Source: Dehalococcoidia bacterium (GTDB lineage: Bacteria > Chloroflexota > Dehalococcoidia > Bin125). Taken from it: DNA of 64,000 nt. How positions within the stretch are numbered: the first letter of the stretch is position 1; every line of letters begins with the position of its first letter. Below, one piece after another: positions 1 to 64,000 of this stretch. Position numbers and translations under genes: made by a program. The notes under the pieces are model-generated. The model did no database searches. It saw only the letters and a list, made by a program, of their open reading frames with translations, and had not been told where the DNA came from. The DNA is taken from NCBI GenBank assembly GCA_963662615.2, contig CAXXSR010000001.1, positions 864,001-928,000 on the forward strand. The letters are read 5' to 3'.

Positions 1-2136
1 GACGATCGCCCCTTAGCGGAGCGGGCGCTGGCGGTGCTGGCGGCGGGCCGTCGCCACGAAGAGCTGTTCGGCGCTTTTGAGGAGCGGCCGGAGCAGGTGG
101 GCATGACGCGCGCCGTGGCCAGGGCCATGGCGGAGGGCCGCCATCTCGTGGTGGAGGCGGGGACCGGGACGGGCAAGTCGCTGGCCTATCTGATCCCGGC
201 GGCGTTGCAGGCGCTGGAGAGCGGCCGTCGCGTCGTCGTCAGCACCAACACGATCAATCTCCAAGAGCAGCTCGTGGGCAAGGACGTCCCGGCGCTGCGG
301 GCGTTGCTGCGCGACGTGGTGGGGGAGGAGGCGGCGGACGCGCTGAGGGTGTCGCCGCTCAAGGGGCGGCGCAACTACCTCTGCCTGCGGCGGCTGGCGC
401 ACGAGCGCGCCGGCGGCGGCCAGGCGGGCGTGGACGCGCGGCTGCTGGGGCGCATCTTGGTTTGGCTGCGGGAGACCGAGAGCGGCGACCGCACGGAGCT
501 GCGCTTGAGCCCGGAGGAGGAGGCGGCCTGGCCGCACTACAGCGCCGAGGGCGAGGACTGCCTGTCCAGTCGCAGCAATCCCTACGTGCGCGACGGCAGC
601 TGCTTTCTCCTGCGCGCCCGCAAAGCGGCGGAGGCGGCGCACATCGTCATCGTCAACCACGCCCTACTGCTGAGCGATCTCGCGGCCGGGGGCAGCGTCC
701 TGCCGGCAAGCGATACGACGGTCATTGACGAGGCGCATCATTTGGAAGAGTCGGCCACGCAGCACCTCGGCGCGGCGGTGAGCCTGGCCTCGTTCAGCGA
801 ACTGCTCGACCGCGTGCAGCGCCCGGGACCGCGGGGGCGCGACGCCGGCATCGTGGCCGCCGTGGCGGCAGGCCCGGCCCCCGACGGTGGCGTCGATGCG
901 TCGGCGCAGGCGGAGCTGCTGCGGTTAACGGGGCCGCTGCCCGCCGCCGTCGCCGCCGCCCGCGAGGCGCTGCTGGCGCTGTTCACGGGGCTGCGTCGCT
1001 TCACGGACGACAGCGCCGAAGATCGGTTCGCCGGCGAGCAGCGGCTGCGGCTGACCCCGGCGCAACGGGCGCAGCCGGACTGGAGCGGCGTGGAGATTCA
1101 GTGGGAGACGGCGTTCGCGCGGCTGCGCGAGGTTGAGGCCAACGTGGCGGAGCTACAGGAAGGGTTGGAAGAGTCCGACACCGAAGCGCATGAATCGCTG
1201 GCCGGCGATTGCGGCTCGTTCCGGGAGGCGCTGGCCGAGCGCACGGAGCTGTGCGGCGACCTGCTGACGCAGAACGACGCGGACACGATCGTCTGGCTCC
1301 GCACCCTCAGGCGCTCCGACGTCGCCACCGTACAGGCCGCGCCGCTGCGAGTGGACGCGCTGCTCTCCGAAGGCCTGTTCGACGCCAAGCGCAGCGTGGT
1401 CCTCACGGGCGCCACGCTGGCCGTCGCGGGCAGATTCGACTACCTGCGCGAGCGCGTGGGCGCGGCGGAGAGCGACGAGGAGCGGTTCGGCTCGCCCTTC
1501 GACTTCCGTCGCGCCGTGCGCCTGCTCCTGCCCACGGACATGCCGGCGCCGTCGGAGCGCGGCTATCAAGAATCGATGGAGGAGACGCTGGTGGAGCTGG
1601 TGCAGGCCAGTGACGGTCGCGCGCTGGTCCTGTTCACGTCGCACGGGGCGTTGCGCGCGACCGCCAACGGCATCCGGGGCCCGCTGGAGCAGGCCGGCAT
1701 CCTGGTGCTGGCGCAAGGGCCGGACGGATCGCCCGGCCGCGTCATTGCGGCGCTGCAGGAGAACCCCCGGGCGGTGGTGCTGGGGACGGCGTCGTTGTGG
1801 GAGGGCGTGGATATGCCGGGCCCCACGGTGTCGCTGCTGGTCATTGCGCGGCTGCCGTTCGCCGTGCCCAGCGACCCCGTCTACGCCGCGCGCGCGGAGC
1901 TGTACGACGAGCCCTTCATGCAGTACGCGGTGCCCCAGGCGATCGTGCGATTCCGCCAGGGCTTCGGCCGCCTGATCCGGCGGCGCGACGATCGCGGCGT
2001 GGTGGCGGTGCTGGACGGCCGCATCACCAGCAAGGGCTACGGGGGCGCCTTCGTGCGGTCGCTGCCGCCGGTGGCGATCGCGCGGCTGGCGCTGCACGAG
2101 TTCGGCGCGGCGACGGCGGAGTGGCTGCAGCGGTGA
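1..2136 (+). CDS. dinG: DinG/YoaA-family ATP-dependent helicase, 5' end outside window
   Basis: EAGTGTGKS Walker A, KGRRNYLC, IDEAHHL, SLWEGVD and QGFGRLIR motifs; frame open from base 1. Confidence 0.92.
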   Translation, partial: DDRPLAERALAVLAAGRRHEELFGAFEERPEQVGMTRAVARAMAEGRHLVVEAGTGTGKSLAYLIPAALQALESGRRVVVSTNTINLQEQLVGKDVPALRALLRDVVGEEAADALRVSPLKGRRNYLCLRRLAHERAGGGQAGVDARLLGRILVWLRETESGDRTELRLSPEEEAAWPHYSAEGEDCLSSRSNPYVRDGSCFLLRARKAAEAAHIVIVNHALLLSDLAAGGSVLPASDTTVIDEAHHLEESATQHLGAAVSLASFSELLDRVQRPGPRGRDAGIVAAVAAGPAPDGGVDASAQAELLRLTGPLPAAVAAAREALLALFTGLRRFTDDSAEDRFAGEQRLRLTPAQRAQPDWSGVEIQWETAFARLREVEANVAELQEGLEESDTEAHESLAGDCGSFREALAERTELCGDLLTQNDADTIVWLRTLRRSDVATVQAAPLRVDALLSEGLFDAKRSVVLTGATLAVAGRFDYLRERVGAAESDEERFGSPFDFRRAVRLLLPTDMPAPSERGYQESMEETLVELVQASDGRALVLFTSHGALRATANGIRGPLEQAGILVLAQGPDGSPGRVIAALQENPRAVVLGTASLWEGVDMPGPTVSLLVIARLPFAVPSDPVYAARAELYDEPFMQYAVPQAIVRFRQGFGRLIRRRDDRGVVAVLDGRITSKGYGGAFVRSLPPVAIARLALHEFGAATAEWLQR

Positions 2137-2624
2137 CCGCGGGCGCCGGTCCCGGCTGGCCGGCGCTGCTGCGCTCGCGTCGGGTCACGCTGCGGGCGTT
2201 GCGGTCGGCGGAGCCGGCGCCGGACTGGCTGCCGGAGGCGGAGCGGGCCGTCCTGGGAGCGCCGCCGGGCTGCCGCCTGCGCGACCGCATTGACGCCGGT
2301 GACGCCGTCTACTGGATCCGTATGCCCGGCCAGCGTGGCGCGGCCGCCATTGGCGCTCTGGCCGCGCGCGAAGAGAGCGGGGCGCTGCTCTGGACCTGGC
2401 TGGCGGTGGGGGCGGAGCGGCGCCACTTCGGCTACGGCGGCGCGGCCGTGCCGCTGCTGGAACGGGCGGCCCATCGCGCGGGGATGCGCCGGGGGCGCGT
2501 GCTGGTGGCGGCGCGCAACGGGGTCGCGCTCTACTTCTGGCTTCGGCTGGGCTACCGGCCCCGTCCCGATGCTCGTTGGCCCAAGCCGTGCGCGGGCACC
2601 TGGATGGAGCGCGAGCAGCTCTGA
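2133..2624 (+). CDS. GNAT-family N-acetyltransferase
   Basis: GTGA overlap with dinG stop; V..ERRHFGYG acetyl-CoA motif and FWLRLGY. Confidence 0.7.
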   Translation: MTAGAGPGWPALLRSRRVTLRALRSAEPAPDWLPEAERAVLGAPPGCRLRDRIDAGDAVYWIRMPGQRGAAAIGALAAREESGALLWTWLAVGAERRHFGYGGAAVPLLERAAHRAGMRRGRVLVAARNGVALYFWLRLGYRPRPDARWPKPCAGTWMEREQL

Positions 2625-2640
2625 CCGGCGGCGCTGTGGC

Positions 2641-2964
2641 TCAGGTTTCGTCGTCGCCGGGGTCGTATTCGGCGTCGGTATCACCCCGCAGCTGCGCCCG
2701 CCGTCGCTCGCGCAGGCGGCCGGTGAGAAGCCGCGAGAGCCCCATGCCCATGCCCAAGGCGCCGGCCAAGAACGCCACGGCGCCGACAGTCTCCGAGAAG
2801 GCGAGGAGAGCGCCGAGCCAGAGTCCGACCGAGAAGGCGAGGACGATGCCCACCGTGGGTCGCCACCACGGGCGCAACTCCAGGCCCGGGGCCGCGCGGC
2901 GCAGCGCCCCCTGGGGCCCGCGACGGGAGCGGGGTCGGCGGCGGCGGCGACGCTGTCTTGGCAT
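2641..2964 (-). CDS. small membrane protein (2 TM), hypothetical
   Basis: Two hydrophobic segments; RBS-like sequence upstream; co-oriented with cca. Confidence 0.6.
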   Translation of the reverse strand: MPRQRRRRRRPRSRRGPQGALRRAAPGLELRPWWRPTVGIVLAFSVGLWLGALLAFSETVGAVAFLAGALGMGMGLSRLLTGRLRERRRAQLRGDTDAEYDPGDDET

Positions 2965-2982
2965 GGCTCCCTTAGGGCTGTC

Positions 2983-4332
2983 TTAACGCGGTGCGGGCCG
3001 CGTGCTCTGTCCTTGCCGGCGTCGTGCCCGGGAAGGAGGGGGTGCGCCGCGTCGCGATTCTACCCAAGCGGCAGCAGGTGCGGCAGCGGCGGGGCCGGGG
3101 GGGAGGTCAGCGTCGATGCGGGCGTCGCGGAGGCGCTCCAGCCAGGCGCCGAGGGCGGGACCGGCGGGCACGCCCAAGCGTCGCAGCGCGGCCGCGCTCA
3201 GCGGCGGCTCCACCAGGCTCCAGTCGTTCAGGTAGGCGTCAATGCGCGTGGCCGCGCGGCCGGGCCAGAGCGCACGCGCAGCCAGCAGGGACGCCGGCGG
3301 CAGCGGTCGCAGGCTCTGGGCGAGGGCGCTGGGCCGGGACGCGGGGCGGACCAGGGCCCGGCGCAGGTGGCGGAGTTGGAGGGCGCCCTCCAGCGCCGCG
3401 CGCTCGTCCCGCTGCAGGTCGCAGCGCCGCGCCAATTGCGCCGCGATGCGGGCCCGGCTCTCCGCCTCACCGGCAAGGGTCAGGCCCACGAGCGCCCAGA
3501 ACGCGGGCGCGGCGGGCGGCTGGTTCCCGGTATCGCCGCGGGCGTCGAAGGCGCGCAGCAGGCGCGGCGGCAGGGTCCAATCGGGCTGCCACGTGTCCGG
3601 CAGGCGCAGGCGCTGGGCCCGGGCCAGGGCGTTGGTTTCGGTGGCGCCGGCGGCGTCCTGGAGGAGCAGTCGCCAAGCGGCGCCGAAGCGGGGCGCCGTG
3701 AGCGTGCGCAGGTAGTGACGATCGCGGCGCGCAGCCGCCAGCGTGGCGGGAGTCAAGCGCCCGCCGATGCGGGCCGCGTAACGACAGGCGCGGATCAGGC
3801 GGGTGGGGTCGTCGCGGAAGGAGGCGTCGTGAAGGATGCGCACGCGCCCGGCGGCGAGGTCGTCGCGGCCGTTGCAAGGGTCGAGGAGGGCGCCCGCGCT
3901 GGGGCCCGTAAGGGCGAGCGCGATGGCGTTGATGCTGAAATCGCGCCGGTGCAGGTCCTCGGCGATGGGCGCCGGCTCCACCAGGGGCAGGGCGCCGGGA
4001 CGGGGATAGCGCTCGCGACGGCTGCGGGCCAGGTCCAGGGCGCCGTCCTGGAGCCGCAGGGCGGCCGTGCCGAAGCGGTCGTGCGGGGCCAGCGTCGCGC
4101 CGGTCGTCGCCGCGACGGCTCGTGCCAGCCCCAGCGCGTCGCCCTCAACGGCCAAGTCCAAGTCCGGCAGGCGCGCGGGGGCGCCGGGGCGCAGGAGATC
4201 GCGGACGGCGCCGCCGACGAGGTAGAGCGGCGTATCGGTGCGGACGGCCTCACGGCGGCAGGCGCGCAGGAGCCGGCGCGCGCTGGGGCTGAGGCGCAGG
4301 AGCAGCTGCTTGACCAGGTCGTCTGTTTTCAT
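2983..4332 (-). CDS. cca: CCA tRNA nucleotidyltransferase / poly(A) polymerase family
   Basis: LVGGAVRDLL, DLDLAV, RRDFSINA, DDPTRLIR motifs. Confidence 0.9.
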   Translation of the reverse strand: MKTDDLVKQLLLRLSPSARRLLRACRREAVRTDTPLYLVGGAVRDLLRPGAPARLPDLDLAVEGDALGLARAVAATTGATLAPHDRFGTAALRLQDGALDLARSRRERYPRPGALPLVEPAPIAEDLHRRDFSINAIALALTGPSAGALLDPCNGRDDLAAGRVRILHDASFRDDPTRLIRACRYAARIGGRLTPATLAAARRDRHYLRTLTAPRFGAAWRLLLQDAAGATETNALARAQRLRLPDTWQPDWTLPPRLLRAFDARGDTGNQPPAAPAFWALVGLTLAGEAESRARIAAQLARRCDLQRDERAALEGALQLRHLRRALVRPASRPSALAQSLRPLPPASLLAARALWPGRAATRIDAYLNDWSLVEPPLSAAALRRLGVPAGPALGAWLERLRDARIDADLPPGPAAAAPAAAWVESRRGAPPPSRARRRQGQSTRPAPR

Positions 4333-4447
4333 AAGATGGTGGCCGGGGTGAGCGGCCCCAGGGCTAAACTGTGCATGTGTCTAAGCGGCTACCTTGTTTG
4401 ACTGCCAGAGAGCGCCGGCCGATGGCGTCGCCGGGGACGCCGTGCCT

Positions 4448-5206
4448 GTGAGCGCCGCCGCCCGGCCCCTTCGCGGCGGTGTTCGCGGTGGTGTTCGCGG
4501 TGGTGGTGGCCGCCTGGACGCGCTGGCCCGGCGCTTGGGGCATCGCTTTCAGGATCCCACCCTCCTTCGTCGGGCCATGATCCACCGTTCCTACCTCAAT
4601 GAGAACCCGGACGAAGGGGTGGAGTCGAACGAGCGGCTGGAATTCTTGGGGGACGCGGTCTTGGGATCGGTGGTCTCGCGACGGCTCTACCATGACTATC
4701 CCCACGCGGCCGAGGGCTGGCTGACGGAGGTCCGCTCGCGACTGGTGCGCAACGAGACGCTGGCGCTGCTGGCGCTGGACTACGAGCTGGGCCGCTACCT
4801 GGTGCTGGGCAAGGGTGTGGAGGCGCAGGGCGGACGGGAGCGCCCGGCCATCCTGGGCCGCGCCTTCGAAGCCGTGATCGGCGCGATCCACCTCGATGGG
4901 GGGGTGCGGGCGGCGCGGCGCTTCATCCTGCAGGCGCTGGCCGCGGAGCTGGGGACGATCGCCGTGGCCGGCCTGGAGCGCGACCCCAAGAGCCTCCTGC
5001 AGCAGGCCTGTCAGGCGCACTGGCGGACCGTGCCGAACTATCGCACCGTGGAGGAGCGAGGCCCCGCGCACGACCGCGACTTTCGCGTGGAGGTGCGCTT
5101 GGACGGCAAGGTGATGGGCAGCGGCGAGGGCAAAAGCAAGCAGGCGGCGCAGCAAGCGGCGGCGGAGGCGGCGCTGCGCGCGTTGCCGGTGGAGGCGCTG
5201 GCCTGA
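4448..5206 (+). CDS. rnc: ribonuclease III (start uncertain)
   Basis: NERLEFLGDAVL signature; C-terminal dsRBD (GPAHDRDF, GKSKQAAQQ). Confidence 0.95.
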   Translation: MSAAARPLRGGVRGGVRGGGGRLDALARRLGHRFQDPTLLRRAMIHRSYLNENPDEGVESNERLEFLGDAVLGSVVSRRLYHDYPHAAEGWLTEVRSRLVRNETLALLALDYELGRYLVLGKGVEAQGGRERPAILGRAFEAVIGAIHLDGGVRAARRFILQALAAELGTIAVAGLERDPKSLLQQACQAHWRTVPNYRTVEERGPAHDRDFRVEVRLDGKVMGSGEGKSKQAAQQAAAEAALRALPVEALA

Positions 5207-5271
5207 GACGCGGAGGGCGGGCGCCGGCCTGCTGGGGCTGCTAGGGCGAGCCGCCGGTATAGTGGGCGATC

Positions 5272-8200
5272 ATGCACTTCAAACGGTTGGAGATTCAGGG
5301 CTACAAGGCGTTCGCGACGCGAACGGTCTTCGACATTGACCCCGGCATCACGGCGGTCGTGGGCCCCAACGGCTCCGGCAAATCCAACATCATGGACGCC
5401 CTGCGCTGGGTGATGGGCGAGACCGCTAACCGGCACATGCGCGCGAACCGACTGGAGGAGGTCATCTTCACCGGCTCCCAGCAGCGCGCGCCCACCGGCA
5501 TGGCGGAGGTGCGGGTGGTCCTGAACAACGACGACGGCTGGCTGCCGCTCGACCCGGGCGAGGTGAGCGTGACCCGGCGTGTGCATCGCAGCGGCGACTC
5601 CGAGTTCCTGATCAACGACAAGCCGGTGCGCCTGCGCGAGATCCAGCAACTGTTCAGCCGGGGCGGCTTGGGTGCAGGCTCCTACGCCTTGATGGGTCAA
5701 GGACTCGTGGAGGAGGTGCTGCGCCTGAAGCCGGAGGAGCGACGCGGGCTGATTGAGGAGGTTGCCGACGTACGCCGGCATCGACGGCAGATGGAGGAGG
5801 CGCGGCGGCGGCGGCAGGAGTCGCACGAGAACTTGGAACGGGTGCGGCTGCTGGTGGAGGAGATTGAGCCGCGCCGGCGCACGCTGGAACGGCAGGCCAA
5901 GCGGGCGCTCCAGCACGCCGACCTGACGGCTGAGCTGCGCGCGGCCCTGCGCCGCTTTTACGGACAGGAAGGGCGCCGCCTGCAGGCCGAGCTGGCCGCG
6001 CGGGCGGGCGCCCGCGGGGAGCGTCGGGTCGCGCGGGACCGCGTGGCGCAGGAGGTCGCGGACGCGGAGGCGGCGCTGGCCGCCTGGAACAGCGCCATCA
6101 GTGAAGCGCGCGCCGTCCAGGAGCGAGCGGAGGAAGAGCGGCGGCGGCGGGGCGCGCGCCTGCGCGAGCTGGAGCACGAGCGGGCCCTGGCCCGGCAGGG
6201 GGACGAGTTGCTGCAGCGGCGCCTGGAGGAGCTGCGGTCGGACGTGGCCGCCCTGACGGAGGAGGCGGAGAGCGCCGGCGCGCCGGCGGCGCCGGATCCG
6301 GGCGATGTGGACGTCGCGGCGCGCGATCAGGCGCTGGCGACCGCGCGCGACGCGCATCAGCGGGCACAGGCGGCGCTGGACGCCATCGATGGGGAGCAGG
6401 CCGCGCTCCGCCGCCGCAAGGCGGAGGCGGACGAGCGGCTGCGCCGGCTCGCCGTCGTGGCGGCGGAGGAGGAGCAGCGGCTCAAGGCCGTGGAGGACGA
6501 GCGCAGCGCTCTCAGCACGGCGGCGAACGAGCGGGCGGAGCGCATGACGCCGCTGCGGCGGCGTCTGGAGGCGGCGGCCGTCGCCGCCGGCGAGGCGGCG
6601 GCGCGCCTGGCCGCCAGCGGACCCGACGCCAACGCCGCCGGCGAAAGGCGCGACGAGCTGGCGCAGCGCCTCTACGGGGCCGGGGCGCGTCTGCGGGAGC
6701 TGGAGGCCGGCCGCGCCGAGCGCGACCGTCGCCTCACGCGCGCCCGCGACCGCTTGCAGATGCTGAAGGAGCTACAGGCGGAAAGTGAAGGGATGCAGCA
6801 AGGCTTACGCGCCCTCTTCGGGAGCCGCGGCGTCCCTCACGCCGGCGAGCCCACGGGCATCCCCGGCGTGGTGGGGGTCATCCGCCATCTCGTGCGGGCG
6901 CCACGGGGGCTGGAGCAGGCCATTGAGGCCGCCTTGCAGGACTACTTGGACGCCGTGATCTTTGAGTCCGCGACCGACGCTGTGGGCACCATTGAGGCGT
7001 TGATCGCCGAACGGGCGGGCCGTTTGGTGGCCCTGCCGCTGGACGAAATACGGCCGCGCAGTCCCCTGGTCCTGCCGCCCGAGCGGCACGTGATCGGCGT
7101 CGCCGCCCGGCTGGTGAAGTGTCACAGCCGCTATCGCGATCTGGTCAATACGCTGCTGGGCCGCACCATCGTGGTGGAGGACATCGACACGGCCCGGGCG
7201 CTGCTCAAGCGCGGGCTGGGCGCGGTGGTCACCCGCGACGGCCACCTGCTCCGCCCCAACGGCGCCATCGCCGGCGGACGCATCGCCGAGGCGGGCGCCT
7301 TTACGCGGGAGAATGAACTGCAATCGCTGCCGGCGCAGATCGAGCAGTTGGAACGGGATCTGGCGGAGAGCGCCGCCGTGGCGGAGCCGCGCGCCGAGCT
7401 GGAACGGCTGGAGCGCGAGCTGCAAGCAGCGGAGCGGACGAGCGAGGAGACGGCGGCCGCGCGTCGGCAGGCGCAGGAGGCCGCCGCCGCCCACGAGGCC
7501 GACGCCGTGCGGATGCGAGGCGAGCTGGCCGCGTTGGAGGCGGAGGGCGAGCAGGCGGCGCGGCGCCTGCAGAGCTTGACGGCGGAGGCGGCAACGCTGG
7601 AGGCGGCCGGGGAGCGCCGCGAGAACGAGCGGGCCGAGATGGAGGCCGCAGGCCCGGACGCGGCGGTGCGCCCGGATGAGGCGGCGCCGGCCGAGCGCCG
7701 GGCGGCGCAGGCGCGCTTGGTGGGCGAGGCGGCGGTACGGCTCAGCGTCCTGGAGGGCGAGGAGGGCGCGCTGCGTGAGGCGCTGCGCGGGCGCGAGGCA
7801 GCCCTAGCGCGGCTGCGCCAGCAAGGGCAGGCGCGACGCGCGCAGCTGGAGCGGGTCGAGGCGGAGCGTGTGGAACTGGCCGCGACGCTGGCGCGGCTGC
7901 AGCGGGAGTTGGCGGCGGCGCGCGACGCCCTTGCCGCCGCTGCCGAGGAGGGCGCGGAGGAAGGGACGCTGGCGCGGCTGGCGGCGCAGGAAAAGGGCCG
8001 GCGGGAGGCGGTGGGGGGCGCGCAACGGTCGCAGATCGGGGCGGAGCGGGCCCTGGTCGTGGCGGAGGCGGCCCACGAGGAGACGGAGGGCGCCTGCGCC
8101 CGGCTGCGCGAGCAGATGCGGAGCGACGAGTTCGCCATTGACGCCGAGGGCAGGGTCGTGACCGGGGGCGGGGCGCGGGTGCCCGCCTTCATGGCCCGCG

Positions 8201-9120
8201 AGGAGCCGCCCGGCGCCGCGCCTGCGGCGGGCGGCTCGGGGGCCCTGCCGGCGGCGACGCAGTCCACGCCGACGGCGGGCGGCGGCAACGGTGGTGGTCA
8301 GGAGCCGGGTGGCCAGGAGCCGGCGTCGGGCGGGGAGGAGCCGTCGTTGGCGGAGCTGCGCGAGGGCATCGAGACGCTGCGCGGCCGCCTGCGCTGGCTG
8401 GGCGCCGTCAACCCGGACGCAGCCGGGGAGTTCCAGGAGGTGCGCGAGCGCTACGACTATCTCAGCGGCCAGATCGCCGACCTGGAGGGGGCGGAGCAGC
8501 GGCTGCTGACGGCGGAGGCCGAATTGGCGGGCCTGATTCGGGAGCGCTTCGAGAGCGCCTTCAAGGCCGTGGACGGACAGTTTCGGCACTACTTCCAGCA
8601 GATGTTCGGCGGCGGCAACGCCCGCCTGGCCCTGAGCGACGAGGGGGACTGGGAGAACAGCGGCGTGGAGATCGCGGCGCAGCCGCCGGGCAAGCGGCTG
8701 GACAACCTGAGCATGCTCTCGGGCGGCGAGCGCTCGCTCACGGCGATCGCCCTGCTCTTCGCCATGCTGACCGTCAAGCCGGCGCCGTTCTGCGTGCTGG
8801 ACGAGGTCGACGCGGCGCTGGACGAGGTCAACGTGGGCCGCTTCGTGGGGGCGCTGCAGGCGCTGGCCGCGCGCACGCAGTTCGTCATCATCACCCACAA
8901 CCGCCGCACCATTGAGCAGGCCGACTCCATCTACGGCATCACCATGGGCGACGATTCGGTGAGCCGGGTGCTGTCGGTGCGCCTGGCCGACTTCGACGTG
9001 GAGGCCGACTCCGACAGGGAGGGCGACTCCGACAGGGAGGGCGGCCGCGACGTGGAGGGCGACCGCGACGTGGAGGGCGGCCGCGACGTGGAGGGCGAGC
9101 CGGCGGCGCCCGCGCGCTAG
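5272..9120 (+). CDS. smc: chromosome segregation protein SMC
   Basis: GPNGSGKSN, hinge with GAIAGG, LSGGE, LDEVDAALD; rnc-smc-ftsY synteny. Confidence 0.96.
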   Translation: MHFKRLEIQGYKAFATRTVFDIDPGITAVVGPNGSGKSNIMDALRWVMGETANRHMRANRLEEVIFTGSQQRAPTGMAEVRVVLNNDDGWLPLDPGEVSVTRRVHRSGDSEFLINDKPVRLREIQQLFSRGGLGAGSYALMGQGLVEEVLRLKPEERRGLIEEVADVRRHRRQMEEARRRRQESHENLERVRLLVEEIEPRRRTLERQAKRALQHADLTAELRAALRRFYGQEGRRLQAELAARAGARGERRVARDRVAQEVADAEAALAAWNSAISEARAVQERAEEERRRRGARLRELEHERALARQGDELLQRRLEELRSDVAALTEEAESAGAPAAPDPGDVDVAARDQALATARDAHQRAQAALDAIDGEQAALRRRKAEADERLRRLAVVAAEEEQRLKAVEDERSALSTAANERAERMTPLRRRLEAAAVAAGEAAARLAASGPDANAAGERRDELAQRLYGAGARLRELEAGRAERDRRLTRARDRLQMLKELQAESEGMQQGLRALFGSRGVPHAGEPTGIPGVVGVIRHLVRAPRGLEQAIEAALQDYLDAVIFESATDAVGTIEALIAERAGRLVALPLDEIRPRSPLVLPPERHVIGVAARLVKCHSRYRDLVNTLLGRTIVVEDIDTARALLKRGLGAVVTRDGHLLRPNGAIAGGRIAEAGAFTRENELQSLPAQIEQLERDLAESAAVAEPRAELERLERELQAAERTSEETAAARRQAQEAAAAHEADAVRMRGELAALEAEGEQAARRLQSLTAEAATLEAAGERRENERAEMEAAGPDAAVRPDEAAPAERRAAQARLVGEAAVRLSVLEGEEGALREALRGREAALARLRQQGQARRAQLERVEAERVELAATLARLQRELAAARDALAAAAEEGAEEGTLARLAAQEKGRREAVGGAQRSQIGAERALVVAEAAHEETEGACARLREQMRSDEFAIDAEGRVVTGGGARVPAFMAREEPPGAAPAAGGSGALPAATQSTPTAGGGNGGGQEPGGQEPASGGEEPSLAELREGIETLRGRLRWLGAVNPDAAGEFQEVRERYDYLSGQIADLEGAEQRLLTAEAELAGLIRERFESAFKAVDGQFRHYFQQMFGGGNARLALSDEGDWENSGVEIAAQPPGKRLDNLSMLSGGERSLTAIALLFAMLTVKPAPFCVLDEVDAALDEVNVGRFVGALQALAARTQFVIITHNRRTIEQADSIYGITMGDDSVSRVLSVRLADFDVEADSDREGDSDREGGRDVEGDRDVEGGRDVEGEPAAPAR

Positions 9121-9176
9121 CATGGGGGCGGGCCGCTCCGCGGCGGCGGCGACGACGATCGATCAACGGTGAGGCA

Positions 9177-10193
9177 ATGGTGAAGCTCTTTCGCTTCCGG
9201 GGCCGGGAGGCGGCGGCGGCCGGCGCGGTCGCCGCTTCCGGGGCCGTCGAGGCCGACGAGAAGGCCGAGCTGGCGGCGCTGCTGAGGGCGAGCACGGCCC
9301 GCACCCGCGGCGGCGTCTGGGGGCGGCTGGGAGGCGTGTTCCGCCGCGGCGCCTTGGGCGCGGAGGTTTGGGAGGAGCTGGAGGAGATCCTGATCGGCGC
9401 CGACGTGGGCGCGGGCACGGCGGCGGCGCTGATCGAGCGCGCGCGCGCTGGCGCCGGCGCGGCGGGGGTGCGCGACGGCGCCGGCCTGCGGCCGTTGCTG
9501 CGGACGGAGCTGGTGACGCTGCTGCGGCGCCCGCGCCAGCGGGGGCAGCTGTGGGGCGAGGCGCCGTTGCCGCCGCCGCCGCACGTGATCTTGGTGGTGG
9601 GGGTGAACGGCTCCGGCAAGACCACCAGCATCGCCAAGCTCGCGCACGCCTACCAGGCCGAGGGCAAGACGGTGATCCTGGGCGCCGCCGACACCTTCCG
9701 CGCCGCCGCCATCGACCAGCTGCAGGTCTGGGGCGAGCGCCTGGGGGTGCCGCTGGTGGCGCACCAGCCCGGCGGCGACCCCGGCGCCGTGGCCTACGAC
9801 ACGGTCAGCGCCGCCCAGGCGCGCGGCCTCGATGTGGCCATCATCGATACGGCCGGCCGCCTGCAGACGAAGCGGAACTTGATGGCGGAGCTGGGCAAGG
9901 TGCGCCGCGTGATCGCGGGCCGACTGGAGGGCGCGCCGCATGAGGCGCTGCTGGTGCTGGACGCCACCACGGGCCAGAACGGGCTCAGCCAGGCGCGCCT
10001 GTTCGGCGAGGCGGCGGCGGTCAGCGCCATCTGCCTGGCCAAGCTGGACGGGACCAGCAAGGGCGGGATCGTCTTCGCCATCGCCGACCGGCTGGGGGTG
10101 CCGGTGCGCTTCGTGGGCACGGGCGAGGGCGCCGGCGATCTGGCGCCGTTCGAGGCGGAGATCTTCGTGGACGCGCTGCTGGGCGATGTCTGA
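9177..10193 (+). CDS. ftsY: signal recognition particle receptor FtsY
   Basis: [30 protein letters not shown]. Confidence 0.96.
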
Positions 10194-10339
10194 GGGCGGT
10201 GCCTGAGGGCGGTACCTGAGGCCGGTGCGACGGATTTGCTCCTCCGTAGCCGCTGGGCGCCCGGCCGCGCGCTTGTTCGGCGGCGCCGGCGCTCGGTAGG
10301 ATGGGCCCGCGGCGCCGCTGCCGGGCCTGCGGAGGGCTG

Positions 10340-10912
10340 ATGGAACGCATAGGCGAGCTGTTGGCGCGGCTGCCCCGCGAGCGGGGCCAGCTGCTGCCGG
10401 CGCTGCACTTGGTCCAGGAGGAGTTGGGCTGGGTGCCGCGCGAGGCGATGCGGCTGGTGGCCCGCCACCTGCGCCTGACGGAGGCGCAGGTCTTCGGCCC
10501 CGCCAGCTACTACTCGGAGTTTCGCTTCAGCCCACCCCCACGCACGCTGGTGACCTGGTGCAGCGGCCCCTCCTGCCGCGTCCTCGGCGGCGAGCGGGTG
10601 CGTCGCATCCTGGAGGCGGAGCTGGGCTGCCGCTTGGGCGAGAACGGCCCCAACGACGGCTACGGGCTCTGGCTGGGGCAGTGCAACGGCACCTGCGAGC
10701 GGGCGCCCCAGGTCTGGGTGAACGGGCGTGTGGTGGGCCCCCTGAGCCTGGCCCAGACGGTGCGGCTGGCGCGGCGCGTGCGGGCGGGAGAGGCGGTGGC
10801 GCCGGTGGCGCCGGCTCTCGCGGAGGCGGTCACGATCCAGCCCTCGCTGCACCGGCGCGAGCCAGGCGCGGGGGCGGGCGCGGGCGCCGCAGCCGCATCG
10901 GAGCGGCCGTGA
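10340..10912 (+). CDS. NuoE/HoxE/HydC-like [2Fe-2S] subunit
   Basis: LLPALHLVQEELGW; CxxxxC (CSGPSC) and CxGxC (CNGTC) ligands; GGAGGG RBS. Confidence 0.85.
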   Translation: MERIGELLARLPRERGQLLPALHLVQEELGWVPREAMRLVARHLRLTEAQVFGPASYYSEFRFSPPPRTLVTWCSGPSCRVLGGERVRRILEAELGCRLGENGPNDGYGLWLGQCNGTCERAPQVWVNGRVVGPLSLAQTVRLARRVRAGEAVAPVAPALAEAVTIQPSLHRREPGAGAGAGAAAASERP

Positions 10913-12855
10913 GCGCCGCTGTGAGCGCCGCTGTGAGCGCCGCCTACGAGACGCTGCGGGAGGCGGCGCGACCGTTGCGAGAGGCGCGCGAGCGGCCGCT
11001 GCGGCCGCTGCTGCGGGTGGACCTGACCACCTCGTCGGTGGCGGCGGGCGGCGACGCCACCCTGGCCGCCCTGCGCCGGGCCCTGCGGGAGCGGCAGCTG
11101 GACTGTGACCTGATCACCGTGGGCACGCTGGGCCTCTCCTTCCTGCAGCCCGTGGTGGAGCTACAGCGGCCGGGCCGGGCGCCGGTGGTCTACGGCCCCC
11201 TGGCGGCGGCCGAGGCGGACGCCTTCGTGGCGGCGGCGCTGCAGGGGCAGGGCGAGGCCGCTCACTGGGCGCTGGGCGTGCGCGCGCCGGCGGGCGAGGA
11301 GGGGCTGCCCAGCCTCTTCGCGCACCCGTTCTGGGCGCCCCAGGAGCGACGGCTGATGGAGTGGATGGGGGTGATCGACCCCGAGGACGTGGATGAGGCG
11401 ATCGGCGTGGGCCGCTACGCCGGGCTGGAGCGGGCCCTGGCCATGGAGCCGGCGGCGATCTGCGACCTGGTGGAGGAGGCGGGGCTGTTGGGCCGCGGCG
11501 GCGCCGGCTTCCCCGCCGGGCGCAAGTGGAAGTTTCTCCTGGGCGCCCCCGGCCCCCTGAAGTACCAGGTCTGCAACGCCGACGAGGGCGACCCCGGCGC
11601 CTTCGTCAACCGGGTGTTGATGGAATCCGACCCGCACCTGGTGATCGAGGGGATGGCGATCGCCGCCCAGGCCACCGGCGCGCGCCACGGCTTCGTCTAC
11701 ATCCGCGACGAATACCCGCTCAGCATCGTGCGCATGCAGCGGGCCATCGAGGGCGCGGGCGCGCGCGGGCTGCTGGGCGAGGGCATCCTGGGCACGGACC
11801 TCTGCTTCACCCTGGAAGTGGTTCGCGGGGCCGGCTCCTACGTCTGCGGCGAGGAGTCGGGGCTGATCGCCTCGGTGGAGGGGCTGCGCGGCATGCCCAA
11901 GATCCGCCCGCCTTTTCCCGCTCAGCGAGGGGTCTTCGGCCGGCCCAGCAACGTCAACAACACCGAGACCTTCGCCAATGTGCCGCTGGTGCTGCAGCAC
12001 GGCGCCGCTTGGTACCGGGAGCAGGGCACGGCCTCCGACCCCGGCACCAAGATGTTCAGCGTCAGCGGCGCCGTGGCCCGCAGCGGCGTTCTGGAGCTGC
12101 CCTTCGGCACCTCCCTGGCGACGGCGCTGCTGGAGGCGGGCGGCGGGCCCCCGCCGGGCCGGCGTCCCAAAGGGGTGCAGCCGGGCGGCCCCTTGGGGGG
12201 GATGTTCAGCGCCGAAGAGCTGGCGCTGCCGTTGGAGCGGCCGCCCTTCACGGAGCTGGGGGTGCTGCTGGGCTCGGGCGGCCTGATCCTCTTCGACGAT
12301 CGCGCCTGCGCCCTGGACCTGGCCCTCTACTTCAGCGAGTTCTGCGAGGACGAGTCCTGCGGCCGCTGCACCACCTGTCACGGCGGCAGCCAGCGGCTGG
12401 TGGAGATCCTGCGCCGCATCGCCGGCGGCGGCGGGCGCGAGAGCGACCTAGAGCGGATCGGCCTGCTGGACCGGGCGCTGCAGAACGCCAACTGCGTGCA
12501 CGGGCAGTTCACGCCCTACGCCGTGCGCGCCGCCGTGCGCCACTTCGGCGCCGAGATCGAGGCGCACATCCGCGAGCGGCGCTGCCCCGCCGGGGTCTGC
12601 CGGGGCCTGATCCGGCACCGCATCACGGCGCCCGCCGACCCCGCCCTGGTTGAGGCGGCCGATCTCTGCCCCACCGACGCGATTGTGCCGGCGGGCGTGT
12701 TGGAGGGCGTGGCGGCGGGCGTGGCTGGGGGTGCGGAAGGGGGGGCGGGCTACGGCATCGACGATGGCGCCTGCATCCAGTGCGGCCTCTGCCGCGAGCT
12801 GGCGCCGGCGGCGGTGACCGTCGAGGAGCGCTTTCCGGCCCCCACGCCGGCCTAA
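10909..12855 (+). CDS. NuoF/HoxF/HydB-like FMN/NADH-binding subunit with C-terminal ferredoxin
   Basis: GRGGAGFP, NADEGDPG, YVCGEE, ESCGRCTTC, CIQCGLC; GTGA overlap with the nuoE-like gene. Confidence 0.9.
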   Translation: MSAAVSAAVSAAYETLREAARPLREARERPLRPLLRVDLTTSSVAAGGDATLAALRRALRERQLDCDLITVGTLGLSFLQPVVELQRPGRAPVVYGPLAAAEADAFVAAALQGQGEAAHWALGVRAPAGEEGLPSLFAHPFWAPQERRLMEWMGVIDPEDVDEAIGVGRYAGLERALAMEPAAICDLVEEAGLLGRGGAGFPAGRKWKFLLGAPGPLKYQVCNADEGDPGAFVNRVLMESDPHLVIEGMAIAAQATGARHGFVYIRDEYPLSIVRMQRAIEGAGARGLLGEGILGTDLCFTLEVVRGAGSYVCGEESGLIASVEGLRGMPKIRPPFPAQRGVFGRPSNVNNTETFANVPLVLQHGAAWYREQGTASDPGTKMFSVSGAVARSGVLELPFGTSLATALLEAGGGPPPGRRPKGVQPGGPLGGMFSAEELALPLERPPFTELGVLLGSGGLILFDDRACALDLALYFSEFCEDESCGRCTTCHGGSQRLVEILRRIAGGGGRESDLERIGLLDRALQNANCVHGQFTPYAVRAAVRHFGAEIEAHIRERRCPAGVCRGLIRHRITAPADPALVEAADLCPTDAIVPAGVLEGVAAGVAGGAEGGAGYGIDDGACIQCGLCRELAPAAVTVEERFPAPTPA

Positions 12856-12989
12856 GGATTGTAACTGCGGCCGGCGCGCCGGCCGAGGGTCGCGGCTGCG
12901 AATTGCACTGTGGCCCGGTGTGTCGGTGCGGGCCCGGCCCTGCGTTTATGTCGCACTGATGTTCTATCGCAGGCCCGTCGCTGCTACCC

Positions 12990-15900
12990 TTGCCACTTGA
13001 GGGTCGGTATGATACACGGAACCGTGTAGGAACGCGGAGCCGTAGCCCCGCCGCGACCGCGTCGAAGCGCGGCAGCGGGAGGGGGGAGGCCGGCCTGGTC
13101 AGCCCGGTCCGTCGCCAGTACCTGGAGCAGAAGGCGCGCCACCCCGACGCGATCCTCTTCTTCCGCCTGGGCGACTTCTACGAGACCTTCGACGGCGACG
13201 CCGAGCTGGTCAGCCGTGAGCTGGAGATCGCCCTGACCAGCAAGCCGCTGGGCGAGGGGCTGCGGGTGCCGCTGGCGGGCGTGCCCGTGCAGGCGGTCGA
13301 GCGCCACCTGGCGCGGCTGATCGCGCGGGGACATCGCGTCGCCATCTGCGAGCAGCTGGAGGACCCCAAGGCGACCAAGGGGCTGGTGGCGCGGGGGGTG
13401 GTGCGGGTGCTCTCGCCGGGGACGGCGCTGGAGCCGGCCCTGCTGGAGGCGGGCAGCAGCCGCTACTGCGCCGCCCTGGCCCCGCCCAGGCGCAGCGGCG
13501 CCCGCGCCGGGCGGGCCGGACTGGCCGCGGTGGACCTGAGCACGGGCGAGTTCTTGGTCTGCGAGCTGGGGCCGTTCCTCAGTGCGGATGGGGCCGCCGA
13601 GGGGGAGTCGGTGTCGGCGGTGCCGGAGACGGTGCCGGAGACGGTGCTGGAGCGCGCCGTGGTGCGGGAGCTGGCGCGCCTGGGCGCCGTGGAGCTGCTG
13701 CTGCCGGCCGGGGCGGCGCCGCCGGCGGGGCTGCCGGCCTCGCTGCGGGGGGCGCTGCGGGCGCGCCCGCCTGATCGCTTCGACGAGGGTGCGGCGGCGC
13801 GGCGGCTGTGCCGGCACTACGCCGTCGCCGACGTGGAGGGGCTGGGGCTGGCGGGGCGGCCGGCGGCGCTGGCGGCGGCGGGGGCGCTGCTGGACTACCT
13901 GGCCGAGTGCCGGCCCTCGTTTCCAGGCAGCGCGTCACAGGGCAGCGCCTCTCCGGGCAGTGCGCCCGCGGGCGGCGCGTCCTCAGGCGGTGTGTTCCAA
14001 GGCGGCGCGTCCCCAGGCGGTGTGTCCCCAGGCGGCAGCGACCCGCTGGCCCATCTGGCCCCTCCCCGCCTCTACGAGCCGGGCGCCAGCATGGCCCTGG
14101 ACGCGGCCACGGAGCGCGCCCTGGGCCTCTTCAGCAGCGGCCGCGGTGACGGCCGCGGTGGTGAGGACGGCGCCGGCTCGCTGCTCTCGCTCTTGGACCG
14201 CTGCCGCACGGCGGCGGGGCGCCGCCTGCTGCGGCGGCGGTTGGCGCGCCCGCTGCTCGAGCTGGGACGGATTGAGGCGCGCCTGGAGCGGGTGGCGCTG
14301 CTGTGCGCCCAGGGGCTGCTGCGGCGACGGCTGCGCGAGGGGCTGGCGGCGGTGCCGGACCTGGAGCGGCTGCTGGGGCGGATCAGCGCCGGGGAGGCGC
14401 GGCCCCCGGAGGTGGCCGCCCTGGGCCGCGGCCTGGGCGCCGCGGCGGTGCTGCGGGCGGCGCTGGTGGCGCCCCTCAGCGAAGGGCCCGTCGCTGGAGG
14501 CGGGCCGGGGGGGGCGAGCGAGGCCGCCTCTACGGGAATCGCGGCGGGGGCTGGGGAGGCCGGCGCAGGCGAGGCCGCCTCTGCGGGAATCGCGGAGGCG
14601 GGGGCGGCGCTGCGGGCGGGCATGGCCGAGGAGCTGCGCCCCTGCCCCGCGGCTGCGGAGGCGATCGCGGCGACGCTGGTGGAGGAGCCGGCCGCCGACT
14701 GCGAGGAGGGCGGGGTGGTGCGCCCCGGCTGCGACGCCGAGCTGGACCGCTGGCGGGCGCAGCTGGCGCGCGGGCGCGAGGCGATCGCGGCGCTGGAGGC
14801 GCGCGAGCGCGAGCGCTCGGGCATCGCCACGCTCAAACTGGGCTACCACCGCAGCTTCGGCTACTACCTGGAGGTGAGCAGCAGCAAGCTGGGGCGGGTG
14901 CCGCCCGATTGGGAGCGGCGGCAGACGCTGGCGGGCGGGGAGCGCTTCACCACAGCGGAGCTGCGGCAGCTGGAGGGGGAGGTGGCGGCGGCGCGCGAGG
15001 CGGCGGCGGCGCGCGAGCGCGCCCTCTTCCAGCGGCTCTGCCGGCGGCTGGCGGCGGAGGCGGCGGCGCTGCGGGCGCTGGCGCGGGGGCTGGCGCGGCT
15101 GGACGTGGCGGCGGCCCTGGCCGAGGTGGCGAGCGCGCGCGGCTACGTCCGCCCCCAGCTCGATCTGGGCGGGGCGATCGAGATCCGCGAGGGCCGTCAC
15201 CCGATGGTGGAGGCGTCGCTGCCGCCGGGCCGCTTCGTGCCCAACGACCTGCGCCTGCGCGCCGAGCGCGAGCAGGTGCTGGTGGTGACGGGCCCCAACA
15301 TGGCCGGCAAGAGCACCTACCTGCGGCAGGCGGCGCTGATCGTCCTGCTGGCGCAGTGCGGCAGCTTCGTGCCCGCGGCCGAAGCGCGGATCGGTTTGGT
15401 GGACCGCATCTTCGCCCGCGTCGGCGCCCACGACGACCTCGCCGCCGGCCAGAGCACCTTCATGGTAGAGATGCTGGAGACGGCGGCGATCCTGGCCGGG
15501 GCCGGGGACCGGTCCCTCCTGATCCTGGACGAGATCGGTCGCGGCACCAGCACCTACGACGGCCTCGCCATCGCGCGGGCGCTGCTGGAGCAGCTGGCCT
15601 CGGGGCCGCGGCGGGGGCCGCGCACCCTCTTCGCCACCCACTTTCAGGAGCTGACGGAGCTGGCCGGGGGGCATGACCGCATCGGCAACGCCCACGTTGC
15701 TGTGGAAGAGGTTACCGTCGAAGAGGTCGCGGGGGCAGGGGAGGAGGGCGGCGGGCCCGGCCCGGGCAGGGGCGGCGTGCGCTTCCTCTTCCGGGTGCTG
15801 CCGGGGGGCGCGGACCGCTCCTACGGCATCCAAGTGGCGGAGATGGCCGGTCTGCCGGCGCCGCTGCTGGCGCGGGCGCGCGAGATCCTGACTCTTCTGG

Positions 15901-16334
15901 AGGGCGGGCTGGAGGGCGGTCGGGAAGGCGGTGGGGCGGCGCCCGGCCCCGGCGCTGGGGGGCGCGCCGAGCCGAGCGCGGCGCTGCTGTTGCCGCCGCC
16001 GCCCTCGCCCCTGCTGGCGGATCTGGCGGCGCTGGCGGTGGAGGAGCTGACGCCGCTGGAGGCGATCGGCGCGCTTTTTGCGTTGCGCGAACGGGCTCGG
16101 GTAGAGCGAGCGGAGGAGCCGGCCCCGCGGCCAAGCGACTCGCTGCGGGCGGCGTCGGTGGGAGAGACGGCGTTGCGCGAACGGGCGCGGGCCCAGAGCG
16201 GCGAGGGGCCGGGACCGCGACGAAGCGAGACAGCGGAGACGCCGTTGAGGGAGGGGGCGTTGCGCGAGCGGGCCCTGACGGGCGCGGCCGGGGGCGGCGC
16301 GGCCGGCGACAGTGCGGGCGGGGAGGGGCCGTGA
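12990..16334 (+). CDS. mutS: DNA mismatch repair protein MutS (start uncertain)
   Basis: GDFYETF, GPNMAGKST, STFMVEM, DEIGRGT, FATHF, SYGIQVA. Confidence 0.96.
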   Translation: MPLEGRYDTRNRVGTRSRSPAATASKRGSGRGEAGLVSPVRRQYLEQKARHPDAILFFRLGDFYETFDGDAELVSRELEIALTSKPLGEGLRVPLAGVPVQAVERHLARLIARGHRVAICEQLEDPKATKGLVARGVVRVLSPGTALEPALLEAGSSRYCAALAPPRRSGARAGRAGLAAVDLSTGEFLVCELGPFLSADGAAEGESVSAVPETVPETVLERAVVRELARLGAVELLLPAGAAPPAGLPASLRGALRARPPDRFDEGAAARRLCRHYAVADVEGLGLAGRPAALAAAGALLDYLAECRPSFPGSASQGSASPGSAPAGGASSGGVFQGGASPGGVSPGGSDPLAHLAPPRLYEPGASMALDAATERALGLFSSGRGDGRGGEDGAGSLLSLLDRCRTAAGRRLLRRRLARPLLELGRIEARLERVALLCAQGLLRRRLREGLAAVPDLERLLGRISAGEARPPEVAALGRGLGAAAVLRAALVAPLSEGPVAGGGPGGASEAASTGIAAGAGEAGAGEAASAGIAEAGAALRAGMAEELRPCPAAAEAIAATLVEEPAADCEEGGVVRPGCDAELDRWRAQLARGREAIAALEARERERSGIATLKLGYHRSFGYYLEVSSSKLGRVPPDWERRQTLAGGERFTTAELRQLEGEVAAAREAAAARERALFQRLCRRLAAEAAALRALARGLARLDVAAALAEVASARGYVRPQLDLGGAIEIREGRHPMVEASLPPGRFVPNDLRLRAEREQVLVVTGPNMAGKSTYLRQAALIVLLAQCGSFVPAAEARIGLVDRIFARVGAHDDLAAGQSTFMVEMLETAAILAGAGDRSLLILDEIGRGTSTYDGLAIARALLEQLASGPRRGPRTLFATHFQELTELAGGHDRIGNAHVAVEEVTVEEVAGAGEEGGGPGPGRGGVRFLFRVLPGGADRSYGIQVAEMAGLPAPLLARAREILTLLEGGLEGGREGGGAAPGPGAGGRAEPSAALLLPPPPSPLLADLAALAVEELTPLEAIGALFALRERARVERAEEPAPRPSDSLRAASVGETALRERARAQSGEGPGPRRSETAETPLREGALRERALTGAAGGGAAGDSAGGEGP

Positions 16335-18187
16335 CGTCGGCCTCCGTGACGTCGGCTTCCGTGGCGGCGGCCGATGCGCGAAGGACGGGGGCAGCGCCGG
16401 CGCCGATCCGGGCGCTGCCGGCGGCGGTGGCGGCGCAGATCGCCGCCGGGGAGGTGATCGAGCGGCCCGCCTCGGTGGTGAAGGAGCTGCTGGAGAACGC
16501 CTGCGACGCCGGCGCGGGGCGCATTGAGGTGGTGGTGGAGGGGGCGGGGCTGGAGCGGATCACGGTGCGCGACGACGGCTGCGGCATCCCCGCCGCGGAG
16601 CTGCCGCTGGCCTTCGCCCGCCACGCCACCTCCAAGCTGCGGACGCCGGCGGATCTGGAGCGGCTGCGCAGCTACGGCTTTCGCGGCGAGGCGCTGCCCA
16701 GCATCGCCGCGGCGGCGGCGGCGGTGGACTGTCTCAGCCGCGTCGCCGGCGCCGCCATGGGCGCGCGCCTCTCCGTCCAGGGCGGCCGGGTGGCAGCGCC
16801 GGTGCGGGCGGGGGCGGCGCCGGGCACCACGGTGGAGGTGCGCGGCCTCTTCGGCCGCCAGCCGGCCCGGCGCGCCTTCCTGGCGCCGGCGCGGAGCGAG
16901 CGCGCCGCCATCGCCCGCGTCTGCAGCGACGCCGCCCTGGCCCGGCCGGGGACGGCGCTGCGATTGCAGATCGACGGGCGCACGCTGCTGCAGAGCGACG
17001 GCGGCGGCGACCTTCGCGCCGCCTTCGCGGCGCTGTGGGGGCCGGCGCTGGGCGCGGCCGCCGTCGCCTTCGGCGGCGAGCGCGCGCCGGCGGGGGCAGG
17101 GGAGGGCGGCGCCCTGCTGCGGGTGGCGGGGCTGGCGGCGCCGCCATCGCACTCGCGGGGGCGGCGTGGGGGCGTGCGTCTCTTCGTCAACGGCCGCCCG
17201 GTCGTCTCGCGGCGGCTGGGCTACGCGGTGGAGGGGGCCTACGCCGAGCTGCTGCCGCGCGGCCGCTACCCGCTGGCGGCCGTGTTCCTGGAGGCACCGG
17301 GGGATCGGGTCGACGTCAACGTGCACCCGGCCAAGGCCAGCGTGCGCCTGCGCGATGAGGACGCCGCCTTCGGGCTGATCCAGCGGACGCTGCGGGCCGC
17401 CCTGCTGGCGGCGCTGGGGCCGGAGGCGGCACTCTCGGCGGCGGCAGTGCTCTCGGCGGCGGCAGTGCCGGCGTCGATGCTGGCAGCGCCGGCACGGGCC
17501 TCGCCGCTGCTGTCGCCGCCGGCCGGCAGCGTCAGGGCGGGCGCGAACGCCGGCCTCGAGGCCCCTGGTGGCGAGGCCGCTGGTCGCGATGGCACAGTGG
17601 GGGCGCTGCCGCTCCTGCGCCCGTTGGGGCAGCTGCGCGGCACCTTCATCGTCGCGGAGGGGCCGGAAGGGATGGTGCTGATCGATCAGCACGCCGCCCA
17701 CGAGCGGGTGCTCTACGAGCGGCTGCTGGGGCGCGCGCCGGAGCCGGAGCAGCAGGCGCTGCTGGAGCCGCCGCTGCTGGAGCTGACGCCGACGCAGGCG
17801 GCGGCGCTGGCATCGCACGAAGGGGAGCTGGCGGCGCTGGGCTTCGCGGTCGAGCCGTTCGGCGACCGCGCCCTGCGTCTGCGCGCCCTGCCGGCCTGTC
17901 TGGGCGGCGGGGCTGGGGGGCGCGAGCGCGAGGCGCGCTCGACGCTGGCGGCGATCCTCGACGACCTGGCGGGAGCGGAGCGGCTGCCGGCCGGGAACGA
18001 CCCCGTCGCCGCAGTCACCGCCTGCCACGCCGCCGTGCGGGCGGGCGATACGCTGGCGATGGAGGAGATGCGGGCGCTGCTGGAGGAGCTGGAGCGTTGC
18101 CGGCTGCCGGGCACCTGCCCCCACGGCCGCCCCACGCTCATCGAGTTCGCCGCCGCCGATCTCTTGCGCAAGTTTGGCCGACGCTGA
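16331..18187 (+). CDS. mutL: DNA mismatch repair endonuclease MutL
   Basis: IAAGEVIERP, GFRGEAL, DVNVHPAK, DQHAAHER, ACH, CPHGRP. Confidence 0.96.
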   Translation: MTSASVTSASVAAADARRTGAAPAPIRALPAAVAAQIAAGEVIERPASVVKELLENACDAGAGRIEVVVEGAGLERITVRDDGCGIPAAELPLAFARHATSKLRTPADLERLRSYGFRGEALPSIAAAAAAVDCLSRVAGAAMGARLSVQGGRVAAPVRAGAAPGTTVEVRGLFGRQPARRAFLAPARSERAAIARVCSDAALARPGTALRLQIDGRTLLQSDGGGDLRAAFAALWGPALGAAAVAFGGERAPAGAGEGGALLRVAGLAAPPSHSRGRRGGVRLFVNGRPVVSRRLGYAVEGAYAELLPRGRYPLAAVFLEAPGDRVDVNVHPAKASVRLRDEDAAFGLIQRTLRAALLAALGPEAALSAAAVLSAAAVPASMLAAPARASPLLSPPAGSVRAGANAGLEAPGGEAAGRDGTVGALPLLRPLGQLRGTFIVAEGPEGMVLIDQHAAHERVLYERLLGRAPEPEQQALLEPPLLELTPTQAAALASHEGELAALGFAVEPFGDRALRLRALPACLGGGAGGREREARSTLAAILDDLAGAERLPAGNDPVAAVTACHAAVRAGDTLAMEEMRALLEELERCRLPGTCPHGRPTLIEFAAADLLRKFGRR

Positions 18188-18415
18188 GCCTGGGGAGCGA
18201 CCGCGGCCTTGCAGACGGCGAGGAGACCCACAGCCGCCTCGCGATGCCATAAGAGAAGTTCGGCCGTCGCTGAGGCGCGCCGGCGGGCGCGGCTGGGCGC
18301 TTGGGGAGAGCGCGATCGGGCAGAGCGTGGGCGCGCGCCGATACGCTCCATCGCTCCAACGGGGGCTTGCATTGGCCCAGCGCCGTTGGCGATGCTGCAG
18401 GCCGGAGCGGAGGGG

Positions 18416-20047
18416 ATGCGAGCCGTGAGCGAGGCCGGGGTCGCGTCCGACCCCCTGACGCCGCTGCTGCTGCTGGAGCGGACGCTGCGCGTCTTCCCCG
18501 ACAAGGAGGCGGTGGCCTACGGCGAGGAGCGGCTGAGTTGGCGCGACTTCGCCACGCTGGTGGGCCGCTTCGCGGCGGCGCTGCGGCGCGACGGCGTCGG
18601 CCGCGGCGAGCGCGTGGCGGTGCTGCTGCCCAACCTGCCCCTGCACCTGGCCGCCACCTTCGCGGTGCCGCTGGCGGGGGCGGCGCTGGTGGCGATCAAC
18701 ACGCGGCTGGCGGCGGAGGAGGTGGGCCACATCCTGCGGCACAGCGGGGCGCGGCTGCTGTTGGTCGATCCCGAGCTGGCGCCGCGGGTCCCGCTGCGGG
18801 AGCTGCCGGATCTTGAGGTCGTCAACGTGCTGGACCGCGTCGCCGGGCTGACGATGCCGTGGCTGACAGTGCCGGGGCTGCCGGGGCCGAGCTTCGAGGA
18901 GTGGAGCGACGGCGTGGAGCCGCTGCCCGTCGCTAACACCGTCGAGGACGAGGGCGAGCTGCTGGCGATCAACTACACCTCCGGCACCACCGGGCGCCCG
19001 CGCGGGGTGATGTACACGCACCGCGGGGCCTACCTCAACGCGCTGGGGCAGATCGGCGCGCTGGGGCTGGGCCCATCGACGGCGTTCCTGTGGACGCTAC
19101 CGATGTTCCACTGCAACGGCTGGTGCCTGACCTGGGCGGTTACCGGCGCCGGCGGCCGTCACGTCTGCCTGCGGGCGCCGCGGCCGGCCGAGGTCCTGCG
19201 CCTGATCGCGTCGGAGGCGGTGACCAACTTCGCCGGTGCGCCGACGCTGCTGCGGATGATCGCGGCCGAGCCGGAGGGCGCCGGCGTGCGCTTCGAGCCG
19301 CCGGTGACGGTCTGCACGGGGGGGGCGCCGCCCTCGCCCACCGACATCGAGAGCATGGAGCGGCTGGGCGTGCGCGTACAGCACCTCTACGGCCTGACCG
19401 AGACCTACGGCCCCCACGTGGGCTGCGAGCCGCAGGCCGGCTGGCCCGACCTGCCCGCGGCCGAGCGCGCCCGCCTCAGCGCCCGCCAGGGCGTGCCGCT
19501 CCTCCACGCCGTACACCTGCGCGTGGTCGAGGCGGCGTCGATGGCGGACGTGCCCGCCGACGGCGCCACCATGGGCGAGGTGGTGATGCGGGGCAATAAC
19601 GTCATGGCCGGCTACTTCAACGACCCCGAGGCGACGGCGGAGGCGTTTCGCGGCGGCTGGTTCCACTCCGGCGACCTGGCCGTGATGCACCCCGACGGCT
19701 CCATTGAGCTGCGCGATCGCAGCAAGGACGTGATCATCAGCGGCGGCGAGAACATCTCCTCGATCGAGGTCGAGAACGTGCTCTACCGCCACCCCGCCGT
19801 ACAGGAGGTGGCGGTGGTGGGGGCGCCGGACGAGAAGTGGGGCGAGGCGCCGGTGGCGTTCGTGGCGCTGAAGCCCGGGGCGGAGGCGACGGCGGAGGAG
19901 ATCATCGCGTTCGCGCGCGAGCGGCTGAGCCGTTTCAAGTGCCCGCAGCGGGTCACGTTCGGCGAGCTGCCCAAGACCAGCACCGGCAAGATCCAGAAGT
20001 TCAAGCTGCGCGAGCGCGAGTGGGCCGGCCGGGAGCGGCGGGTGTGA
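18416..20047 (+). CDS. acyl-CoA synthetase (AMP-binding enzyme)
   Basis: YTSGTTGRP, YGLTE, WFHSGD, LPKTSTGKIQK. Confidence 0.92.
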   Translation: MRAVSEAGVASDPLTPLLLLERTLRVFPDKEAVAYGEERLSWRDFATLVGRFAAALRRDGVGRGERVAVLLPNLPLHLAATFAVPLAGAALVAINTRLAAEEVGHILRHSGARLLLVDPELAPRVPLRELPDLEVVNVLDRVAGLTMPWLTVPGLPGPSFEEWSDGVEPLPVANTVEDEGELLAINYTSGTTGRPRGVMYTHRGAYLNALGQIGALGLGPSTAFLWTLPMFHCNGWCLTWAVTGAGGRHVCLRAPRPAEVLRLIASEAVTNFAGAPTLLRMIAAEPEGAGVRFEPPVTVCTGGAPPSPTDIESMERLGVRVQHLYGLTETYGPHVGCEPQAGWPDLPAAERARLSARQGVPLLHAVHLRVVEAASMADVPADGATMGEVVMRGNNVMAGYFNDPEATAEAFRGGWFHSGDLAVMHPDGSIELRDRSKDVIISGGENISSIEVENVLYRHPAVQEVAVVGAPDEKWGEAPVAFVALKPGAEATAEEIIAFARERLSRFKCPQRVTFGELPKTSTGKIQKFKLREREWAGRERRV

Positions 20048-20126
20048 GCGACGCGATCAAGCGGCCGTTCAAGCGGGGTAGCGAAGTTTCCGCCCGTGTC
20101 TGGCATTGTTGTCGCGGTCAGCGACG

Positions 20127-20822
20127 CTACCCGTCCGCGAAGAGGCGGAAGCCGTAGTCGTTGTAGCGGCGGTCGGGGTCGAGGCTGGAGCGGGCGCTGA
20201 CGCGGCTGAACTTGAGGGAGTGGCGCCAGCTGCCGCCGCGGCTGGCGCGGCGCACGCCGCCGGCCGGGCCGGGCGGATCGTTCAGCGCTGAAGCGGCGTA
20301 GTAGGCGGGGTCGTACCAGTCGCTGCACCACTCGTGGACGTTGTCGGCCAGGCAGAGGAGGCCGTAGCCGTTGGCGCAGGGCGACGCCGGCCGGTGGGGA
20401 CGATCGAGCCTGGCGATGTCGGGGGCGCGCTCATGGGGCGGGGTCGCGCCCCAGGGCCAGTCGGCGCCCTCCAGGCTGCCGCGCGTCGCGAACTCGCGCT
20501 CGGCCTCGGTGGGGAGGCGGAAGGGGACGCCGGTGCGGGCGGCCAGCCAGCGGCAATAGGCCAGCGCCTCGTGCCAGTTCACGCCCACGACGGGAACTTC
20601 CGGATCGCTGAAGCGGGCGTCATCGAGGAAGGGCGGCGGCGCCCTTTCGCCGGCGGGGCCGCTCTCGGCGACGTAGCGGAGGTAGTCGGTGACGCTGACG
20701 GGCCGGACGGCGGCGCGGAACGGCGCGAGGCGGACGCGATGGCGCGGTCGCTCGTCGGGGCGGCCGGCGTCGTCGCCCATGAGGAAGTCGCCGCCGGGGA
20801 GGTCGATCAGATCGGGGGTCAT
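20127..20822 (-). CDS. formylglycine-generating enzyme (SUMF1/EgtB-C) family protein
   Basis: FLMG, RLPTEAE, NVHEWCSDWY, RGGSW, GFR. Confidence 0.88.
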   Translation of the reverse strand: MTPDLIDLPGGDFLMGDDAGRPDERPRHRVRLAPFRAAVRPVSVTDYLRYVAESGPAGERAPPPFLDDARFSDPEVPVVGVNWHEALAYCRWLAARTGVPFRLPTEAEREFATRGSLEGADWPWGATPPHERAPDIARLDRPHRPASPCANGYGLLCLADNVHEWCSDWYDPAYYAASALNDPPGPAGGVRRASRGGSWRHSLKFSRVSARSSLDPDRRYNDYGFRLFADG

Positions 20823-20846
20823 GCCGCCTCGCTATCGGTTGTCGCG

Positions 20847-20905
20847 CCGGTTCGCCCTTCGACAAGCTCCTTCCTAGGACAGAAGGACAGGTCAGGACGA
20901 ACGGG
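20847..20905. repeat. REP-like palindromic element (GTTCGCCCTTCGAC...CAGGACGAACGGG) with nested hairpin
   Basis: Outer stem GTTCG/CGAAC, inner TCCTTC/GAAGGA; related copies at 22618-22645 and 22797-22888. Confidence 0.7.
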
Positions 20906-21005
20906 CACGGCGCGGCGATTCTATCGCGCTTCCGGCCGGCGCTCGCCGATGTGAGCGGGAGGCCGGTAGACTCCGCGCGATCGACGAGCACAGAGGAGGG
21001 CGGGC

Positions 21006-21902
21006 ATGCGAGGCATCGCGACGATCGATTGCATGGTGGGGCTGGCGCGGCCGGGGGCGGAGCTGAGCGTGGCGCAGGCGAGCCGGCGGGCGTCGCTGCC
21101 GCACATGATCGCCGAGGGCTGGCTGCGCGACGCCGAGAGCGCCGCCTCCGACCATCCGGCCGGGCACTTCTTCAAGGGGGTGAGCGAGCGCATCCAGGGC
21201 ACCAGCGTGGAGGAGCTGGTGACGCTGATGGACGAGGTCGGGATTGAACGCGGCCTCGTGGAGTGCGACCTGGACGAGCCGCGGCCGGTCTTGGACGTCG
21301 TCGCCAGGCACCCGAGCCGCTTCTTCGTCACTGTGGCCGTGAATCCGTTCTTGGGCATGCCCGAGTTGCGCAAGCTGGAGGCGCTGGTGCGGAGCGAGAG
21401 CGCCGTGAAGGCCTGCACGGTGACGGGCTTTCGCATCCAGCGCCCCTACAACGACAAGATCTACTGGCCGCTGTACGCGAAGTGCGTGGAGCTGGACCTG
21501 CCGGTGATCTGCTACGTGGGCTTGCCGGGGCCGCGCGTGCCGGGCGACGTGCAGAACCCGATGCACCTGGATGAGGTGCTGTGGTTCTTCCCCGAGCTGA
21601 AGGTGGTGATGCGGCACGGGGGCGAGCCCTGGCAGTTCGAGTGCGTGAAGCTGATGCTGAAGTGGCCCAACCTCTACTACTCCACGTCGGGGTTCGCGCC
21701 CAAGCACTATCCCAAAGAGGTGATGTACTTCGCCAACACGCGGGGGTCGCGGCAGGTGATGTACGCGGGCTACTGGCCGGGCCTGGACCTGCGCCGCATC
21801 GCCAACGAGATCGAGACGGAGCTGGATCTGCGCGACGGTGTCTGGCCGCTTTTCTTGCGGGAGAATGCGATGCGCATCTTCAAGCTGGACGGGGCGGGCT
21901 AA
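21006..21902 (+). CDS. amidohydrolase_2 family protein
   Basis: YWPLYAKCVELDLP, FPELKVVMRHGGEPW, PNLYYSTSG; GGAGG RBS. Confidence 0.85.
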   Translation: MRGIATIDCMVGLARPGAELSVAQASRRASLPHMIAEGWLRDAESAASDHPAGHFFKGVSERIQGTSVEELVTLMDEVGIERGLVECDLDEPRPVLDVVARHPSRFFVTVAVNPFLGMPELRKLEALVRSESAVKACTVTGFRIQRPYNDKIYWPLYAKCVELDLPVICYVGLPGPRVPGDVQNPMHLDEVLWFFPELKVVMRHGGEPWQFECVKLMLKWPNLYYSTSGFAPKHYPKEVMYFANTRGSRQVMYAGYWPGLDLRRIANEIETELDLRDGVWPLFLRENAMRIFKLDGAG

Positions 21903-23128
21903 GAGATCGGCGTGTCGGGGCCGACGGCCTCCAGGACGTCGCGGACACGGGCGACGAAGGCCGCCGCGGTGGCCCCGTCCAGGGCGCGATGGTCGAAGGA
22001 GAGGCAGAGGTTCATCATTGAGCGCACGGCGATGGCGTCGTGCTCCAGGACGCGGGGCCGCTTGACGATCGCTTCGGTGGTGAGGATGGCGACCTGGGGC
22101 GAGTTGATGATGGGCGCCGAGGCGACGGCGCCGAAGGAGCCGGTATTGTCGATGGTGAAGGTGCCGCCCTGCACGTCGTCCAGCCTGAGCCGCTTGTGCC
22201 GCGCCCGCTCCGCCAGGTCGGCGATGGCGACGGCCAGCGCGGCGACGTTGAGGCGGTCGGCGTGCTTGATCACGGGGACGAGCAGCCCGGCCTCCGTGTC
22301 CACGGCGACTCCCAGGTTGACGGCGCCGCGCTGCACGAGGTCGTCGCCGGCCCAGGTGGCGTTGAGGATGGGGAAGTCGCGCAGGGCCTGGGCCGCGGCC
22401 TGGGCGGCGAAGGCGAGGTAGCTGATGTCGGCGCCCTGGCGGCGGCGGAAGTCGTCCTTGTGGCGCCGGCGCAAGCGGACCAGCTCGGTGACGTCGGCCT
22501 CCATCAGCAGCCAGGCGTGGGGGGCGCTGCGCACGCTTTCCAGCATGTGCTGGGCGATGCGGCGTCGGGTGGGGGTGAAGGCGACGACGGTGTCGGCCTC
22601 CACCGTTGTCTCTTCGACCCTTCGACTGGGCTCAGGACGAGCGGGTAGCTGCTGGACGGCGGCGAGGACGTCCTTGCGGGTGACGCGGCCGGCGGCGCCG
22701 CTGCCGGTCAGGGTGGCGGGATCGATGCCGTGCTCGGCGGCCAGGCGCGCGACGGCGGGGGAGAAGCGCCGTCCGGGGCGGGTCGGGGTCGGGGGCGTTC
22801 GCCCTTCGATCCTTCCGCTCCCTGCGGTCGCAGAAGGACCTGCGGCGGGCTCCTTCCCTGGAGGGAAGGACAGGTCAGGACGAACGGGAGGTACCGCGCC
22901 GTCGATCTCGGCCAGCGGCGTCCCCACCGGCACCGTCTCGCCCTCGGGGACGAGGACGGCGCCGAGCGTGCCCGCGTAGGGCGAGGGGATCTCGACGTCG
23001 ACCTTTTCGGTCTCGACCTCGACCAGGGGCTCGTCCAACGCGACCGCGTCGCCGGGCTGTTTGAGCCACTTGATGATGGTGCCCTCGGTGACGCTCTCGC
23101 CGAGCTGGGGCATGGTCAGCGTGGCCAT
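21899..23128 (-). CDS. 2-oxoacid dehydrogenase E2 (dihydrolipoamide acyltransferase)
   Basis: MPQLGESVTEG/VETEKV lipoyl domain, SPAVARLA PSBD, FDHRALDG. Confidence 0.94.
   Translation of the reverse strand: MATLTMPQLGESVTEGTIIKWLKQPGDAVALDEPLVEVETEKVDVEIPSPYAGTLGAVLVPEGETVPVGTPLAEIDGAVPPVRPDLSFPPGKEPAAGPSATAGSGRIEGRTPPTPTRPGRRFSPAVARLAAEHGIDPATLTGSGAAGRVTRKDVLAAVQQLPARPEPSRRVEETTVEADTVVAFTPTRRRIAQHMLESVRSAPHAWLLMEADVTELVRLRRRHKDDFRRRQGADISYLAFAAQAAAQALRDFPILNATWAGDDLVQRGAVNLGVAVDTEAGLLVPVIKHADRLNVAALAVAIADLAERARHKRLRLDDVQGGTFTIDNTGSFGAVASAPIINSPQVAILTTEAIVKRPRVLEHDAIAVRSMMNLCLSFDHRALDGATAAAFVARVRDVLEAVGPDTPIS
22618..22645. repeat. REP-like half element inside the E2 linker
   Basis: CCCTTCGACTGGGCTCAGGACGAGCGGG resembles the 20847 element. 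Confidence 0.55.
22797..22888. repeat. composite REP-like element inside the E2 linker
   Basis: Same ends as the 20847 element, with two TCCTTC...GAAGGAC hairpins. Confidence 0.7.
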
Positions 23129-23178
23129 GGGCTGCGGCTCCCTCCCCCTTGCCGGTCTCCTTCGCGGACGGGCCGGCG

Positions 23179-24159
23179 CTAGTAGGCCGCCAGTTCGCGG
23201 GCGGCGGCGGCGATGCGCGCGGCGTTGGGCATGAAGGCCTCCTCCAGGGCGTGGTGGTAGCCCATGGCGGGCACGTCGGGGCCGGCGACGCGGACGATGG
23301 GGCCGTCGAGGTGGGCGAAGGCGCCTTCGGCGATCAGCGCCGCCACCTCGCCGCCGATGCCGCCGGTGAGGTGATCCTCGTGCACGATGACGACCTTGCC
23401 GGTGCCGCGGGCCGCGTCCAGGATCGCTTCCCGGTCCAGGGGCGCCACCGTGCGCAGGTCGAGCACGCGGCAGTCGATGCCGTCTTCGGCGAGCTGCTCG
23501 GCGGCGGCGAGGCTTTCGTGCAGCATCAAGCCGTAGCTGATGATCGCGACGTCGTCGCCGTCTCGCCGCAGCGTGGCCTCGCCGATGCGGGCAGGGGGCA
23601 GGTCGTCGGGGACCTCGTCGCGGATGAAGCGGTAGGTGCGCTTGTGCTCCAGGAAGATGACGGGGTCGGGGTCGGCGATGGCGGCGAGGAGGAGCGCCTT
23701 GGCGTCGGCGGGGGTGGCGGGCATGACGACCTTGAGCCCGGGGACGTGGGCGAAGAGCGCCTCCAGACTCTGCGAGTGGGAGAGGCCGCCGTGGACGCCG
23801 CCGCCGTAGGGCGCGCGCACGACCAGCGGCACCGGCCAGGCGCCGGCGCTGCGCCAGCACATCTTGGCCGCCTCCGAGATGAGCTGGTTCACGGCGGGCA
23901 GGATGAAGTCAACGAACTGGATCTCGACCACGGGGCGGAGGCCGCCGAGGGCCGCGCCGATGCCGGCGCCGACGAAGCCGGACTCGGCCAAGGGGGTGTC
24001 GAAGACGCGCTGGGGGCCGAACTCGTCGAGGAGTCCTTGGGTGACGCGGAAGACGCCGCCGACTTCCACGTCCTCGCCCAGGACGATGACGCGGTCGTCG
24101 GCCTGCATGGCCTCGCGCAGGGCGCTGCCGATCGCTTCGGCGACGGTCATGGTGGTCAC
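23179..24159 (-). CDS. 2-oxoacid dehydrogenase E1 beta
   Basis: GEDV, GGVFRVT, DTPLAE, EIQFVDF, HSQS, FLEHK. Confidence 0.94.
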   Translation of the reverse strand: MTTMTVAEAIGSALREAMQADDRVIVLGEDVEVGGVFRVTQGLLDEFGPQRVFDTPLAESGFVGAGIGAALGGLRPVVEIQFVDFILPAVNQLISEAAKMCWRSAGAWPVPLVVRAPYGGGVHGGLSHSQSLEALFAHVPGLKVVMPATPADAKALLLAAIADPDPVIFLEHKRTYRFIRDEVPDDLPPARIGEATLRRDGDDVAIISYGLMLHESLAAAEQLAEDGIDCRVLDLRTVAPLDREAILDAARGTGKVVIVHEDHLTGGIGGEVAALIAEGAFAHLDGPIVRVAGPDVPAMGYHHALEEAFMPNAARIAAAARELAAY

Positions 24160-25388
24160 GGGGCGCCGCCGAAGAGGTGATCGAGCAGGGTGGCGGGGTC
24201 GGGGTCGGGGGCGGCGGCGGCGCGCGCCTCGGCCGCGCGCACCTCCTCGTCCGCCTCGGTCGAGAGCTGGTCGGCATGCTCGTCGGAGAGGATGCCGTCG
24301 TCGAGGAGATTGCGGCGGAAGCGGTCGATGGGGTCGCGCTGAATCCAGAGCTCCAGCTCCTCGCGGGTGCGGTAGCGGCGGTCGTCGTCGTCGGAGGAGT
24401 GGGGCGTGGTGCGATAGGTCTTGGCCTCGATCAGCGTGGGCCCGCCGCCCATGCGCGCCTCCTGCACGGCCTGCTGCATGGTGCGGTAGACGAGGAGGAG
24501 GTCGTTGCCGTCGACGACGACGCCGTTGACGCCGTAGCCGGCGGCGCGGTCGGCCACATCGCGGATCACCATCTCTTTCTCCTGGGCCTCGGTGATGGCG
24601 TAGCCGTTGTTCTCGACGACGACGATCAGCGGCAGGCGCTGGACGGCGGCGAAGTTGAGCCCTTCGTGGAAATCGCCCTGGGAGGTGCCGCCTTCGCCGA
24701 TGTAGACGGCGGCGACGCTGTCCTCGCCGCGCAGCTTGGCGGCCCAGGCGAGCCCGGCGGCGATGGGCACTTGCGTGCCCACGACGCTGGACTGGGAGGG
24801 GATGCGCAGCTCCTTGGAGCTCCAGTGGGCGGGCATCTGGCGGCCGGCGCTGTTGGGGTTGGTGGCCTTGGCGAAGACGTCGAGCATGAGGTCGTCGACG
24901 GTCATGCCCATCGTCAGGACCACGCCGATGTCGCGGTAATAGGGCATCACCCAGTCCTTGCCCGGCGTCAGAGCCGCGGCCGTCCCCACCTGCGTGGCCT
25001 CATGGCCCTGACCGCTGATCACGAAGGGGGCGCGGCCCTGGCGGTTCAGCGTGAACCAGCGCTCGCCCACCTTGCGGGCCAGCAGCATGAGGTGCCAGAG
25101 CTCCACCAGCGCCTCGCTGGAGAGACCGAAGTGGGGATGGGTCTCGCCGCCGCGGCCGGCTGCGCGGCCAGTTGTGCGCTTGCCCCTTGCTTGTGCGCTC
25201 TTCTTGGGCGGTTTGGCGGGCGCCTTCGGCACCGTCTTCCGCACCGTCTTCGGCGATGCCTTCCCTGCCGTGGAGCGGGTCCCGCTGCGCGCCGATGCCG
25301 ACTGCGCCGAAGTCGACCGCGAAGAAGCCGACCGCGAAGAAGCCGACCGCGAAGAAGCCGACCGCGAAGAAGCCGACCGCGCCGCCAT
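24156..25388 (-). CDS. 2-oxoacid (probably branched-chain) dehydrogenase E1 alpha with basic N-terminal extension
   Basis: GRQMPAH, GEGGTSQGDFHE...NN TPP motif, YRTTPHSSDDD; GGAGAGG RBS. Confidence 0.93.
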   Translation of the reverse strand: MAARSASSRSASSRSASSRSASSRSTSAQSASARSGTRSTAGKASPKTVRKTVPKAPAKPPKKSAQARGKRTTGRAAGRGGETHPHFGLSSEALVELWHLMLLARKVGERWFTLNRQGRAPFVISGQGHEATQVGTAAALTPGKDWVMPYYRDIGVVLTMGMTVDDLMLDVFAKATNPNSAGRQMPAHWSSKELRIPSQSSVVGTQVPIAAGLAWAAKLRGEDSVAAVYIGEGGTSQGDFHEGLNFAAVQRLPLIVVVENNGYAITEAQEKEMVIRDVADRAAGYGVNGVVVDGNDLLLVYRTMQQAVQEARMGGGPTLIEAKTYRTTPHSSDDDDRRYRTREELELWIQRDPIDRFRRNLLDDGILSDEHADQLSTEADEEVRAAEARAAAAPDPDPATLLDHLFGGAP

Positions 25389-25416
25389 GCCTCTCCGCCT
25401 TTCCTGCCCGCCCAGC

Positions 25417-25572
25417 CTACGCCGACTTCAGGGCGCGGGGGCGGAGCTGGGGCCGCGAGGCCGCCGGCGCCGCTGGGGCGACCGTCTCGCTTAGGCTGGG
25501 CTGCGGCTGCACGGCGGTGAACTCGCCCCAACCGCCGATGACGAGCGAGTCGAACTGCGCCAGGCTTTTCAT
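25417..25572 (-). pseudogene. possible vestige of a dihydrolipoamide dehydrogenase (E3) N-terminus
   Basis: MKSLAQFDSLVIGGWG resembles the FDxxVIGGG FAD-binding start; sits directly upstream of E1 alpha. Confidence 0.35.
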
Positions 25573-25741
25573 GATACCGGGCGATCTCGGGCGGGCAGGG
25601 GGCCCGGCGCAACTGCCCGGGGCGCGCGGCCGGCGGGGACACCCGGCATGCGCGCGGGCACGAGCGCGAGCGCCTGCTCTATCCTCTGCGCGCCGCACGG
25701 CGGGCGGTGACCGCGCGGCTCCTAGTGAGGGGGGAGGGATC

Positions 25742-26770
25742 ATGGCGACACGAATCGGCATCATTGGGGCGGGCGCCATCGGCTCGCTCGTGGGGGGGAT
25801 GCTGAGCAAGGCCGGGCGCGACGTCACGTTGGTCGATCCCTGGCCCGCGCACGTCGAGAAGATGAAGCGCGACGGCCTCCACCTCTCGGGGTCGCTGGGC
25901 GACTTCACGATTCCGGTGCGCGCCCTCCACATCTCCGATCTCCAAGGGGTGGCCGAGCCGTTCAATCTGGCCTTCGTGGCGGTCAAGTCGTACGACACGG
26001 ACTGGGCCACGACGCTGATCGCCCCCTTCGTCGCCGACGATGGGGCGGTGGTGTCCGCGCAGAACGGGATCAACGACGATCGCGTGGCGGCGATCGCCGG
26101 GCGCGAGCGCACGCTGGGCTGTGTGATCACGCTGGGCGCCGGCCTCTCTGAGCCCGGGCACGCCGTGCGCACCGACAGCAACGCCGTGGGCTTTCGCGTC
26201 GGCGAGCTGGACGGGAAGGAGACGGAGCGGGCCGGCGAGATCGCGGCGGTGCTCAGCGACGTCGCCAAGACGGTCGTGACCACGAACCTGTGGGGCGAGC
26301 GCTGGGCGAAGCTGGCCACGAACTGCATGGCCAACCCCATTGCCGGGCTGACGGGCTACGGCTCGGCCGAGCTGCGTCGCAGGCCGGAGACACGACGGGT
26401 GAGTATCCAGATCGCCGCTGAGGTGATCCGCGTGGGGCGCGCGCTGGGGCACCACGTGGAGACGGTGTCCGGCATGGAACCGGATCGTCTGCTGGACGCG
26501 GCCGAGGGGTGGGGGCTGGCGGAGCTGGAGGCGCAGATGGAGGAGGGTGCGGCGCGGCTGGGCGAGGGGCGCCCTTCGTTCCTGCAGGACGTGATGCGAG
26601 GGCGGCGCACGGAGATCGATTTCCTCAACGGCTACGTGTCGGAGCAGGGTCGCAAGGTCGCCATCGCCACGCCGTTCAACGACGGCGTGGTGAAAGCGGT
26701 GCACGCCTTCCCGGTGGGCTCGCTTGTGCCGGACCCCAAGAACCTGGAGTCCGTGGCCGCGCTGCTGTAA
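25742..26770 (+). CDS. ketopantoate reductase (PanE/ApbA) family
   Basis: GAGAIG, VKSYDT, QNG, WAKL, SFLQD..RGRRTEIDFLNG. Confidence 0.9.
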   Translation: MATRIGIIGAGAIGSLVGGMLSKAGRDVTLVDPWPAHVEKMKRDGLHLSGSLGDFTIPVRALHISDLQGVAEPFNLAFVAVKSYDTDWATTLIAPFVADDGAVVSAQNGINDDRVAAIAGRERTLGCVITLGAGLSEPGHAVRTDSNAVGFRVGELDGKETERAGEIAAVLSDVAKTVVTTNLWGERWAKLATNCMANPIAGLTGYGSAELRRRPETRRVSIQIAAEVIRVGRALGHHVETVSGMEPDRLLDAAEGWGLAELEAQMEEGAARLGEGRPSFLQDVMRGRRTEIDFLNGYVSEQGRKVAIATPFNDGVVKAVHAFPVGSLVPDPKNLESVAALL

Positions 26771-26802
26771 GCGCAGGCCGCGCAGCCCCCGAAGTGGGGG
26801 CG

Positions 26803-27453
26803 CTATGAACCGGCGCGTGGAGCCGCGGAGTCGTCCCCGCCTCGGCGCGCTGCTCTGCGCATGAAGCGGGCGGCGACGGCGAGGGCGAGTGCGCCCCCGG
26901 CGGCGGCGAAAAGACGCGGGGCCGGCCGTAGCCGGGTGGGCGCCGGGGGGCTGGGGATGGCGGCGCGCGCTTGGGGGCTGGCGGCGTTCCGGCGCGCGAG
27001 TTCCAGCCGCAGACTCTCCTCTCCCGTGGCCATGGCCCAGCGATGATTCGCCGCGAACACCGGCTTGAGGAGAGGGGAGAGGGCGCGTAGCAGCATCTTG
27101 CGGGCGCGGATGCGCCAGTCATAGGTGACGTCCACGAAGGGGCCGTCCTGCTCGAAGGTCCAGACGCCCCGGCCCACGAAATCGCCCCAGGCCTCCAGCG
27201 CGAAGCCGTGGGGGCGGTCCACGTCCGTAACGCGGAAGCGCCAGCGCAGCGTGTAGGGCAGCCAGCCCTTCGTATAGAGATCGATCACGCGGCCGATGCC
27301 GCGGTCGTCGCCGGGCTCCAGCTCGCGGACGTCCAGGTAGACGGCGGGCCACCAGCGGGGGAGATCGGTGGCGTCGCCAAGGGTGTCGGCGACCTCCTCG
27401 GCCGTGCCCTGCAGGCGCCAGCGCGTAACGAAGTGGTAGTCGTTGGAGGGCAT
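26803..27453 (-). CDS. SRPBCC/polyketide cyclase family protein
   Basis: YHFVTRWR, PRWWP, LPYTLRW, GDFVGRGVW, ANHRWAM. Confidence 0.8.
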   Translation of the reverse strand: MPSNDYHFVTRWRLQGTAEEVADTLGDATDLPRWWPAVYLDVRELEPGDDRGIGRVIDLYTKGWLPYTLRWRFRVTDVDRPHGFALEAWGDFVGRGVWTFEQDGPFVDVTYDWRIRARKMLLRALSPLLKPVFAANHRWAMATGEESLRLELARRNAASPQARAAIPSPPAPTRLRPAPRLFAAAGGALALAVAARFMRRAARRGGDDSAAPRAGS

Positions 27454-27704
27454 GCGCACCTCAATACCGCGGGGTAAAACCGCCGGGTGTTACCGCCGGG
27501 TCGGCGTCCGAGTGAGGATAGCGCCGGCTGCAGGCGCCCTCTCAGACGGGAGCCCGCCGCGGCCGTCGGCGGCGGGGCATGCCGTAGACTGTGGCGACTC
27601 CGGGAGCTGCGGGCGCGGACCGTCCGGGGGCGGGCCGTCTGCCTTGCGGCCCGGCCGTCACGAACAGGCCGTCACGAACAGGCCGTCGCGAACAGGAGGA
27701 GATC

Positions 27705-28142
27705 GTGATCACGGGGATGAATCACACAGGCTTCGTGGTGAAGGACCTTGAGGGCACCATCGCCTTCTATCGCGACGTGATGGGGCTGACGGTGGATGAC
27801 CCGATCGTGCGGCAAGGCGCGCCTATCTCTCAGGTCGTGGGCTACGAACACACGCACTTGATCCGCGCTTTCCTCCACTTCGGCGACGGCCATAACCTGG
27901 AGCTGCTGCAGTACTATCATCCGCCCAGCGGGGAGCGGCCCGCCGCCAGCGCGGAGCGCAACACGATCGGCGCGAGCCATCTCGCCTTCGACGTGGACGA
28001 CATTGAGGCGACGTATCAAGATCTGGTGGGACGAGGCGCGCGCGGGCTGAAGCCGCCGGCGGAAGTGGCGCCGGGCCGCAAGGCTTGTTACCTGCAGGAC
28101 CCGGACGGCAACTGGATCGAGCTGGTCGAGTTCCACGGGTAA
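27705..28142 (+). CDS. VOC/glyoxalase family protein
   Basis: HTGFVVKDLE, FYRDVMG, HLAFDVDDI, QDPDGNWIELVE; AGGAGG RBS. Confidence 0.9.
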   Translation: MITGMNHTGFVVKDLEGTIAFYRDVMGLTVDDPIVRQGAPISQVVGYEHTHLIRAFLHFGDGHNLELLQYYHPPSGERPAASAERNTIGASHLAFDVDDIEATYQDLVGRGARGLKPPAEVAPGRKACYLQDPDGNWIELVEFHG

Positions 28143-28303
28143 GGCGCTGCCGGGGCGCACGGCAGCGTTGCGCCCGGGAGCGTTGCGCCCGGGCGCGGTG
28201 GCGCCGTTGCCCCCGGCCGCTTTGGCGCCGCCTGATGCGGGCGCGCCGCCTGATGCGGACGCCGCGACGATGGCGAGACCGGCCTCGTTGAGACGAGACC
28301 GGC

Positions 28304-28765
28304 CTAGCTGGGGTAGGTATCCGCCGGCTGCGCGTGATCGTCGCCGAAACTGTGCGCCAGCGCCCGCAAGTAGCGATTGATCTCCCGCGTGTGTCCACCG
28401 CGGTAGCGGCTGACGAGGCGCATCACGGGGTTCTGCACCCAGCCGTCTTCCGTAATCACCAGGCGACACCCGGTCCCGGCTTCCTCCAGCGTGAAGCGCC
28501 ACTCGCCGCCAAAGGCGCCGGGATCGGCGATGCGCCGAACGAGGCGGCGGGGCCGCTCTTCCTCCACCGTCTCCATGAGCAGGTCGCCTTCTCGCCAGAC
28601 GGGACGATCATCCCGATCGGCGACGCGATGCACGCCCTGGAGCTTGGGCCGCCAGTCGGGCGAGTTGGCGTAGTCGGTGATGCGTGCCCAGACGGCGTCG
28701 TGGTTCTGGGCGATCTGGATCGTGCGCGCCACCCGATGCTCACGCGCTGGTAAGAGAGAAGGCAT
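28304..28765 (-). CDS. SRPBCC family protein (possibly N-terminally truncated)
   Basis: VWARITD..PDWRP, FGGEWRF, ITEDGWVQNP. Confidence 0.75.
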   Translation of the reverse strand: MPSLLPAREHRVARTIQIAQNHDAVWARITDYANSPDWRPKLQGVHRVADRDDRPVWREGDLLMETVEEERPRRLVRRIADPGAFGGEWRFTLEEAGTGCRLVITEDGWVQNPVMRLVSRYRGGHTREINRYLRALAHSFGDDHAQPADTYPS

Positions 28766-28932
28766 GGCGAGATCCCCTTTCGTCTGCACGCCGCGGCGCA
28801 CTCATTGCGAAAGGGCGCCCGCCGGCGCGGGTGTAGTCTACAGCGCGCGGCGGATCGCTGGATCGGCCGCGCGAGCCGCGGGGGATCGTGCGTCGATATC
28901 GCCCTGGCTCCCCCGCGCGAGGTGCGGCGGCG

Positions 28933-29433
28933 CTACCCGAGCCCAAAGGCGACGTTGAGCCGGCCCCGGAAGAGGAAGCTGCCCACGGCCCAGCCCAATT
29001 CGAGGATCTCGGGTTCGCTGTAGTGGCGCCGAAGCTGCTCGAAGAACTCGTCGTCGATTCCACGCGGATCGTAAGCGAACAGCTCGGCGAAGCGGAGGGC
29101 GACCTTCTCGCGATCGCTGAAATCCTCGTTCTCGAAGTTGGCGAGCTTGCTGATCCGCTCCTCGGCCGCGACCTGCTTCTCGTCCAGAGAAGCGCGCAGA
29201 CCGAGTCAATACGAGCAGTCGTTGAGCTCCGCGAGCTTGAGGCGCACCAGCTCCTTCAGCTCCGGCTCCAGGCGGCCGCCGGTTCGCAAGGGAGTCATGA
29301 ACGCGGTGAATGACTTGAGAAAGTCCGGGGCTTGGGCAAACATGCGAATCTCGGTGTCGCCATCCGAGCCGTCCAGCCAGGAGCGCACTTCAGGGTCCAT
29401 CTCGTCATCGGCGAGGAGGCGCAATCGTGCCAT
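28933..29433 (-). CDS. AhpD-like / carboxymuconolactone decarboxylase family, probable selenoprotein (CxxU)
   Basis: LKELVRLKLAELNDCSY, then TGA (29206-29208), then open frame FSDREKVALRFAE..LRRHYSEPEILEL to TAG; SECIS-like hairpin follows the UGA. Confidence 0.85.
29170..29205 (-). promoter_or_regulatory. bacterial SECIS-like hairpin
   Basis: GCTTCTC-TGGAC-GAGAAGC stem-loop beginning 12 nt after the in-frame UGA; G near the start of the loop. Confidence 0.6.
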
Positions 29434-29551
29434 GGCGGGGGACTCCGTTGCAGGCTAGAAGCGGACCCGACATCTGCCGGGCAGGTGCTCGGGAGTCTAG
29501 TCCGGTTGGCCGCACAAGTCAGTCTTTATTGAGGCTACCAGCGGCGCCATC

Positions 29552-29773
29552 GTGCTGGTGGCGCCGGTCGCGAGCCTGTTGGAGTACGCGTTGGAGCGGA
29601 ACGGCCGCTCCGAGATCGTCCTGGTCTCCCCGGACGAGCTGGAGCAGCTGCAATGTTGGAGTTGGTGGAGACGGGGGGGGCCGTCCTCCGCCACTCCACC
29701 AGGGCTCTGGGTTCCGTACCCGGTCAAGCGTGAGTGGGGCGCATACGCCATCGCCTGGAAGCAGGCGGCGTGA
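29552..29773 (+). CDS. small hypothetical or 5'-truncated ORF coupled to the recombinase
   Basis: TGATG stop/start overlap with the ORF at 29773. Confidence 0.35.
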   Translation: MLVAPVASLLEYALERNGRSEIVLVSPDELEQLQCWSWWRRGGPSSATPPGLWVPYPVKREWGAYAIAWKQAA

Positions 29774-31215
29774 TGGCTGACACTCGCCGGCCAGTTGGCC
29801 TTCAAGAGCGCGTTGATCATTTCCGCGTTTCGCCGCCGCAACCGCCGGAACTCGGCCCCGTGGAGAAGCCAGAAGAAGGAGCCCGACTACTAAGCAGCGA
29901 TCAGACATTTTCCTCTGACACTGGTTCCGCTGATGGGGGAGGGGGGATCGAAAGTCCCACCCCATCGACCTCGGAACCCGCTGTCACCATGTTTCCCCGC
30001 CCCGCCCGAAAGTCCGGCCGGTTTTGCGATGTACTCCCGCCCCTGTCGGTACGGGTTTCAGAGTCGGATCAGCGCCGGTTCGCGCTCCTCGACTTCGAGG
30101 GACTCAGGCCGCCCAAGGTTCGCCGCCGCACCTACCGCTGCCAACCCATCGCCCCACCGCAGCGTGACGACCTCGACCGGCTGTACGAAGAGCGCGTCGC
30201 CGGACGGCTGCGGAAGCGCAGCATCGAAACATATCGATGGCTCAGGAAGGACATGCTCAGATGCGCGTCCAACGCGGCGGGACGCAACGTCGTCCGCATC
30301 CTCGACCTGTTTATGGATCGCGATCTGCTGGGCCGGGCGCTGGTCTCCGACCGTCTCGCCGATGGCAAAATCTGCTCCAAGTCCACGATTGCGCACCGCC
30401 GGACCGCAATCCGCTCAGTCGCGACGATGCTGCGGCCGGAACTCCAGGCCGACCTCGGGCGCGATCCGCACGAGATCATCCGTGAGGCGCTGCGGTCCGT
30501 GGCGGAGCGTCGGGGAGGGGGCTACCGTATCAACGCCGGTTCACCCCGCACGCGCGGGGGACCTACGCCGAGCCCTGAGGACCGTTGCGCCATGATCGCC
30601 GCGATGGGGCGCGCCGAAGGCTGGATCGGCCTCCGGGATCGCGCGTTCGCGACGCTGCTGGCGAGCACAGCCTCTCGGGTGAACGCCCTCCGGACGCTCG
30701 AAGGTGTGGACTGTCACTCTCTACCAAGGGATCGTGTCCGGGTGCTCCTGCACCAGAAGAACGGGCGCGAACGTCACGAGGTGGAACTGGATCGGGTGTC
30801 CCGCGAGGCGCTGCGCCTGTACATGTTCGCCTTCAACGAAGCGATGAGGGGCGCAGGCCGACCCTACCGGATCGTCCTAGGGAAGCCGGGACCAATCTGG
30901 CGCACCGAACGCGGGGTGCAGATGCCGGAGAAGGCACTGCGGGCTGCGCTCCGCCGTGCGTGCGTCGTGGCCGGGACGCCGGGCTACACGCCTCACGCTT
31001 TCCGCCGCGCGTGGGCGACGGCGGCGGCGGAGGTGCTCCCTCGGTGGGAGGGCGCGCTCGGCGGTGGATGGCGCGGAACCGAGCGGTTCGATGCCTCCTA
31101 CGTAACTCCGAGTCGCGCGTCGGTCTGGCGAAAACTCGCGGCAGTTGCCGTGGAGCATCCGGCGGATCGACCGGAACCGGAGCAGGCGCAGCATGAGCCA
31201 GCGCGCGCTCTTTGA
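29773..31215 (+). CDS. divergent tyrosine recombinase (catalytic set present; start uncertain)
   Basis: RDRAFATLLASTASR (R), HQKNG (K), HAFRR (HxxR), LGGGW (W), FDASY (Y). Confidence 0.75.
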   Translation: MADTRRPVGLQERVDHFRVSPPQPPELGPVEKPEEGARLLSSDQTFSSDTGSADGGGGIESPTPSTSEPAVTMFPRPARKSGRFCDVLPPLSVRVSESDQRRFALLDFEGLRPPKVRRRTYRCQPIAPPQRDDLDRLYEERVAGRLRKRSIETYRWLRKDMLRCASNAAGRNVVRILDLFMDRDLLGRALVSDRLADGKICSKSTIAHRRTAIRSVATMLRPELQADLGRDPHEIIREALRSVAERRGGGYRINAGSPRTRGGPTPSPEDRCAMIAAMGRAEGWIGLRDRAFATLLASTASRVNALRTLEGVDCHSLPRDRVRVLLHQKNGRERHEVELDRVSREALRLYMFAFNEAMRGAGRPYRIVLGKPGPIWRTERGVQMPEKALRAALRRACVVAGTPGYTPHAFRRAWATAAAEVLPRWEGALGGGWRGTERFDASYVTPSRASVWRKLAAVAVEHPADRPEPEQAQHEPARAL

Positions 31216-32203
31216 CCTCGATTCCATTGACCCGGTCCCTAAGCGAGGCCGCCTCGACGCGGATTCCGAGGCGTTCCTAGCGCGCTATCGAGACCACTAC
31301 CGCGGTGACCGATCGGATGGGGCGCTCCGTGGCGAGGTCTCACAGTTGCGAAGCCTCGTCCGTGAGGCTGTCCGTCAGGGCGGGGGCTCCAGGCTTCCCG
31401 AGGTCCTGTCGAACTGTTCTGCGCTGGCAGGAGTGCTAACCGCTCCGGCGAAGCGGCCCTCTGCGGCCACGGCCTTGATCCGACTCGGGGCAATCAATGC
31501 GGCACTCCTCTTCCTGTTCGGCGAGGACGAGGGGAGGCGGCGAATCGACGAACTCGACAAGGCACTCCCGAAGCGTGCCGAAGCCGAGTGGTACCAGAGC
31601 GGCGTAATCTTGGCCGGCGAGCGGGCGCGGCGGCGGGCTCAGAGCCCCACGATCGAGCCGGGCGACTTGTTGCGCATCGTGGAGGCCGCTGGAGCCAGGA
31701 GGCGAACGGCGCTCTCTCTCCGTGACCGCCTGCTCATCGCGGTCCACTGCTACAGCGGGCTCGGCGCGGGCGAGATCCGGGTGCTCCGGTGGGACGACCT
31801 GAGATGGGAGTCCGAGGGCGAGGCGTGGAGTGCGGCTGCGGCGCGCGGCACGAAGCGGACGCGCCTTGCGATCTTCGGCCCGGCTGCTTCCCTCATGATT
31901 CGCCATCGCCTGGAGGCTGAGGCGTTCGACGAGTATGCGTTCGCTAACTCCCGAGGCGAGACCCTCACCGACCGTCAGGTGCGGCGCATTGTCCTCGCCG
32001 CCTGTTCCGCAGCGGGCTTCCCGCACGCCGCCCGGAGTACGCTGATGAGCGCCTCCGCTGCCTACCTCAGCGCGGCAGGGTTGCGCGACCACGATGTCGC
32101 GTTCGCCCTCGGGATCGCCGACATGCGGACCATCAACCGGCTATTGAAGCCGCATCACAAGTTGGCGGCGCAGCGTCAGGCGCACGCGCCATACTCCGCT
32201 TGA
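31193..32203 (+). CDS. tyrosine-recombinase-fold protein lacking catalytic residues
   Basis: RDRLLIAVHCYSGLGAGEIRVLRWDDL and ALGIADMRTINRLL boxes, but R, HxxR, H/W and Y are missing; overlaps the upstream gene. Confidence 0.65.
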   Translation: MSQRALFDLDSIDPVPKRGRLDADSEAFLARYRDHYRGDRSDGALRGEVSQLRSLVREAVRQGGGSRLPEVLSNCSALAGVLTAPAKRPSAATALIRLGAINAALLFLFGEDEGRRRIDELDKALPKRAEAEWYQSGVILAGERARRRAQSPTIEPGDLLRIVEAAGARRRTALSLRDRLLIAVHCYSGLGAGEIRVLRWDDLRWESEGEAWSAAAARGTKRTRLAIFGPAASLMIRHRLEAEAFDEYAFANSRGETLTDRQVRRIVLAACSAAGFPHAARSTLMSASAAYLSAAGLRDHDVAFALGIADMRTINRLLKPHHKLAAQRQAHAPYSA

Positions 32204-32678
32204 GTTTGCGTACGTCGCAAGCGACTGGCTGAGCAGACGATTCGACGGATACGTCCGTGATTGTGCACTTGACACAAGGTTAGCTGCCCTACGCGAATGG
32301 CGCTTTTCAACCGACTGGCGATGGCTTTAGCCCTTGGATCGACGATCGGATAGTCCGGTTCGAGCCTCGCCCACAAACAAGCCGCTTCGTATACGTGGAA
32401 ATCTTGTTGCTCGCCGTAGTCTGCAATGACTGCTGGACGCGGTAGCGGTATTGGAACGGTTGGGTCCGAGTGCGCGACCGGAGAACGAGTCCGCCCTGGT
32501 GGGAGAGATCTACCTCGCCACAACGGCGGGCGACTGACCCCCCGGTCGGCATGTGGCCGGTTGCACCAGCCGGGCCACGCCGGCTCCGCCGCCCGCCCTA
32601 CCACGCCCGGAAATTGAGGGCTCCTCCTGCGCCGATACGGTTATTGCGTCGAGATAGCAATGGTGATATATCGAGGGT

Positions 32679-33980
32679 GTGAAGGTATTCTCTCAAGGCG
32701 AAGTTAGCGGAGCGCTCAGGTTTCGGCGGCAGAATCTGCGGCAGCTGCGTTGGCTCGCCCCGCTGACAGTGCTCGTGCTGGGGGTCGTCTCCTGTGGAGG
32801 ACAGGATTTCGAAGCCGGCCCCCTCGGCGCCGTGGAGGTGGCCCCCGGCGAGGCCATTCAGATACGTTCGATGCAGGTCCTTACAGGACTTGGTGACCTA
32901 GGCATCCCAAGCCAGCGCGGCGTGGAACTGGCGTTGGCGGACTATGGCCTTATCAAAGGGCACGCTGTCTCGATGGGCGCCGGCCTCGACTCTCTCTGCA
33001 CCGAGGAAGGTGGCCGAGCCGCCGCCCACACGGTAACCGGCGATCCCCGAATCGTCGGCGTCATTGGCACGAGCTGCTCGGTCGCCGCCGCTGCCGCTTC
33101 ACCGATCCTGAGCGAAGCCGGTCTGGTGATGCTCTCCCCCCTCAACACGGCCCCCTCACTGACCTCCGACCTCCGCGGCAATGCCGGTTCCAACTACTAT
33201 CCTGGCTACTACCGGACGGTCAGCAACGACATCTACGAGGCGCAGGCGGTCGCTCAGTTCGCATACAACGAACTCCGCCTACGTAGGATGGCCGCCATCC
33301 ACGACGGCGACCCGTACACCTCTGGCCTCACCGACGCCTTCACCGCCGCGTTCGAGGGGCTCGGCGGATCGGTCGCCGTCGCCTCTGTCAGCAGGGGTGA
33401 CACGAATATGACCTCCGTCCTCACGCAAATTGCGGCGGACGGTCCGGACGGCCTCTTCTTTCCGCTCTTCCAAAAAGAAGGCGCCCACATCGTCCGGCAG
33501 GTCGGCCAGATCGCTGGACTTGAGGACGTGACGCTGATCGGCGGCGCAGCCATGCTGGTCTCCGAGTTCCTCGCCATTCCCGAGTCGGAAGGCATCTACC
33601 TTCCAGGTCCGGACTCGAACTTCGACGGCAACACCAACGAGGTGACCGGTAAGAGCAGCGAGGCGCTCATCGCCGAATATAAAGAGCGGTATGCCGAGGC
33701 TCCCACATCCGCCTACTTGGCCCACGCCTACGACGCCGCCACGCTGCTCCTCCGGGCCATCGAGGAGGTCGCGGTTGGTAACGGAGATACGCTGTACATC
33801 GATCGGGCCAAGCTCCGGGAAGCGCTGACCGGCGTCACTGGCTTCAGTGGCATCATCGGGGTCATCTCCTGTGACGAGTTCGGCGATTGCGGCGTCGGCA
33901 GCATTCAGATATCGCACCACACCGATTCCAGCGTCACCGACGTCGCGGCACTCCCCGTCGTCTACCGCTTCGCCCCCTGA
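32679..33980 (+). CDS. branched-chain amino acid ABC substrate-binding lipoprotein (LivJ-like), orphan
   Basis: Lipobox VVSC; VIGTSCS, AIHDGDPY, AHAYDAA. Confidence 0.85.
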   Translation: MKVFSQGEVSGALRFRRQNLRQLRWLAPLTVLVLGVVSCGGQDFEAGPLGAVEVAPGEAIQIRSMQVLTGLGDLGIPSQRGVELALADYGLIKGHAVSMGAGLDSLCTEEGGRAAAHTVTGDPRIVGVIGTSCSVAAAAASPILSEAGLVMLSPLNTAPSLTSDLRGNAGSNYYPGYYRTVSNDIYEAQAVAQFAYNELRLRRMAAIHDGDPYTSGLTDAFTAAFEGLGGSVAVASVSRGDTNMTSVLTQIAADGPDGLFFPLFQKEGAHIVRQVGQIAGLEDVTLIGGAAMLVSEFLAIPESEGIYLPGPDSNFDGNTNEVTGKSSEALIAEYKERYAEAPTSAYLAHAYDAATLLLRAIEEVAVGNGDTLYIDRAKLREALTGVTGFSGIIGVISCDEFGDCGVGSIQISHHTDSSVTDVAALPVVYRFAP

Positions 33981-34019
33981 CCGCCAAACCCGCGCCGACG
34001 CGGCGAGAGCGCGGCAGTC

Positions 34020-34307
34020 GGTCCAGCGGTGCGGTCGTGGCTGCAGCGGGTTGGCGTGACCACACTCTTCATCGAACCGGGCAGCCCCTGGGAGGACGGC
34101 TATGTCGAGTCCTTCAACGGCAAGCTCCGCGACGAGTGCCGCAACCCCGCAATCTTCACCACGCTCACGGAAGCGCAGATCTTGATCCAGCGCTGGCGCC
34201 GGGAGGTACACCCAGGTGCGCCCCCACAGCGCCCTCGGCTACCGTCCACCCGCCCCCGAAGCGCTGGAGATCGAGCCTCCCTACCCCCACCCCCTGGGTC
34301 GACAGGA
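34020..34307 (+). pseudogene. IS3-family orfB 3' remnant, cut by IS6
   Basis: FIEPGSPWEDGYVESFNGKLRDEC; frameshift before RPHSALGY. Confidence 0.85.
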
Positions 34308-35203
34308 GGTTCTGTCAGATCTCAGGGCACGGGGACGAACCGGGTCAGGCGCTCCCCCTCGCCGCTCGCGTTATGCCGCCTGCATCTCCGCCATCAGTGA
34401 CCGCCAGCGTGTGACGAAGAGCCGGCGCTGCTCGGCCAGGGGGACAGAGTGGCCTCGTCGCTGGCGAGCGCGGAAGCCGTGCCGGCGCTCATCGAACGCG
34501 GTACAGAACCGGGCGGCGGACGCGAAACTCCCGAAGCCCAGCATTGGGTAGCTGCATCGGTGCAGCAGCTTTTTCCCCAGGATCCAGCGGATCGCGCTGC
34601 GGTACGGCGGAGGCTGGTCCGTGGTGACGCGCTGCGGCTTGCGCGCGGTCACCTCGACGAGTCGCCGGAGGAAGCGCCGGGCGGCGTGCGTGTCCCGGTG
34701 CTCGCTGCGCCTGGAGTCGAGGAGCACCCCCTCGCGGTCGAGGGCGCGGTCGCGAGAGCACCAGCGCCCGGCGACGTGCACGTCGGTCTCGTCCAGGGAC
34801 CAGGAGCCGCCGGCGGGGCCGCGCCGCTTCGCGCGCCGCCGGTCCGCGAGCAGCGGGGCGAAGCGGACCTCCCAGGCGCGGATCGTCTCGTGGGTGACCG
34901 CGAAGCCGCGCTGGAGGAGCCGCGCAGCGACGTCGCGGAAGCCCAGCTTGGAGCGGAGACGCCAGAGCACGGCGCGCAGCACGATGTCCGTTGGGTCCTG
35001 GAGATCGGTGAGGGGCGTGCCGGTCCGCTCGTGGAAGCGCCGCCGGCAGGCCTGGCAGCGGAACCGCCGGGAGCCGAGCGCGGTGCGCCCCTTCCGCTTC
35101 GTCGTGGCCGTGGATGTACCGTCTGGACACGCCAGCAGCGTCCCCTCACCATTCCGCGGATGCGGCTCGCCGAGGCCAGCGAGCCCTGCGTTCTGACAGA
35201 ACC
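34308..35203 (-). mobile_element. IS6-family element with degenerate transposase
   Basis: Terminal IRs GGTTCTGTCAGA/TCTGACAGAACC; degraded WxLDET...RAxDRxG motifs; internal deletion. Confidence 0.88.
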
Positions 35204-35368
35204 GAGTTCGCGGGCGTGGTTCTCGATCGCCCAGGTGGCGAACATGTGGTGGAAACGGCCCGTTCACGTCCGTCACCGCCGTCCTCCACCGTCGCGGGAT
35301 ACTCGCCACTCGTTAGTGATGGCGGCGGTACAGTGGTCGATGTCCTAGCAAACGGAAACCGGGTAAAC

Positions 35369-36115
35369 ATGACCGTGATCAGGCCTGTCCTTGCCATTGC
35401 CACGCTTGCCACCCTCCTCGCCGGTTCCCTGTCGTGCAGCGGGGCGCCCGACGCGGTCCGACTGGCGACCGAGGGGGCCTATCCGCCCTACAACTTCCTG
35501 AACGAGGACGGCGAAATCGACGGGCTGGAACGGGAGTTAGGCGATGAGCTGTGCCGGCGGGCCAGTCTCGAGTGCACGTGGGTGACCAACGAATGGGACA
35601 GCACCATCCCCAACCTGGTGGTCGGCGACTACGACGCCGTCCTGACCGGGATGAGCATCACGGACGAGCGGGACGAGCTGATCGACTTCACGCAGCCATA
35701 CCTCCCGCCCAGCCCGTCGGTCTACGTCGCGCTGACCGGTGCCGGCGATGAGGTGGTCACCGGCACGGTGGCCGCCCAGGTGGCCACCGTCCAGGCCGAC
35801 CACCTCTCGGGATCCGGCGCGACGCTGCGGGAGTACACCACGGCGCCGGAAGTCATCGCGGCCATCCTCAGCGGCGAGGCGGATGCGGCGTTGGTCGACG
35901 GCGCGTTCGCCAGCGACAGCATCGCGGAGAGCGGGGGCAGGCTGGCGCTCGTCGGCCCCGAGGTGCCGCTCGACCGCGGTGTGGGCGTGGGCGTCCGGGA
36001 GGGCGATCGGGGGTTGCGGGACACGCTGGACCGGGCGATCGGCGAAATGAAAGAGGATGGCTCGTTGAACGCCCTCATCGAGAACTGGCTGGGCCCCGAC
36101 GCCGAGACCTTCTGA
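35369..36115 (+). CDS. polar amino acid ABC substrate-binding lipoprotein, orphan
   Basis: SLSC lipobox, ATEGAYPPYNF, GMSITDER, DFTQPY. Confidence 0.88.
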   Translation: MTVIRPVLAIATLATLLAGSLSCSGAPDAVRLATEGAYPPYNFLNEDGEIDGLERELGDELCRRASLECTWVTNEWDSTIPNLVVGDYDAVLTGMSITDERDELIDFTQPYLPPSPSVYVALTGAGDEVVTGTVAAQVATVQADHLSGSGATLREYTTAPEVIAAILSGEADAALVDGAFASDSIAESGGRLALVGPEVPLDRGVGVGVREGDRGLRDTLDRAIGEMKEDGSLNALIENWLGPDAETF

Positions 36116-36448
36116 GGGTATGGGGGCAGCCCCAGGTCCCAGGGGAGGTGCGTGGTGTTTGGGTACGGCGACCGTCTGTCGGGGTGGGGTGGCCGCTGTC
36201 CGACGCCGCGGAGGACGACTGGCTCGCCCGTCTGCTCATCGACGTGGATCTGGGCGACGAGTCGTAGACACCGTCGACACAGGTGCCTGGGAGCGCGACG
36301 AGGCCTGGCGGCGGGGGTGGAAGGCGCTCGGCATTAGGTACGCTGTTTCGGCAGGTCGGCACGGAAAGTGGATTGCACCGATGGCTTCGGGTGGGACGTG
36401 GGCCGACCTCCTCGCCACGCGCCAGTGAACGCTGGAGACCTTCTGGGC

Positions 36449-36748
36449 TTACTCGTCACCGCTGAAGGGCGGGTATTCGTCGGTGAGCAGGGAAACGTAC
36501 GCGTTGTCGCGCGTGGACCAGCGGAGGTAGTACACGAGCAACTTGGCCAGCCCCTCCGGTCGCTTGCCCGTGATGATGATCACGATCCAGAGCATGATCA
36601 GCACGATCTGCGCGACCATGCCGAGCAGGCTCAGCACAATCAGGTGTGGAATGGCCAAGAGAAGCCGGAAGAAAGTCGTGAGCCGGTTTCCGCGCTCGCT
36701 GTAGTCAATCTGCAGTCGAACCGGGTACTGTCCTGCAGGTCCATCCAT
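36449..36748 (-). CDS. DUF4389-like membrane protein
   Basis: YPVRL..RLTTFFRLLLAIPH..LLTDEYPPF. Confidence 0.75.
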   Translation of the reverse strand: MDGPAGQYPVRLQIDYSERGNRLTTFFRLLLAIPHLIVLSLLGMVAQIVLIMLWIVIIITGKRPEGLAKLLVYYLRWSTRDNAYVSLLTDEYPPFSGDE

Positions 36749-37080
36749 CCGTCGGCCTTCCCGTGGTGGCGTACTTCGCCCCCATTCGCACGCGGCGCGC
36801 CGGGAACATACCGGACGGCGCATGGATGGGCCGAACTCGGGGGCGAGGCCGCGCAGCGCCCAGGGCGTGTCGTCGAAGTCGACGGGAGCGGCGAGGGCAC
36901 GGGCCTCGTCCAGCGAACCGGGAGCGATCTGGCCGGCGCGGGCGAGCAGGCGTCGTGTCTGGTCGCCGAAGAACTCGCGCAGGGCGGAATCCTCCGGCTG
37001 CCCGCGCGTCTGGGCCGGCTTCGAGACGCCCGACGCCATCGCGCGCGCGGCGACCGCCAGCTTGCTCGGACCGCCGCGGC

Positions 37081-37239
37081 TCAGCGCGGCTTGGGGAACG
37101 CTCGCCCGGTGGCCGCGTTGGTCACGCGGGTCCCGCGCGCCAACGCCCGCTGGTGCGTTCCGCAGAGGCTTCGGGACGGCGCCGCCGCTGGGCGGGAGCA
37201 TTGCGTGCCCCGGGCGGTCCGCGCTTTGCACTGGGCCAT
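37081..37239 (-). CDS. 52-aa CCCH zinc-finger-like protein (DUF5763-like), copy 1
   Basis: AAGGAGG RBS; MAQCKARTARGTQCSRPAAAPSRSLCGTHQ; below the ORF-track cutoff. Confidence 0.6.
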   Translation of the reverse strand: MAQCKARTARGTQCSRPAAAPSRSLCGTHQRALARGTRVTNAATGRAFPKPR

Positions 37240-37394
37240 TACGTTCCCTCCTTCGCTGCCAATCCGCTACGTCGGCGACAATGATGACAGATCGATAAGG
37301 CGCGGGGGAGCTTGGCATCGACCCAGACGGGCCGTGGGGTCGTCGTGCTCTGCCCGTCACGCGATCCGCGCCTGGCGCCAGACCAACGAAGAGA

Positions 37395-37826
37395 CTAGGG
37401 GCGATCGCGATCGCGGCCTCCACGTTGCTGCCCCGCGACGAAGGTGGCGCCGACGGTGGTGCAGGCGTAGACGACCTGGATCGCAATCGTCCCGGCGATG
37501 GCGAGCAGCAGGGTGAGGGTTGCGACATCGCTGCGCTGCCCGCGCAGCGGACGCCGCGTCAGCGCGCGGGAGATGACGAACAGGGTCGTCAGCATGGCGG
37601 TCCAGCGCAGACCGGTCCCGCCGGGATTGCCGGTGACTTCCATCAGCGCTCCGAGCAGGAAGACGAGGGGGGAGGCGATGATGACGGTTCGCCAGCCAGT
37701 GTCGTCCCACGCGCTGCGGAGCGCGCCGACGGAGTATTGGCTGCGCTGCTGATGACGCGAGATGACTGTTTCCTTTTCGCGCGAGCACGGTTGGTTCGAG
37801 AGCGGCGGCGTGCGCTCAGGTGGCAT
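37395..37826 (-). CDS. membrane protein (WDDT motif), copy 1; start uncertain
   Basis: Three hydrophobic segments; paralogous to the N-terminus of 45265-46045. Confidence 0.5.
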   Translation of the reverse strand: MPPERTPPLSNQPCSREKETVISRHQQRSQYSVGALRSAWDDTGWRTVIIASPLVFLLGALMEVTGNPGGTGLRWTAMLTTLFVISRALTRRPLRGQRSDVATLTLLLAIAGTIAIQVVYACTTVGATFVAGQQRGGRDRDRP

Positions 37827-38185
37827 CGTCACGGTTTCGGTTGAGGCACTTGGCGATCGGTGGCGCGACGATGGCACAGCCGGCGGCGATGCCCGTGGTG
37901 AAGACGATCCAGGGCCAGTAGAGCTCCTGTCCACCCCACGAAGCGGCGCCGACGCCGCTGGCTTCTGCGCCGTATTCGAGCCACCACGTCAGGACGATGA
38001 ACAGCGCGAGCGCTACGTTGAGCGGGCTCGCGATGGGCCCGCTGAAACCTCGGCCGACGACCCAGCGGGCGATCAACGCGAGCACCGTCGCGATCACGCC
38101 CCAGGAGAACGACGGGGCGGGCACGGACGCGTTCGCCGCCCAGCCGACCATCTCGGCGGTGAAGAAGAGGATCGCGAAGAGCAAC
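37816..38185 (-). pseudogene. 5'-truncated duplicate of the membrane protein at 45265-46045
   Basis: Identical C-terminal half; N-terminus lost at the repeat boundary. Confidence 0.75.
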
Positions 38186-38284
38186 TCCATCGGGTTCGTC
38201 AAGAACGCCGTCTTCGGCGGCGGACCGCGTACCCCGAGCCTGGTTCCCGCCGCGGATTGTCAGGGTTTCGAAAGGATTCGGCGC

Positions 38285-38338
38285 TACGCTGAAGCTGGCG
38301 GCAGAGGATCTAGATCCGGCCGCGGGGTGTCGAGAGTA
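38285..38338. promoter_or_regulatory. back-to-back putative ECF-sigma promoters sharing the palindrome GGATCTAGATCC
   Basis: + strand AGATCC-N17-AGTA; - strand AGATCC-N17-CGTA. Confidence 0.45.
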
Positions 38339-38349
38339 GGGGCGTCGGC

Positions 38350-40125
38350 ATGCAGCAACTTCGCGAGTGGTGGCCTGGAGCGGTCGCGGGACTCGTCGCC
38401 GCCGCGGTGGCGCTGGCTGTCGCCGAGTTCGTCGCGCGCCTCGTCGACGGCGAGTCGCTGGTCGTGGCGATCGGAGACGTAATCATCGACAGCTCCCCGC
38501 GTTCCGTCTCCGGCGCGGCGATCGAAACCTTCGGCACGAACGACAAGCCCGCACTGCTCGTTGGCATCGTCGCCACCTCGTTGCTGCTGGGCGCGGCCCT
38601 GGGGCCGCTCGCGATGCGCTACCGCGCGATCGGCGTAGCCGCCTTGGCGGTCTTCGCCCTCGTCGGCGGGCTCGTGGGGGCCCGCGATCCGTTCACCTCG
38701 CCCGCACAGGCCTGGACCACCGCGCTCGCCGCCGGAATCGCGGGGGCCGCGACGCTCCTCTTGCTGCTCAACGCAGCGACCCAGGCCGGCCCGTCGGCCG
38801 CCGCCGCGCCTCCCGATCCGCAGGAGAAGCGCCTCGGGCGAAGGCGCTTCCTGCAGTTCGCCGGCGGCGGGCTGGCGGCGGCAGCGGTCTCGGTGCCCCT
38901 GGGGCGGCGCCTGATCGGCCCGGCGGTCGATGTGGAAGCGCAGCGCGCCGCAATCGTGCTGCCGCCGCCGAGCACCTCGACGCCGGCGTCACGGCCCGCG
39001 GGGGCCGCGACCGCCGCACTGCCCTCGCCAACCCCCAGCGTGAGCGCCCCGCCCAAAGCGACGGCCACAGCCGAGACCGCGCCCGCCCAGGCAACGCCGA
39101 CCGCCACCGCGCCCGCCGAGGCAACGCCGACCGCGACCGTCACGCCCGAACCGACACCCGAGCCGACGCCCGAGCCCGCACCCGTCGTCCGCGCCGGACC
39201 CGCCACGGTGCCGGGCATCTCGCCGCTCGTCACGCCGAATAGCAAGTTCTACCGCATCGATACGGCACTCTCGGTACCACGCATCGACAGTACGCGGTGG
39301 CGGCTCCAGCTCACCGGGATGGTCGACCGCCCAGCGGAGTTCACGTTCGACGAACTCCTCGCAATGAGCCTGCGCGAGGAGTCGGTGACCCTCGCGTGCG
39401 TCTCGAACAGGGTGGGGCAGGGCCTCGTCGGGAACGCCTACTGGCTCGGCGTCCCGCTTCCCACGTTGCTGCGCGAGGCGGGCGTTCAGGCCGGCGCCAC
39501 GCAGGTGATCGGGCGCGCCGTCGATGGTTTCACCGTCGGCTTCCCCACGGACGTCGCGCTCGACGGGCGCGAGTCGATGGTGGTAGTCGGCATGAACGGC
39601 GAGCCGCTGCCAGCCGAGCACGGGTTCCCCGCGCGCCTGATCGTGCCGGGGCTCTACGGCTACGTCTCCGCGACGAAGTGGCTCGGCGAGATCGAGCTGT
39701 CGACGCTCGACTCCTTCGATTCCTACTGGGTGCGGCGAGGCTGGGCCCAGCAGGCGCCGATCAAGCTGCAGTCGCGCATCGACGTCCCGCACGACGGCGC
39801 CACGCTCGCGCCCGGCAACGTGCGTGTCGCCGGCGTCGCCTGGGGCGGGCTGAGCGGCGTCAGCGGCGTTCAGGTTCGGCCAGGCGAGCGATCGCCCGGC
39901 GCGCAGCCTTCGGAAGGCGGATGGATCGACGCCGTTCTGAGCGAGGAGCTGTCCGACAGCAGTTGGCGTCAGTGGGTGGTCGACTGGCCCGCCACCGAGG
40001 GCGCGTTCCGCCTCGAGGTACGCGCGATCGATCGCAGCGGCATGGTGCAGACGGCCGAGCAGATGGAGCCGTTTCCCGATGGCGCCACGGGGCACCACAC
40101 GATTGCCGTGACCGTCGAGGGTTAG
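38350..40125 (+). CDS. membrane-anchored molybdopterin-dependent oxidoreductase (sulfite oxidase/MsrP family)
   Basis: TM N-terminus, RRRFL, P/T-rich linker, FYRIDTA, LACVSN, HGFPARL.VPGLYG, SATKW. Confidence 0.9.
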   Translation: MQQLREWWPGAVAGLVAAAVALAVAEFVARLVDGESLVVAIGDVIIDSSPRSVSGAAIETFGTNDKPALLVGIVATSLLLGAALGPLAMRYRAIGVAALAVFALVGGLVGARDPFTSPAQAWTTALAAGIAGAATLLLLLNAATQAGPSAAAAPPDPQEKRLGRRRFLQFAGGGLAAAAVSVPLGRRLIGPAVDVEAQRAAIVLPPPSTSTPASRPAGAATAALPSPTPSVSAPPKATATAETAPAQATPTATAPAEATPTATVTPEPTPEPTPEPAPVVRAGPATVPGISPLVTPNSKFYRIDTALSVPRIDSTRWRLQLTGMVDRPAEFTFDELLAMSLREESVTLACVSNRVGQGLVGNAYWLGVPLPTLLREAGVQAGATQVIGRAVDGFTVGFPTDVALDGRESMVVVGMNGEPLPAEHGFPARLIVPGLYGYVSATKWLGEIELSTLDSFDSYWVRRGWAQQAPIKLQSRIDVPHDGATLAPGNVRVAGVAWGGLSGVSGVQVRPGERSPGAQPSEGGWIDAVLSEELSDSSWRQWVVDWPATEGAFRLEVRAIDRSGMVQTAEQMEPFPDGATGHHTIAVTVEG

Positions 40126-40336
40126 GGCCGGTAGCGCGCCGGCGCCCAGCGGTCGCAAGGGGAAAAACAGGCAGCTATGGGCAACGATTCGCGAGTGCCG
40201 GGGCTCCATCTTCCTGGCCAGCGCGGTGTCGGCTTTAGATCGAGGGCGGATGACCGCTCTGGACGACGCCCCCCCGCAGGGCGACGAGATCGGCGATTTC
40301 AGCCCGGTGGCCCGGTCTCTTCTTCGTGCGGGGTGT

Positions 40337-40384
40337 TGGAGCGGGAGACGGGGTTCGAACCCGCGACCCTCTGCTTGGGAAGCA
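40337..40384 (-). other. tRNA-Gly(CCC) 3'-half, att-site scar
   Basis: TGCTTCCCAAGCAGAGGGTCGCGGGTTCGAACCCCGTCTCCCGCTCCA; no 5' half. Confidence 0.85.
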
Positions 40385-40609
40385 CGATACGAGGGCAGGG
40401 CCAGGGGCTGGAGGGTGAGACCTTAGCAACGGATCATGAAGATGACGCGCTGTTCGGGCAGGGATGCTGCCGTGCGATCCGCATGGTCGCTGTAGCGGAG
40501 AGCGCCCCCCATCGCGACCCGACCAGAGGTGGTGGCGCACCGAGCCCTGGCCGCCCTGCCTGTGGCACGCGTTGCTGCGTAAGCGCTGGGGCACTTGTTC
40601 TATCCCACG

Positions 40610-40830
40610 ATCGCAGTTTCACCGTGAGCTGCGAGGGTGACGTGTACTACTGGGAACATCTCGGAATGTTCGCGGTGCCCGAGTACCGCGAACGCTGGGA
40701 GCGCAAGCGCCAGCGGTAAGAAGCCAACGGCCCCCCGCCGCAACTCATCACGTGCGAAGATTCACCTGATGGAGCGATCGACGTGCAGTCGATCGCGGAA
40801 GCTGCTCGTCGACGAATACTTGAGGGTCAG
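40610..40830 (+). pseudogene. C-terminal nuclease-like remnant (RecD-like helicase type)
   Basis: FTV..YYWEHLGM..PEYRERWERK followed by an in-frame stop. Confidence 0.5.
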
Positions 40831-40937
40831 CGAGATTGCGGCTTCCTCGGCTACAGCACTGCCCCAGTGCCTACCACACTCGTACGCTGGGCGCGGGGTG
40901 GCTCGTGAATCGCCACCCGGAGGGCGCGCCGGGCCCT

Positions 40938-41700
40938 TCAGGCGCGCTCGGCACCGGGCACGAATCGCTCGAACTGTTCGTAGCCGGCTCTCGCGAGCGT
41001 ATCGGCCACTTTGCGAGCTTGCGCCTTGAGTTCGGGATGCTCGGAGACCTGAGCGAGGATGGTCTCGGCAGAAACAAGGTACGGCTCGTGCCACTCGTGC
41101 TCGTTCTGCCTGACCACGATCTCAAGGACTTCCAACGCCATCTCCGGAAGGTCGCCAGAGGCTTCGGCTACTTGGGCCATCATGTCGTCGAGAGGAACGA
41201 AGAGATCGGAGGACGACTCGGTGGCCGCGCCCAGGGCCTTCGGTACGCGTGGTGCCCACCACTCCACAGGGAACGCGCCGGCGGCCACGAACCATCCGAG
41301 CGCGCGCAACTCGGTCCTGTCCAGCCCGTCGCGCTCCACATGTTGTTCACCCCACTCGAAGAACTCTTGTGCAAGGACAAGTGTGGAGTCCCAGTTAATC
41401 GCGTCACGGTTCCTGACCGCATTCTTCAAGCCGCGCAGGGCCGCGGTAACAACTGTCCGGTTGACATCCGCAAACGATGCGGCGGCCGCTGAGAACTCAG
41501 TTGGGCGTTGATTGTCCAGCAGCCTGTGCACACGATCCTAGGTTCCTGCCGACTCGTTCTCCAGCGCCTCCTGAAAGCCCTCTTCTATCTCGACCGTGAA
41601 CGGTGGCATCGCTGGATTGATTCTCTGAGAGAGGCGGTCCCACCGCCCGCCGTGATCCGTGCCAACGCCTTGTCAGATTGCGTGCGCATGCCCTGATCGA
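40938..41700 (-). pseudogene. C-terminal remnant of a large helical protein, lower GC
   Basis: 197-aa ORF without a clear start (ELRALGWFVAAG..FPVEW). Confidence 0.35.
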
Positions 41701-42252
41701 GAGCCCTGCTGTGCTGAGAGCCCGGATACTGTCTCGGTCGTAGAGCGCGCGCCACACGCTCCAGCACACTACGCGGTGCTGCTGTCATGCTTGTTCCTGC
41801 TTCCCTTACGCCTTGCTCCTTGTGCCTTGCAGCGCCGACAGGCGCCATCCGATACCATACGGCGAAGCGCCCCCGCTAGTACCGTTTGGGTAAACTGCGA
41901 TATGATCCCCATACCTAAGCCAGGGGCCGGGAGTCTTGGATTGGAACGTCATAGGTGCGTCCTCGCGCGACCCTCCCGGCGTCCTCTCTGTCCGACTCAC
42001 GAGACACGGCGGCGGCCGCGGAGGTCATGAAGTGGGCATAATTTGTTGGCTCCAAATGGGCCATGCACCTGTACTGACTATCGAGGCGGTCGATTTGCAG
42101 GGCCATGCCAGGGTGTGGTAGTCGTCCGCTAGCATTCGCAAGACCAAGCGTGGGGTATTGCTGTCGTTTCATGGTGATGCCCGGAACGAGCCAACGGAGA
42201 CGACAACTCGCCTGGCAAGACGGCCGGCAAGCTGGTTTGCGGAGGATCCCGT

Positions 42253-43428
42253 ATGACGACGTCTCGTAAGGTTGTGTTCGTCCTTCTTGCCTTCTCGCTT
42301 CTGGCGATGGGAATCCTCCTCTCCCCGCTTGGCGACTCCCAGGCGGAGGCGCAGGATTCTGGCGGGACGCCGGAGCCATCCCAGGAGACGACGCCGATAG
42401 ACCCCGAGGTGGTTCGCATCGGGGCGGTGCACCCGCTGACCGGGGACGGGGCCGTGTACGGGCTGCCCGTGCAGCGCGTCATCGAGCGAGCGGTGCGCGA
42501 TCTCAATGAGGAGTGGGCTGAGCAGGACAGGCGGCTGGAGGTGGTCTTCGCGGATGGGCAGTGCACCGCTGCCGACGCCCTAGCCGCGGCACGCCGATTG
42601 GTGGAAGAGGACGGCGTGCGGGTTATCTATGGCGGCACCTGTTCCGGTGAGGTCCTCGGCATGGCCCCGTACGTCGAGACGAATCGCGTGCTGCTGCTCT
42701 CCCCCCTCGCCTCCAGTGACGAGATCACCGGCGCCGGCGACTACATCTTCAGGAACACGCCGACCAATTCCGCTCAGGTCGACGCCATGCTGGCCTTCCT
42801 GGGCTCCGAGGATTACCGGCGCTTCGCGCTGCTGACGGCGGACACGGCCTACGCCCAGGACCTGCGCCGATCGTACGTGGCGGGGATGCCGGGGATTGGC
42901 GGGACCGTCGTGGCCGACGAGGTCGTGGGCGCGGACGAGGTCACGGACCTCGCGGCGGCGGTCGGGAGGATCGCCGCGGCGCAGCCCGATGCCGTGATCG
43001 TCCTGCCGCAGACCATCCCGGGCGCCACCCGCTTCACCGCCGCGCTGCACACAGCCGGCGTCACGGCGCAGGGCATTGGGAGCGACGTCGTCGGTGTCGC
43101 CGACGATGAGTCCACGCGCGGGTACTACGTCCCGGTCGGGACCTTCAAGGGCGAGGGAACGGCCGAGTTCCTGGCCCTGCAGGACGAGACGGACTGCGAC
43201 CTCTCGTACTACTGCGCCACGACCTACGACGGGATCTTCCTGCTGGGCGAGGCGCTTGCGCGTTGTGGGGACGACACGAGCTGTCTGCGGGGCTTCCTGT
43301 ACGGCACGCAGGGGTGGGACGGGAAGTTCTACGGCTCCCTCTCGTTCGATGCCCACGGCGACATCGCCACCGCCGGCGCGTTCCGGATCGATCGCCTCGC
43401 GGACGCGGCGGCGGTACCGGCGAACTGA
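42253..43428 (+). CDS. LivJ-like ABC substrate-binding protein, orphan
   Basis: Signal peptide; IGAVHPLTG, YGGTCSGE, DYIFRNTP, SFDAHGD; GGAGG RBS. Confidence 0.85.
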   Translation: MTTSRKVVFVLLAFSLLAMGILLSPLGDSQAEAQDSGGTPEPSQETTPIDPEVVRIGAVHPLTGDGAVYGLPVQRVIERAVRDLNEEWAEQDRRLEVVFADGQCTAADALAAARRLVEEDGVRVIYGGTCSGEVLGMAPYVETNRVLLLSPLASSDEITGAGDYIFRNTPTNSAQVDAMLAFLGSEDYRRFALLTADTAYAQDLRRSYVAGMPGIGGTVVADEVVGADEVTDLAAAVGRIAAAQPDAVIVLPQTIPGATRFTAALHTAGVTAQGIGSDVVGVADDESTRGYYVPVGTFKGEGTAEFLALQDETDCDLSYYCATTYDGIFLLGEALARCGDDTSCLRGFLYGTQGWDGKFYGSLSFDAHGDIATAGAFRIDRLADAAAVPAN

Positions 43429-43955
43429 CGGCGCCCGCTGCATCGCCCCGCGGCATCCGGATGGTGCCGACCGGCTTCAGCCCCGACGCGGCACGGTTGC
43501 TTCTGGCATCCGCCGTCGCTACCGACGATCTGCCGTTCATCAAGCGAGTCGCCTATGGAATCGCGGCGAATGCGCGAGTTTAGTATCGCTCTCTCAGAGA
43601 GCGCAGGCACCCTTCAGCGTGTGTGGCTCGCCGTCGATTCGGAAGTCTTGCCTCCTAACTTATCGTTACCTTTCTGATCGCCACGTTGATGGCTGTTGCT
43701 GTTTCCCTGCTCACGCCACGGCCATCTAAAGAGGTCGTGAACCTCTTCGACAGGGTCAACGCTGAGTCTCCCGCGTGATGCGCCCGGCGACGAGGGGTTA
43801 AGGGATCACCCTCCCCTACGGGAAGGCGGGCCTGCGGGGGGCCGTTGTGTCACCCTGTCGGCGCGGCGGTATTTCCCGAGTGAGCATTTACGGAGCCGCG
43901 CGAGAGCTCTCGATCCTCGATGCATCCGGCAGCCCATCAAACCAGAGTCGCACTC

Positions 43956-44453
43956 CTAAGTGAGTTCCGCTACCGCGAAGGTCACGGAGAAGGCACGGCA
44001 GTAAATCACGGCGGCGCGAAACGAGGCCGGATCGACGTCCGCTGGCACTTCGTAGTTCACGAAGCCGCTCGTCGCCCGGATGGCACCGAGGTTGACGGCG
44101 CCGTCCGCGTGCGCGTCGCCCCCGGGATCGGGTGTCAGGTAGACGAACAGGTCCGGCCCGTTTCGCACCGAGTACTCCTGGAAGCGCAGGATCAAGTTGC
44201 CGTTAGGATCGCTCACCAGCAGCACGTCGCCGCTCCCTGTGTGGAACGTATCCGTCCCCATGAGCACGCCGCTCGAGATCAGTCTGCCCATCCCCTCAGC
44301 ATCGGCCGCGGAATCGGCTGCGGAATCGGCTGCGGTTTTGGCCGCGCTGGACGTGTCCATCAGTGTGGCCTCGCCCGTCAGCGCGCCCTCCTCAGCCGCC
44401 GTCATCGCATCAGGCACGATAGGCATGGCAGTAACAGCGTCGTCTCCTTCCGC
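43956..44453 (-). pseudogene. DM13-domain protein, 5' end cut by the duplication boundary
   Basis: HTGSG, NGPDLFVYL, NYEVP, VIYCRAFSVTFAVAEL. Confidence 0.8.
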
Positions 44454-44529
44454 CGCGTCTGGGCCGGCTTCGAGACGCCCGACGCCATCGCGCGCGCGGC
44501 GACCGCCAGCTTGCTCGGACCGCCGCGGC

Positions 44530-44688
44530 TCAGCGCGGCTTGGGGAACGCTCGCCCGGTGGCCGCGTTGGTCACGCGGGTCCCGCGCGCCAACGCCCGCT
44601 GGTGCGTTCCGCAGAGGCTTCGGGACGGCGCCGCCGCTGGGCGGGAGCATTGCGTGCCCCGGGCGGTCCGCGCTTTGCACTGGGCCAT
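44530..44688 (-). CDS. 52-aa CCCH zinc-finger-like protein, copy 2
   Basis: Identical to 37081-37239. Confidence 0.6.
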   Translation of the reverse strand: MAQCKARTARGTQCSRPAAAPSRSLCGTHQRALARGTRVTNAATGRAFPKPR

Positions 44689-44843
44689 TGCGTTCCCTCC
44701 TTCGCTGCCAATCCGCTACGTCGGCGACAATGATGACAGATCGATAAGGCGCGGGGGAGCTTGGCATCGACCCAGACGGGCCGTGGGGTCGTCGTGCTCT
44801 GCCCGTCACGCGATCCGCGCCTGGCGCCAGACCAACGAAGAGA

Positions 44844-45275
44844 CTAGGGGCGATCGCGATCGCGGCCTCCACGTTGCTGCCCCGCGACGAAGGTGGCGCC
44901 GACGGTGGTGCAGGCGTAGACGACCTGGATCGCAATCGTCCCGGCGATGGCGAGCAGCAGGGTGAGGGTTGCGACATCGCTGCGCTGCCCGCGCAGCGGA
45001 CGCCGCGTCAGCGCGCGGGAGATGACGAACAGGGTCGTCAGCATGGCGGTCCAGCGCAGACCGGTCCCGCCGGGATTGCCGGTGACTTCCATCAGCGCTC
45101 CGAGCAGGAAGACGAGGGGGGAGGCGATGATGACGGTTCGCCAGCCAGTGTCGTCCCACGCGCTGCGGAGCGCGCCGACGGAGTATTGGCTGCGCTGCTG
45201 ATGACGCGAGATGACTGTTTCCTTTTCGCGCGAGCACGGTTGGTTCGAGAGCGGCGGCGTGCGCTCAGGTGGCAT
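44844..45275 (-). CDS. membrane protein (WDDT motif), copy 2
   Basis: Identical to 37395-37826. Confidence 0.5.
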   Translation of the reverse strand: MPPERTPPLSNQPCSREKETVISRHQQRSQYSVGALRSAWDDTGWRTVIIASPLVFLLGALMEVTGNPGGTGLRWTAMLTTLFVISRALTRRPLRGQRSDVATLTLLLAIAGTIAIQVVYACTTVGATFVAGQQRGGRDRDRP

Positions 45276-46134
45276 CGTCACGGTTTCGGTTGAGGCACTT
45301 GGCGATCGGTGGCGCGACGATGGCACAGCCGGCGGCGATGCCCGTGGTGAAGACGATCCAGGGCCAGTAGAGCTCCTGTCCACCCCACGAAGCGGCGCCG
45401 ACGCCGCTGGCTTCTGCGCCGTATTCGAGCCACCACGTCAGGACGATGAACAGCGCGAGCGCTACGTTGAGCGGGCTCGCGATGGGCCCGCTGAAACCTC
45501 GGCCGACGACCCAGCGGGCGATCAACGCGAGCACCGTCGCGATCACGCCCCAGGAGAACGACGGGGCGGGCACGGACGCGTTCGCCGCCCAGCCGACCAT
45601 CTCGGCGGTGAAGAAGAGGATCGCGAAGAGCAACGCCCAGGCGACCAGCGGTCGCCTGGCATAGGGGGCGAGCGCGCGGGCGGCCAGCACGCTGCCCATC
45701 AGCACGAGCGAGAACGGCCAGTAGATGGCGTGTGCGGCGAACGTGTCGCCGATCGAGGTGAACCAGAACAGCGACTCGGCGGACAGGAGGGCGACAAGGC
45801 CGAGTAGCAGGCTGAGGTTTTCGGGATCGTTCAGCTCGCCACGTAAGGGGCGCATGGTCAGGGCTCGCCCGATGGCGAGCAGCGTGACGATCGAGGCGAC
45901 CCAGCCGATGCCAGGCTCGACAGCGACTGCCCAGATCACCAGTTCGAGCAGGAAGATCAGCGCTGCGGTGATGATCGCGGCGCGCCAGGCGGTGTCATCC
46001 CAGACGCGGCGCGCGACACCAAGCGGATCATTGCGCAGTTCCTCATGACGCAGCACGGGATCTCCCTTCGCGTGCGCGGTTCTCGGTCGGGCGGATCGTA
46101 GCCCTTTGGAGACGCAGAGCGCGCTTGCCGTCAC
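45265..46134 (-). CDS. polytopic membrane protein, hypothetical (true start probably near 46056)
   Basis: About 8 hydrophobic segments. Confidence 0.65.
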   Translation of the reverse strand: MTASALCVSKGLRSARPRTAHAKGDPVLRHEELRNDPLGVARRVWDDTAWRAAIITAALIFLLELVIWAVAVEPGIGWVASIVTLLAIGRALTMRPLRGELNDPENLSLLLGLVALLSAESLFWFTSIGDTFAAHAIYWPFSLVLMGSVLAARALAPYARRPLVAWALLFAILFFTAEMVGWAANASVPAPSFSWGVIATVLALIARWVVGRGFSGPIASPLNVALALFIVLTWWLEYGAEASGVGAASWGGQELYWPWIVFTTGIAAGCAIVAPPIAKCLNRNRDDAT

Positions 46135-46489
46135 CGCGACCTCCGATGTGGGCGCAATGTGTGACGCGGCTGCGGATCCGCAGGCAGGCCAGCCTCAGCG
46201 AAGTCTGCATCGCGGTGCTGATGCCGTGGCGCGTCTGGCGGGCGTTCTCACGCCCCAGCGCGAAGCGGCACCCATGCCGAACGGGGTTTGCAATGCTCGA
46301 ACGTGAAGTCATCGACCAGAGCAACGTCGGCGCCGCTGTGGATCTCCAGTCTGCTGCCGGGAGGCGGCTGGTCCATGCCGGTGTGGCTGCGACTCAGCCA
46401 GATCAATCTCCCGGATGGGACGGTCCAGGCGGCGGCGGCGGCTTTGGCGGCGTCGTAAGTGGCTGCGTAGCGGCGCACCGTCACCCTGC

Positions 46490-46940
46490 TCCGAAAGCAG
46501 AGGCTGTGCTGCCCGTGCGTGTGCCACCGCCCGACGTCGTTTCGCCGGGCTCAGAAGTTTCCCGAGGCCACCTCACGCAGGATCGAGTTGTCCAGCGCTT
46601 GCTCCGCGACCAGCTGCTTCAGCCGCGCGTTCTCGCGCTCCAGCTCCTTCAGCCGCTTCGCCTGGTCGACCCGCATCCCGCCGTACTCGAGACGCCAGCA
46701 GTAGTAGGTCTGCTCACTCATCCCGAGCTTGCGCACCGCCTGGCCCACCGTATCGCCCTGGGCGAGGTGGACCTCTGCCTCCCGCAGCTTGGCGATGATC
46801 TCCTCAGCTGCGTACCGCTTCCGCTTGCTCGCCCAGACGAGCTGTGGGGAACCGACGCCACACGCGCGTTCATTCACAAGAGGTATACGAGCTGAGAAAG
46901 CAACTGGTCGAACCTGTCTTCGGAATCATCAAGGTATCGA
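46490..46940. mobile_element. nested IS relics: IS3 orfA (-) plus fragments of other transposases (+)
   Basis: EEIIAKLREAE..LKELERENARLK..GNF; RPDELWGTDAT; RKQLVEPVFGIIK (IS1182-like). Confidence 0.75.
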
Positions 46941-47085
46941 TTGTCGTCCTCCGCCGTCTCGGGCTCGATGGTGGAGGCTCCCTCCTTGACGAAGACGCTC
47001 TCTCCGGGAGAGCTGCCAATCCCAAACAAACCGGCGGGTACGTCGGTTGCCAGGTCTACGGAAACTGTGTACGTCGCGTCCGCCG

Positions 47086-47994
47086 CTACTCATACCAGCC
47101 CGATCCAAATAGCAGCCCGTCATGCCGCACAATCCAAGTGTGTTTCTGACGGTTCTCGCCCGATTCCGGGTTGAGCAACACATAGTCGACCCAATGACCC
47201 GCCTCAGTGGCGCTCAGTAAGTCGTCGCCATAGAAATACCCCGTGGCGTCCACACGGAGGCTGGGATCACGCCCTCGAAACTGCGGGTTATGGTGGGCTA
47301 TCGTGTAGCCGTCTTGGTCGATGATGAAGACATACCACTGGCCGTCAACGATGATGAAGACATACCACTGGCCGTCAACGCTCTCCTGGGCGTTGTAGTA
47401 GGCGACCGTCTCCTCCAGGCCGAGGGCGACGTAGAGGTTCATGGCCTGCCGCACGAAGGTCTTGGTGTAGGCGGGGGCGTCGGACTTGGCGGGGCCGCGT
47501 TCGTACCAGCCGGAGCCGAAGGTAATGCCGTCGTGGATCACCACCCAGGAGTGCTTGGTCTCCACAACGCCAGAGGCGGGATTGGGATAGGTGTAGTCGA
47601 ACCAGGCGCCGTCCTGGTCGGCGGAGGCGGCGACGGCGGACCCTGTGGGGTAGGAGTTGGGTCCGAGAGCCTGGGAGACGTGCTTGCCCACGAGGTCGGG
47701 GTTGGGGGCATGAGCGATGATGGTCTGGTTCTCATCGGTGATGAAGACATACCACTGGCCGTCGACACTGTGGGGGGAGTTGAAAAAGGCGAGGGCGGCC
47801 TGGCGGCCCTGGGCATCGTAGCGCGCGAGGGCCTGCTGCACGAACCAGTGGGTATAGGCGCTGGGCTCGGCCTTGGAGGGGGGCGGTGCAGCGGCGGGAG
47901 CGGGAGCGGGATCATCGATAAGCGCGAGGATGGCGACGATCAACGCCGCCAGGGCGAGGGCCGCCGTGGTACCGATTGTGATTCGTCGCGCCAT
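47086..47994 (-). CDS. stand-alone protein with two Cache domains and an N-terminal anchor
   Basis: Two DGQWYVFI...K.W..HDG..FGSGWYE repeats. Confidence 0.8.
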   Translation of the reverse strand: MARRITIGTTAALALAALIVAILALIDDPAPAPAAAPPPSKAEPSAYTHWFVQQALARYDAQGRQAALAFFNSPHSVDGQWYVFITDENQTIIAHAPNPDLVGKHVSQALGPNSYPTGSAVAASADQDGAWFDYTYPNPASGVVETKHSWVVIHDGITFGSGWYERGPAKSDAPAYTKTFVRQAMNLYVALGLEETVAYYNAQESVDGQWYVFIIVDGQWYVFIIDQDGYTIAHHNPQFRGRDPSLRVDATGYFYGDDLLSATEAGHWVDYVLLNPESGENRQKHTWIVRHDGLLFGSGWYE

Positions 47995-48189
47995 TTCGTG
48001 TAGCTCCGCCCCATCCTCTGCCGGTGAAGCGGGCGGGGTCGCCCGCCGCGCACCGAGTATAGCCAGGCGCTGCCTCCAGATCGCGCACCGCGGGTATGTG
48101 CTCGACCAGGGCCGCGGCGAGCATCTACGCCGCGCTCGACACGCCGGCCTTCCACGCCTCCGGCCGCGTGTCCGCGGGGCTCTCGATCA

Positions 48190-49061
48190 CCTGATGCTGT
48201 GCGAGCGCCGCCCGCGCGTGACCGAGGTCGATCGTCTGCGCTGGGCGCCCCTCCGCCGTCGCTGGGCGGGCGGGCGCACGTCCCTGGTGATCCTCCATCC
48301 GGACACGGTCGGGCGTTGGCATCGCACCGGCTGGCGCCGGTTCTGGACCTGGAAGAGTCGCCCGCACCGGCCGGGGCGGCGGCGGATCCCGGTCGAGGCG
48401 CGGGATCTGATTCTCCGCCTTGCGCGGGAGAATCCGCGCTGGGGCGCGGTGCGCATCCGGGCCGAGCTGCGGACGCTCGGTTCCGACGTGAGTGCGAAGG
48501 CGGACCTTCCTCCCCAACCAGCGCGGCGTCATCTGGGCGGCGGACTGCTGCCCCGTCCCGACGCGCACGGTCGGGACGGTGTCCGTCTTCTTCATCATCG
48601 CGCATGCGCGGCGCCGCATCGAGGACGTCACCGTCACGGCCCATCCCACGGCGGCCTGGACCTGGCAGCAGATGATCGAGGCCACGGCCTGTAACCATCG
48701 CCCGCGCTCTCTGATCCGAGACCGCGACCGCGCCTACGGGCGCGACTGCGTGGCCCGGGCGCAGCGGCTTGGGAGTGAGACGATCTGGACACCGGTGCGG
48801 GCTCCGCATGCGAATGCCGTGGCCGAGCGCTGGATCGGGACGCTCCGACGCGCGTGCTCGCATCACATCATTCCGCTCAACGCGCGGCACCTGCAGCGGA
48901 TCATCCCAGAGTGCGTCGCCTCTTCCAACGAGACGCGTCCCCATCGGCCCCTCGACCTCCATCCGCCAGCCGGGCCGCGCGCGCCCCAGCGGCACGGGCG
49001 CGTCGTCGCGCCCCCGATGCTGGGAGGCCTCCATCATCGCGACGAACGGGCTGCTGCCTGA
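48190..49061 (+). pseudogene. degenerate DDE integrase-core IS transposase
   Basis: LARENPRWG..RI, IWAAD, LIRDRD, P.ANAVAERWIGTLRR, LGGLHH; frameshifted. Confidence 0.8.
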
Positions 49062-49070
49062 CGATCCGTA

Positions 49071-49277
49071 TTGTGTGGCCCGACAGCCGCTCTGGTGATC
49101 GATCAACTCATCGAAACCGCCGCCGAAGAGAACACGGAATGCATCGTCGTGAATCTCTCCGGTTCCGTCGCCAAGACCCTCCACTCCCTCAATGCTCTCA
49201 AGTGGGTTCCGGAAGAGCATTTCGTGGACACTCTGGACGAGGCGAGGCTGCTCGCCAAGAGCCTGCTCCACGACTGA
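49071..49277 (+). pseudogene. STAS-like C-terminal fragment (SulP type)
   Basis: TAALVIDQLI..IVVNLSGSVAKTL. Confidence 0.4.
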
Positions 49278-49389
49278 GATCACTGCGATCAATGCATGGT
49301 TCGTCGTCCGGCCAACTCGAAATATTCGCACGCGCCTCAGAGACTATTGAGGAAACCCGCCTGCCGGTTCTCAGGATGGGAACGGGGTC

Positions 49390-50283
49390 GTGAGCAGCCA
49401 AACGCAAGCATACCTGTACGCGGGAGGTGCGGTTCTCCTGTGGGCTACCGCCGCGTCGGCGTTCAAGGTGTCGCTGCGCTACGTCGAAGCGCCGCACATG
49501 CTGCTCTACGCGACGATCGTATCGACGCTGGTGCTGCTCGCCGTCGCGGCCTGGCAGCGCAAGCTGGGGCAGGCGCTGATCGGTTCGCCCAAGCAGTATC
49601 TGCGGTCGGCGGCGCTCGGCCTCCTCAACCCGTTCCTCTACTACCTCGTGCTGTTCGAGGCTTACGACCGTCTGCCCGCCCAAGAGGCGCAGTCGCTCAA
49701 CTATGCCTGGCCCATGGTGGTCGTGATCCTCTCGGTGCCGCTGCTCAAGCAGCCCCTGGGCAGGATCTCCCTGGCCGCGATCGCGGTGAGCTTCTGCGGC
49801 GTGCTCGTGATCGCGACGCGCGGCGACCTGCTGGCCTTTCGCGTGAGCGATCCGGTCGGCACGGCCCTGGCGGTCGGCAGCGCCTTCATTTGGGCCACGT
49901 TCTGGCTGACCAATGTCCGGGACGACCGCGATGCCGTCGTCAAGCTGCTGCTGAACTTCGCCTTCGGATTGGTGTTCGTTCTCGCCGCGGCCTACGCCCT
50001 GGCCGGCCCGCCGCCTCTGGACCTGCGCGGCATCGGAGGATCGGCGTACGTCGGCGTCTTCGAGATGGGCCTGACCTTCGTCCTCTGGATGCGCGCCCTC
50101 TCGCTCTCGCGGACGACCGCGCAGGTCAGCAACCTCGTCTACCTATCGCCGTTCCTCTCCCTCGTCTTCATCAGCGTCATCGTCGGAGAGACGATCCGGC
50201 CGTCGTCGGTACTCGGGCTGCTGCTCATTATCGGGGGCATCGTCATCCGCCGCTTCGACCGGACCGCGCCGCGACCGGTCTGA
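49390..50283 (+). CDS. EamA/DMT-family transporter
   Basis: About 10 TM; NPFLYY, LNYAWP, YLSPFLSL. Confidence 0.88.
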   Translation: MSSQTQAYLYAGGAVLLWATAASAFKVSLRYVEAPHMLLYATIVSTLVLLAVAAWQRKLGQALIGSPKQYLRSAALGLLNPFLYYLVLFEAYDRLPAQEAQSLNYAWPMVVVILSVPLLKQPLGRISLAAIAVSFCGVLVIATRGDLLAFRVSDPVGTALAVGSAFIWATFWLTNVRDDRDAVVKLLLNFAFGLVFVLAAAYALAGPPPLDLRGIGGSAYVGVFEMGLTFVLWMRALSLSRTTAQVSNLVYLSPFLSLVFISVIVGETIRPSSVLGLLLIIGGIVIRRFDRTAPRPV

Positions 50284-50357
50284 AGCACCGCTTCTTCCGA
50301 CCCGGCCCAAACCACCTTCATCGGTAGCGCGCCCTCACCAGCGCTCGCCTGGAAGGG

Positions 50358-50442
50358 TGGTTGGGAAGAGGAGACTCGAACTCCTACGCCTTGCGGCACA
50401 CGATCCTGAATCGTGCTCGTCTACCAGTTCCGACACTTCCCC
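50358..50442 (-). tRNA. tRNA-Leu(CAG)
   Basis: Cloverleaf with CACGA-TTCAGGA-TCGTG anticodon arm, long variable arm, TTCGA loop and CCA; G1:A72 mismatch. Confidence 0.92.
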
Positions 50443-50539
50443 ACGGCGCGGGGACCCACCTTCCGCAGCTTCTCGGCCCGGCGGCCTCTGCTCCGCGGCG
50501 CCCCGCCGGCAGCGACTCGCGTCCTCTCCAAGCGTGGTA

Positions 50540-50583
50540 GTGAGCCATGTAGGACTCAAACCTACAACCGGCTGATTAAGAGT
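50540..50583 (-). other. tRNA-Lys(CTT) 3'-half, att-site scar
   Basis: ACTCTTAATCAGCCGGTTGTAGGTTTGAGTCCTACATGGCTCAC; 5' half absent. Confidence 0.7.
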
Positions 50584-50749
50584 ATTCGCTTAATCGCCTT
50601 GGAAGTCTGATTCGCGTGCCCTCAGCTCGAGCCGGAGCCCCGCGCGCTTGACGACGCTCTAAACTGAGTTTGGTGGCTGGGGGCACGGATCGGGGAAGTC
50701 CTCCCGCGTGCGCGTTGGGTGGCAGCAGATTCCCTAGCAGGAGCGTGCA

Positions 50750-51487
50750 ATGAACCGGTGGTTGGTGGGGGGCGTGCTCGCGATCCTCCTGAGTGGTTTC
50801 GGGGTCCTCTTAGCGATGCCGCAACCCGTACAGGCGTGTTCGTGTGTGGTCTTCACCCCGCCGGAGCAGTTGGAGATGGCATCGACCGTCTTCCACGGCC
50901 GCGTCACGGCGATGGAGCCGTTCACTCCGGCTGCCAACAGCCCTAGGCCGTGGCTTGACACGGCAGTGCAGTTTGAGGTGGACACGGTATGGGAAGGCGC
51001 GGTCGCCGAGAACATCGTGATCGCTGTGGTTGGCGCTAACGAAGCATGCGGGTTTGAGTTTGATGTCGGCGAGGAATATCTCGTGTACGCGGACGGTCCT
51101 CCCTTCTATGGCACCGGCTGGTGTGATGGTACGAAGATCTTCGACGGGGATGTTGCCCACTTGGGCGAAGGCATGGCTCCACTTCCGGGAATCGACGAGC
51201 AAGCACTCGCCTACGATCAAAGACACATTGAAGCGGCCGCTGTTGCCGCTGCCGAGCCGGAGCCACCACCGCTTGCTGAAACACCAACCGACGCTGCCGA
51301 GCCGGGGCCTGCCCCCGCCGGCGAAGCCCCGCGCGAAAGCGTGGAGCCAGATCCGCCGCCGGTCGCATCACAAGACGCTGGAGAGACGGGCTGGATCTGG
51401 ATCGCCGTGGGGATCGGCGTCGCGGCGGTGGCGGGCGTTGCCTTTGCGATCACCTGGGCGCGGTGGCGCGGCAAGTTTTCCGTATAG
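50750..51487 (+). CDS. secreted, membrane-anchored TIMP/NTR-like protein
   Basis: Signal peptide then ACSC; VFHGRV, CGFEF..GEEYLVYA; C-terminal TM. Confidence 0.75.
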   Translation: MNRWLVGGVLAILLSGFGVLLAMPQPVQACSCVVFTPPEQLEMASTVFHGRVTAMEPFTPAANSPRPWLDTAVQFEVDTVWEGAVAENIVIAVVGANEACGFEFDVGEEYLVYADGPPFYGTGWCDGTKIFDGDVAHLGEGMAPLPGIDEQALAYDQRHIEAAAVAAAEPEPPPLAETPTDAAEPGPAPAGEAPRESVEPDPPPVASQDAGETGWIWIAVGIGVAAVAGVAFAITWARWRGKFSV

Positions 51488-51539
51488 GTTTCAGCGCGGT
51501 GCCATCGCGCACGATCACCACGTCGCGCTCAGGGGCTGC

Positions 51540-51998
51540 GACTGGTCCGCAGCGAGGAAGGATCGCTTCTCGAGTGATCCCGCGAACCTCAACCCGACGG
51601 CGCAATCGTTCAACGCGAGCAAGGGGAGTCGCACGCCGGATCAGTTGACCGGCATCGCGGCCCGGATTCTCGACACGGCGGTGGAGCAGTGCGCCTATGC
51701 GCGTCAGCACCGCGCCGTGAAGCGGGCGTGGGGCCTCACCCTGACCGCTCCGCAGCAGGCCACCAGCACCGCGTGGCTCGCCGGCTGTGGGACGACCAAC
51801 GGAGAAGCGGCATCCGAGCCTGCGCCAATATCGGAGTCCGGCGTCGGTTGCGATCCGTCGTATCCTGATGTGTGCATCCCGCCCTCCCCGCCAGACCTTG
51901 ACTGTGGGGACATCCCGCATCGACGCTTCCGGGTCGTCGGGAACGACCCGCATCGATTCGATGGCCGGGACCAGGACGGCATTGGATGCGAGAGCTAG
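51540..51998 (+). pseudogene. remnant of HNH (DUF1524-like) plus Cys-rich Ca-binding C-terminal domain
   Basis: DPANL..NASKG; CDPSYPDVCIPP..DLDC..DPHRFDGRDQDGIGCE. Confidence 0.6.
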
Positions 51999-52094
51999 CA
52001 GGGCGCGACCAGTGATTGGGATCGAATCGAGCGTCTGGCTCAACAGCGTCAGCCAATGTCGACCGGGAGATCGCAGGGATCGCCGAACACCGTC

Positions 52095-52475
52095 TCAATA
52101 TGGAGATTCGAGCTCCGGGAACATTGGGAAGTGGCGGACGTTGCGAGTCCAGAGCCGGGCGTCGATGCGTTCGGCCGTCGCGGCAATCACGTAATCGACC
52201 GGATCAACCCCGGGGTGCGACGGCAGATACCGGTTGGCCAGGGCGCCAGCACGTTCGGCGAGCTCGTCATCGACTGCGATCCAGTCGAGGCTGTCCAGCA
52301 GGCGACGCGTGGCGCGCTCCTCCGGGACTCGCATCCCGGCCAGCACCTCGACCTTGGTGAGTACGGAAGCGGCGAGCCGTTCGCCAGCGGCCGTGGCGCC
52401 GCGAAGCGCCTCGCGAGCCGCCTCCTCGCCCCGCAGGTGGTCGATCAGCACCGAGGTGTCGACGATGATCGCCAT
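52095..52475 (-). CDS. vapC: VapC PIN-domain toxin
   Basis: IVDTSVLID, EVLAG, DYVIAATA, WTRNVRHF. Confidence 0.9.
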   Translation of the reverse strand: MAIIVDTSVLIDHLRGEEAAREALRGATAAGERLAASVLTKVEVLAGMRVPEERATRRLLDSLDWIAVDDELAERAGALANRYLPSHPGVDPVDYVIAATAERIDARLWTRNVRHFPMFPELESPY

Positions 52476-52726
52476 CAGCCTGCCAGTCGGCGAGACATGC
52501 CGCGACGAAGCCCCTCCACGTAGCTCGCGCCAGCGAAGTCGCGGTCCGCCCAGGAGGCGAAACTCGCGTCGAGGGCTCCCAGCACCTCCACGGCGGGAGA
52601 TGTTCCGTAGCGGTGCTCGAGCGCCCGGCGAACGAGTTCCGCGAGGCCGAGGCCGGAGCGCCGGGACTCCTCGCGCAGCCGCGCATACTGCTCATCGGTC
52701 AGCGTGATCTGCGTGCGGTGACTCAT
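52475..52726 (-). CDS. vapB: RHH/CopG antitoxin
   Basis: RTQITLT..LAELVRRAL; TGATG coupling to vapC. Confidence 0.85.
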   Translation of the reverse strand: MSHRTQITLTDEQYARLREESRRSGLGLAELVRRALEHRYGTSPAVEVLGALDASFASWADRDFAGASYVEGLRRGMSRRLAG

Positions 52727-52789
52727 GATGTAAGTCTACATCAATCCACCGGATTGCGGGTGCAGAGCCAGTCTGTCCGCGGGACGGAG

Positions 52790-52900
52790 CGGACGCGGAT
52801 TCTCTGTGTGGACGACGACCCGCAGACGCTGCGGTACGTCCGCGACGCGCTCTCGAAGGCGGGCTACGCGCCCATCGTGACCGCCGACCCGGCGGAGGTG
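52790..52900 (+). pseudogene. response regulator receiver fragment
   Basis: RILCVDDDPQTLRYVRDALSKAGY, then breaks off. Confidence 0.6.
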
Positions 52901-53071
52901 GTTCCGCGGTCTGGCTGGTTACCGCGTGACCGTGAAGAAGGCTGCGTAGTAGGGGCGTCCTTTCACCCTCACGGCGCCTCGATGTATCTGCGCTCGTCGC
53001 GATCGGGGGTCAACGCCGGCGAGCGTCCTCTGCCAGTTCTCCGCTCTTCCCCATCTGGGAGAAAGTTTCCT

Positions 53072-53119
53072 TGGAGCGGGAGACGGGACTCGAACCCGCG
53101 ACTCTCGGCTTGGGAAGCC
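53072..53119 (-). other. tRNA-Gly(CCC) 3'-half, att-site scar next to the integrase
   Basis: GGCTTCCCAAGCCGAGAGTCGCGGGTTCGAGTCCCGTCTCCCGCTCCA. Confidence 0.85.
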
Positions 53120-53321
53120 CGATAATACAGAGCGCTCCGCCTGTGCGCGTGGGTGCGACGATCGGTCATCGGCCCGATTCCCGCGGACGGACCGGTGCGC
53201 GGCGGACCGCCGCAGGCAGGGCCCCCGCGCGTTCGGCCCGTCGCCCCCGGAGAACGCACTGCAGGGCCCGTGCCGGGAAGACCCTGCTCGGGGTGTCGGG
53301 GGTGCAGGCGCAGCGGTCCAC

Positions 53322-54257
53322 TCAGCCCGGACCGACGAGCATCCCGTCGCCCGGCGAGAAGGCGGCGTGGCGCTCAGTGGCCTGGGCGCTGCCGTAGGTG
53401 GCGGAATAGCGGCGCACCATCTCCGGCGAACTGTGGCCGAGCAGATGCTGGACGTCGAGCTCGCGCGCGTCGTGGGCGATGGCCCAGGTGGCGAACGTGT
53501 GCCGGAAGCGATGAGCGTGCACCTTGGGGATGCCGGCGGCCCGGCCGAGCCGGCGCAGCAGTTGCTTCAGCCCGTTCGGCCGGAGACGGACGCCGGCGTT
53601 GAGGCGCCCGTGGCGCGCGGCGACGAAGAGCGGACCCGGCGCCGTCCCCCGGTCCGCGCAATAGGCGGCGAGGGCGTCGGCGCAGCGTCCGGCGAAGGGC
53701 ACGATGCGGTCCTTGCCGCCCTTGCCCTGCCGCACGAGCAGCCGGCGCTCCGGCAGGGCGCAGTCCGCGAGGTCCAGTCCGACCGCTTCGGCGCAGCGGA
53801 CGCCGGTGTCCAGCAGCGTCAGGAGGATCGCGCGATCGCGGCGGCCCATGGGCGTCGCCGCATCGCAGCAGGCGAGCAGGCGGGCGATCTCGGCGGGCGC
53901 CAGCGGCGGCACGATCTTGCGAGGCAGGCGGACGTTGCGGAGGCCGCGGAAGGGGTCGTTGGCGGTATAGCCGGCGGCGCGCAGCCAGGTGCAGAAGCAG
54001 CGCACCTCGCGGAAGTAGCGGTGGCGGGTGTCGGGGCTGCGGGCGGCGAAGCGGGCGAGGTAGGTGACGACGTGGTCGGGGCGGAGGCGGTCCGGATCCA
54101 GAGGCGCCCCATCCTCGACGAGGCAGCGGGAGAAGCGGGTCAGCGTCTCCCGATAGGCCTGGACGGTGCGGGGCGACTTGCCCTCGACCACGCAGCGGGC
54201 GAGGTAGGTGGCGATGAGGGCGGGCAGCAGGGGGTTGGGGGCGGGTGCCGGGTCCAT
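53322..54257 (-). CDS. tyrosine recombinase/integrase (XerC/D-like)
   Basis: DTGVR, GKGGKDR, HRFRHTFA, LLGHS, RRY. Confidence 0.92.
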   Translation of the reverse strand: MDPAPAPNPLLPALIATYLARCVVEGKSPRTVQAYRETLTRFSRCLVEDGAPLDPDRLRPDHVVTYLARFAARSPDTRHRYFREVRCFCTWLRAAGYTANDPFRGLRNVRLPRKIVPPLAPAEIARLLACCDAATPMGRRDRAILLTLLDTGVRCAEAVGLDLADCALPERRLLVRQGKGGKDRIVPFAGRCADALAAYCADRGTAPGPLFVAARHGRLNAGVRLRPNGLKQLLRRLGRAAGIPKVHAHRFRHTFATWAIAHDARELDVQHLLGHSSPEMVRRYSATYGSAQATERHAAFSPGDGMLVGPG

Positions 54258-54862
54258 GGCCCGTCCATGGACGCTCTGCTTGCCCGGGAAGTCAAGGCAG
54301 CCCCGCCCCGGACGGCGGGGCTGCTGGGAGCCGCAGGCGGATGGCGGCAGCGGCGACCCGGCAGCAAAGCGGCGGTCCGTCGCGCATGCCGTCATGCTGC
54401 CATCTTGGCGCGACAGCGGCGCCGACGAGCGCGCGAGCTCTGGCTGGGCTACCAGTGGGGCGCCAACGAGCTGGCCCTGGTGCTGGATCTGGTAGGGAGA
54501 ACCACGGGTGCGCGGCGACTTTCTCGGACGACTTCGAATCTCACCAGTCGTCGATCCTGCTTCTGGATTACGCTATCCATCGTTGTCGGCGCTTCCCTCC
54601 ATTACCCGTTCACCATGCGGATGTAGTCATCCACGAGTGAGAGAATCCGAGTACTAACCGACGGGACGGGATCGAGCCCCGATTTGAGTGCGCGCCGAGA
54701 CTGGCGCAGGGCTGGCGTCGCCTCTCGCCCCCGGTGCAGATGAGCAAGCAGCACTGAGACCAGAAGCGTCTCTTGCTGTCTGGGAAGCGCCCGTGTTGCC
54801 AGCGCAGCGACCACGCCCGCTACGACCACCACCGCTGAGTCCTCAGAGCACTCTGGCCCCTC

Positions 54863-55815
54863 GGTTCTGTCAGATCGCAGGGCGCCGGCACGAACCGAGC
54901 GAGGCGTTCCCCCCGCGGCGCCCACTCTGCGGCCTGCCTCTCCGCGATCAATGACCGCCAGCGCGCTGCGACGAGCCGTCGCGGCTCGGCCAGCGGGACC
55001 TGCGCACCCCATCGTTGACGGACGCGGCCGTCCGGTCGGCGCTCAGCGAACGCGGAACAGCACCGCACAGCAGACGCGAAGCTCCCGCAGCCGAGCAGCG
55101 GGCGAGAGCGCTGCGTGACGGCCCGCTGGTCCGGCTCGATGCGGGTGGTCACGGAGTGATGGCATCGGTGTCGCCCCTTGCTCCCCAGGATCCAGCGGAT
55201 CGCCCGCCGGTCGGGCGGATGGGCCTCCGTCGTGACGCGTAGCGGCTTACGCTCAGCCACCTCGACGAGTCGTCTCAGGAATCTCCGGGCGGCGTGCCTA
55301 TCGCGGTGCTCGCTGAGCATGGAGTCGAGGAGGTCGCCATCGCGGTCGATGGCGCGGTAGAGAGAGCACCAGCGGCCCGCGACCTTCACGGAGGTCTCAT
55401 CGATGTACCAGGAGACGCCGGCGCAGCCTCGGCGCTTGGTCCGGAGCCGGTCCGCCAAGAGCGGCGCGAGGCGGAACTCCCAAATCCGGATCGTCTCGTC
55501 GGTGACCTCGTAGCCCCGCTCGAGGAGCAGCGCGGCGACGTCGCGGAAGCTGAGCGTGTAACGGAGACGCCAGAGTACGGCGAGCAGGACGATATCCGTC
55601 GGGTACTGGAGATCGTTGAACGGGGTGCCGGTCCGCTCGTTGAAGGTCCTCCGGCAGGCGCGGCACGCGGAGGTGCGGTAGCCGAGTGCGGTGCGCCGCC
55701 GCCGGCGGCTGGTCTCTCCGGAGCCCCAGTGGGGACAGTCCACAAGCCGTCCTCTCCAGGTCGCTGGTGAGCGCGACGCTAACAGAGGACCCGTAGTCTG
55801 AGATCTGACGGAACC
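54863..55815 (-). mobile_element. IS6-family element with degenerate transposase
   Basis: IRs GGTTCTGTCAGATC/GATCTGACGGAACC; WYIDET..YRAIDRDG. Confidence 0.9.
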
Positions 55816-55940
55816 GCGCCGGCGACCTGGTGCGGCGCACGGGGGTGCCGCCGCGGGCGGGGCGCCTCTCCGCCGGCGACGTGGTGGAGATCGAAGCGGA
55901 GGGCATTGGCGTCCTGCGCAACCCGGTCGTGGGGGCCTGA
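55816..55940 (+). pseudogene. fumarylacetoacetate-hydrolase-family C-terminal remnant
   Basis: [24 protein letters not shown]. Confidence 0.65.
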
Positions 55941-56015
55941 TCGCGGGCTGCTCGTCGCCGGGGCGTTCGGTCCCCCTGCGCCGGTTGAGGCGTCCGGCCG
56001 AGGCGCCCCCGACGC

Positions 56016-58217
56016 TCAGGCGCGCGTGCGCCGCACGACGGCCACGCCGGCCAGCGCCACGCTGACCGCGAGGGCCACCGCCAGCGCCAGGAGACCGTGC
56101 CCGCCAGCGAGTCCGCCGCTGCCGGCGCTGCCGCCGCTGCCGGTATTCGGGAGGACTTCGGGGCCGCGGGCGGCAGCATCGCCATCGTCACCGGCGGCAG
56201 CATCGCCATCGCCGCCGCCGGCATCCAGCGCGGCGAGGTCCAGGGCGACTTCGGTGCGGGCGGCGATGACGACGTCGTAGGGCCTGCTGCGGACGGACCC
56301 CGTGATGCTGAAGGTCACGCTGGCGGCGTCCGCCCGGTAGACATAGATGACCCAGTCGCCCGCGGCGACCGCCGTTCTCCCAACCGCTTTCCCATCCTCG
56401 TTCCGGGCGGTGATGACCGTGCCGTCGGGGACGAGCTCGCCGTCGATGGCGGCGCCGGATCCGGCGGCGGCGGACCCGTAGAATTGATGCGGCGGGGCGA
56501 TGGGTACCACGCCGGTGCGCCGCATGATCACGACGCTGCCCGGGGTCAGCGAGGACGCGTCGAGCGTGTTCAGGAACTCCGGCTGGCCGACGCCGTGGCC
56601 GAGGAAGTTCTGCGCGGCGGCATCGAACACCCACACGCTCACGACCGGGAACCGCTGCGCGGCGATCAGCGCCGCCAAGTCGGATGTGCACGCAAGGCCA
56701 TAGGTCCATCCGCCCGGCGGCGGGACCGGCAGCACGGTTGGCGCGTCCCGCTTCGGCTCAACCGCAGCGACCGGCGCCGCCTCGTCCGGCACGCCCCTCG
56801 GCGCGTCGCTCCGCTGCATGATGACGACGCGGCCGGGACTGAGCGAGGAGTCGTCGAGGGTGTTCACGAACTCGGGCGCGCCGACAACGTGGCCTAGGAA
56901 CTCCTGCGTCGGGACGTCGAACACCCACACGCTGGCGACCGGGAACCGCTGCGCGGCGATCAGCGCCGCCAGGTCGGACGTGTCCGAGACGCCGTAGCTC
57001 CATCCGCCCGGCGGGGGAACGGGCAGGACGCTCGACCAGCAGCTGTCGGTGCCTGCCCGCTCGCCTTCGTCCTCCTGGGGAGGGGTCCCGTCGTCGGAGT
57101 CCGGCGGGGGATCGCCGTCGTTGGAGTCCGGCGGCGTGTTTCCCGAGTTGTCCGACTGGGTGTTCCCCGGAGGAGGCGGAGGCGGAGGCGTGTTTCCCGA
57201 GTTGTCCGACTGGGTGTTCCCCGGAGGAGGCGGAGGCGGAGGCGTGTTTCCCGAGTTGTCCGACTGGGTGTTCCCCGGAGGAGGCGGAGGCGGAGGCGTG
57301 TTTCCCGAGTTGTCCGACTGGGTGTTCCCCGGAGGAGGCGGAGGCGGCGGCGTGTTTCCCGAGTTGTCCGACTGGGTGTTCCCCGGAGGAGGCGGAGGCG
57401 GAGGCAGGCTCCCGCCGCAGCTGGCCCGAGTCACGAGCAGGACCGCGTCATTGAAGTCCTCGTCCCCGCCCCCGGAGTAGTCCTCAAAGGAGACGATCGA
57501 GCCCGAGATCCGCGCGTGTATGAGGCCGTCGGGGTTGCGCGATGCGGGCCCCGTCCTGAACACGTCCCCGGTCTCCTGCACGCGGATCCCGAGCACGAGC
57601 TCCCCCGCCGAAAGGCCCCTGAGTACCATCGTCGAGCCGACTTGGCGGTTCGTGATCATGAGATTTATCGCCATGCTCATGTCGCTCATGTCGAAGCGCA
57701 AGAACATGCTCGTGTACGCGGCCTCAAAGGCCAGCACGGTGACGGTGACATCGGTACAGGCGCCCGTCAGCGTGAGGGTGGAACCCGTCGCCGGGTCGCT
57801 GGCGCCCGTCACGATCGGTTCCTGTACGAGCGCGACCTCGCGGGCCCGCCCCGGCCCGCAGCCGGCGTCGTTGCACGCCTGCAGCCGCACCCGCCACAGA
57901 CCATGGTCGGGCACGGCGAGAGTGGCCTCGGTGTCCGTGGCGATCACCGCATCGCCCGGCTGGAAGGCTCCGCCGGGGCGCCGCCAGCTCAGGGAGTAGG
58001 ACGTCGCTCCGGGAACGTCATCCCAGGACACCCCCACCTCCAGCGCGCCGGGCTGGACGCCGATCCCCAATCCGGTGGGCTCGGCCGGGACCCCATCGTC
58101 TGCGCGCCCGTCGCGGCCGGCAGCGGCGGATCCGGGCAGCGCAAGCACGATACTCAGCAGGGCCAGGACACCCACCAGGAACCAGCTGCGAAAAGCTGGT
58201 GTGTCGAAACGAATCAC
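56016..58217 (-). CDS. sortase-anchored surface protein: FN3, DUF4114-like, Pro-rich repeats, duplicated domain, LPNTG
   Basis: Signal peptide; VSWD..ATSY..ACN..GCG; FED..GGDEDFNDAV; LPNTG followed by TM and basic tail. Confidence 0.82.
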   Translation of the reverse strand: MIRFDTPAFRSWFLVGVLALLSIVLALPGSAAAGRDGRADDGVPAEPTGLGIGVQPGALEVGVSWDDVPGATSYSLSWRRPGGAFQPGDAVIATDTEATLAVPDHGLWRVRLQACNDAGCGPGRAREVALVQEPIVTGASDPATGSTLTLTGACTDVTVTVLAFEAAYTSMFLRFDMSDMSMAINLMITNRQVGSTMVLRGLSAGELVLGIRVQETGDVFRTGPASRNPDGLIHARISGSIVSFEDYSGGGDEDFNDAVLLVTRASCGGSLPPPPPPPGNTQSDNSGNTPPPPPPPGNTQSDNSGNTPPPPPPPGNTQSDNSGNTPPPPPPPGNTQSDNSGNTPPPPPPPGNTQSDNSGNTPPDSNDGDPPPDSDDGTPPQEDEGERAGTDSCWSSVLPVPPPGGWSYGVSDTSDLAALIAAQRFPVASVWVFDVPTQEFLGHVVGAPEFVNTLDDSSLSPGRVVIMQRSDAPRGVPDEAAPVAAVEPKRDAPTVLPVPPPGGWTYGLACTSDLAALIAAQRFPVVSVWVFDAAAQNFLGHGVGQPEFLNTLDASSLTPGSVVIMRRTGVVPIAPPHQFYGSAAAGSGAAIDGELVPDGTVITARNEDGKAVGRTAVAAGDWVIYVYRADAASVTFSITGSVRSRPYDVVIAARTEVALDLAALDAGGGDGDAAAGDDGDAAARGPEVLPNTGSGGSAGSGGLAGGHGLLALAVALAVSVALAGVAVVRRTRA
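57133..57402. repeat. 5 x 54-bp coding tandem repeat (PPPPPPPGNTQSDNSGNT)
   Basis: Units start at 57133, 57187, 57241, 57295 and 57349. Confidence 0.95.
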
Positions 58218-58371
58218 AAGGGGACTCCCAGTGTGGCGTGGCCACCGACCTGGGCCGCGCCGCGTCCCTCCTTACTCGATAGGGAGGCGAGAGTCGCGTC
58301 ACCGGCGAAACGCGCGGCGCGCCACTCTATGCGGAACGTCCCTCCGGAGTCAACCGAGCCGCTCCCCCGAT

Positions 58372-59621
58372 TGACCTGCCCCCCCAGAACCGGTCCAGAT
58401 CCTGTGCGAGGATTCGGGGCGGTGCGAAGGGAGTCGGCATGGCACGCAAGCGGTACGCGGCCGAGGAGATCATCGGCAAACTGCGGGAGGCGGAGGGGGT
58501 GCTCGCGCAGGGGGAAGCGGTCGCGCAGGTCGCGCGCCGCCTCGGCGTGGCCGAGCCAACGTATTACCGCTGGCGGCGGGAGTACGGGGGGCTGCGGGTC
58601 GACCAGGCCAAGCGGCTGAAAGAACTGGAGCGCGAGAACAGTCGGCTGAAGCGGTTGGTGGCCGATCAGGCGCTGGACAACGCGATGTTGCGGGACGTCG
58701 CAGCGGGAAACTTCTGAGCCCGGCCCAGCGGCGCCGGGCGACATCCTACCGCACGGACCAGGACGCGGTGTCGGAGCGGCGGGCCGGCCAGGTCACCGGC
58801 CAGGCGCGGGCGACACAGCGCTACGTGCCCCGGCCGTCCCCGGATGCGCCGGCGCTGATCGCGCGGATCATCGCCCTTGCCCGCCGCTTCGGGCGCTACG
58901 GCTCCCGGCGCATCACGGCGCTGCTGCGGGCCGAGGGCTGGCGGGTGAACCACAAGCGGGTGGAGCGGCTCTGGCGGCAGGAAGGGCTGCGGGTGCCCCG
59001 GAAAGCCCCGCGCCGGCGGCGGCTTTGGGCGGCCGATGGATCCTGCACGCGGCGCCGGGCGGAGCGCCCGAACCACGTCTGGTCCTACGACTTCGTCAGC
59101 GAGCGGACCCACGACGGCCGGCCCCTGCGCCTGCTGACCATCGTCGACGAGTACACGCGGGAGTGCCTCAGCATTGACGTGGCCCGGCGCCTGCGGTCCG
59201 ACGACGTCCTCGCCCGGCTGACGGCGCTCTTCGTGCAGCGGGGCCCGCCCACCTACGTCCGCTCCGACAACGGCCCCGAGTTCACGGCGACGGCGGTGCG
59301 TTCCTGGCTGCGTCGCCTCGGCGTGACGACACTCTTCATCGAGCCCGGCAGCCCCTGGGAGAACGGCTATGTGGAATCCTTCAACGGCAAGCTGCGCGAC
59401 GAGTGCCTCAACCCCGAGATCTTCACCACGCTCACGGAAGCGCAGATCCTGGTCGATCGCTGGCGCCGGGAGTACAACCAAGTCCGGCCTCACAGCGCCC
59501 TCGGCTACCGCCCCCCCGCCCCAGAGACCCTGGAGGTCGGACCTCCCCACCCCACCCCTTTGGCAGACCGGATGGTTCTGGCACTAACTTAAGCCCTGGT
59601 ACAACAATCGGGGGCAGGTCA
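58372..59621 (+). mobile_element. IS3-family element, near intact
   Basis: IRs TGACCTGCCCCC/GGGGGCAGGTCA; orfA 58439-58717 with GGGAAAC shift site; orfB to 59592 with DDE motifs. Confidence 0.93.
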
Positions 59622-60311
59622 CCCGGATGAGCCGGCGCTGATCGCGCGCATCGTCGCCCTCGCCACGCGCTTCGGCCGCTCCGGCTCCCGCCACATCACG
59701 GCCCTGCTGCGCGCGGAGGGCTGAGGACCGACCGGCTCGCTGGTCCGGCGGCGGGCCGAGCGCCCCCACCACGTCTGGTCCTACGACGTCGTCTTCGACC
59801 GCACCGCCGCTGGGCGCCCGGTGCGGATCCTCGCCCTCGTGGATGAGTACACGCGCGCGTGCCTGAGTCTCGACGTGGCCCGCCGGCTGCGTAGCGACGC
59901 TGTCCTGGCGCGGCTGGCCCAGCTCTTCGTCGAGCGTGGGCCGCCGGCGTACCTGCGGTCCGACAACGGCCCGGAGTTCACGGCCACGGCGGTGCGCGAC
60001 TGGCGGACGCGGGTCGGCGTGACCACCCGCTTCATCGAGCCCGGCAGTCCCTGGGAGAACGGCTCTGTGGAATCTTTCCACGGCACGCTGCGCGACGAGT
60101 GCCGCACCCCCGAGATCTTCACGACCCGCACCGAAGCCCAGGTCCTCATCGCCCGCTGGCGGCGCGAGTACCACCCAATCCGGCCCCACCGTGCGCTCGG
60201 CTCCCGGCCACCCGCCCCGGAAACGCAGGCGATCCGATCTCCCCCCTCCGGGCAGCCTCGGAGCGTCCCAACCCTCACTTAACCACTGGTACAACGATCG
60301 GGGGCAGGTCA
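59622..60311 (+). pseudogene. second, degenerate IS3 orfB with right IR
   Basis: Homologous to 58850-59621; internal deletion and stop; ends GGGGCAGGTCA. Confidence 0.9.
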
Positions 60312-60400
60312 GTCTGGTAGCCCAGGTTGGAGCCTTCCATCGCCGTGCCGGTCTTGACGAAGAAGTACCGGCGGCAGACGCGGCAGTGTCCGTCCGCTCT
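60312..60400 (-). pseudogene. IS1595-like transposase fragment
   Basis: CRVCRRYFFVKTGTAMEGSNLGYQ. Confidence 0.55.
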
Positions 60401-60719
60401 CGCCCGTCGACCGGGGCGCGCCAGTGTCGCCGCCTGGGCGAACGAAAACGCGCGCAAGATAGCACGGGCGCCCGCCGCGAAGGGCGACCGTGTCCGACCG
60501 CAGTGGCCTGCGGCCGCGCTCCTCACCAGTAAGACGATGCCGGCTTTGGACATGGCGTAGACGGAGTGTTGACAACGCAGAGCCAGAAAGCGACCGGCCG
60601 ATCGAGATCAGTGCTTACCTCAGCATGATCGAGTCGCTACCGGACACGAGCATTCGGATCGGCGCAGTCGGAACCCGCCACGGCAGTCGGAGGGTTCAGG
60701 AGGGCGTCGACGTGGTGCT

Positions 60720-60960
60720 CGCGGTTGATACGACGTGGATGGCGAGTTGGTCCGAGAAGAACTCGGAAAACCCGCCGATCATCGTGAGCATCAGCTTCCC
60801 AGCCGGGGTTGAGAAGTCGCTGTTCTCCGTGAGGCTGACGAAGCCAACACCCTCCCCGCCGAGCCGCTGGAGTGCTTCCGTCTGCACGCGGATGTTCTGC
60901 GCCCAGCGATCGATCGTGTGAACCACGACCGCATCGAACGCCCCTCGGCTTGCGTCGGAC
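60720..60960 (-). pseudogene. serine recombinase catalytic-domain fragment
   Basis: FDAVVVHTIDRW..FVSLTEN.DFSTPAGKLMLTMIGGFSEF. Confidence 0.75.
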
Positions 60961-61462
60961 AGGAGCGCAGAGAGTTGCGGGCGCCTCTCGATTCGGTCGG
61001 TGCGGGAGCGGCCAGGGCTGGCTCCCCCCGGCTCTTCTACCTCATCGCAAACAGTGTCTTCTCCAGACTCTCGGACATGGCCGCCGGTCTGCTCCCTACG
61101 AGAAGCAGCTGCTCCGCTCGTCCATGGACTGAGAGCCTGACTCCTCTGGGTTCTCCCAGCGGGAGCCTACCACAGTATCCCAACACAGCAGGGTCCCTCT
61201 ATTGGACCGTTGTGCCTCTCCTCAGTATTCTCTTACTGGGAAGTCTGGCGCTAAGCATTACCAAGTTCCTGAAACGAGCGAGCGAACATTCCGGGCCTCA
61301 ATGGGGCGCGGTTGCTCGGGTTCGAAGCACCTGCGGACAAGCTCTAGCCGAGCGTTGGATTCGACCTCGAATCGAGGGCACTAGGCTGATACAGTTTGAA
61401 GTAGCCGAAGCATCCCGGATAGTGTGTTGGTGCGACACGCGCGGGAGGCTAAGGAGGACTCG

Positions 61463-62566
61463 ATGCTTGATCTATCGGAGCGCAGCCGCTGCGTGCTGTT
61501 CGCGCTGGTCGTAGCGCTGGCGACATTCGCCGTCGCGGCCTGCAGCAGCGACGGGGGCGCCGGCGCCGGGGAGCGTGGCGACACCCTAGCGGCGGTGATC
61601 GACCGCGGAGAGCTGAAGTGCGGCGTCAAGCAGACGCAGCCGCTGTTCGGGTTCAGGGAAGCCGACGGCGCCGTCGCCGGCTTCGACGTTGAGTTCTGTA
61701 AAGCCATCGCAGCAGCCGCGCTCGGCGACGCAGACGCCCTGGAGTTGGTCGACGCGTCGGATGCCTCCACCCGCTTTGAGCTGCTCGCGGACGGCGAGAT
61801 CGACGTGCTGATCCGCACGACGACGATTACCGCCTCGCGCGACCGCGAGCTCAACGTGGACTTCGCGCAGACCACCTTCTACACGGGCCAGGGCTTCGCG
61901 GCGCACGCGGGCTCCGGGATCGCCTCGACCGCCGACATGGGCGGCGCGACGATCTGCGTGCAGTCGGGGACCACCACCGAGCAGAACCTGGCGGACCACT
62001 TCACCGATCTCGGCCTGAGCTACACGCCGATCGGCGGGGGCGACCAGGAGACGCAGGACGCCTTCATTGCGGGCCGCTGCGACGTTTGGACAGCGGACCA
62101 GAGCAACCTCGCGTCGCGGCTCGGTGTGCTGTCGAACGCCAGCGACTTCCTCATCCTGGGGGAGCTGATCTCCAAGGAGCCGCTGGCGCCGGGCGTTCGC
62201 GACTACGACAGCGAGTGGAAAGACGTCGTCAATTGGGTCGTGCACGGCCTGATCGCGGCGGAAGAGCTGGGGATCACCCAGGGCAACGTGGCCGGGCTGG
62301 CGGCGGACCCGCCGAACACGACGGTTGCGCGGCTGCTCGGTGTTCCCTTTGGGGGCGGCAGCGTGAGCACGCTGGGCTTCGATGGGGTAGACGCGCAGTT
62401 CATCCAACGCGCGATTGCCGCGGTCGGGAACTACGGTGAGATCTACGCCACCACGGTGGGCGACGCCATCCCGCGGGCTTGTTCGCTCAACGCCCTCGCG
62501 AGCGAGGACAAGCGCAACTGCCCGCCCGGCACCGGTGGTATTCAGTACGCGCTGCCGTATCGCTAG
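61463..62566 (+). CDS. general L-amino acid ABC substrate-binding lipoprotein (AapJ/BztA-like)
   Basis: AAGGAGG RBS, VAAC lipobox, GFDVEFC, ISKEPL, VGNYGE. Confidence 0.9.
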   Translation: MLDLSERSRCVLFALVVALATFAVAACSSDGGAGAGERGDTLAAVIDRGELKCGVKQTQPLFGFREADGAVAGFDVEFCKAIAAAALGDADALELVDASDASTRFELLADGEIDVLIRTTTITASRDRELNVDFAQTTFYTGQGFAAHAGSGIASTADMGGATICVQSGTTTEQNLADHFTDLGLSYTPIGGGDQETQDAFIAGRCDVWTADQSNLASRLGVLSNASDFLILGELISKEPLAPGVRDYDSEWKDVVNWVVHGLIAAEELGITQGNVAGLAADPPNTTVARLLGVPFGGGSVSTLGFDGVDAQFIQRAIAAVGNYGEIYATTVGDAIPRACSLNALASEDKRNCPPGTGGIQYALPYR

Positions 62567-62592
62567 GCCCACTGGGGTCTGAAACGCCTGCA

Positions 62593-62626
62593 GGGGGGGC
62601 TCGTCCACAATGGGGCGGGCCCTTCT
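62593..62626 (+). terminator. intercistronic GC-rich hairpin (terminator or mRNA stabiliser)
   Basis: GGGCTCGTCC-ACAAT-GGGGCGGGCCC; weak U tract. Confidence 0.4.
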
Positions 62627-62689
62627 CGCGTCTCCACCACTAGTCGCGCCGCGGGTCTAACCCCGCACCCACGCGGTAAGCTGTCAAAC

Positions 62690-63880
62690 ATGTCCGCCGC
62701 CCAACCCACCAATAGCCGTGTGCCGATCGTTTATCGGCGCGGCTTTCGCCGGCTGCTTACGCAGGGCGCCTACGTCGCCGCTACCGCGATCGTGTTCGCG
62801 TATGTGTTCGCCTCGCTCGACCTGCGCGAGTTCAGCTTCAGTTTTCTCAACGACCCGGCTGGCTTCGCGGTCGGCAGCCAATGGCTGACCGACGTCGATG
62901 GCGTCACCAATTCGCGGTTCACGATGTACCTGGTTGGCGTCTGGTCGACGATCCGCGTCGTGCTCGTCGCCATCCTACTGGCCACGGTCCTCGGCGTCGT
63001 CGTTGGCGTGGCACGGCTCTCCTCGAACTGGCTCATCGCCCGCCTGGCGATGATCTTCGTCGAAGCCTTTCGCAACACGCCGCTGCTCATCCAAGTGGTG
63101 CTGTGGTACGCGATCCTCTTGGTCGGCGCACCGAGGATCGAGAACGTCATCAACGTCGGCGACTCCTTCCTCCTTTCAGGGCGGGGGGTCGCCATCCCCT
63201 GGCCGGTCCCCAGCGCGGGGCTGTGGGGCGTACCCGACTGGTTCGTCGGTGTCTGGGTAGCCGTGCTGCTGGTCCTGGGCTACGTCGCGCTGCGGGTGCG
63301 TGCCAGTCGACAGCGTCGGGAACGTGAGATCGGCCAGCCGCTCAACGCCAACCGCTGGGCCGTCGGGCTGTTCGCGGTCGGCGCCGTCATTTCCTTCCTC
63401 GTGCTGGGCGCGCCGGTCAGCGTCGACCGGCCGATCATCGAAGGCACCCATTATATCGAGGGAATGGTGGTCAACCCCGAGTTCGCCGCGCTGGTGCTCG
63501 GCCTCACGATGTATACTGGAGCGTTCATCGCTGAGATCGTCCGCAGCAGCATCCAGGCGCTGCCGCGGGGCCAGACGGAAGCCGCGAAGGCCGTGGGGCT
63601 CGGCGGATATCAGCGCCTCACGCTGATCATCCTGCCGCAGGCCCTGCGCCAGATGATCCCCTCGGTGACCAACCAGTTCCTCAACGTCAACAAGAACTCC
63701 TCCCTGGCTTACGCGGTGCTGTACGACGATCTCTTTCGCGTCGCTACGATCGTTCAGAACAAAGCCGGCCACGCGCTGGAGATGTTCGTCGTCATCATCA
63801 TCACCTACATGCTGATCTCATTTCTGATTTCTGCGGTGATGAACTTCTTCAACGCGCGCATGACCGCGCACCAGGTGTAA
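62690..63880 (+). CDS. amino acid ABC permease (AapQ/BztB-like)
   Basis: RLSSNWL, FRNTPLL, AFIAEIVR, GQTEAA, KNSSLA. Confidence 0.9.
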   Translation: MSAAQPTNSRVPIVYRRGFRRLLTQGAYVAATAIVFAYVFASLDLREFSFSFLNDPAGFAVGSQWLTDVDGVTNSRFTMYLVGVWSTIRVVLVAILLATVLGVVVGVARLSSNWLIARLAMIFVEAFRNTPLLIQVVLWYAILLVGAPRIENVINVGDSFLLSGRGVAIPWPVPSAGLWGVPDWFVGVWVAVLLVLGYVALRVRASRQRREREIGQPLNANRWAVGLFAVGAVISFLVLGAPVSVDRPIIEGTHYIEGMVVNPEFAALVLGLTMYTGAFIAEIVRSSIQALPRGQTEAAKAVGLGGYQRLTLIILPQALRQMIPSVTNQFLNVNKNSSLAYAVLYDDLFRVATIVQNKAGHALEMFVVIIITYMLISFLISAVMNFFNARMTAHQV

Positions 63881-63894
63881 GGGGGGGGTTGCGC

Positions 63895-64000
63895 ATGGCC
63901 GAGATGCCCTTCCCACAGAAGCGCCGGATCGTGCTGCCCCCATACCGGCAACGGGCGCGCCGGCCGCGGTCGGTCCGAGCGCGCGAATGGGTGCGGCGCA
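63895..64000 (+). CDS. probable second permease (AapM-like), runs off the window
   Basis: ATG just after the permease; operon context only. Confidence 0.45.
   Translation, partial: MAEMPFPQKRRIVLPPYRQRARRPRSVRAREWVRR

Follow-up and report, generated by a model that had tools for sequence, protein, structure and literature searches.

A:T>C:G substitutions concentrated on insertion-sequence copies in a high-GC sponge-associated bacterium

Fungal RIP acts on every copy of a duplication and leaves C:G>T:A transitions within a dinucleotide context. In diversity-generating retroelements (DGRs), the variable repeat differs from its template by changes of adenines on one strand only, which can become any base. 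Textbooks treat the A:T>C:G transversion as the signature of a single defect, a failure to sanitise 8-oxo-dGTP; the chemistry of MutT loss is followed here as described in PMC13212565. Mutation-accumulation lines of Mycobacterium smegmatis gave 111 A:T>C:G events versus 209 transitions at A:T pairs, spread genome-wide, with 45% of the A:T>C:G events in GACC/CACC motifs (PMC4938668). Among the papers listed by full-text literature searches, none concerned IS-restricted A:T>C:G decay in bacteria.

The DNA analyzed here, called the window, is a stretch of 64,000 nucleotides from a high-GC sponge-associated bacterium (G000), and the main comparison genome (G009) belongs to a different genus. Transposase copies of three families (IS3, IS6 and rve/IS481-like) in G000, together with their close relatives in G009, carry substitutions that are 45-90% A:T>C:G. 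The spectra were obtained by counting alignment columns with private or outgroup-polarised differences. The coordinates and element identities of the initial annotation were right, as seen with the Pfam models HTH_Tnp_1, HTH_21/rve/rve_3, DDE_Tnp_IS240 and rve_3. The window contains the following IS-derived features:

34026-34343, plus strand: 3' fragment of an IS3-type orfB, called frag (two tblastn pieces, 82% and 70% identical to copy A)
34374-35312, minus strand: IS6-type transposase relic R1 (Pfam DDE_Tnp_IS240; alignment to intact G009 copies)
46554-46925, minus strand: IS3-type orfA, frame open and normal-looking (tblastn 76% to the orfA of copy A), within a segment 94% shared with G009
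48186-49086, plus strand: dead rve_3 (IS481-like) transposase relic in two frames, called rve48 (Pfam rve_3, tblastn)
54928-55823, minus strand: IS6-type transposase relic R2, assigned by similarity alone (tblastn 62% to R1)
58372-59621, plus strand: full-length IS3 copy A, with orfA at 58439-58717 and orfB at 58768-59592 (alignments; Pfam HTH_Tnp_1 and HTH_21/rve/rve_3)
59622-60317, plus strand: IS3 copy B, its 5' end cut off by the insertion of copy A, with an internal deletion (Pfam rve/rve_3)

The decay of these copies had been described as almost only A:T>C:G. This is true of one IS3 subfamily, the G2-type, where A:T>C:G accounts for 62 of 82 polarised changes and A:T>G:C for 3 (12 unpolarisable columns excluded), but it does not extend to the others, as the dead IS3 and IS6 copies pooled show 88/181, with 15 A:T>G:C and 29 G:C>A:T. 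The changes occur on both strands, A>C and T>G being equally common. The sequence context of the events, which the initial annotation had suggested checking, revealed no motif in the pooled IS3 and IS6 copies, GACC/CACC being judged from single-position frequencies only; no methylation-type motif was found around them. The GC skew of G000 is noisy, and replichores are not assignable from it.

We tentatively favor, at somewhat less than an even chance, the explanation that this decay is tied to the IS copies' own history and represents a MutT-type (8-oxo-dGTP) footprint, acquired via mutator passage or mobile-DNA synthesis. The simplest reading would be a host-wide A:T>C:G pressure, resulting from weak 8-oxo-dGTP sanitation in the whole bacterial family and unmasked when a gene dies; the A/T sites surviving elsewhere would be held by selection, and dead genes in compact genomes are mostly IS. 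That the pattern occurs in two genera and across three IS families speaks for such a pressure, which we nevertheless regard as possible but doubtful.

The G2-type family is the strongest case and lies mostly outside the 64,000-nucleotide window. Its frameshifted copies are common to G000 and G009 at ~95% identity in the identity matrix, versus only ~75-80% for the housekeeping DNA of the two genomes, a difference which shows that IS copies move between genera. Three G000-G009 pairs have A↔C/T↔G in 50/56, 55/62 and 40/46 of their substitutions, and the polarised changes are balanced between the strands (A>C 32, T>G 30). When sorted by branch, A:T>C:G accounts for 48/53 of the outgroup-polarised shared changes versus 14/29 of the private ones (p = 7e-5). 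This heterogeneity within one IS family argues against host-wide pressure and suggests that the footprint follows the elements' history rather than their present chromosomal place. A truncated and immobile copy, X, has 4/11. Change sharing among the G009 copies is nested but partly incongruent, which requires recurrent mutation, recombination or several imports and counts against the history-based explanation.

Copies A, B, G1, G2 and X represent the IS3 family, with its orfA HTH and orfB rve (DDE) core in Pfam and its terminal inverted repeats, the ends in the alignment being TGACCTGCCCCC...GGGGGCAGGTCA. Copy A, which sits inserted in copy B, is chimeric: its 5' portion is G2-like, with zero private changes, and its 3' portion is identical to the G1 copies. 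Copy B had been read as a degenerate counterpart of copy A, altered by A>C and T>G. Such changes are present (19 A>C, 7 T>G), but 48 C↔G and 23 transitions are also found among the 108 differences, and the two copies are separate subfamilies, ~80% identical, rather than an element and its own decayed copy. The private changes of copy B (n=45) were polarised against the other subfamilies, with frag as an additional outgroup and 113 ambiguous columns excluded; they comprise 20 A:T>C:G, 12 G:C>C:G, 8 G:C>A:T, 4 A:T>G:C and 1 G:C>T:A. At codon position 2, the proportion rises to 14/18, and copy B is strand-skewed (A>C vs T>G ~16 vs 4). The own private changes of frag are A:T>C:G in 2/14 cases. The open orfA at 46554-46925 is without the footprint, its 6 differences from G009 being 4 transitions, 1 A↔C/T↔G and 1 A↔T. 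Five active G1 copies are identical, with at most one substitution in ~1250 bp and zero A:T>C:G.

These alignments also bear on two trivial sources of the pattern, an artefact (from assembly, alignment or polarisation) and GC-biased gene conversion between copies, which we consider highly improbable. Repeats are difficult to assemble, singletons may include errors, and gene conversion favors G/C alleles in some bacteria. However, derived states are common to several copies and to two independently assembled genomes, the G1 repeats lack such differences, and no GGC-type error context is seen. Copy B is, moreover, a unique sequence with ~3% of its sites changed A:T>C:G. Gene conversion should favor A>G as much as A>C, in contrast to the 62:3 ratio of the G2-type family.

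The IS6 family features a single DDE_Tnp_IS240 transposase (R1) and conserved short inverted-repeat ends in the alignment (GGTTCTGTCAGATCTCAG). Four dead copies, two in the window and two in G009, were scored at 478 sites with the same base in three intact lineages. The A:T>C:G pattern claimed for the window copies is present in these four (56/119 overall and 35/49 at codon position 2, with 26 A>C and 30 T>G) but again falls short of almost only. R1, in which a 54-nt internal deletion takes out the EQDHR stretch, has 8/20 A:T>C:G among its private changes and 6/11 among those common to it and the G009 copy L015; R2 has 16/32 private. A↔C/T↔G makes up 24/46 of the differences between R1 and L015 and 7/12 of those between the 5' 305 bp of R2 and G009. 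At 4-fold sites of the intact IS6 lineages, A↔C/T↔G is not in excess (36 vs 48 transitions).

For rve48, the pattern seen in the initial annotation stands at codon position 2, where 17/46 changes are A:T>C:G vs 1/12, 1/10 and 2/8 in three better-preserved paralogues, though not as almost the only change. Of the 52 substitutions separating it from its G009 counterpart, 39 belong to the A↔C/T↔G class, with 18 in one direction and 21 in the other. The IS3 copies have partners within G000; R1 and R2 match at 62%, and the best partner of rve48 there has 58% amino-acid identity (tblastn). Two other relic fragments, r215 and r84, are without enrichment (3:4 and 1:5 over all three codon positions), a further point against host-wide pressure. 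The tyrosine-recombinase fragments are short 3' pieces only.

Non-IS controls covered shared genes, third codon positions, spacers, one non-coding stretch, housekeeping genes and paralogue 4-fold sites. The island DNA next to the IS copies is shared with G009, and its differences, which are unpolarised, were sorted into transitions, A↔C/T↔G, C↔G and A↔T:

38261-40384, plus strand: molybdopterin oxidoreductase gene and spacers (Pfam Oxidored_molyb; 97% shared with G009); gene 7 transitions, 3 A↔C/T↔G, 2 C↔G; spacers 8, 4 and 1, plus 1 A↔T
46926-47860, minus strand: part of a Cache-domain gene and spacer (Pfam sCache_2; 94% shared); gene 14 transitions, 10 A↔C/T↔G, 15 C↔G, 4 A↔T
49348-50350, plus strand: EamA transporter gene (Pfam EamA; 98% shared); 13 transitions, 5 A↔C/T↔G, 4 C↔G, 1 A↔T
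51499-51810, no strand: stretch without clear reading frame, adjoining an IS6 copy in G009 (94% shared); 8 transitions, 6 A↔C/T↔G, 4 C↔G
55816-58371, minus strand: gene for a rapidly evolving surface protein that contains a proline-rich tandem repeat (92% shared); 99 substitutions, with 36 transitions, 35 A↔C/T↔G, 21 C↔G, 7 A↔T

Across the four cargo genes, A↔C/T↔G contributes 53/177 substitutions (18/76 when only third positions are counted); the spacers give 7/24 and the 51.5 kb stretch 6/18, the non-coding controls being small (24 and 18 substitutions) and of transfer dates that may differ from those of the IS copies. Overall, this amounts to ~30% in non-IS island DNA vs 75-89% in the G2-type pairs and rve48 (Fisher tests against spacers, p = 4e-9 for G2 and 5e-5 for rve48). 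Counted per A/T-bearing site, A↔C/T↔G reaches 50/367 (G2) and 39/258 (rve48) vs 12/409 in spacers (p about 1e-8), where A/T sites may be under partial constraint. The non-IS shared DNA thus has ~5x fewer such changes per A/T-bearing site, with transitions equal to or higher than in the IS copies, and this goes against host-wide pressure, as do the cargo third positions (32 transitions vs 18 A↔C/T↔G, p = 0.01). A share of ~38% A↔C/T↔G among the cargo-gene non-synonymous differences counts in its favor. Since the adjacent DNA is without the same decay, the process appears to follow the mobile elements. Non-IS neighbors had been noted as much less affected; this is correct for the co-transferred genes and spacers, but the relics named, at 40.6 and 60.7 kb, are respectively too short and too little diverged for a spectrum comparison.

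Beyond the island, a genome-wide MutT-type bias driving the high GC, one of the two readings offered by the initial annotation, is not well supported; the housekeeping, 4-fold, spacer and third-position spectra differ from those of the IS copies, and genome-wide drift fits poorly. Lineage-specific changes in housekeeping genes at codon position 2 are 38 A:T>C:G vs 49 A:T>G:C. The 4-fold sites of 14 non-IS paralogue pairs show 119 transitions and 66 A↔C/T↔G, where the dead-IS rates under stationarity predict ~45% transitions (p = 4e-7). The rpoB region is less GC-rich in G000 (0.696) than in four relatives (0.717-0.735), and among the strain-level differences listed (Logan contigs at 90% likeness, many from other organisms), one of six clean ones, a number too low for a spectrum, is A>C; both observations argue against host-wide pressure. 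In its favor, the dead-copy rates of copy B and IS6 lead to an equilibrium GC of ~0.81-0.87, near the third-position GC of genes (0.78-0.92). The private changes of the immobile relics X, R1 and R2 are also moderately enriched (34/63 vs 13/42 in spacers, p = 0.03), which likely implies some host-wide bias in addition.

In genus g9 (three related genomes), A/T occurs at 11/1920 ancestral 4-fold sites, too few to compare A:T>C:G with A:T>G:C; its non-coding-like sites give 16 vs 21, under a mask that probably still includes coding DNA. A candidate non-IS pseudogene from a noisy self-tblastn proved to be a real gene with an alignable leader (ORF set 1.86 of 2.66 Mb). G000 carries eight Nudix genes, none above the MutT model cut-off. 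This cut-off of the equivalog model is passed in 0/151 genomes of the class, in agreement with host-wide pressure, and in just 3/14 control genomes, so that the model is uninformative about MutT. MutS and Fpg genes are present in G000.

The other reading offered is a process confined to DNA that is mobile or repeated. The confinement has statistical support; RIP-like silencing triggered by homology is not supported. A dedicated defense of this kind, in which a host system finds IS or repeated DNA in place and mutagenizes A:T pairs until the element is dead, would be in agreement with a load confined to IS-derived DNA, absent from adjoining spacers and genes, and with the several unrelated transposase families affected. 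However, the five identical G1 copies would be its best targets and are untouched, rve48 is without a close partner, and the intact-looking IS3 orfA in shared DNA is spared (1/6). The majority of changes fall on shared branches and are thus older than the present insertions. No Argonaute (Piwi) gene was found in G000, whose genome is 93.6% complete, and we know of no enzyme that makes A>C directly. Such a defense is therefore quite improbable. A mutational process aimed at mobile DNA in the broader sense, either a strongly mutagenic transposition limiting IS spread or an undescribed host system riddling IS copies, seems unlikely.

Under the history-based explanation that we favor, 8-oxo-dGTP would most likely be inserted opposite template A and later fixed as C:G. 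The route ranked most likely, although doubtful when taken singly, is that the copies were unselected passengers in putative MutT-type mutator backgrounds, provided either by mutator sublineages or by a different member of the community whose spectrum is of this kind. Mobilizable copies would have left by horizontal transfer, while the remainder of the mutator genomes stayed behind. A second and distinctly less likely route is that errors stem from synthesis unique to mobile DNA, outside replisome-coupled mismatch repair. It could be copy-out or replicative transposition, or repair synthesis in which one of G000's two Y-family polymerases is at work. This second route predicts errors in each new copy, against which stand the five G1 copies without A:T>C:G (P = 0.002 given the G2-type private load) and the intact IS6 lineages without a 4-fold excess. 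Dead copies retain the changes because their frames are unselected, and these frames stay open because A:T>C:G rarely yields stop codons (only from rare codons, such as TAT and TTA).

If the concentration on IS copies is true, a stay in a mutator host may leave its record in mobile elements, and gene flow in symbiont communities would gain a new tracer. Alternatively, the copying or the control of IS elements may be mutagenic in these bacteria, and the many dead copies with open frames would then be explained. The finding also bears on the origin of very high GC, as a GC-raising type of mutation is seen acting, though not genome-wide.

In comparison with known systems, the IS copies resemble DGRs in that mutations are directed at adenines within a defined segment. 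Unlike in DGRs, T>G equals A>C (30 vs 32; 30 vs 26), so the changes are not limited to one strand, and whole transposase genes are affected. Fungal RIP likewise concentrates decay on mobile or repeated DNA and leaves riddled dead copies beside normal genes; here, transversions at A:T replace C:G>T:A in a fixed context (G:C>A:T 29/181), identical active copies are spared rather than all being hit, and rve48 decayed without a close partner. Raised A:T>C:G is shared with the mutation-accumulation lines of the high-GC bacteria M. smegmatis and Deinococcus radiodurans, whose spontaneous spectra lean from AT towards GC. Compared with M. smegmatis, the IS copies differ in a 6:1 to 20:1 ratio in favor of A:T>C:G, without motif and restricted to IS. 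A mutT mutator has its whole genome marked, whereas the load here is on the IS copies; the shared spacers beside them have ~5x less of it per A/T site, and it is not seen genome-wide in modest, unpolarised samples. Within the IS copies, A:T>C:G is dominant and lies on both strands, and the G2-type family (62/82) is like the MutT-deficient mutators of E. coli, with their near-exclusive A:T>C:G on both strands and little context.

The changes accumulated by decayed IS copies in this Dehalococcoidia genome (G000) have a MutT-type signature, the type in which oxidised dGTP is inserted opposite A. This signature tracks the IS lineages rather than the surrounding chromosome. The genome measures 2.66 Mb in two contigs (C1 and C2), with a GC of 68% and a marker-gene completeness of 93.6%, and is the sole one of its genus among those compared. 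The window corresponds to C1:864001-928000. The end of C1 (C1:2001306-2007983) is identical to the start of C2 (C2:1-6678) across 6678 bases, and the two contigs, of which C2 carries rpoB, probably form one chromosome. The copies concerned are, in window coordinates unless C1 is given:

34026-34343, short IS3 fragment
34374-35312, R1, IS6-type relic (Pfam DDE_Tnp_IS240)
48.2-49.1 kb, rve48, transposase relic (Pfam rve_3)
54928-55823, R2, second IS6 relic
58372-59621, copy A, IS3-type (Pfam HTH_Tnp_1 in orfA; HTH_21, rve and rve_3 in orfB)
59622-60317, copy B, truncated second IS3 orfB (Pfam)
C1:930198-931451, 935747-937000, 1649956-1650793 and 1191564-1192401, IS3 copies with a 1-nt insertion in orfB at codon 128/129

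Across the genome, the IS3 copies comprise five near-identical G1 copies, four G2 copies with the orfB insertion in common, a truncated copy X, the chimeric copy A, copy B and one short fragment. The five G1 copies are active and differ from each other by at most one substitution. Copy A has a G2-like 5' part and a 3' part identical to G1. The insertions are nested, with copy A lying within copy B and G1 within G2 at two other loci. This G1-in-G2 nest (C1:1649956-1652027 and C1:1191564-1193636) has the same junction and different flanks at both sites, and therefore seems to have transposed as one unit; the two pairs differ by three changes, every one of them in the dead G2 part. The codon 128/129 frameshift is also found in at least 12 copies (L149, L151, L153 and others) of G009, a related genome of a different genus, where two copies of the family (L132, L135) give a single unbroken match. 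The frameshifted IS3 is either a non-autonomous element that still spreads, or its frameshift is read through.

Copies A and B, on which the initial annotation had partly based its claim that decayed copies carry almost only A:T>C:G changes, come from separate subfamilies and share ~80% identity. Since their 108 differences comprise 48 C<->G, 26 A>C or T>G (from A to B), 8 in the reverse direction and 23 transitions, the claim is untrue of the raw pair, in which old divergence at third positions accounts for the C<->G differences and for many of the transitions. It does describe the G2-type family treated below. When private changes of copy B are counted at sites with the same base in the G1 and G2 groups (113 ambiguous columns excluded), 20 of 45 are A:T>C:G, followed by 12 G:C>C:G, 8 G:C>A:T, 4 A:T>G:C and 1 G:C>T:A; at second codon positions the share is 14/18.

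The IS6 copies were polarised at 478 sites where three intact G009 lineages agree. Four dead copies (R1, R2, and L015 and L029a of G009) carry 119 changes: 56 A:T>C:G (26 A>C, 30 T>G), 25 G:C>C:G, 22 G:C>A:T, 11 A:T>G:C and 5 G:C>T:A, with A:T>C:G reaching 35/49 at second positions. Pooling IS3 and IS6 gives 88/181 A:T>C:G and 15 A:T>G:C, and the flanking bases of these events show no enrichment except that T is slightly over-represented at -1. In rve48, A:T>C:G is the biggest class at second positions (17/46), compared with 1/12, 1/10 and 2/8 in three better-preserved paralogues. In a further relic, r2001, the share is 10/21, and the fragments r215 and r84 show no excess.

The strongest spectrum is that of the G2-type IS3 family. 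Many copies with the same frameshift occur in G009, ~95% identical to those of G000; because this far exceeds the identity of housekeeping DNA, the element has moved between genera. Eleven copies were compared, with three more distant ones as polarising outgroup; columns were dropped if they held fewer than 7 sequences or adjoined a gap, and 12 were unpolarisable. A:T>C:G accounts for 62 of the 82 changes (32 A>C, 30 T>G), A:T>G:C for 3. The share is 48/53 among shared, outgroup-polarised changes and 14/29 among private ones (p = 7e-5). Unpolarised A<->C/T<->G differences make up 50/56, 55/62 and 40/46 of the differences in pairs between the two genomes.

Several controls show no genome-wide spectrum of this kind, at least not visibly. 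In ten genes around rpoB, second-position changes private to G000 against four relatives include 38 A:T>C:G and 49 A:T>G:C of 255, and the GC of the region is 0.696, below the 0.717-0.735 of the relatives, which speaks against the proposed genome-wide bias driving high GC. Near rpoB, the genomes of genus g9 (L006-L013) have 11 A or T among 1920 inferred ancestral bases at 4-fold sites, and C<->G exceeds all other changes there (207/234); their third-position GC is extreme for genomes of ~73% GC. At 4-fold sites, 14 non-IS paralogue pairs of G000 (39 rows minus 15 IS3 and 10 tyrosine-recombinase rows; non-IS status judged from reading 8 of the proteins) have 119 transitions, 66 A<->C/T<->G, 175 C<->G and 9 A<->T. 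These silent sites are transition-rich, unlike the IS relics. The tyrosine-recombinase family has five full copies, besides many short fragments whose similarity is confined to the 3' end of the gene (C1:62548-62745, 97490-97725, 112296-112606, 148052-148206 and others); site-specific integration may have left them behind. In comparisons among themselves, intact IS6 lineages have 36 A<->C/T<->G and 48 transitions at 4-fold sites, and at positions 1 and 2 transitions are again the more numerous.

The best control is provided by pieces of the island at ~38-58 kb that are present in both G000 and G009 at 92-98% identity, compared with ~75-87% for housekeeping DNA across the bacterial family, as between G000 and its nearest genera. 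The island is a mosaic, in which pieces of 38261-58371 recur in G009 (L154, L158, L162, L165, L166) in a different order, suggesting that genes have passed between genera recently. A duplicate of 1184 bp, 99.8% identical (37005-38188 and 44454-45637), includes the end of a membrane-protein gene. The control pieces are the molybdopterin oxidoreductase, EamA, Cache-domain and surface-protein genes, their spacers and a 312-bp non-coding stretch. The surface-protein gene (56016-58217, minus strand), the fastest-evolving among the genes in common, encodes PPPPPPPGNTQSDNSGNT repeated five times in tandem, along with two internal domain repeats. Between the two genomes, A<->C/T<->G differences account for 53/177 in genes, 18/76 at third positions, 7/24 in spacers and 6/18 in the non-coding stretch, compared with 39/52 in rve48; non-IS neighbours are less affected, as the initial annotation had suspected of nearby non-IS relics.

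Per A/T-bearing site, these differences number 50/367 in G2, 39/258 in rve48 and 12/409 in the non-coding controls, where they are ~5x fewer than in the IS relics, although A/T sites of the spacers are possibly constrained in part. Transitions per site are 1/1248, 8/823 and 22/1267, respectively, and the controls are therefore no younger by the transition clock. Both results weigh against a host-wide pressure unmasked in dead DNA, which we consider rather unlikely, even though the immobile relics X, R1 and R2 are moderately enriched in private A:T>C:G changes (34/63 vs 13/42 in non-coding controls; p = 0.03, computed with 28 other changes where the correct count is 29). Because of this enrichment, of the ~38% A<->C/T<->G among non-synonymous differences of two fast-evolving cargo genes, and of a predicted equilibrium GC from dead-copy rates that lies near third-position GC, a baseline lean to A:T>C:G is likely in this bacterial family. 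Such a lean leaves unexplained both the 75-90% in G2-type copies and rve48 and the difference, inside a single family, between shared and private changes.

Tentatively, and at somewhat less than an even chance, the footprint is linked to the elements' own past. IS copies would have resided in mutator backgrounds and then escaped by horizontal transfer, a route favoured because it agrees with three observations: young G1 copies are identical, intact IS have ordinary silent sites, and the excess falls on shared branches. Error-prone synthesis linked to transposition would also be a matter of element history, but is contradicted by the G1 copies (P = 0.002).

MutS and Fpg are present in G000, the window MutS (13101-16088) having its best named relatives in Chloroflexi SAR202 and Dehalococcoidia genomes at only 43-46% identity. 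The only good MutY-like gene (C1:1561560-1562407, minus strand) is split across two frames, lacks the C-terminal Nudix-like domain and may represent a pseudogene or reflect an indel in the assembly. MutY loss leads to more G:C>T:A, a class that is rare in the dead IS copies. None of the eight Nudix genes reaches a MutT-model cut-off; the model cannot decide MutT status, as it is also below cut-off in 151/151 sampled genomes of the class and 11/14 control genomes. Two Y-family polymerase genes were identified, and no Piwi-domain gene was found in this 93.6% complete genome. Runs with window DNA include sponge and seawater metagenomes (small shares), as well as coded organisms at 0.89-0.96.

Judged from its search results, a full-text literature search returned no IS-restricted A:T>C:G decay in bacteria. 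In the portions of PMC4938668 on its AT-to-GC-leaning spectrum, M. smegmatis has more A:T>G:C (209) than A:T>C:G (111), unlike the IS copies here, and 45% of its A:T>C:G events fall in GACC/CACC. Diversity-generating retroelements (DGRs) are also unlike this decay, which hits both strands. RIP differs from it in mutation type and context, and identical copies are spared here; a RIP-like targeted system is very unlikely, and an artefact or gene conversion scarcely credible. The mutT mutator is alike in spectrum, but unlike in distribution over the genome.
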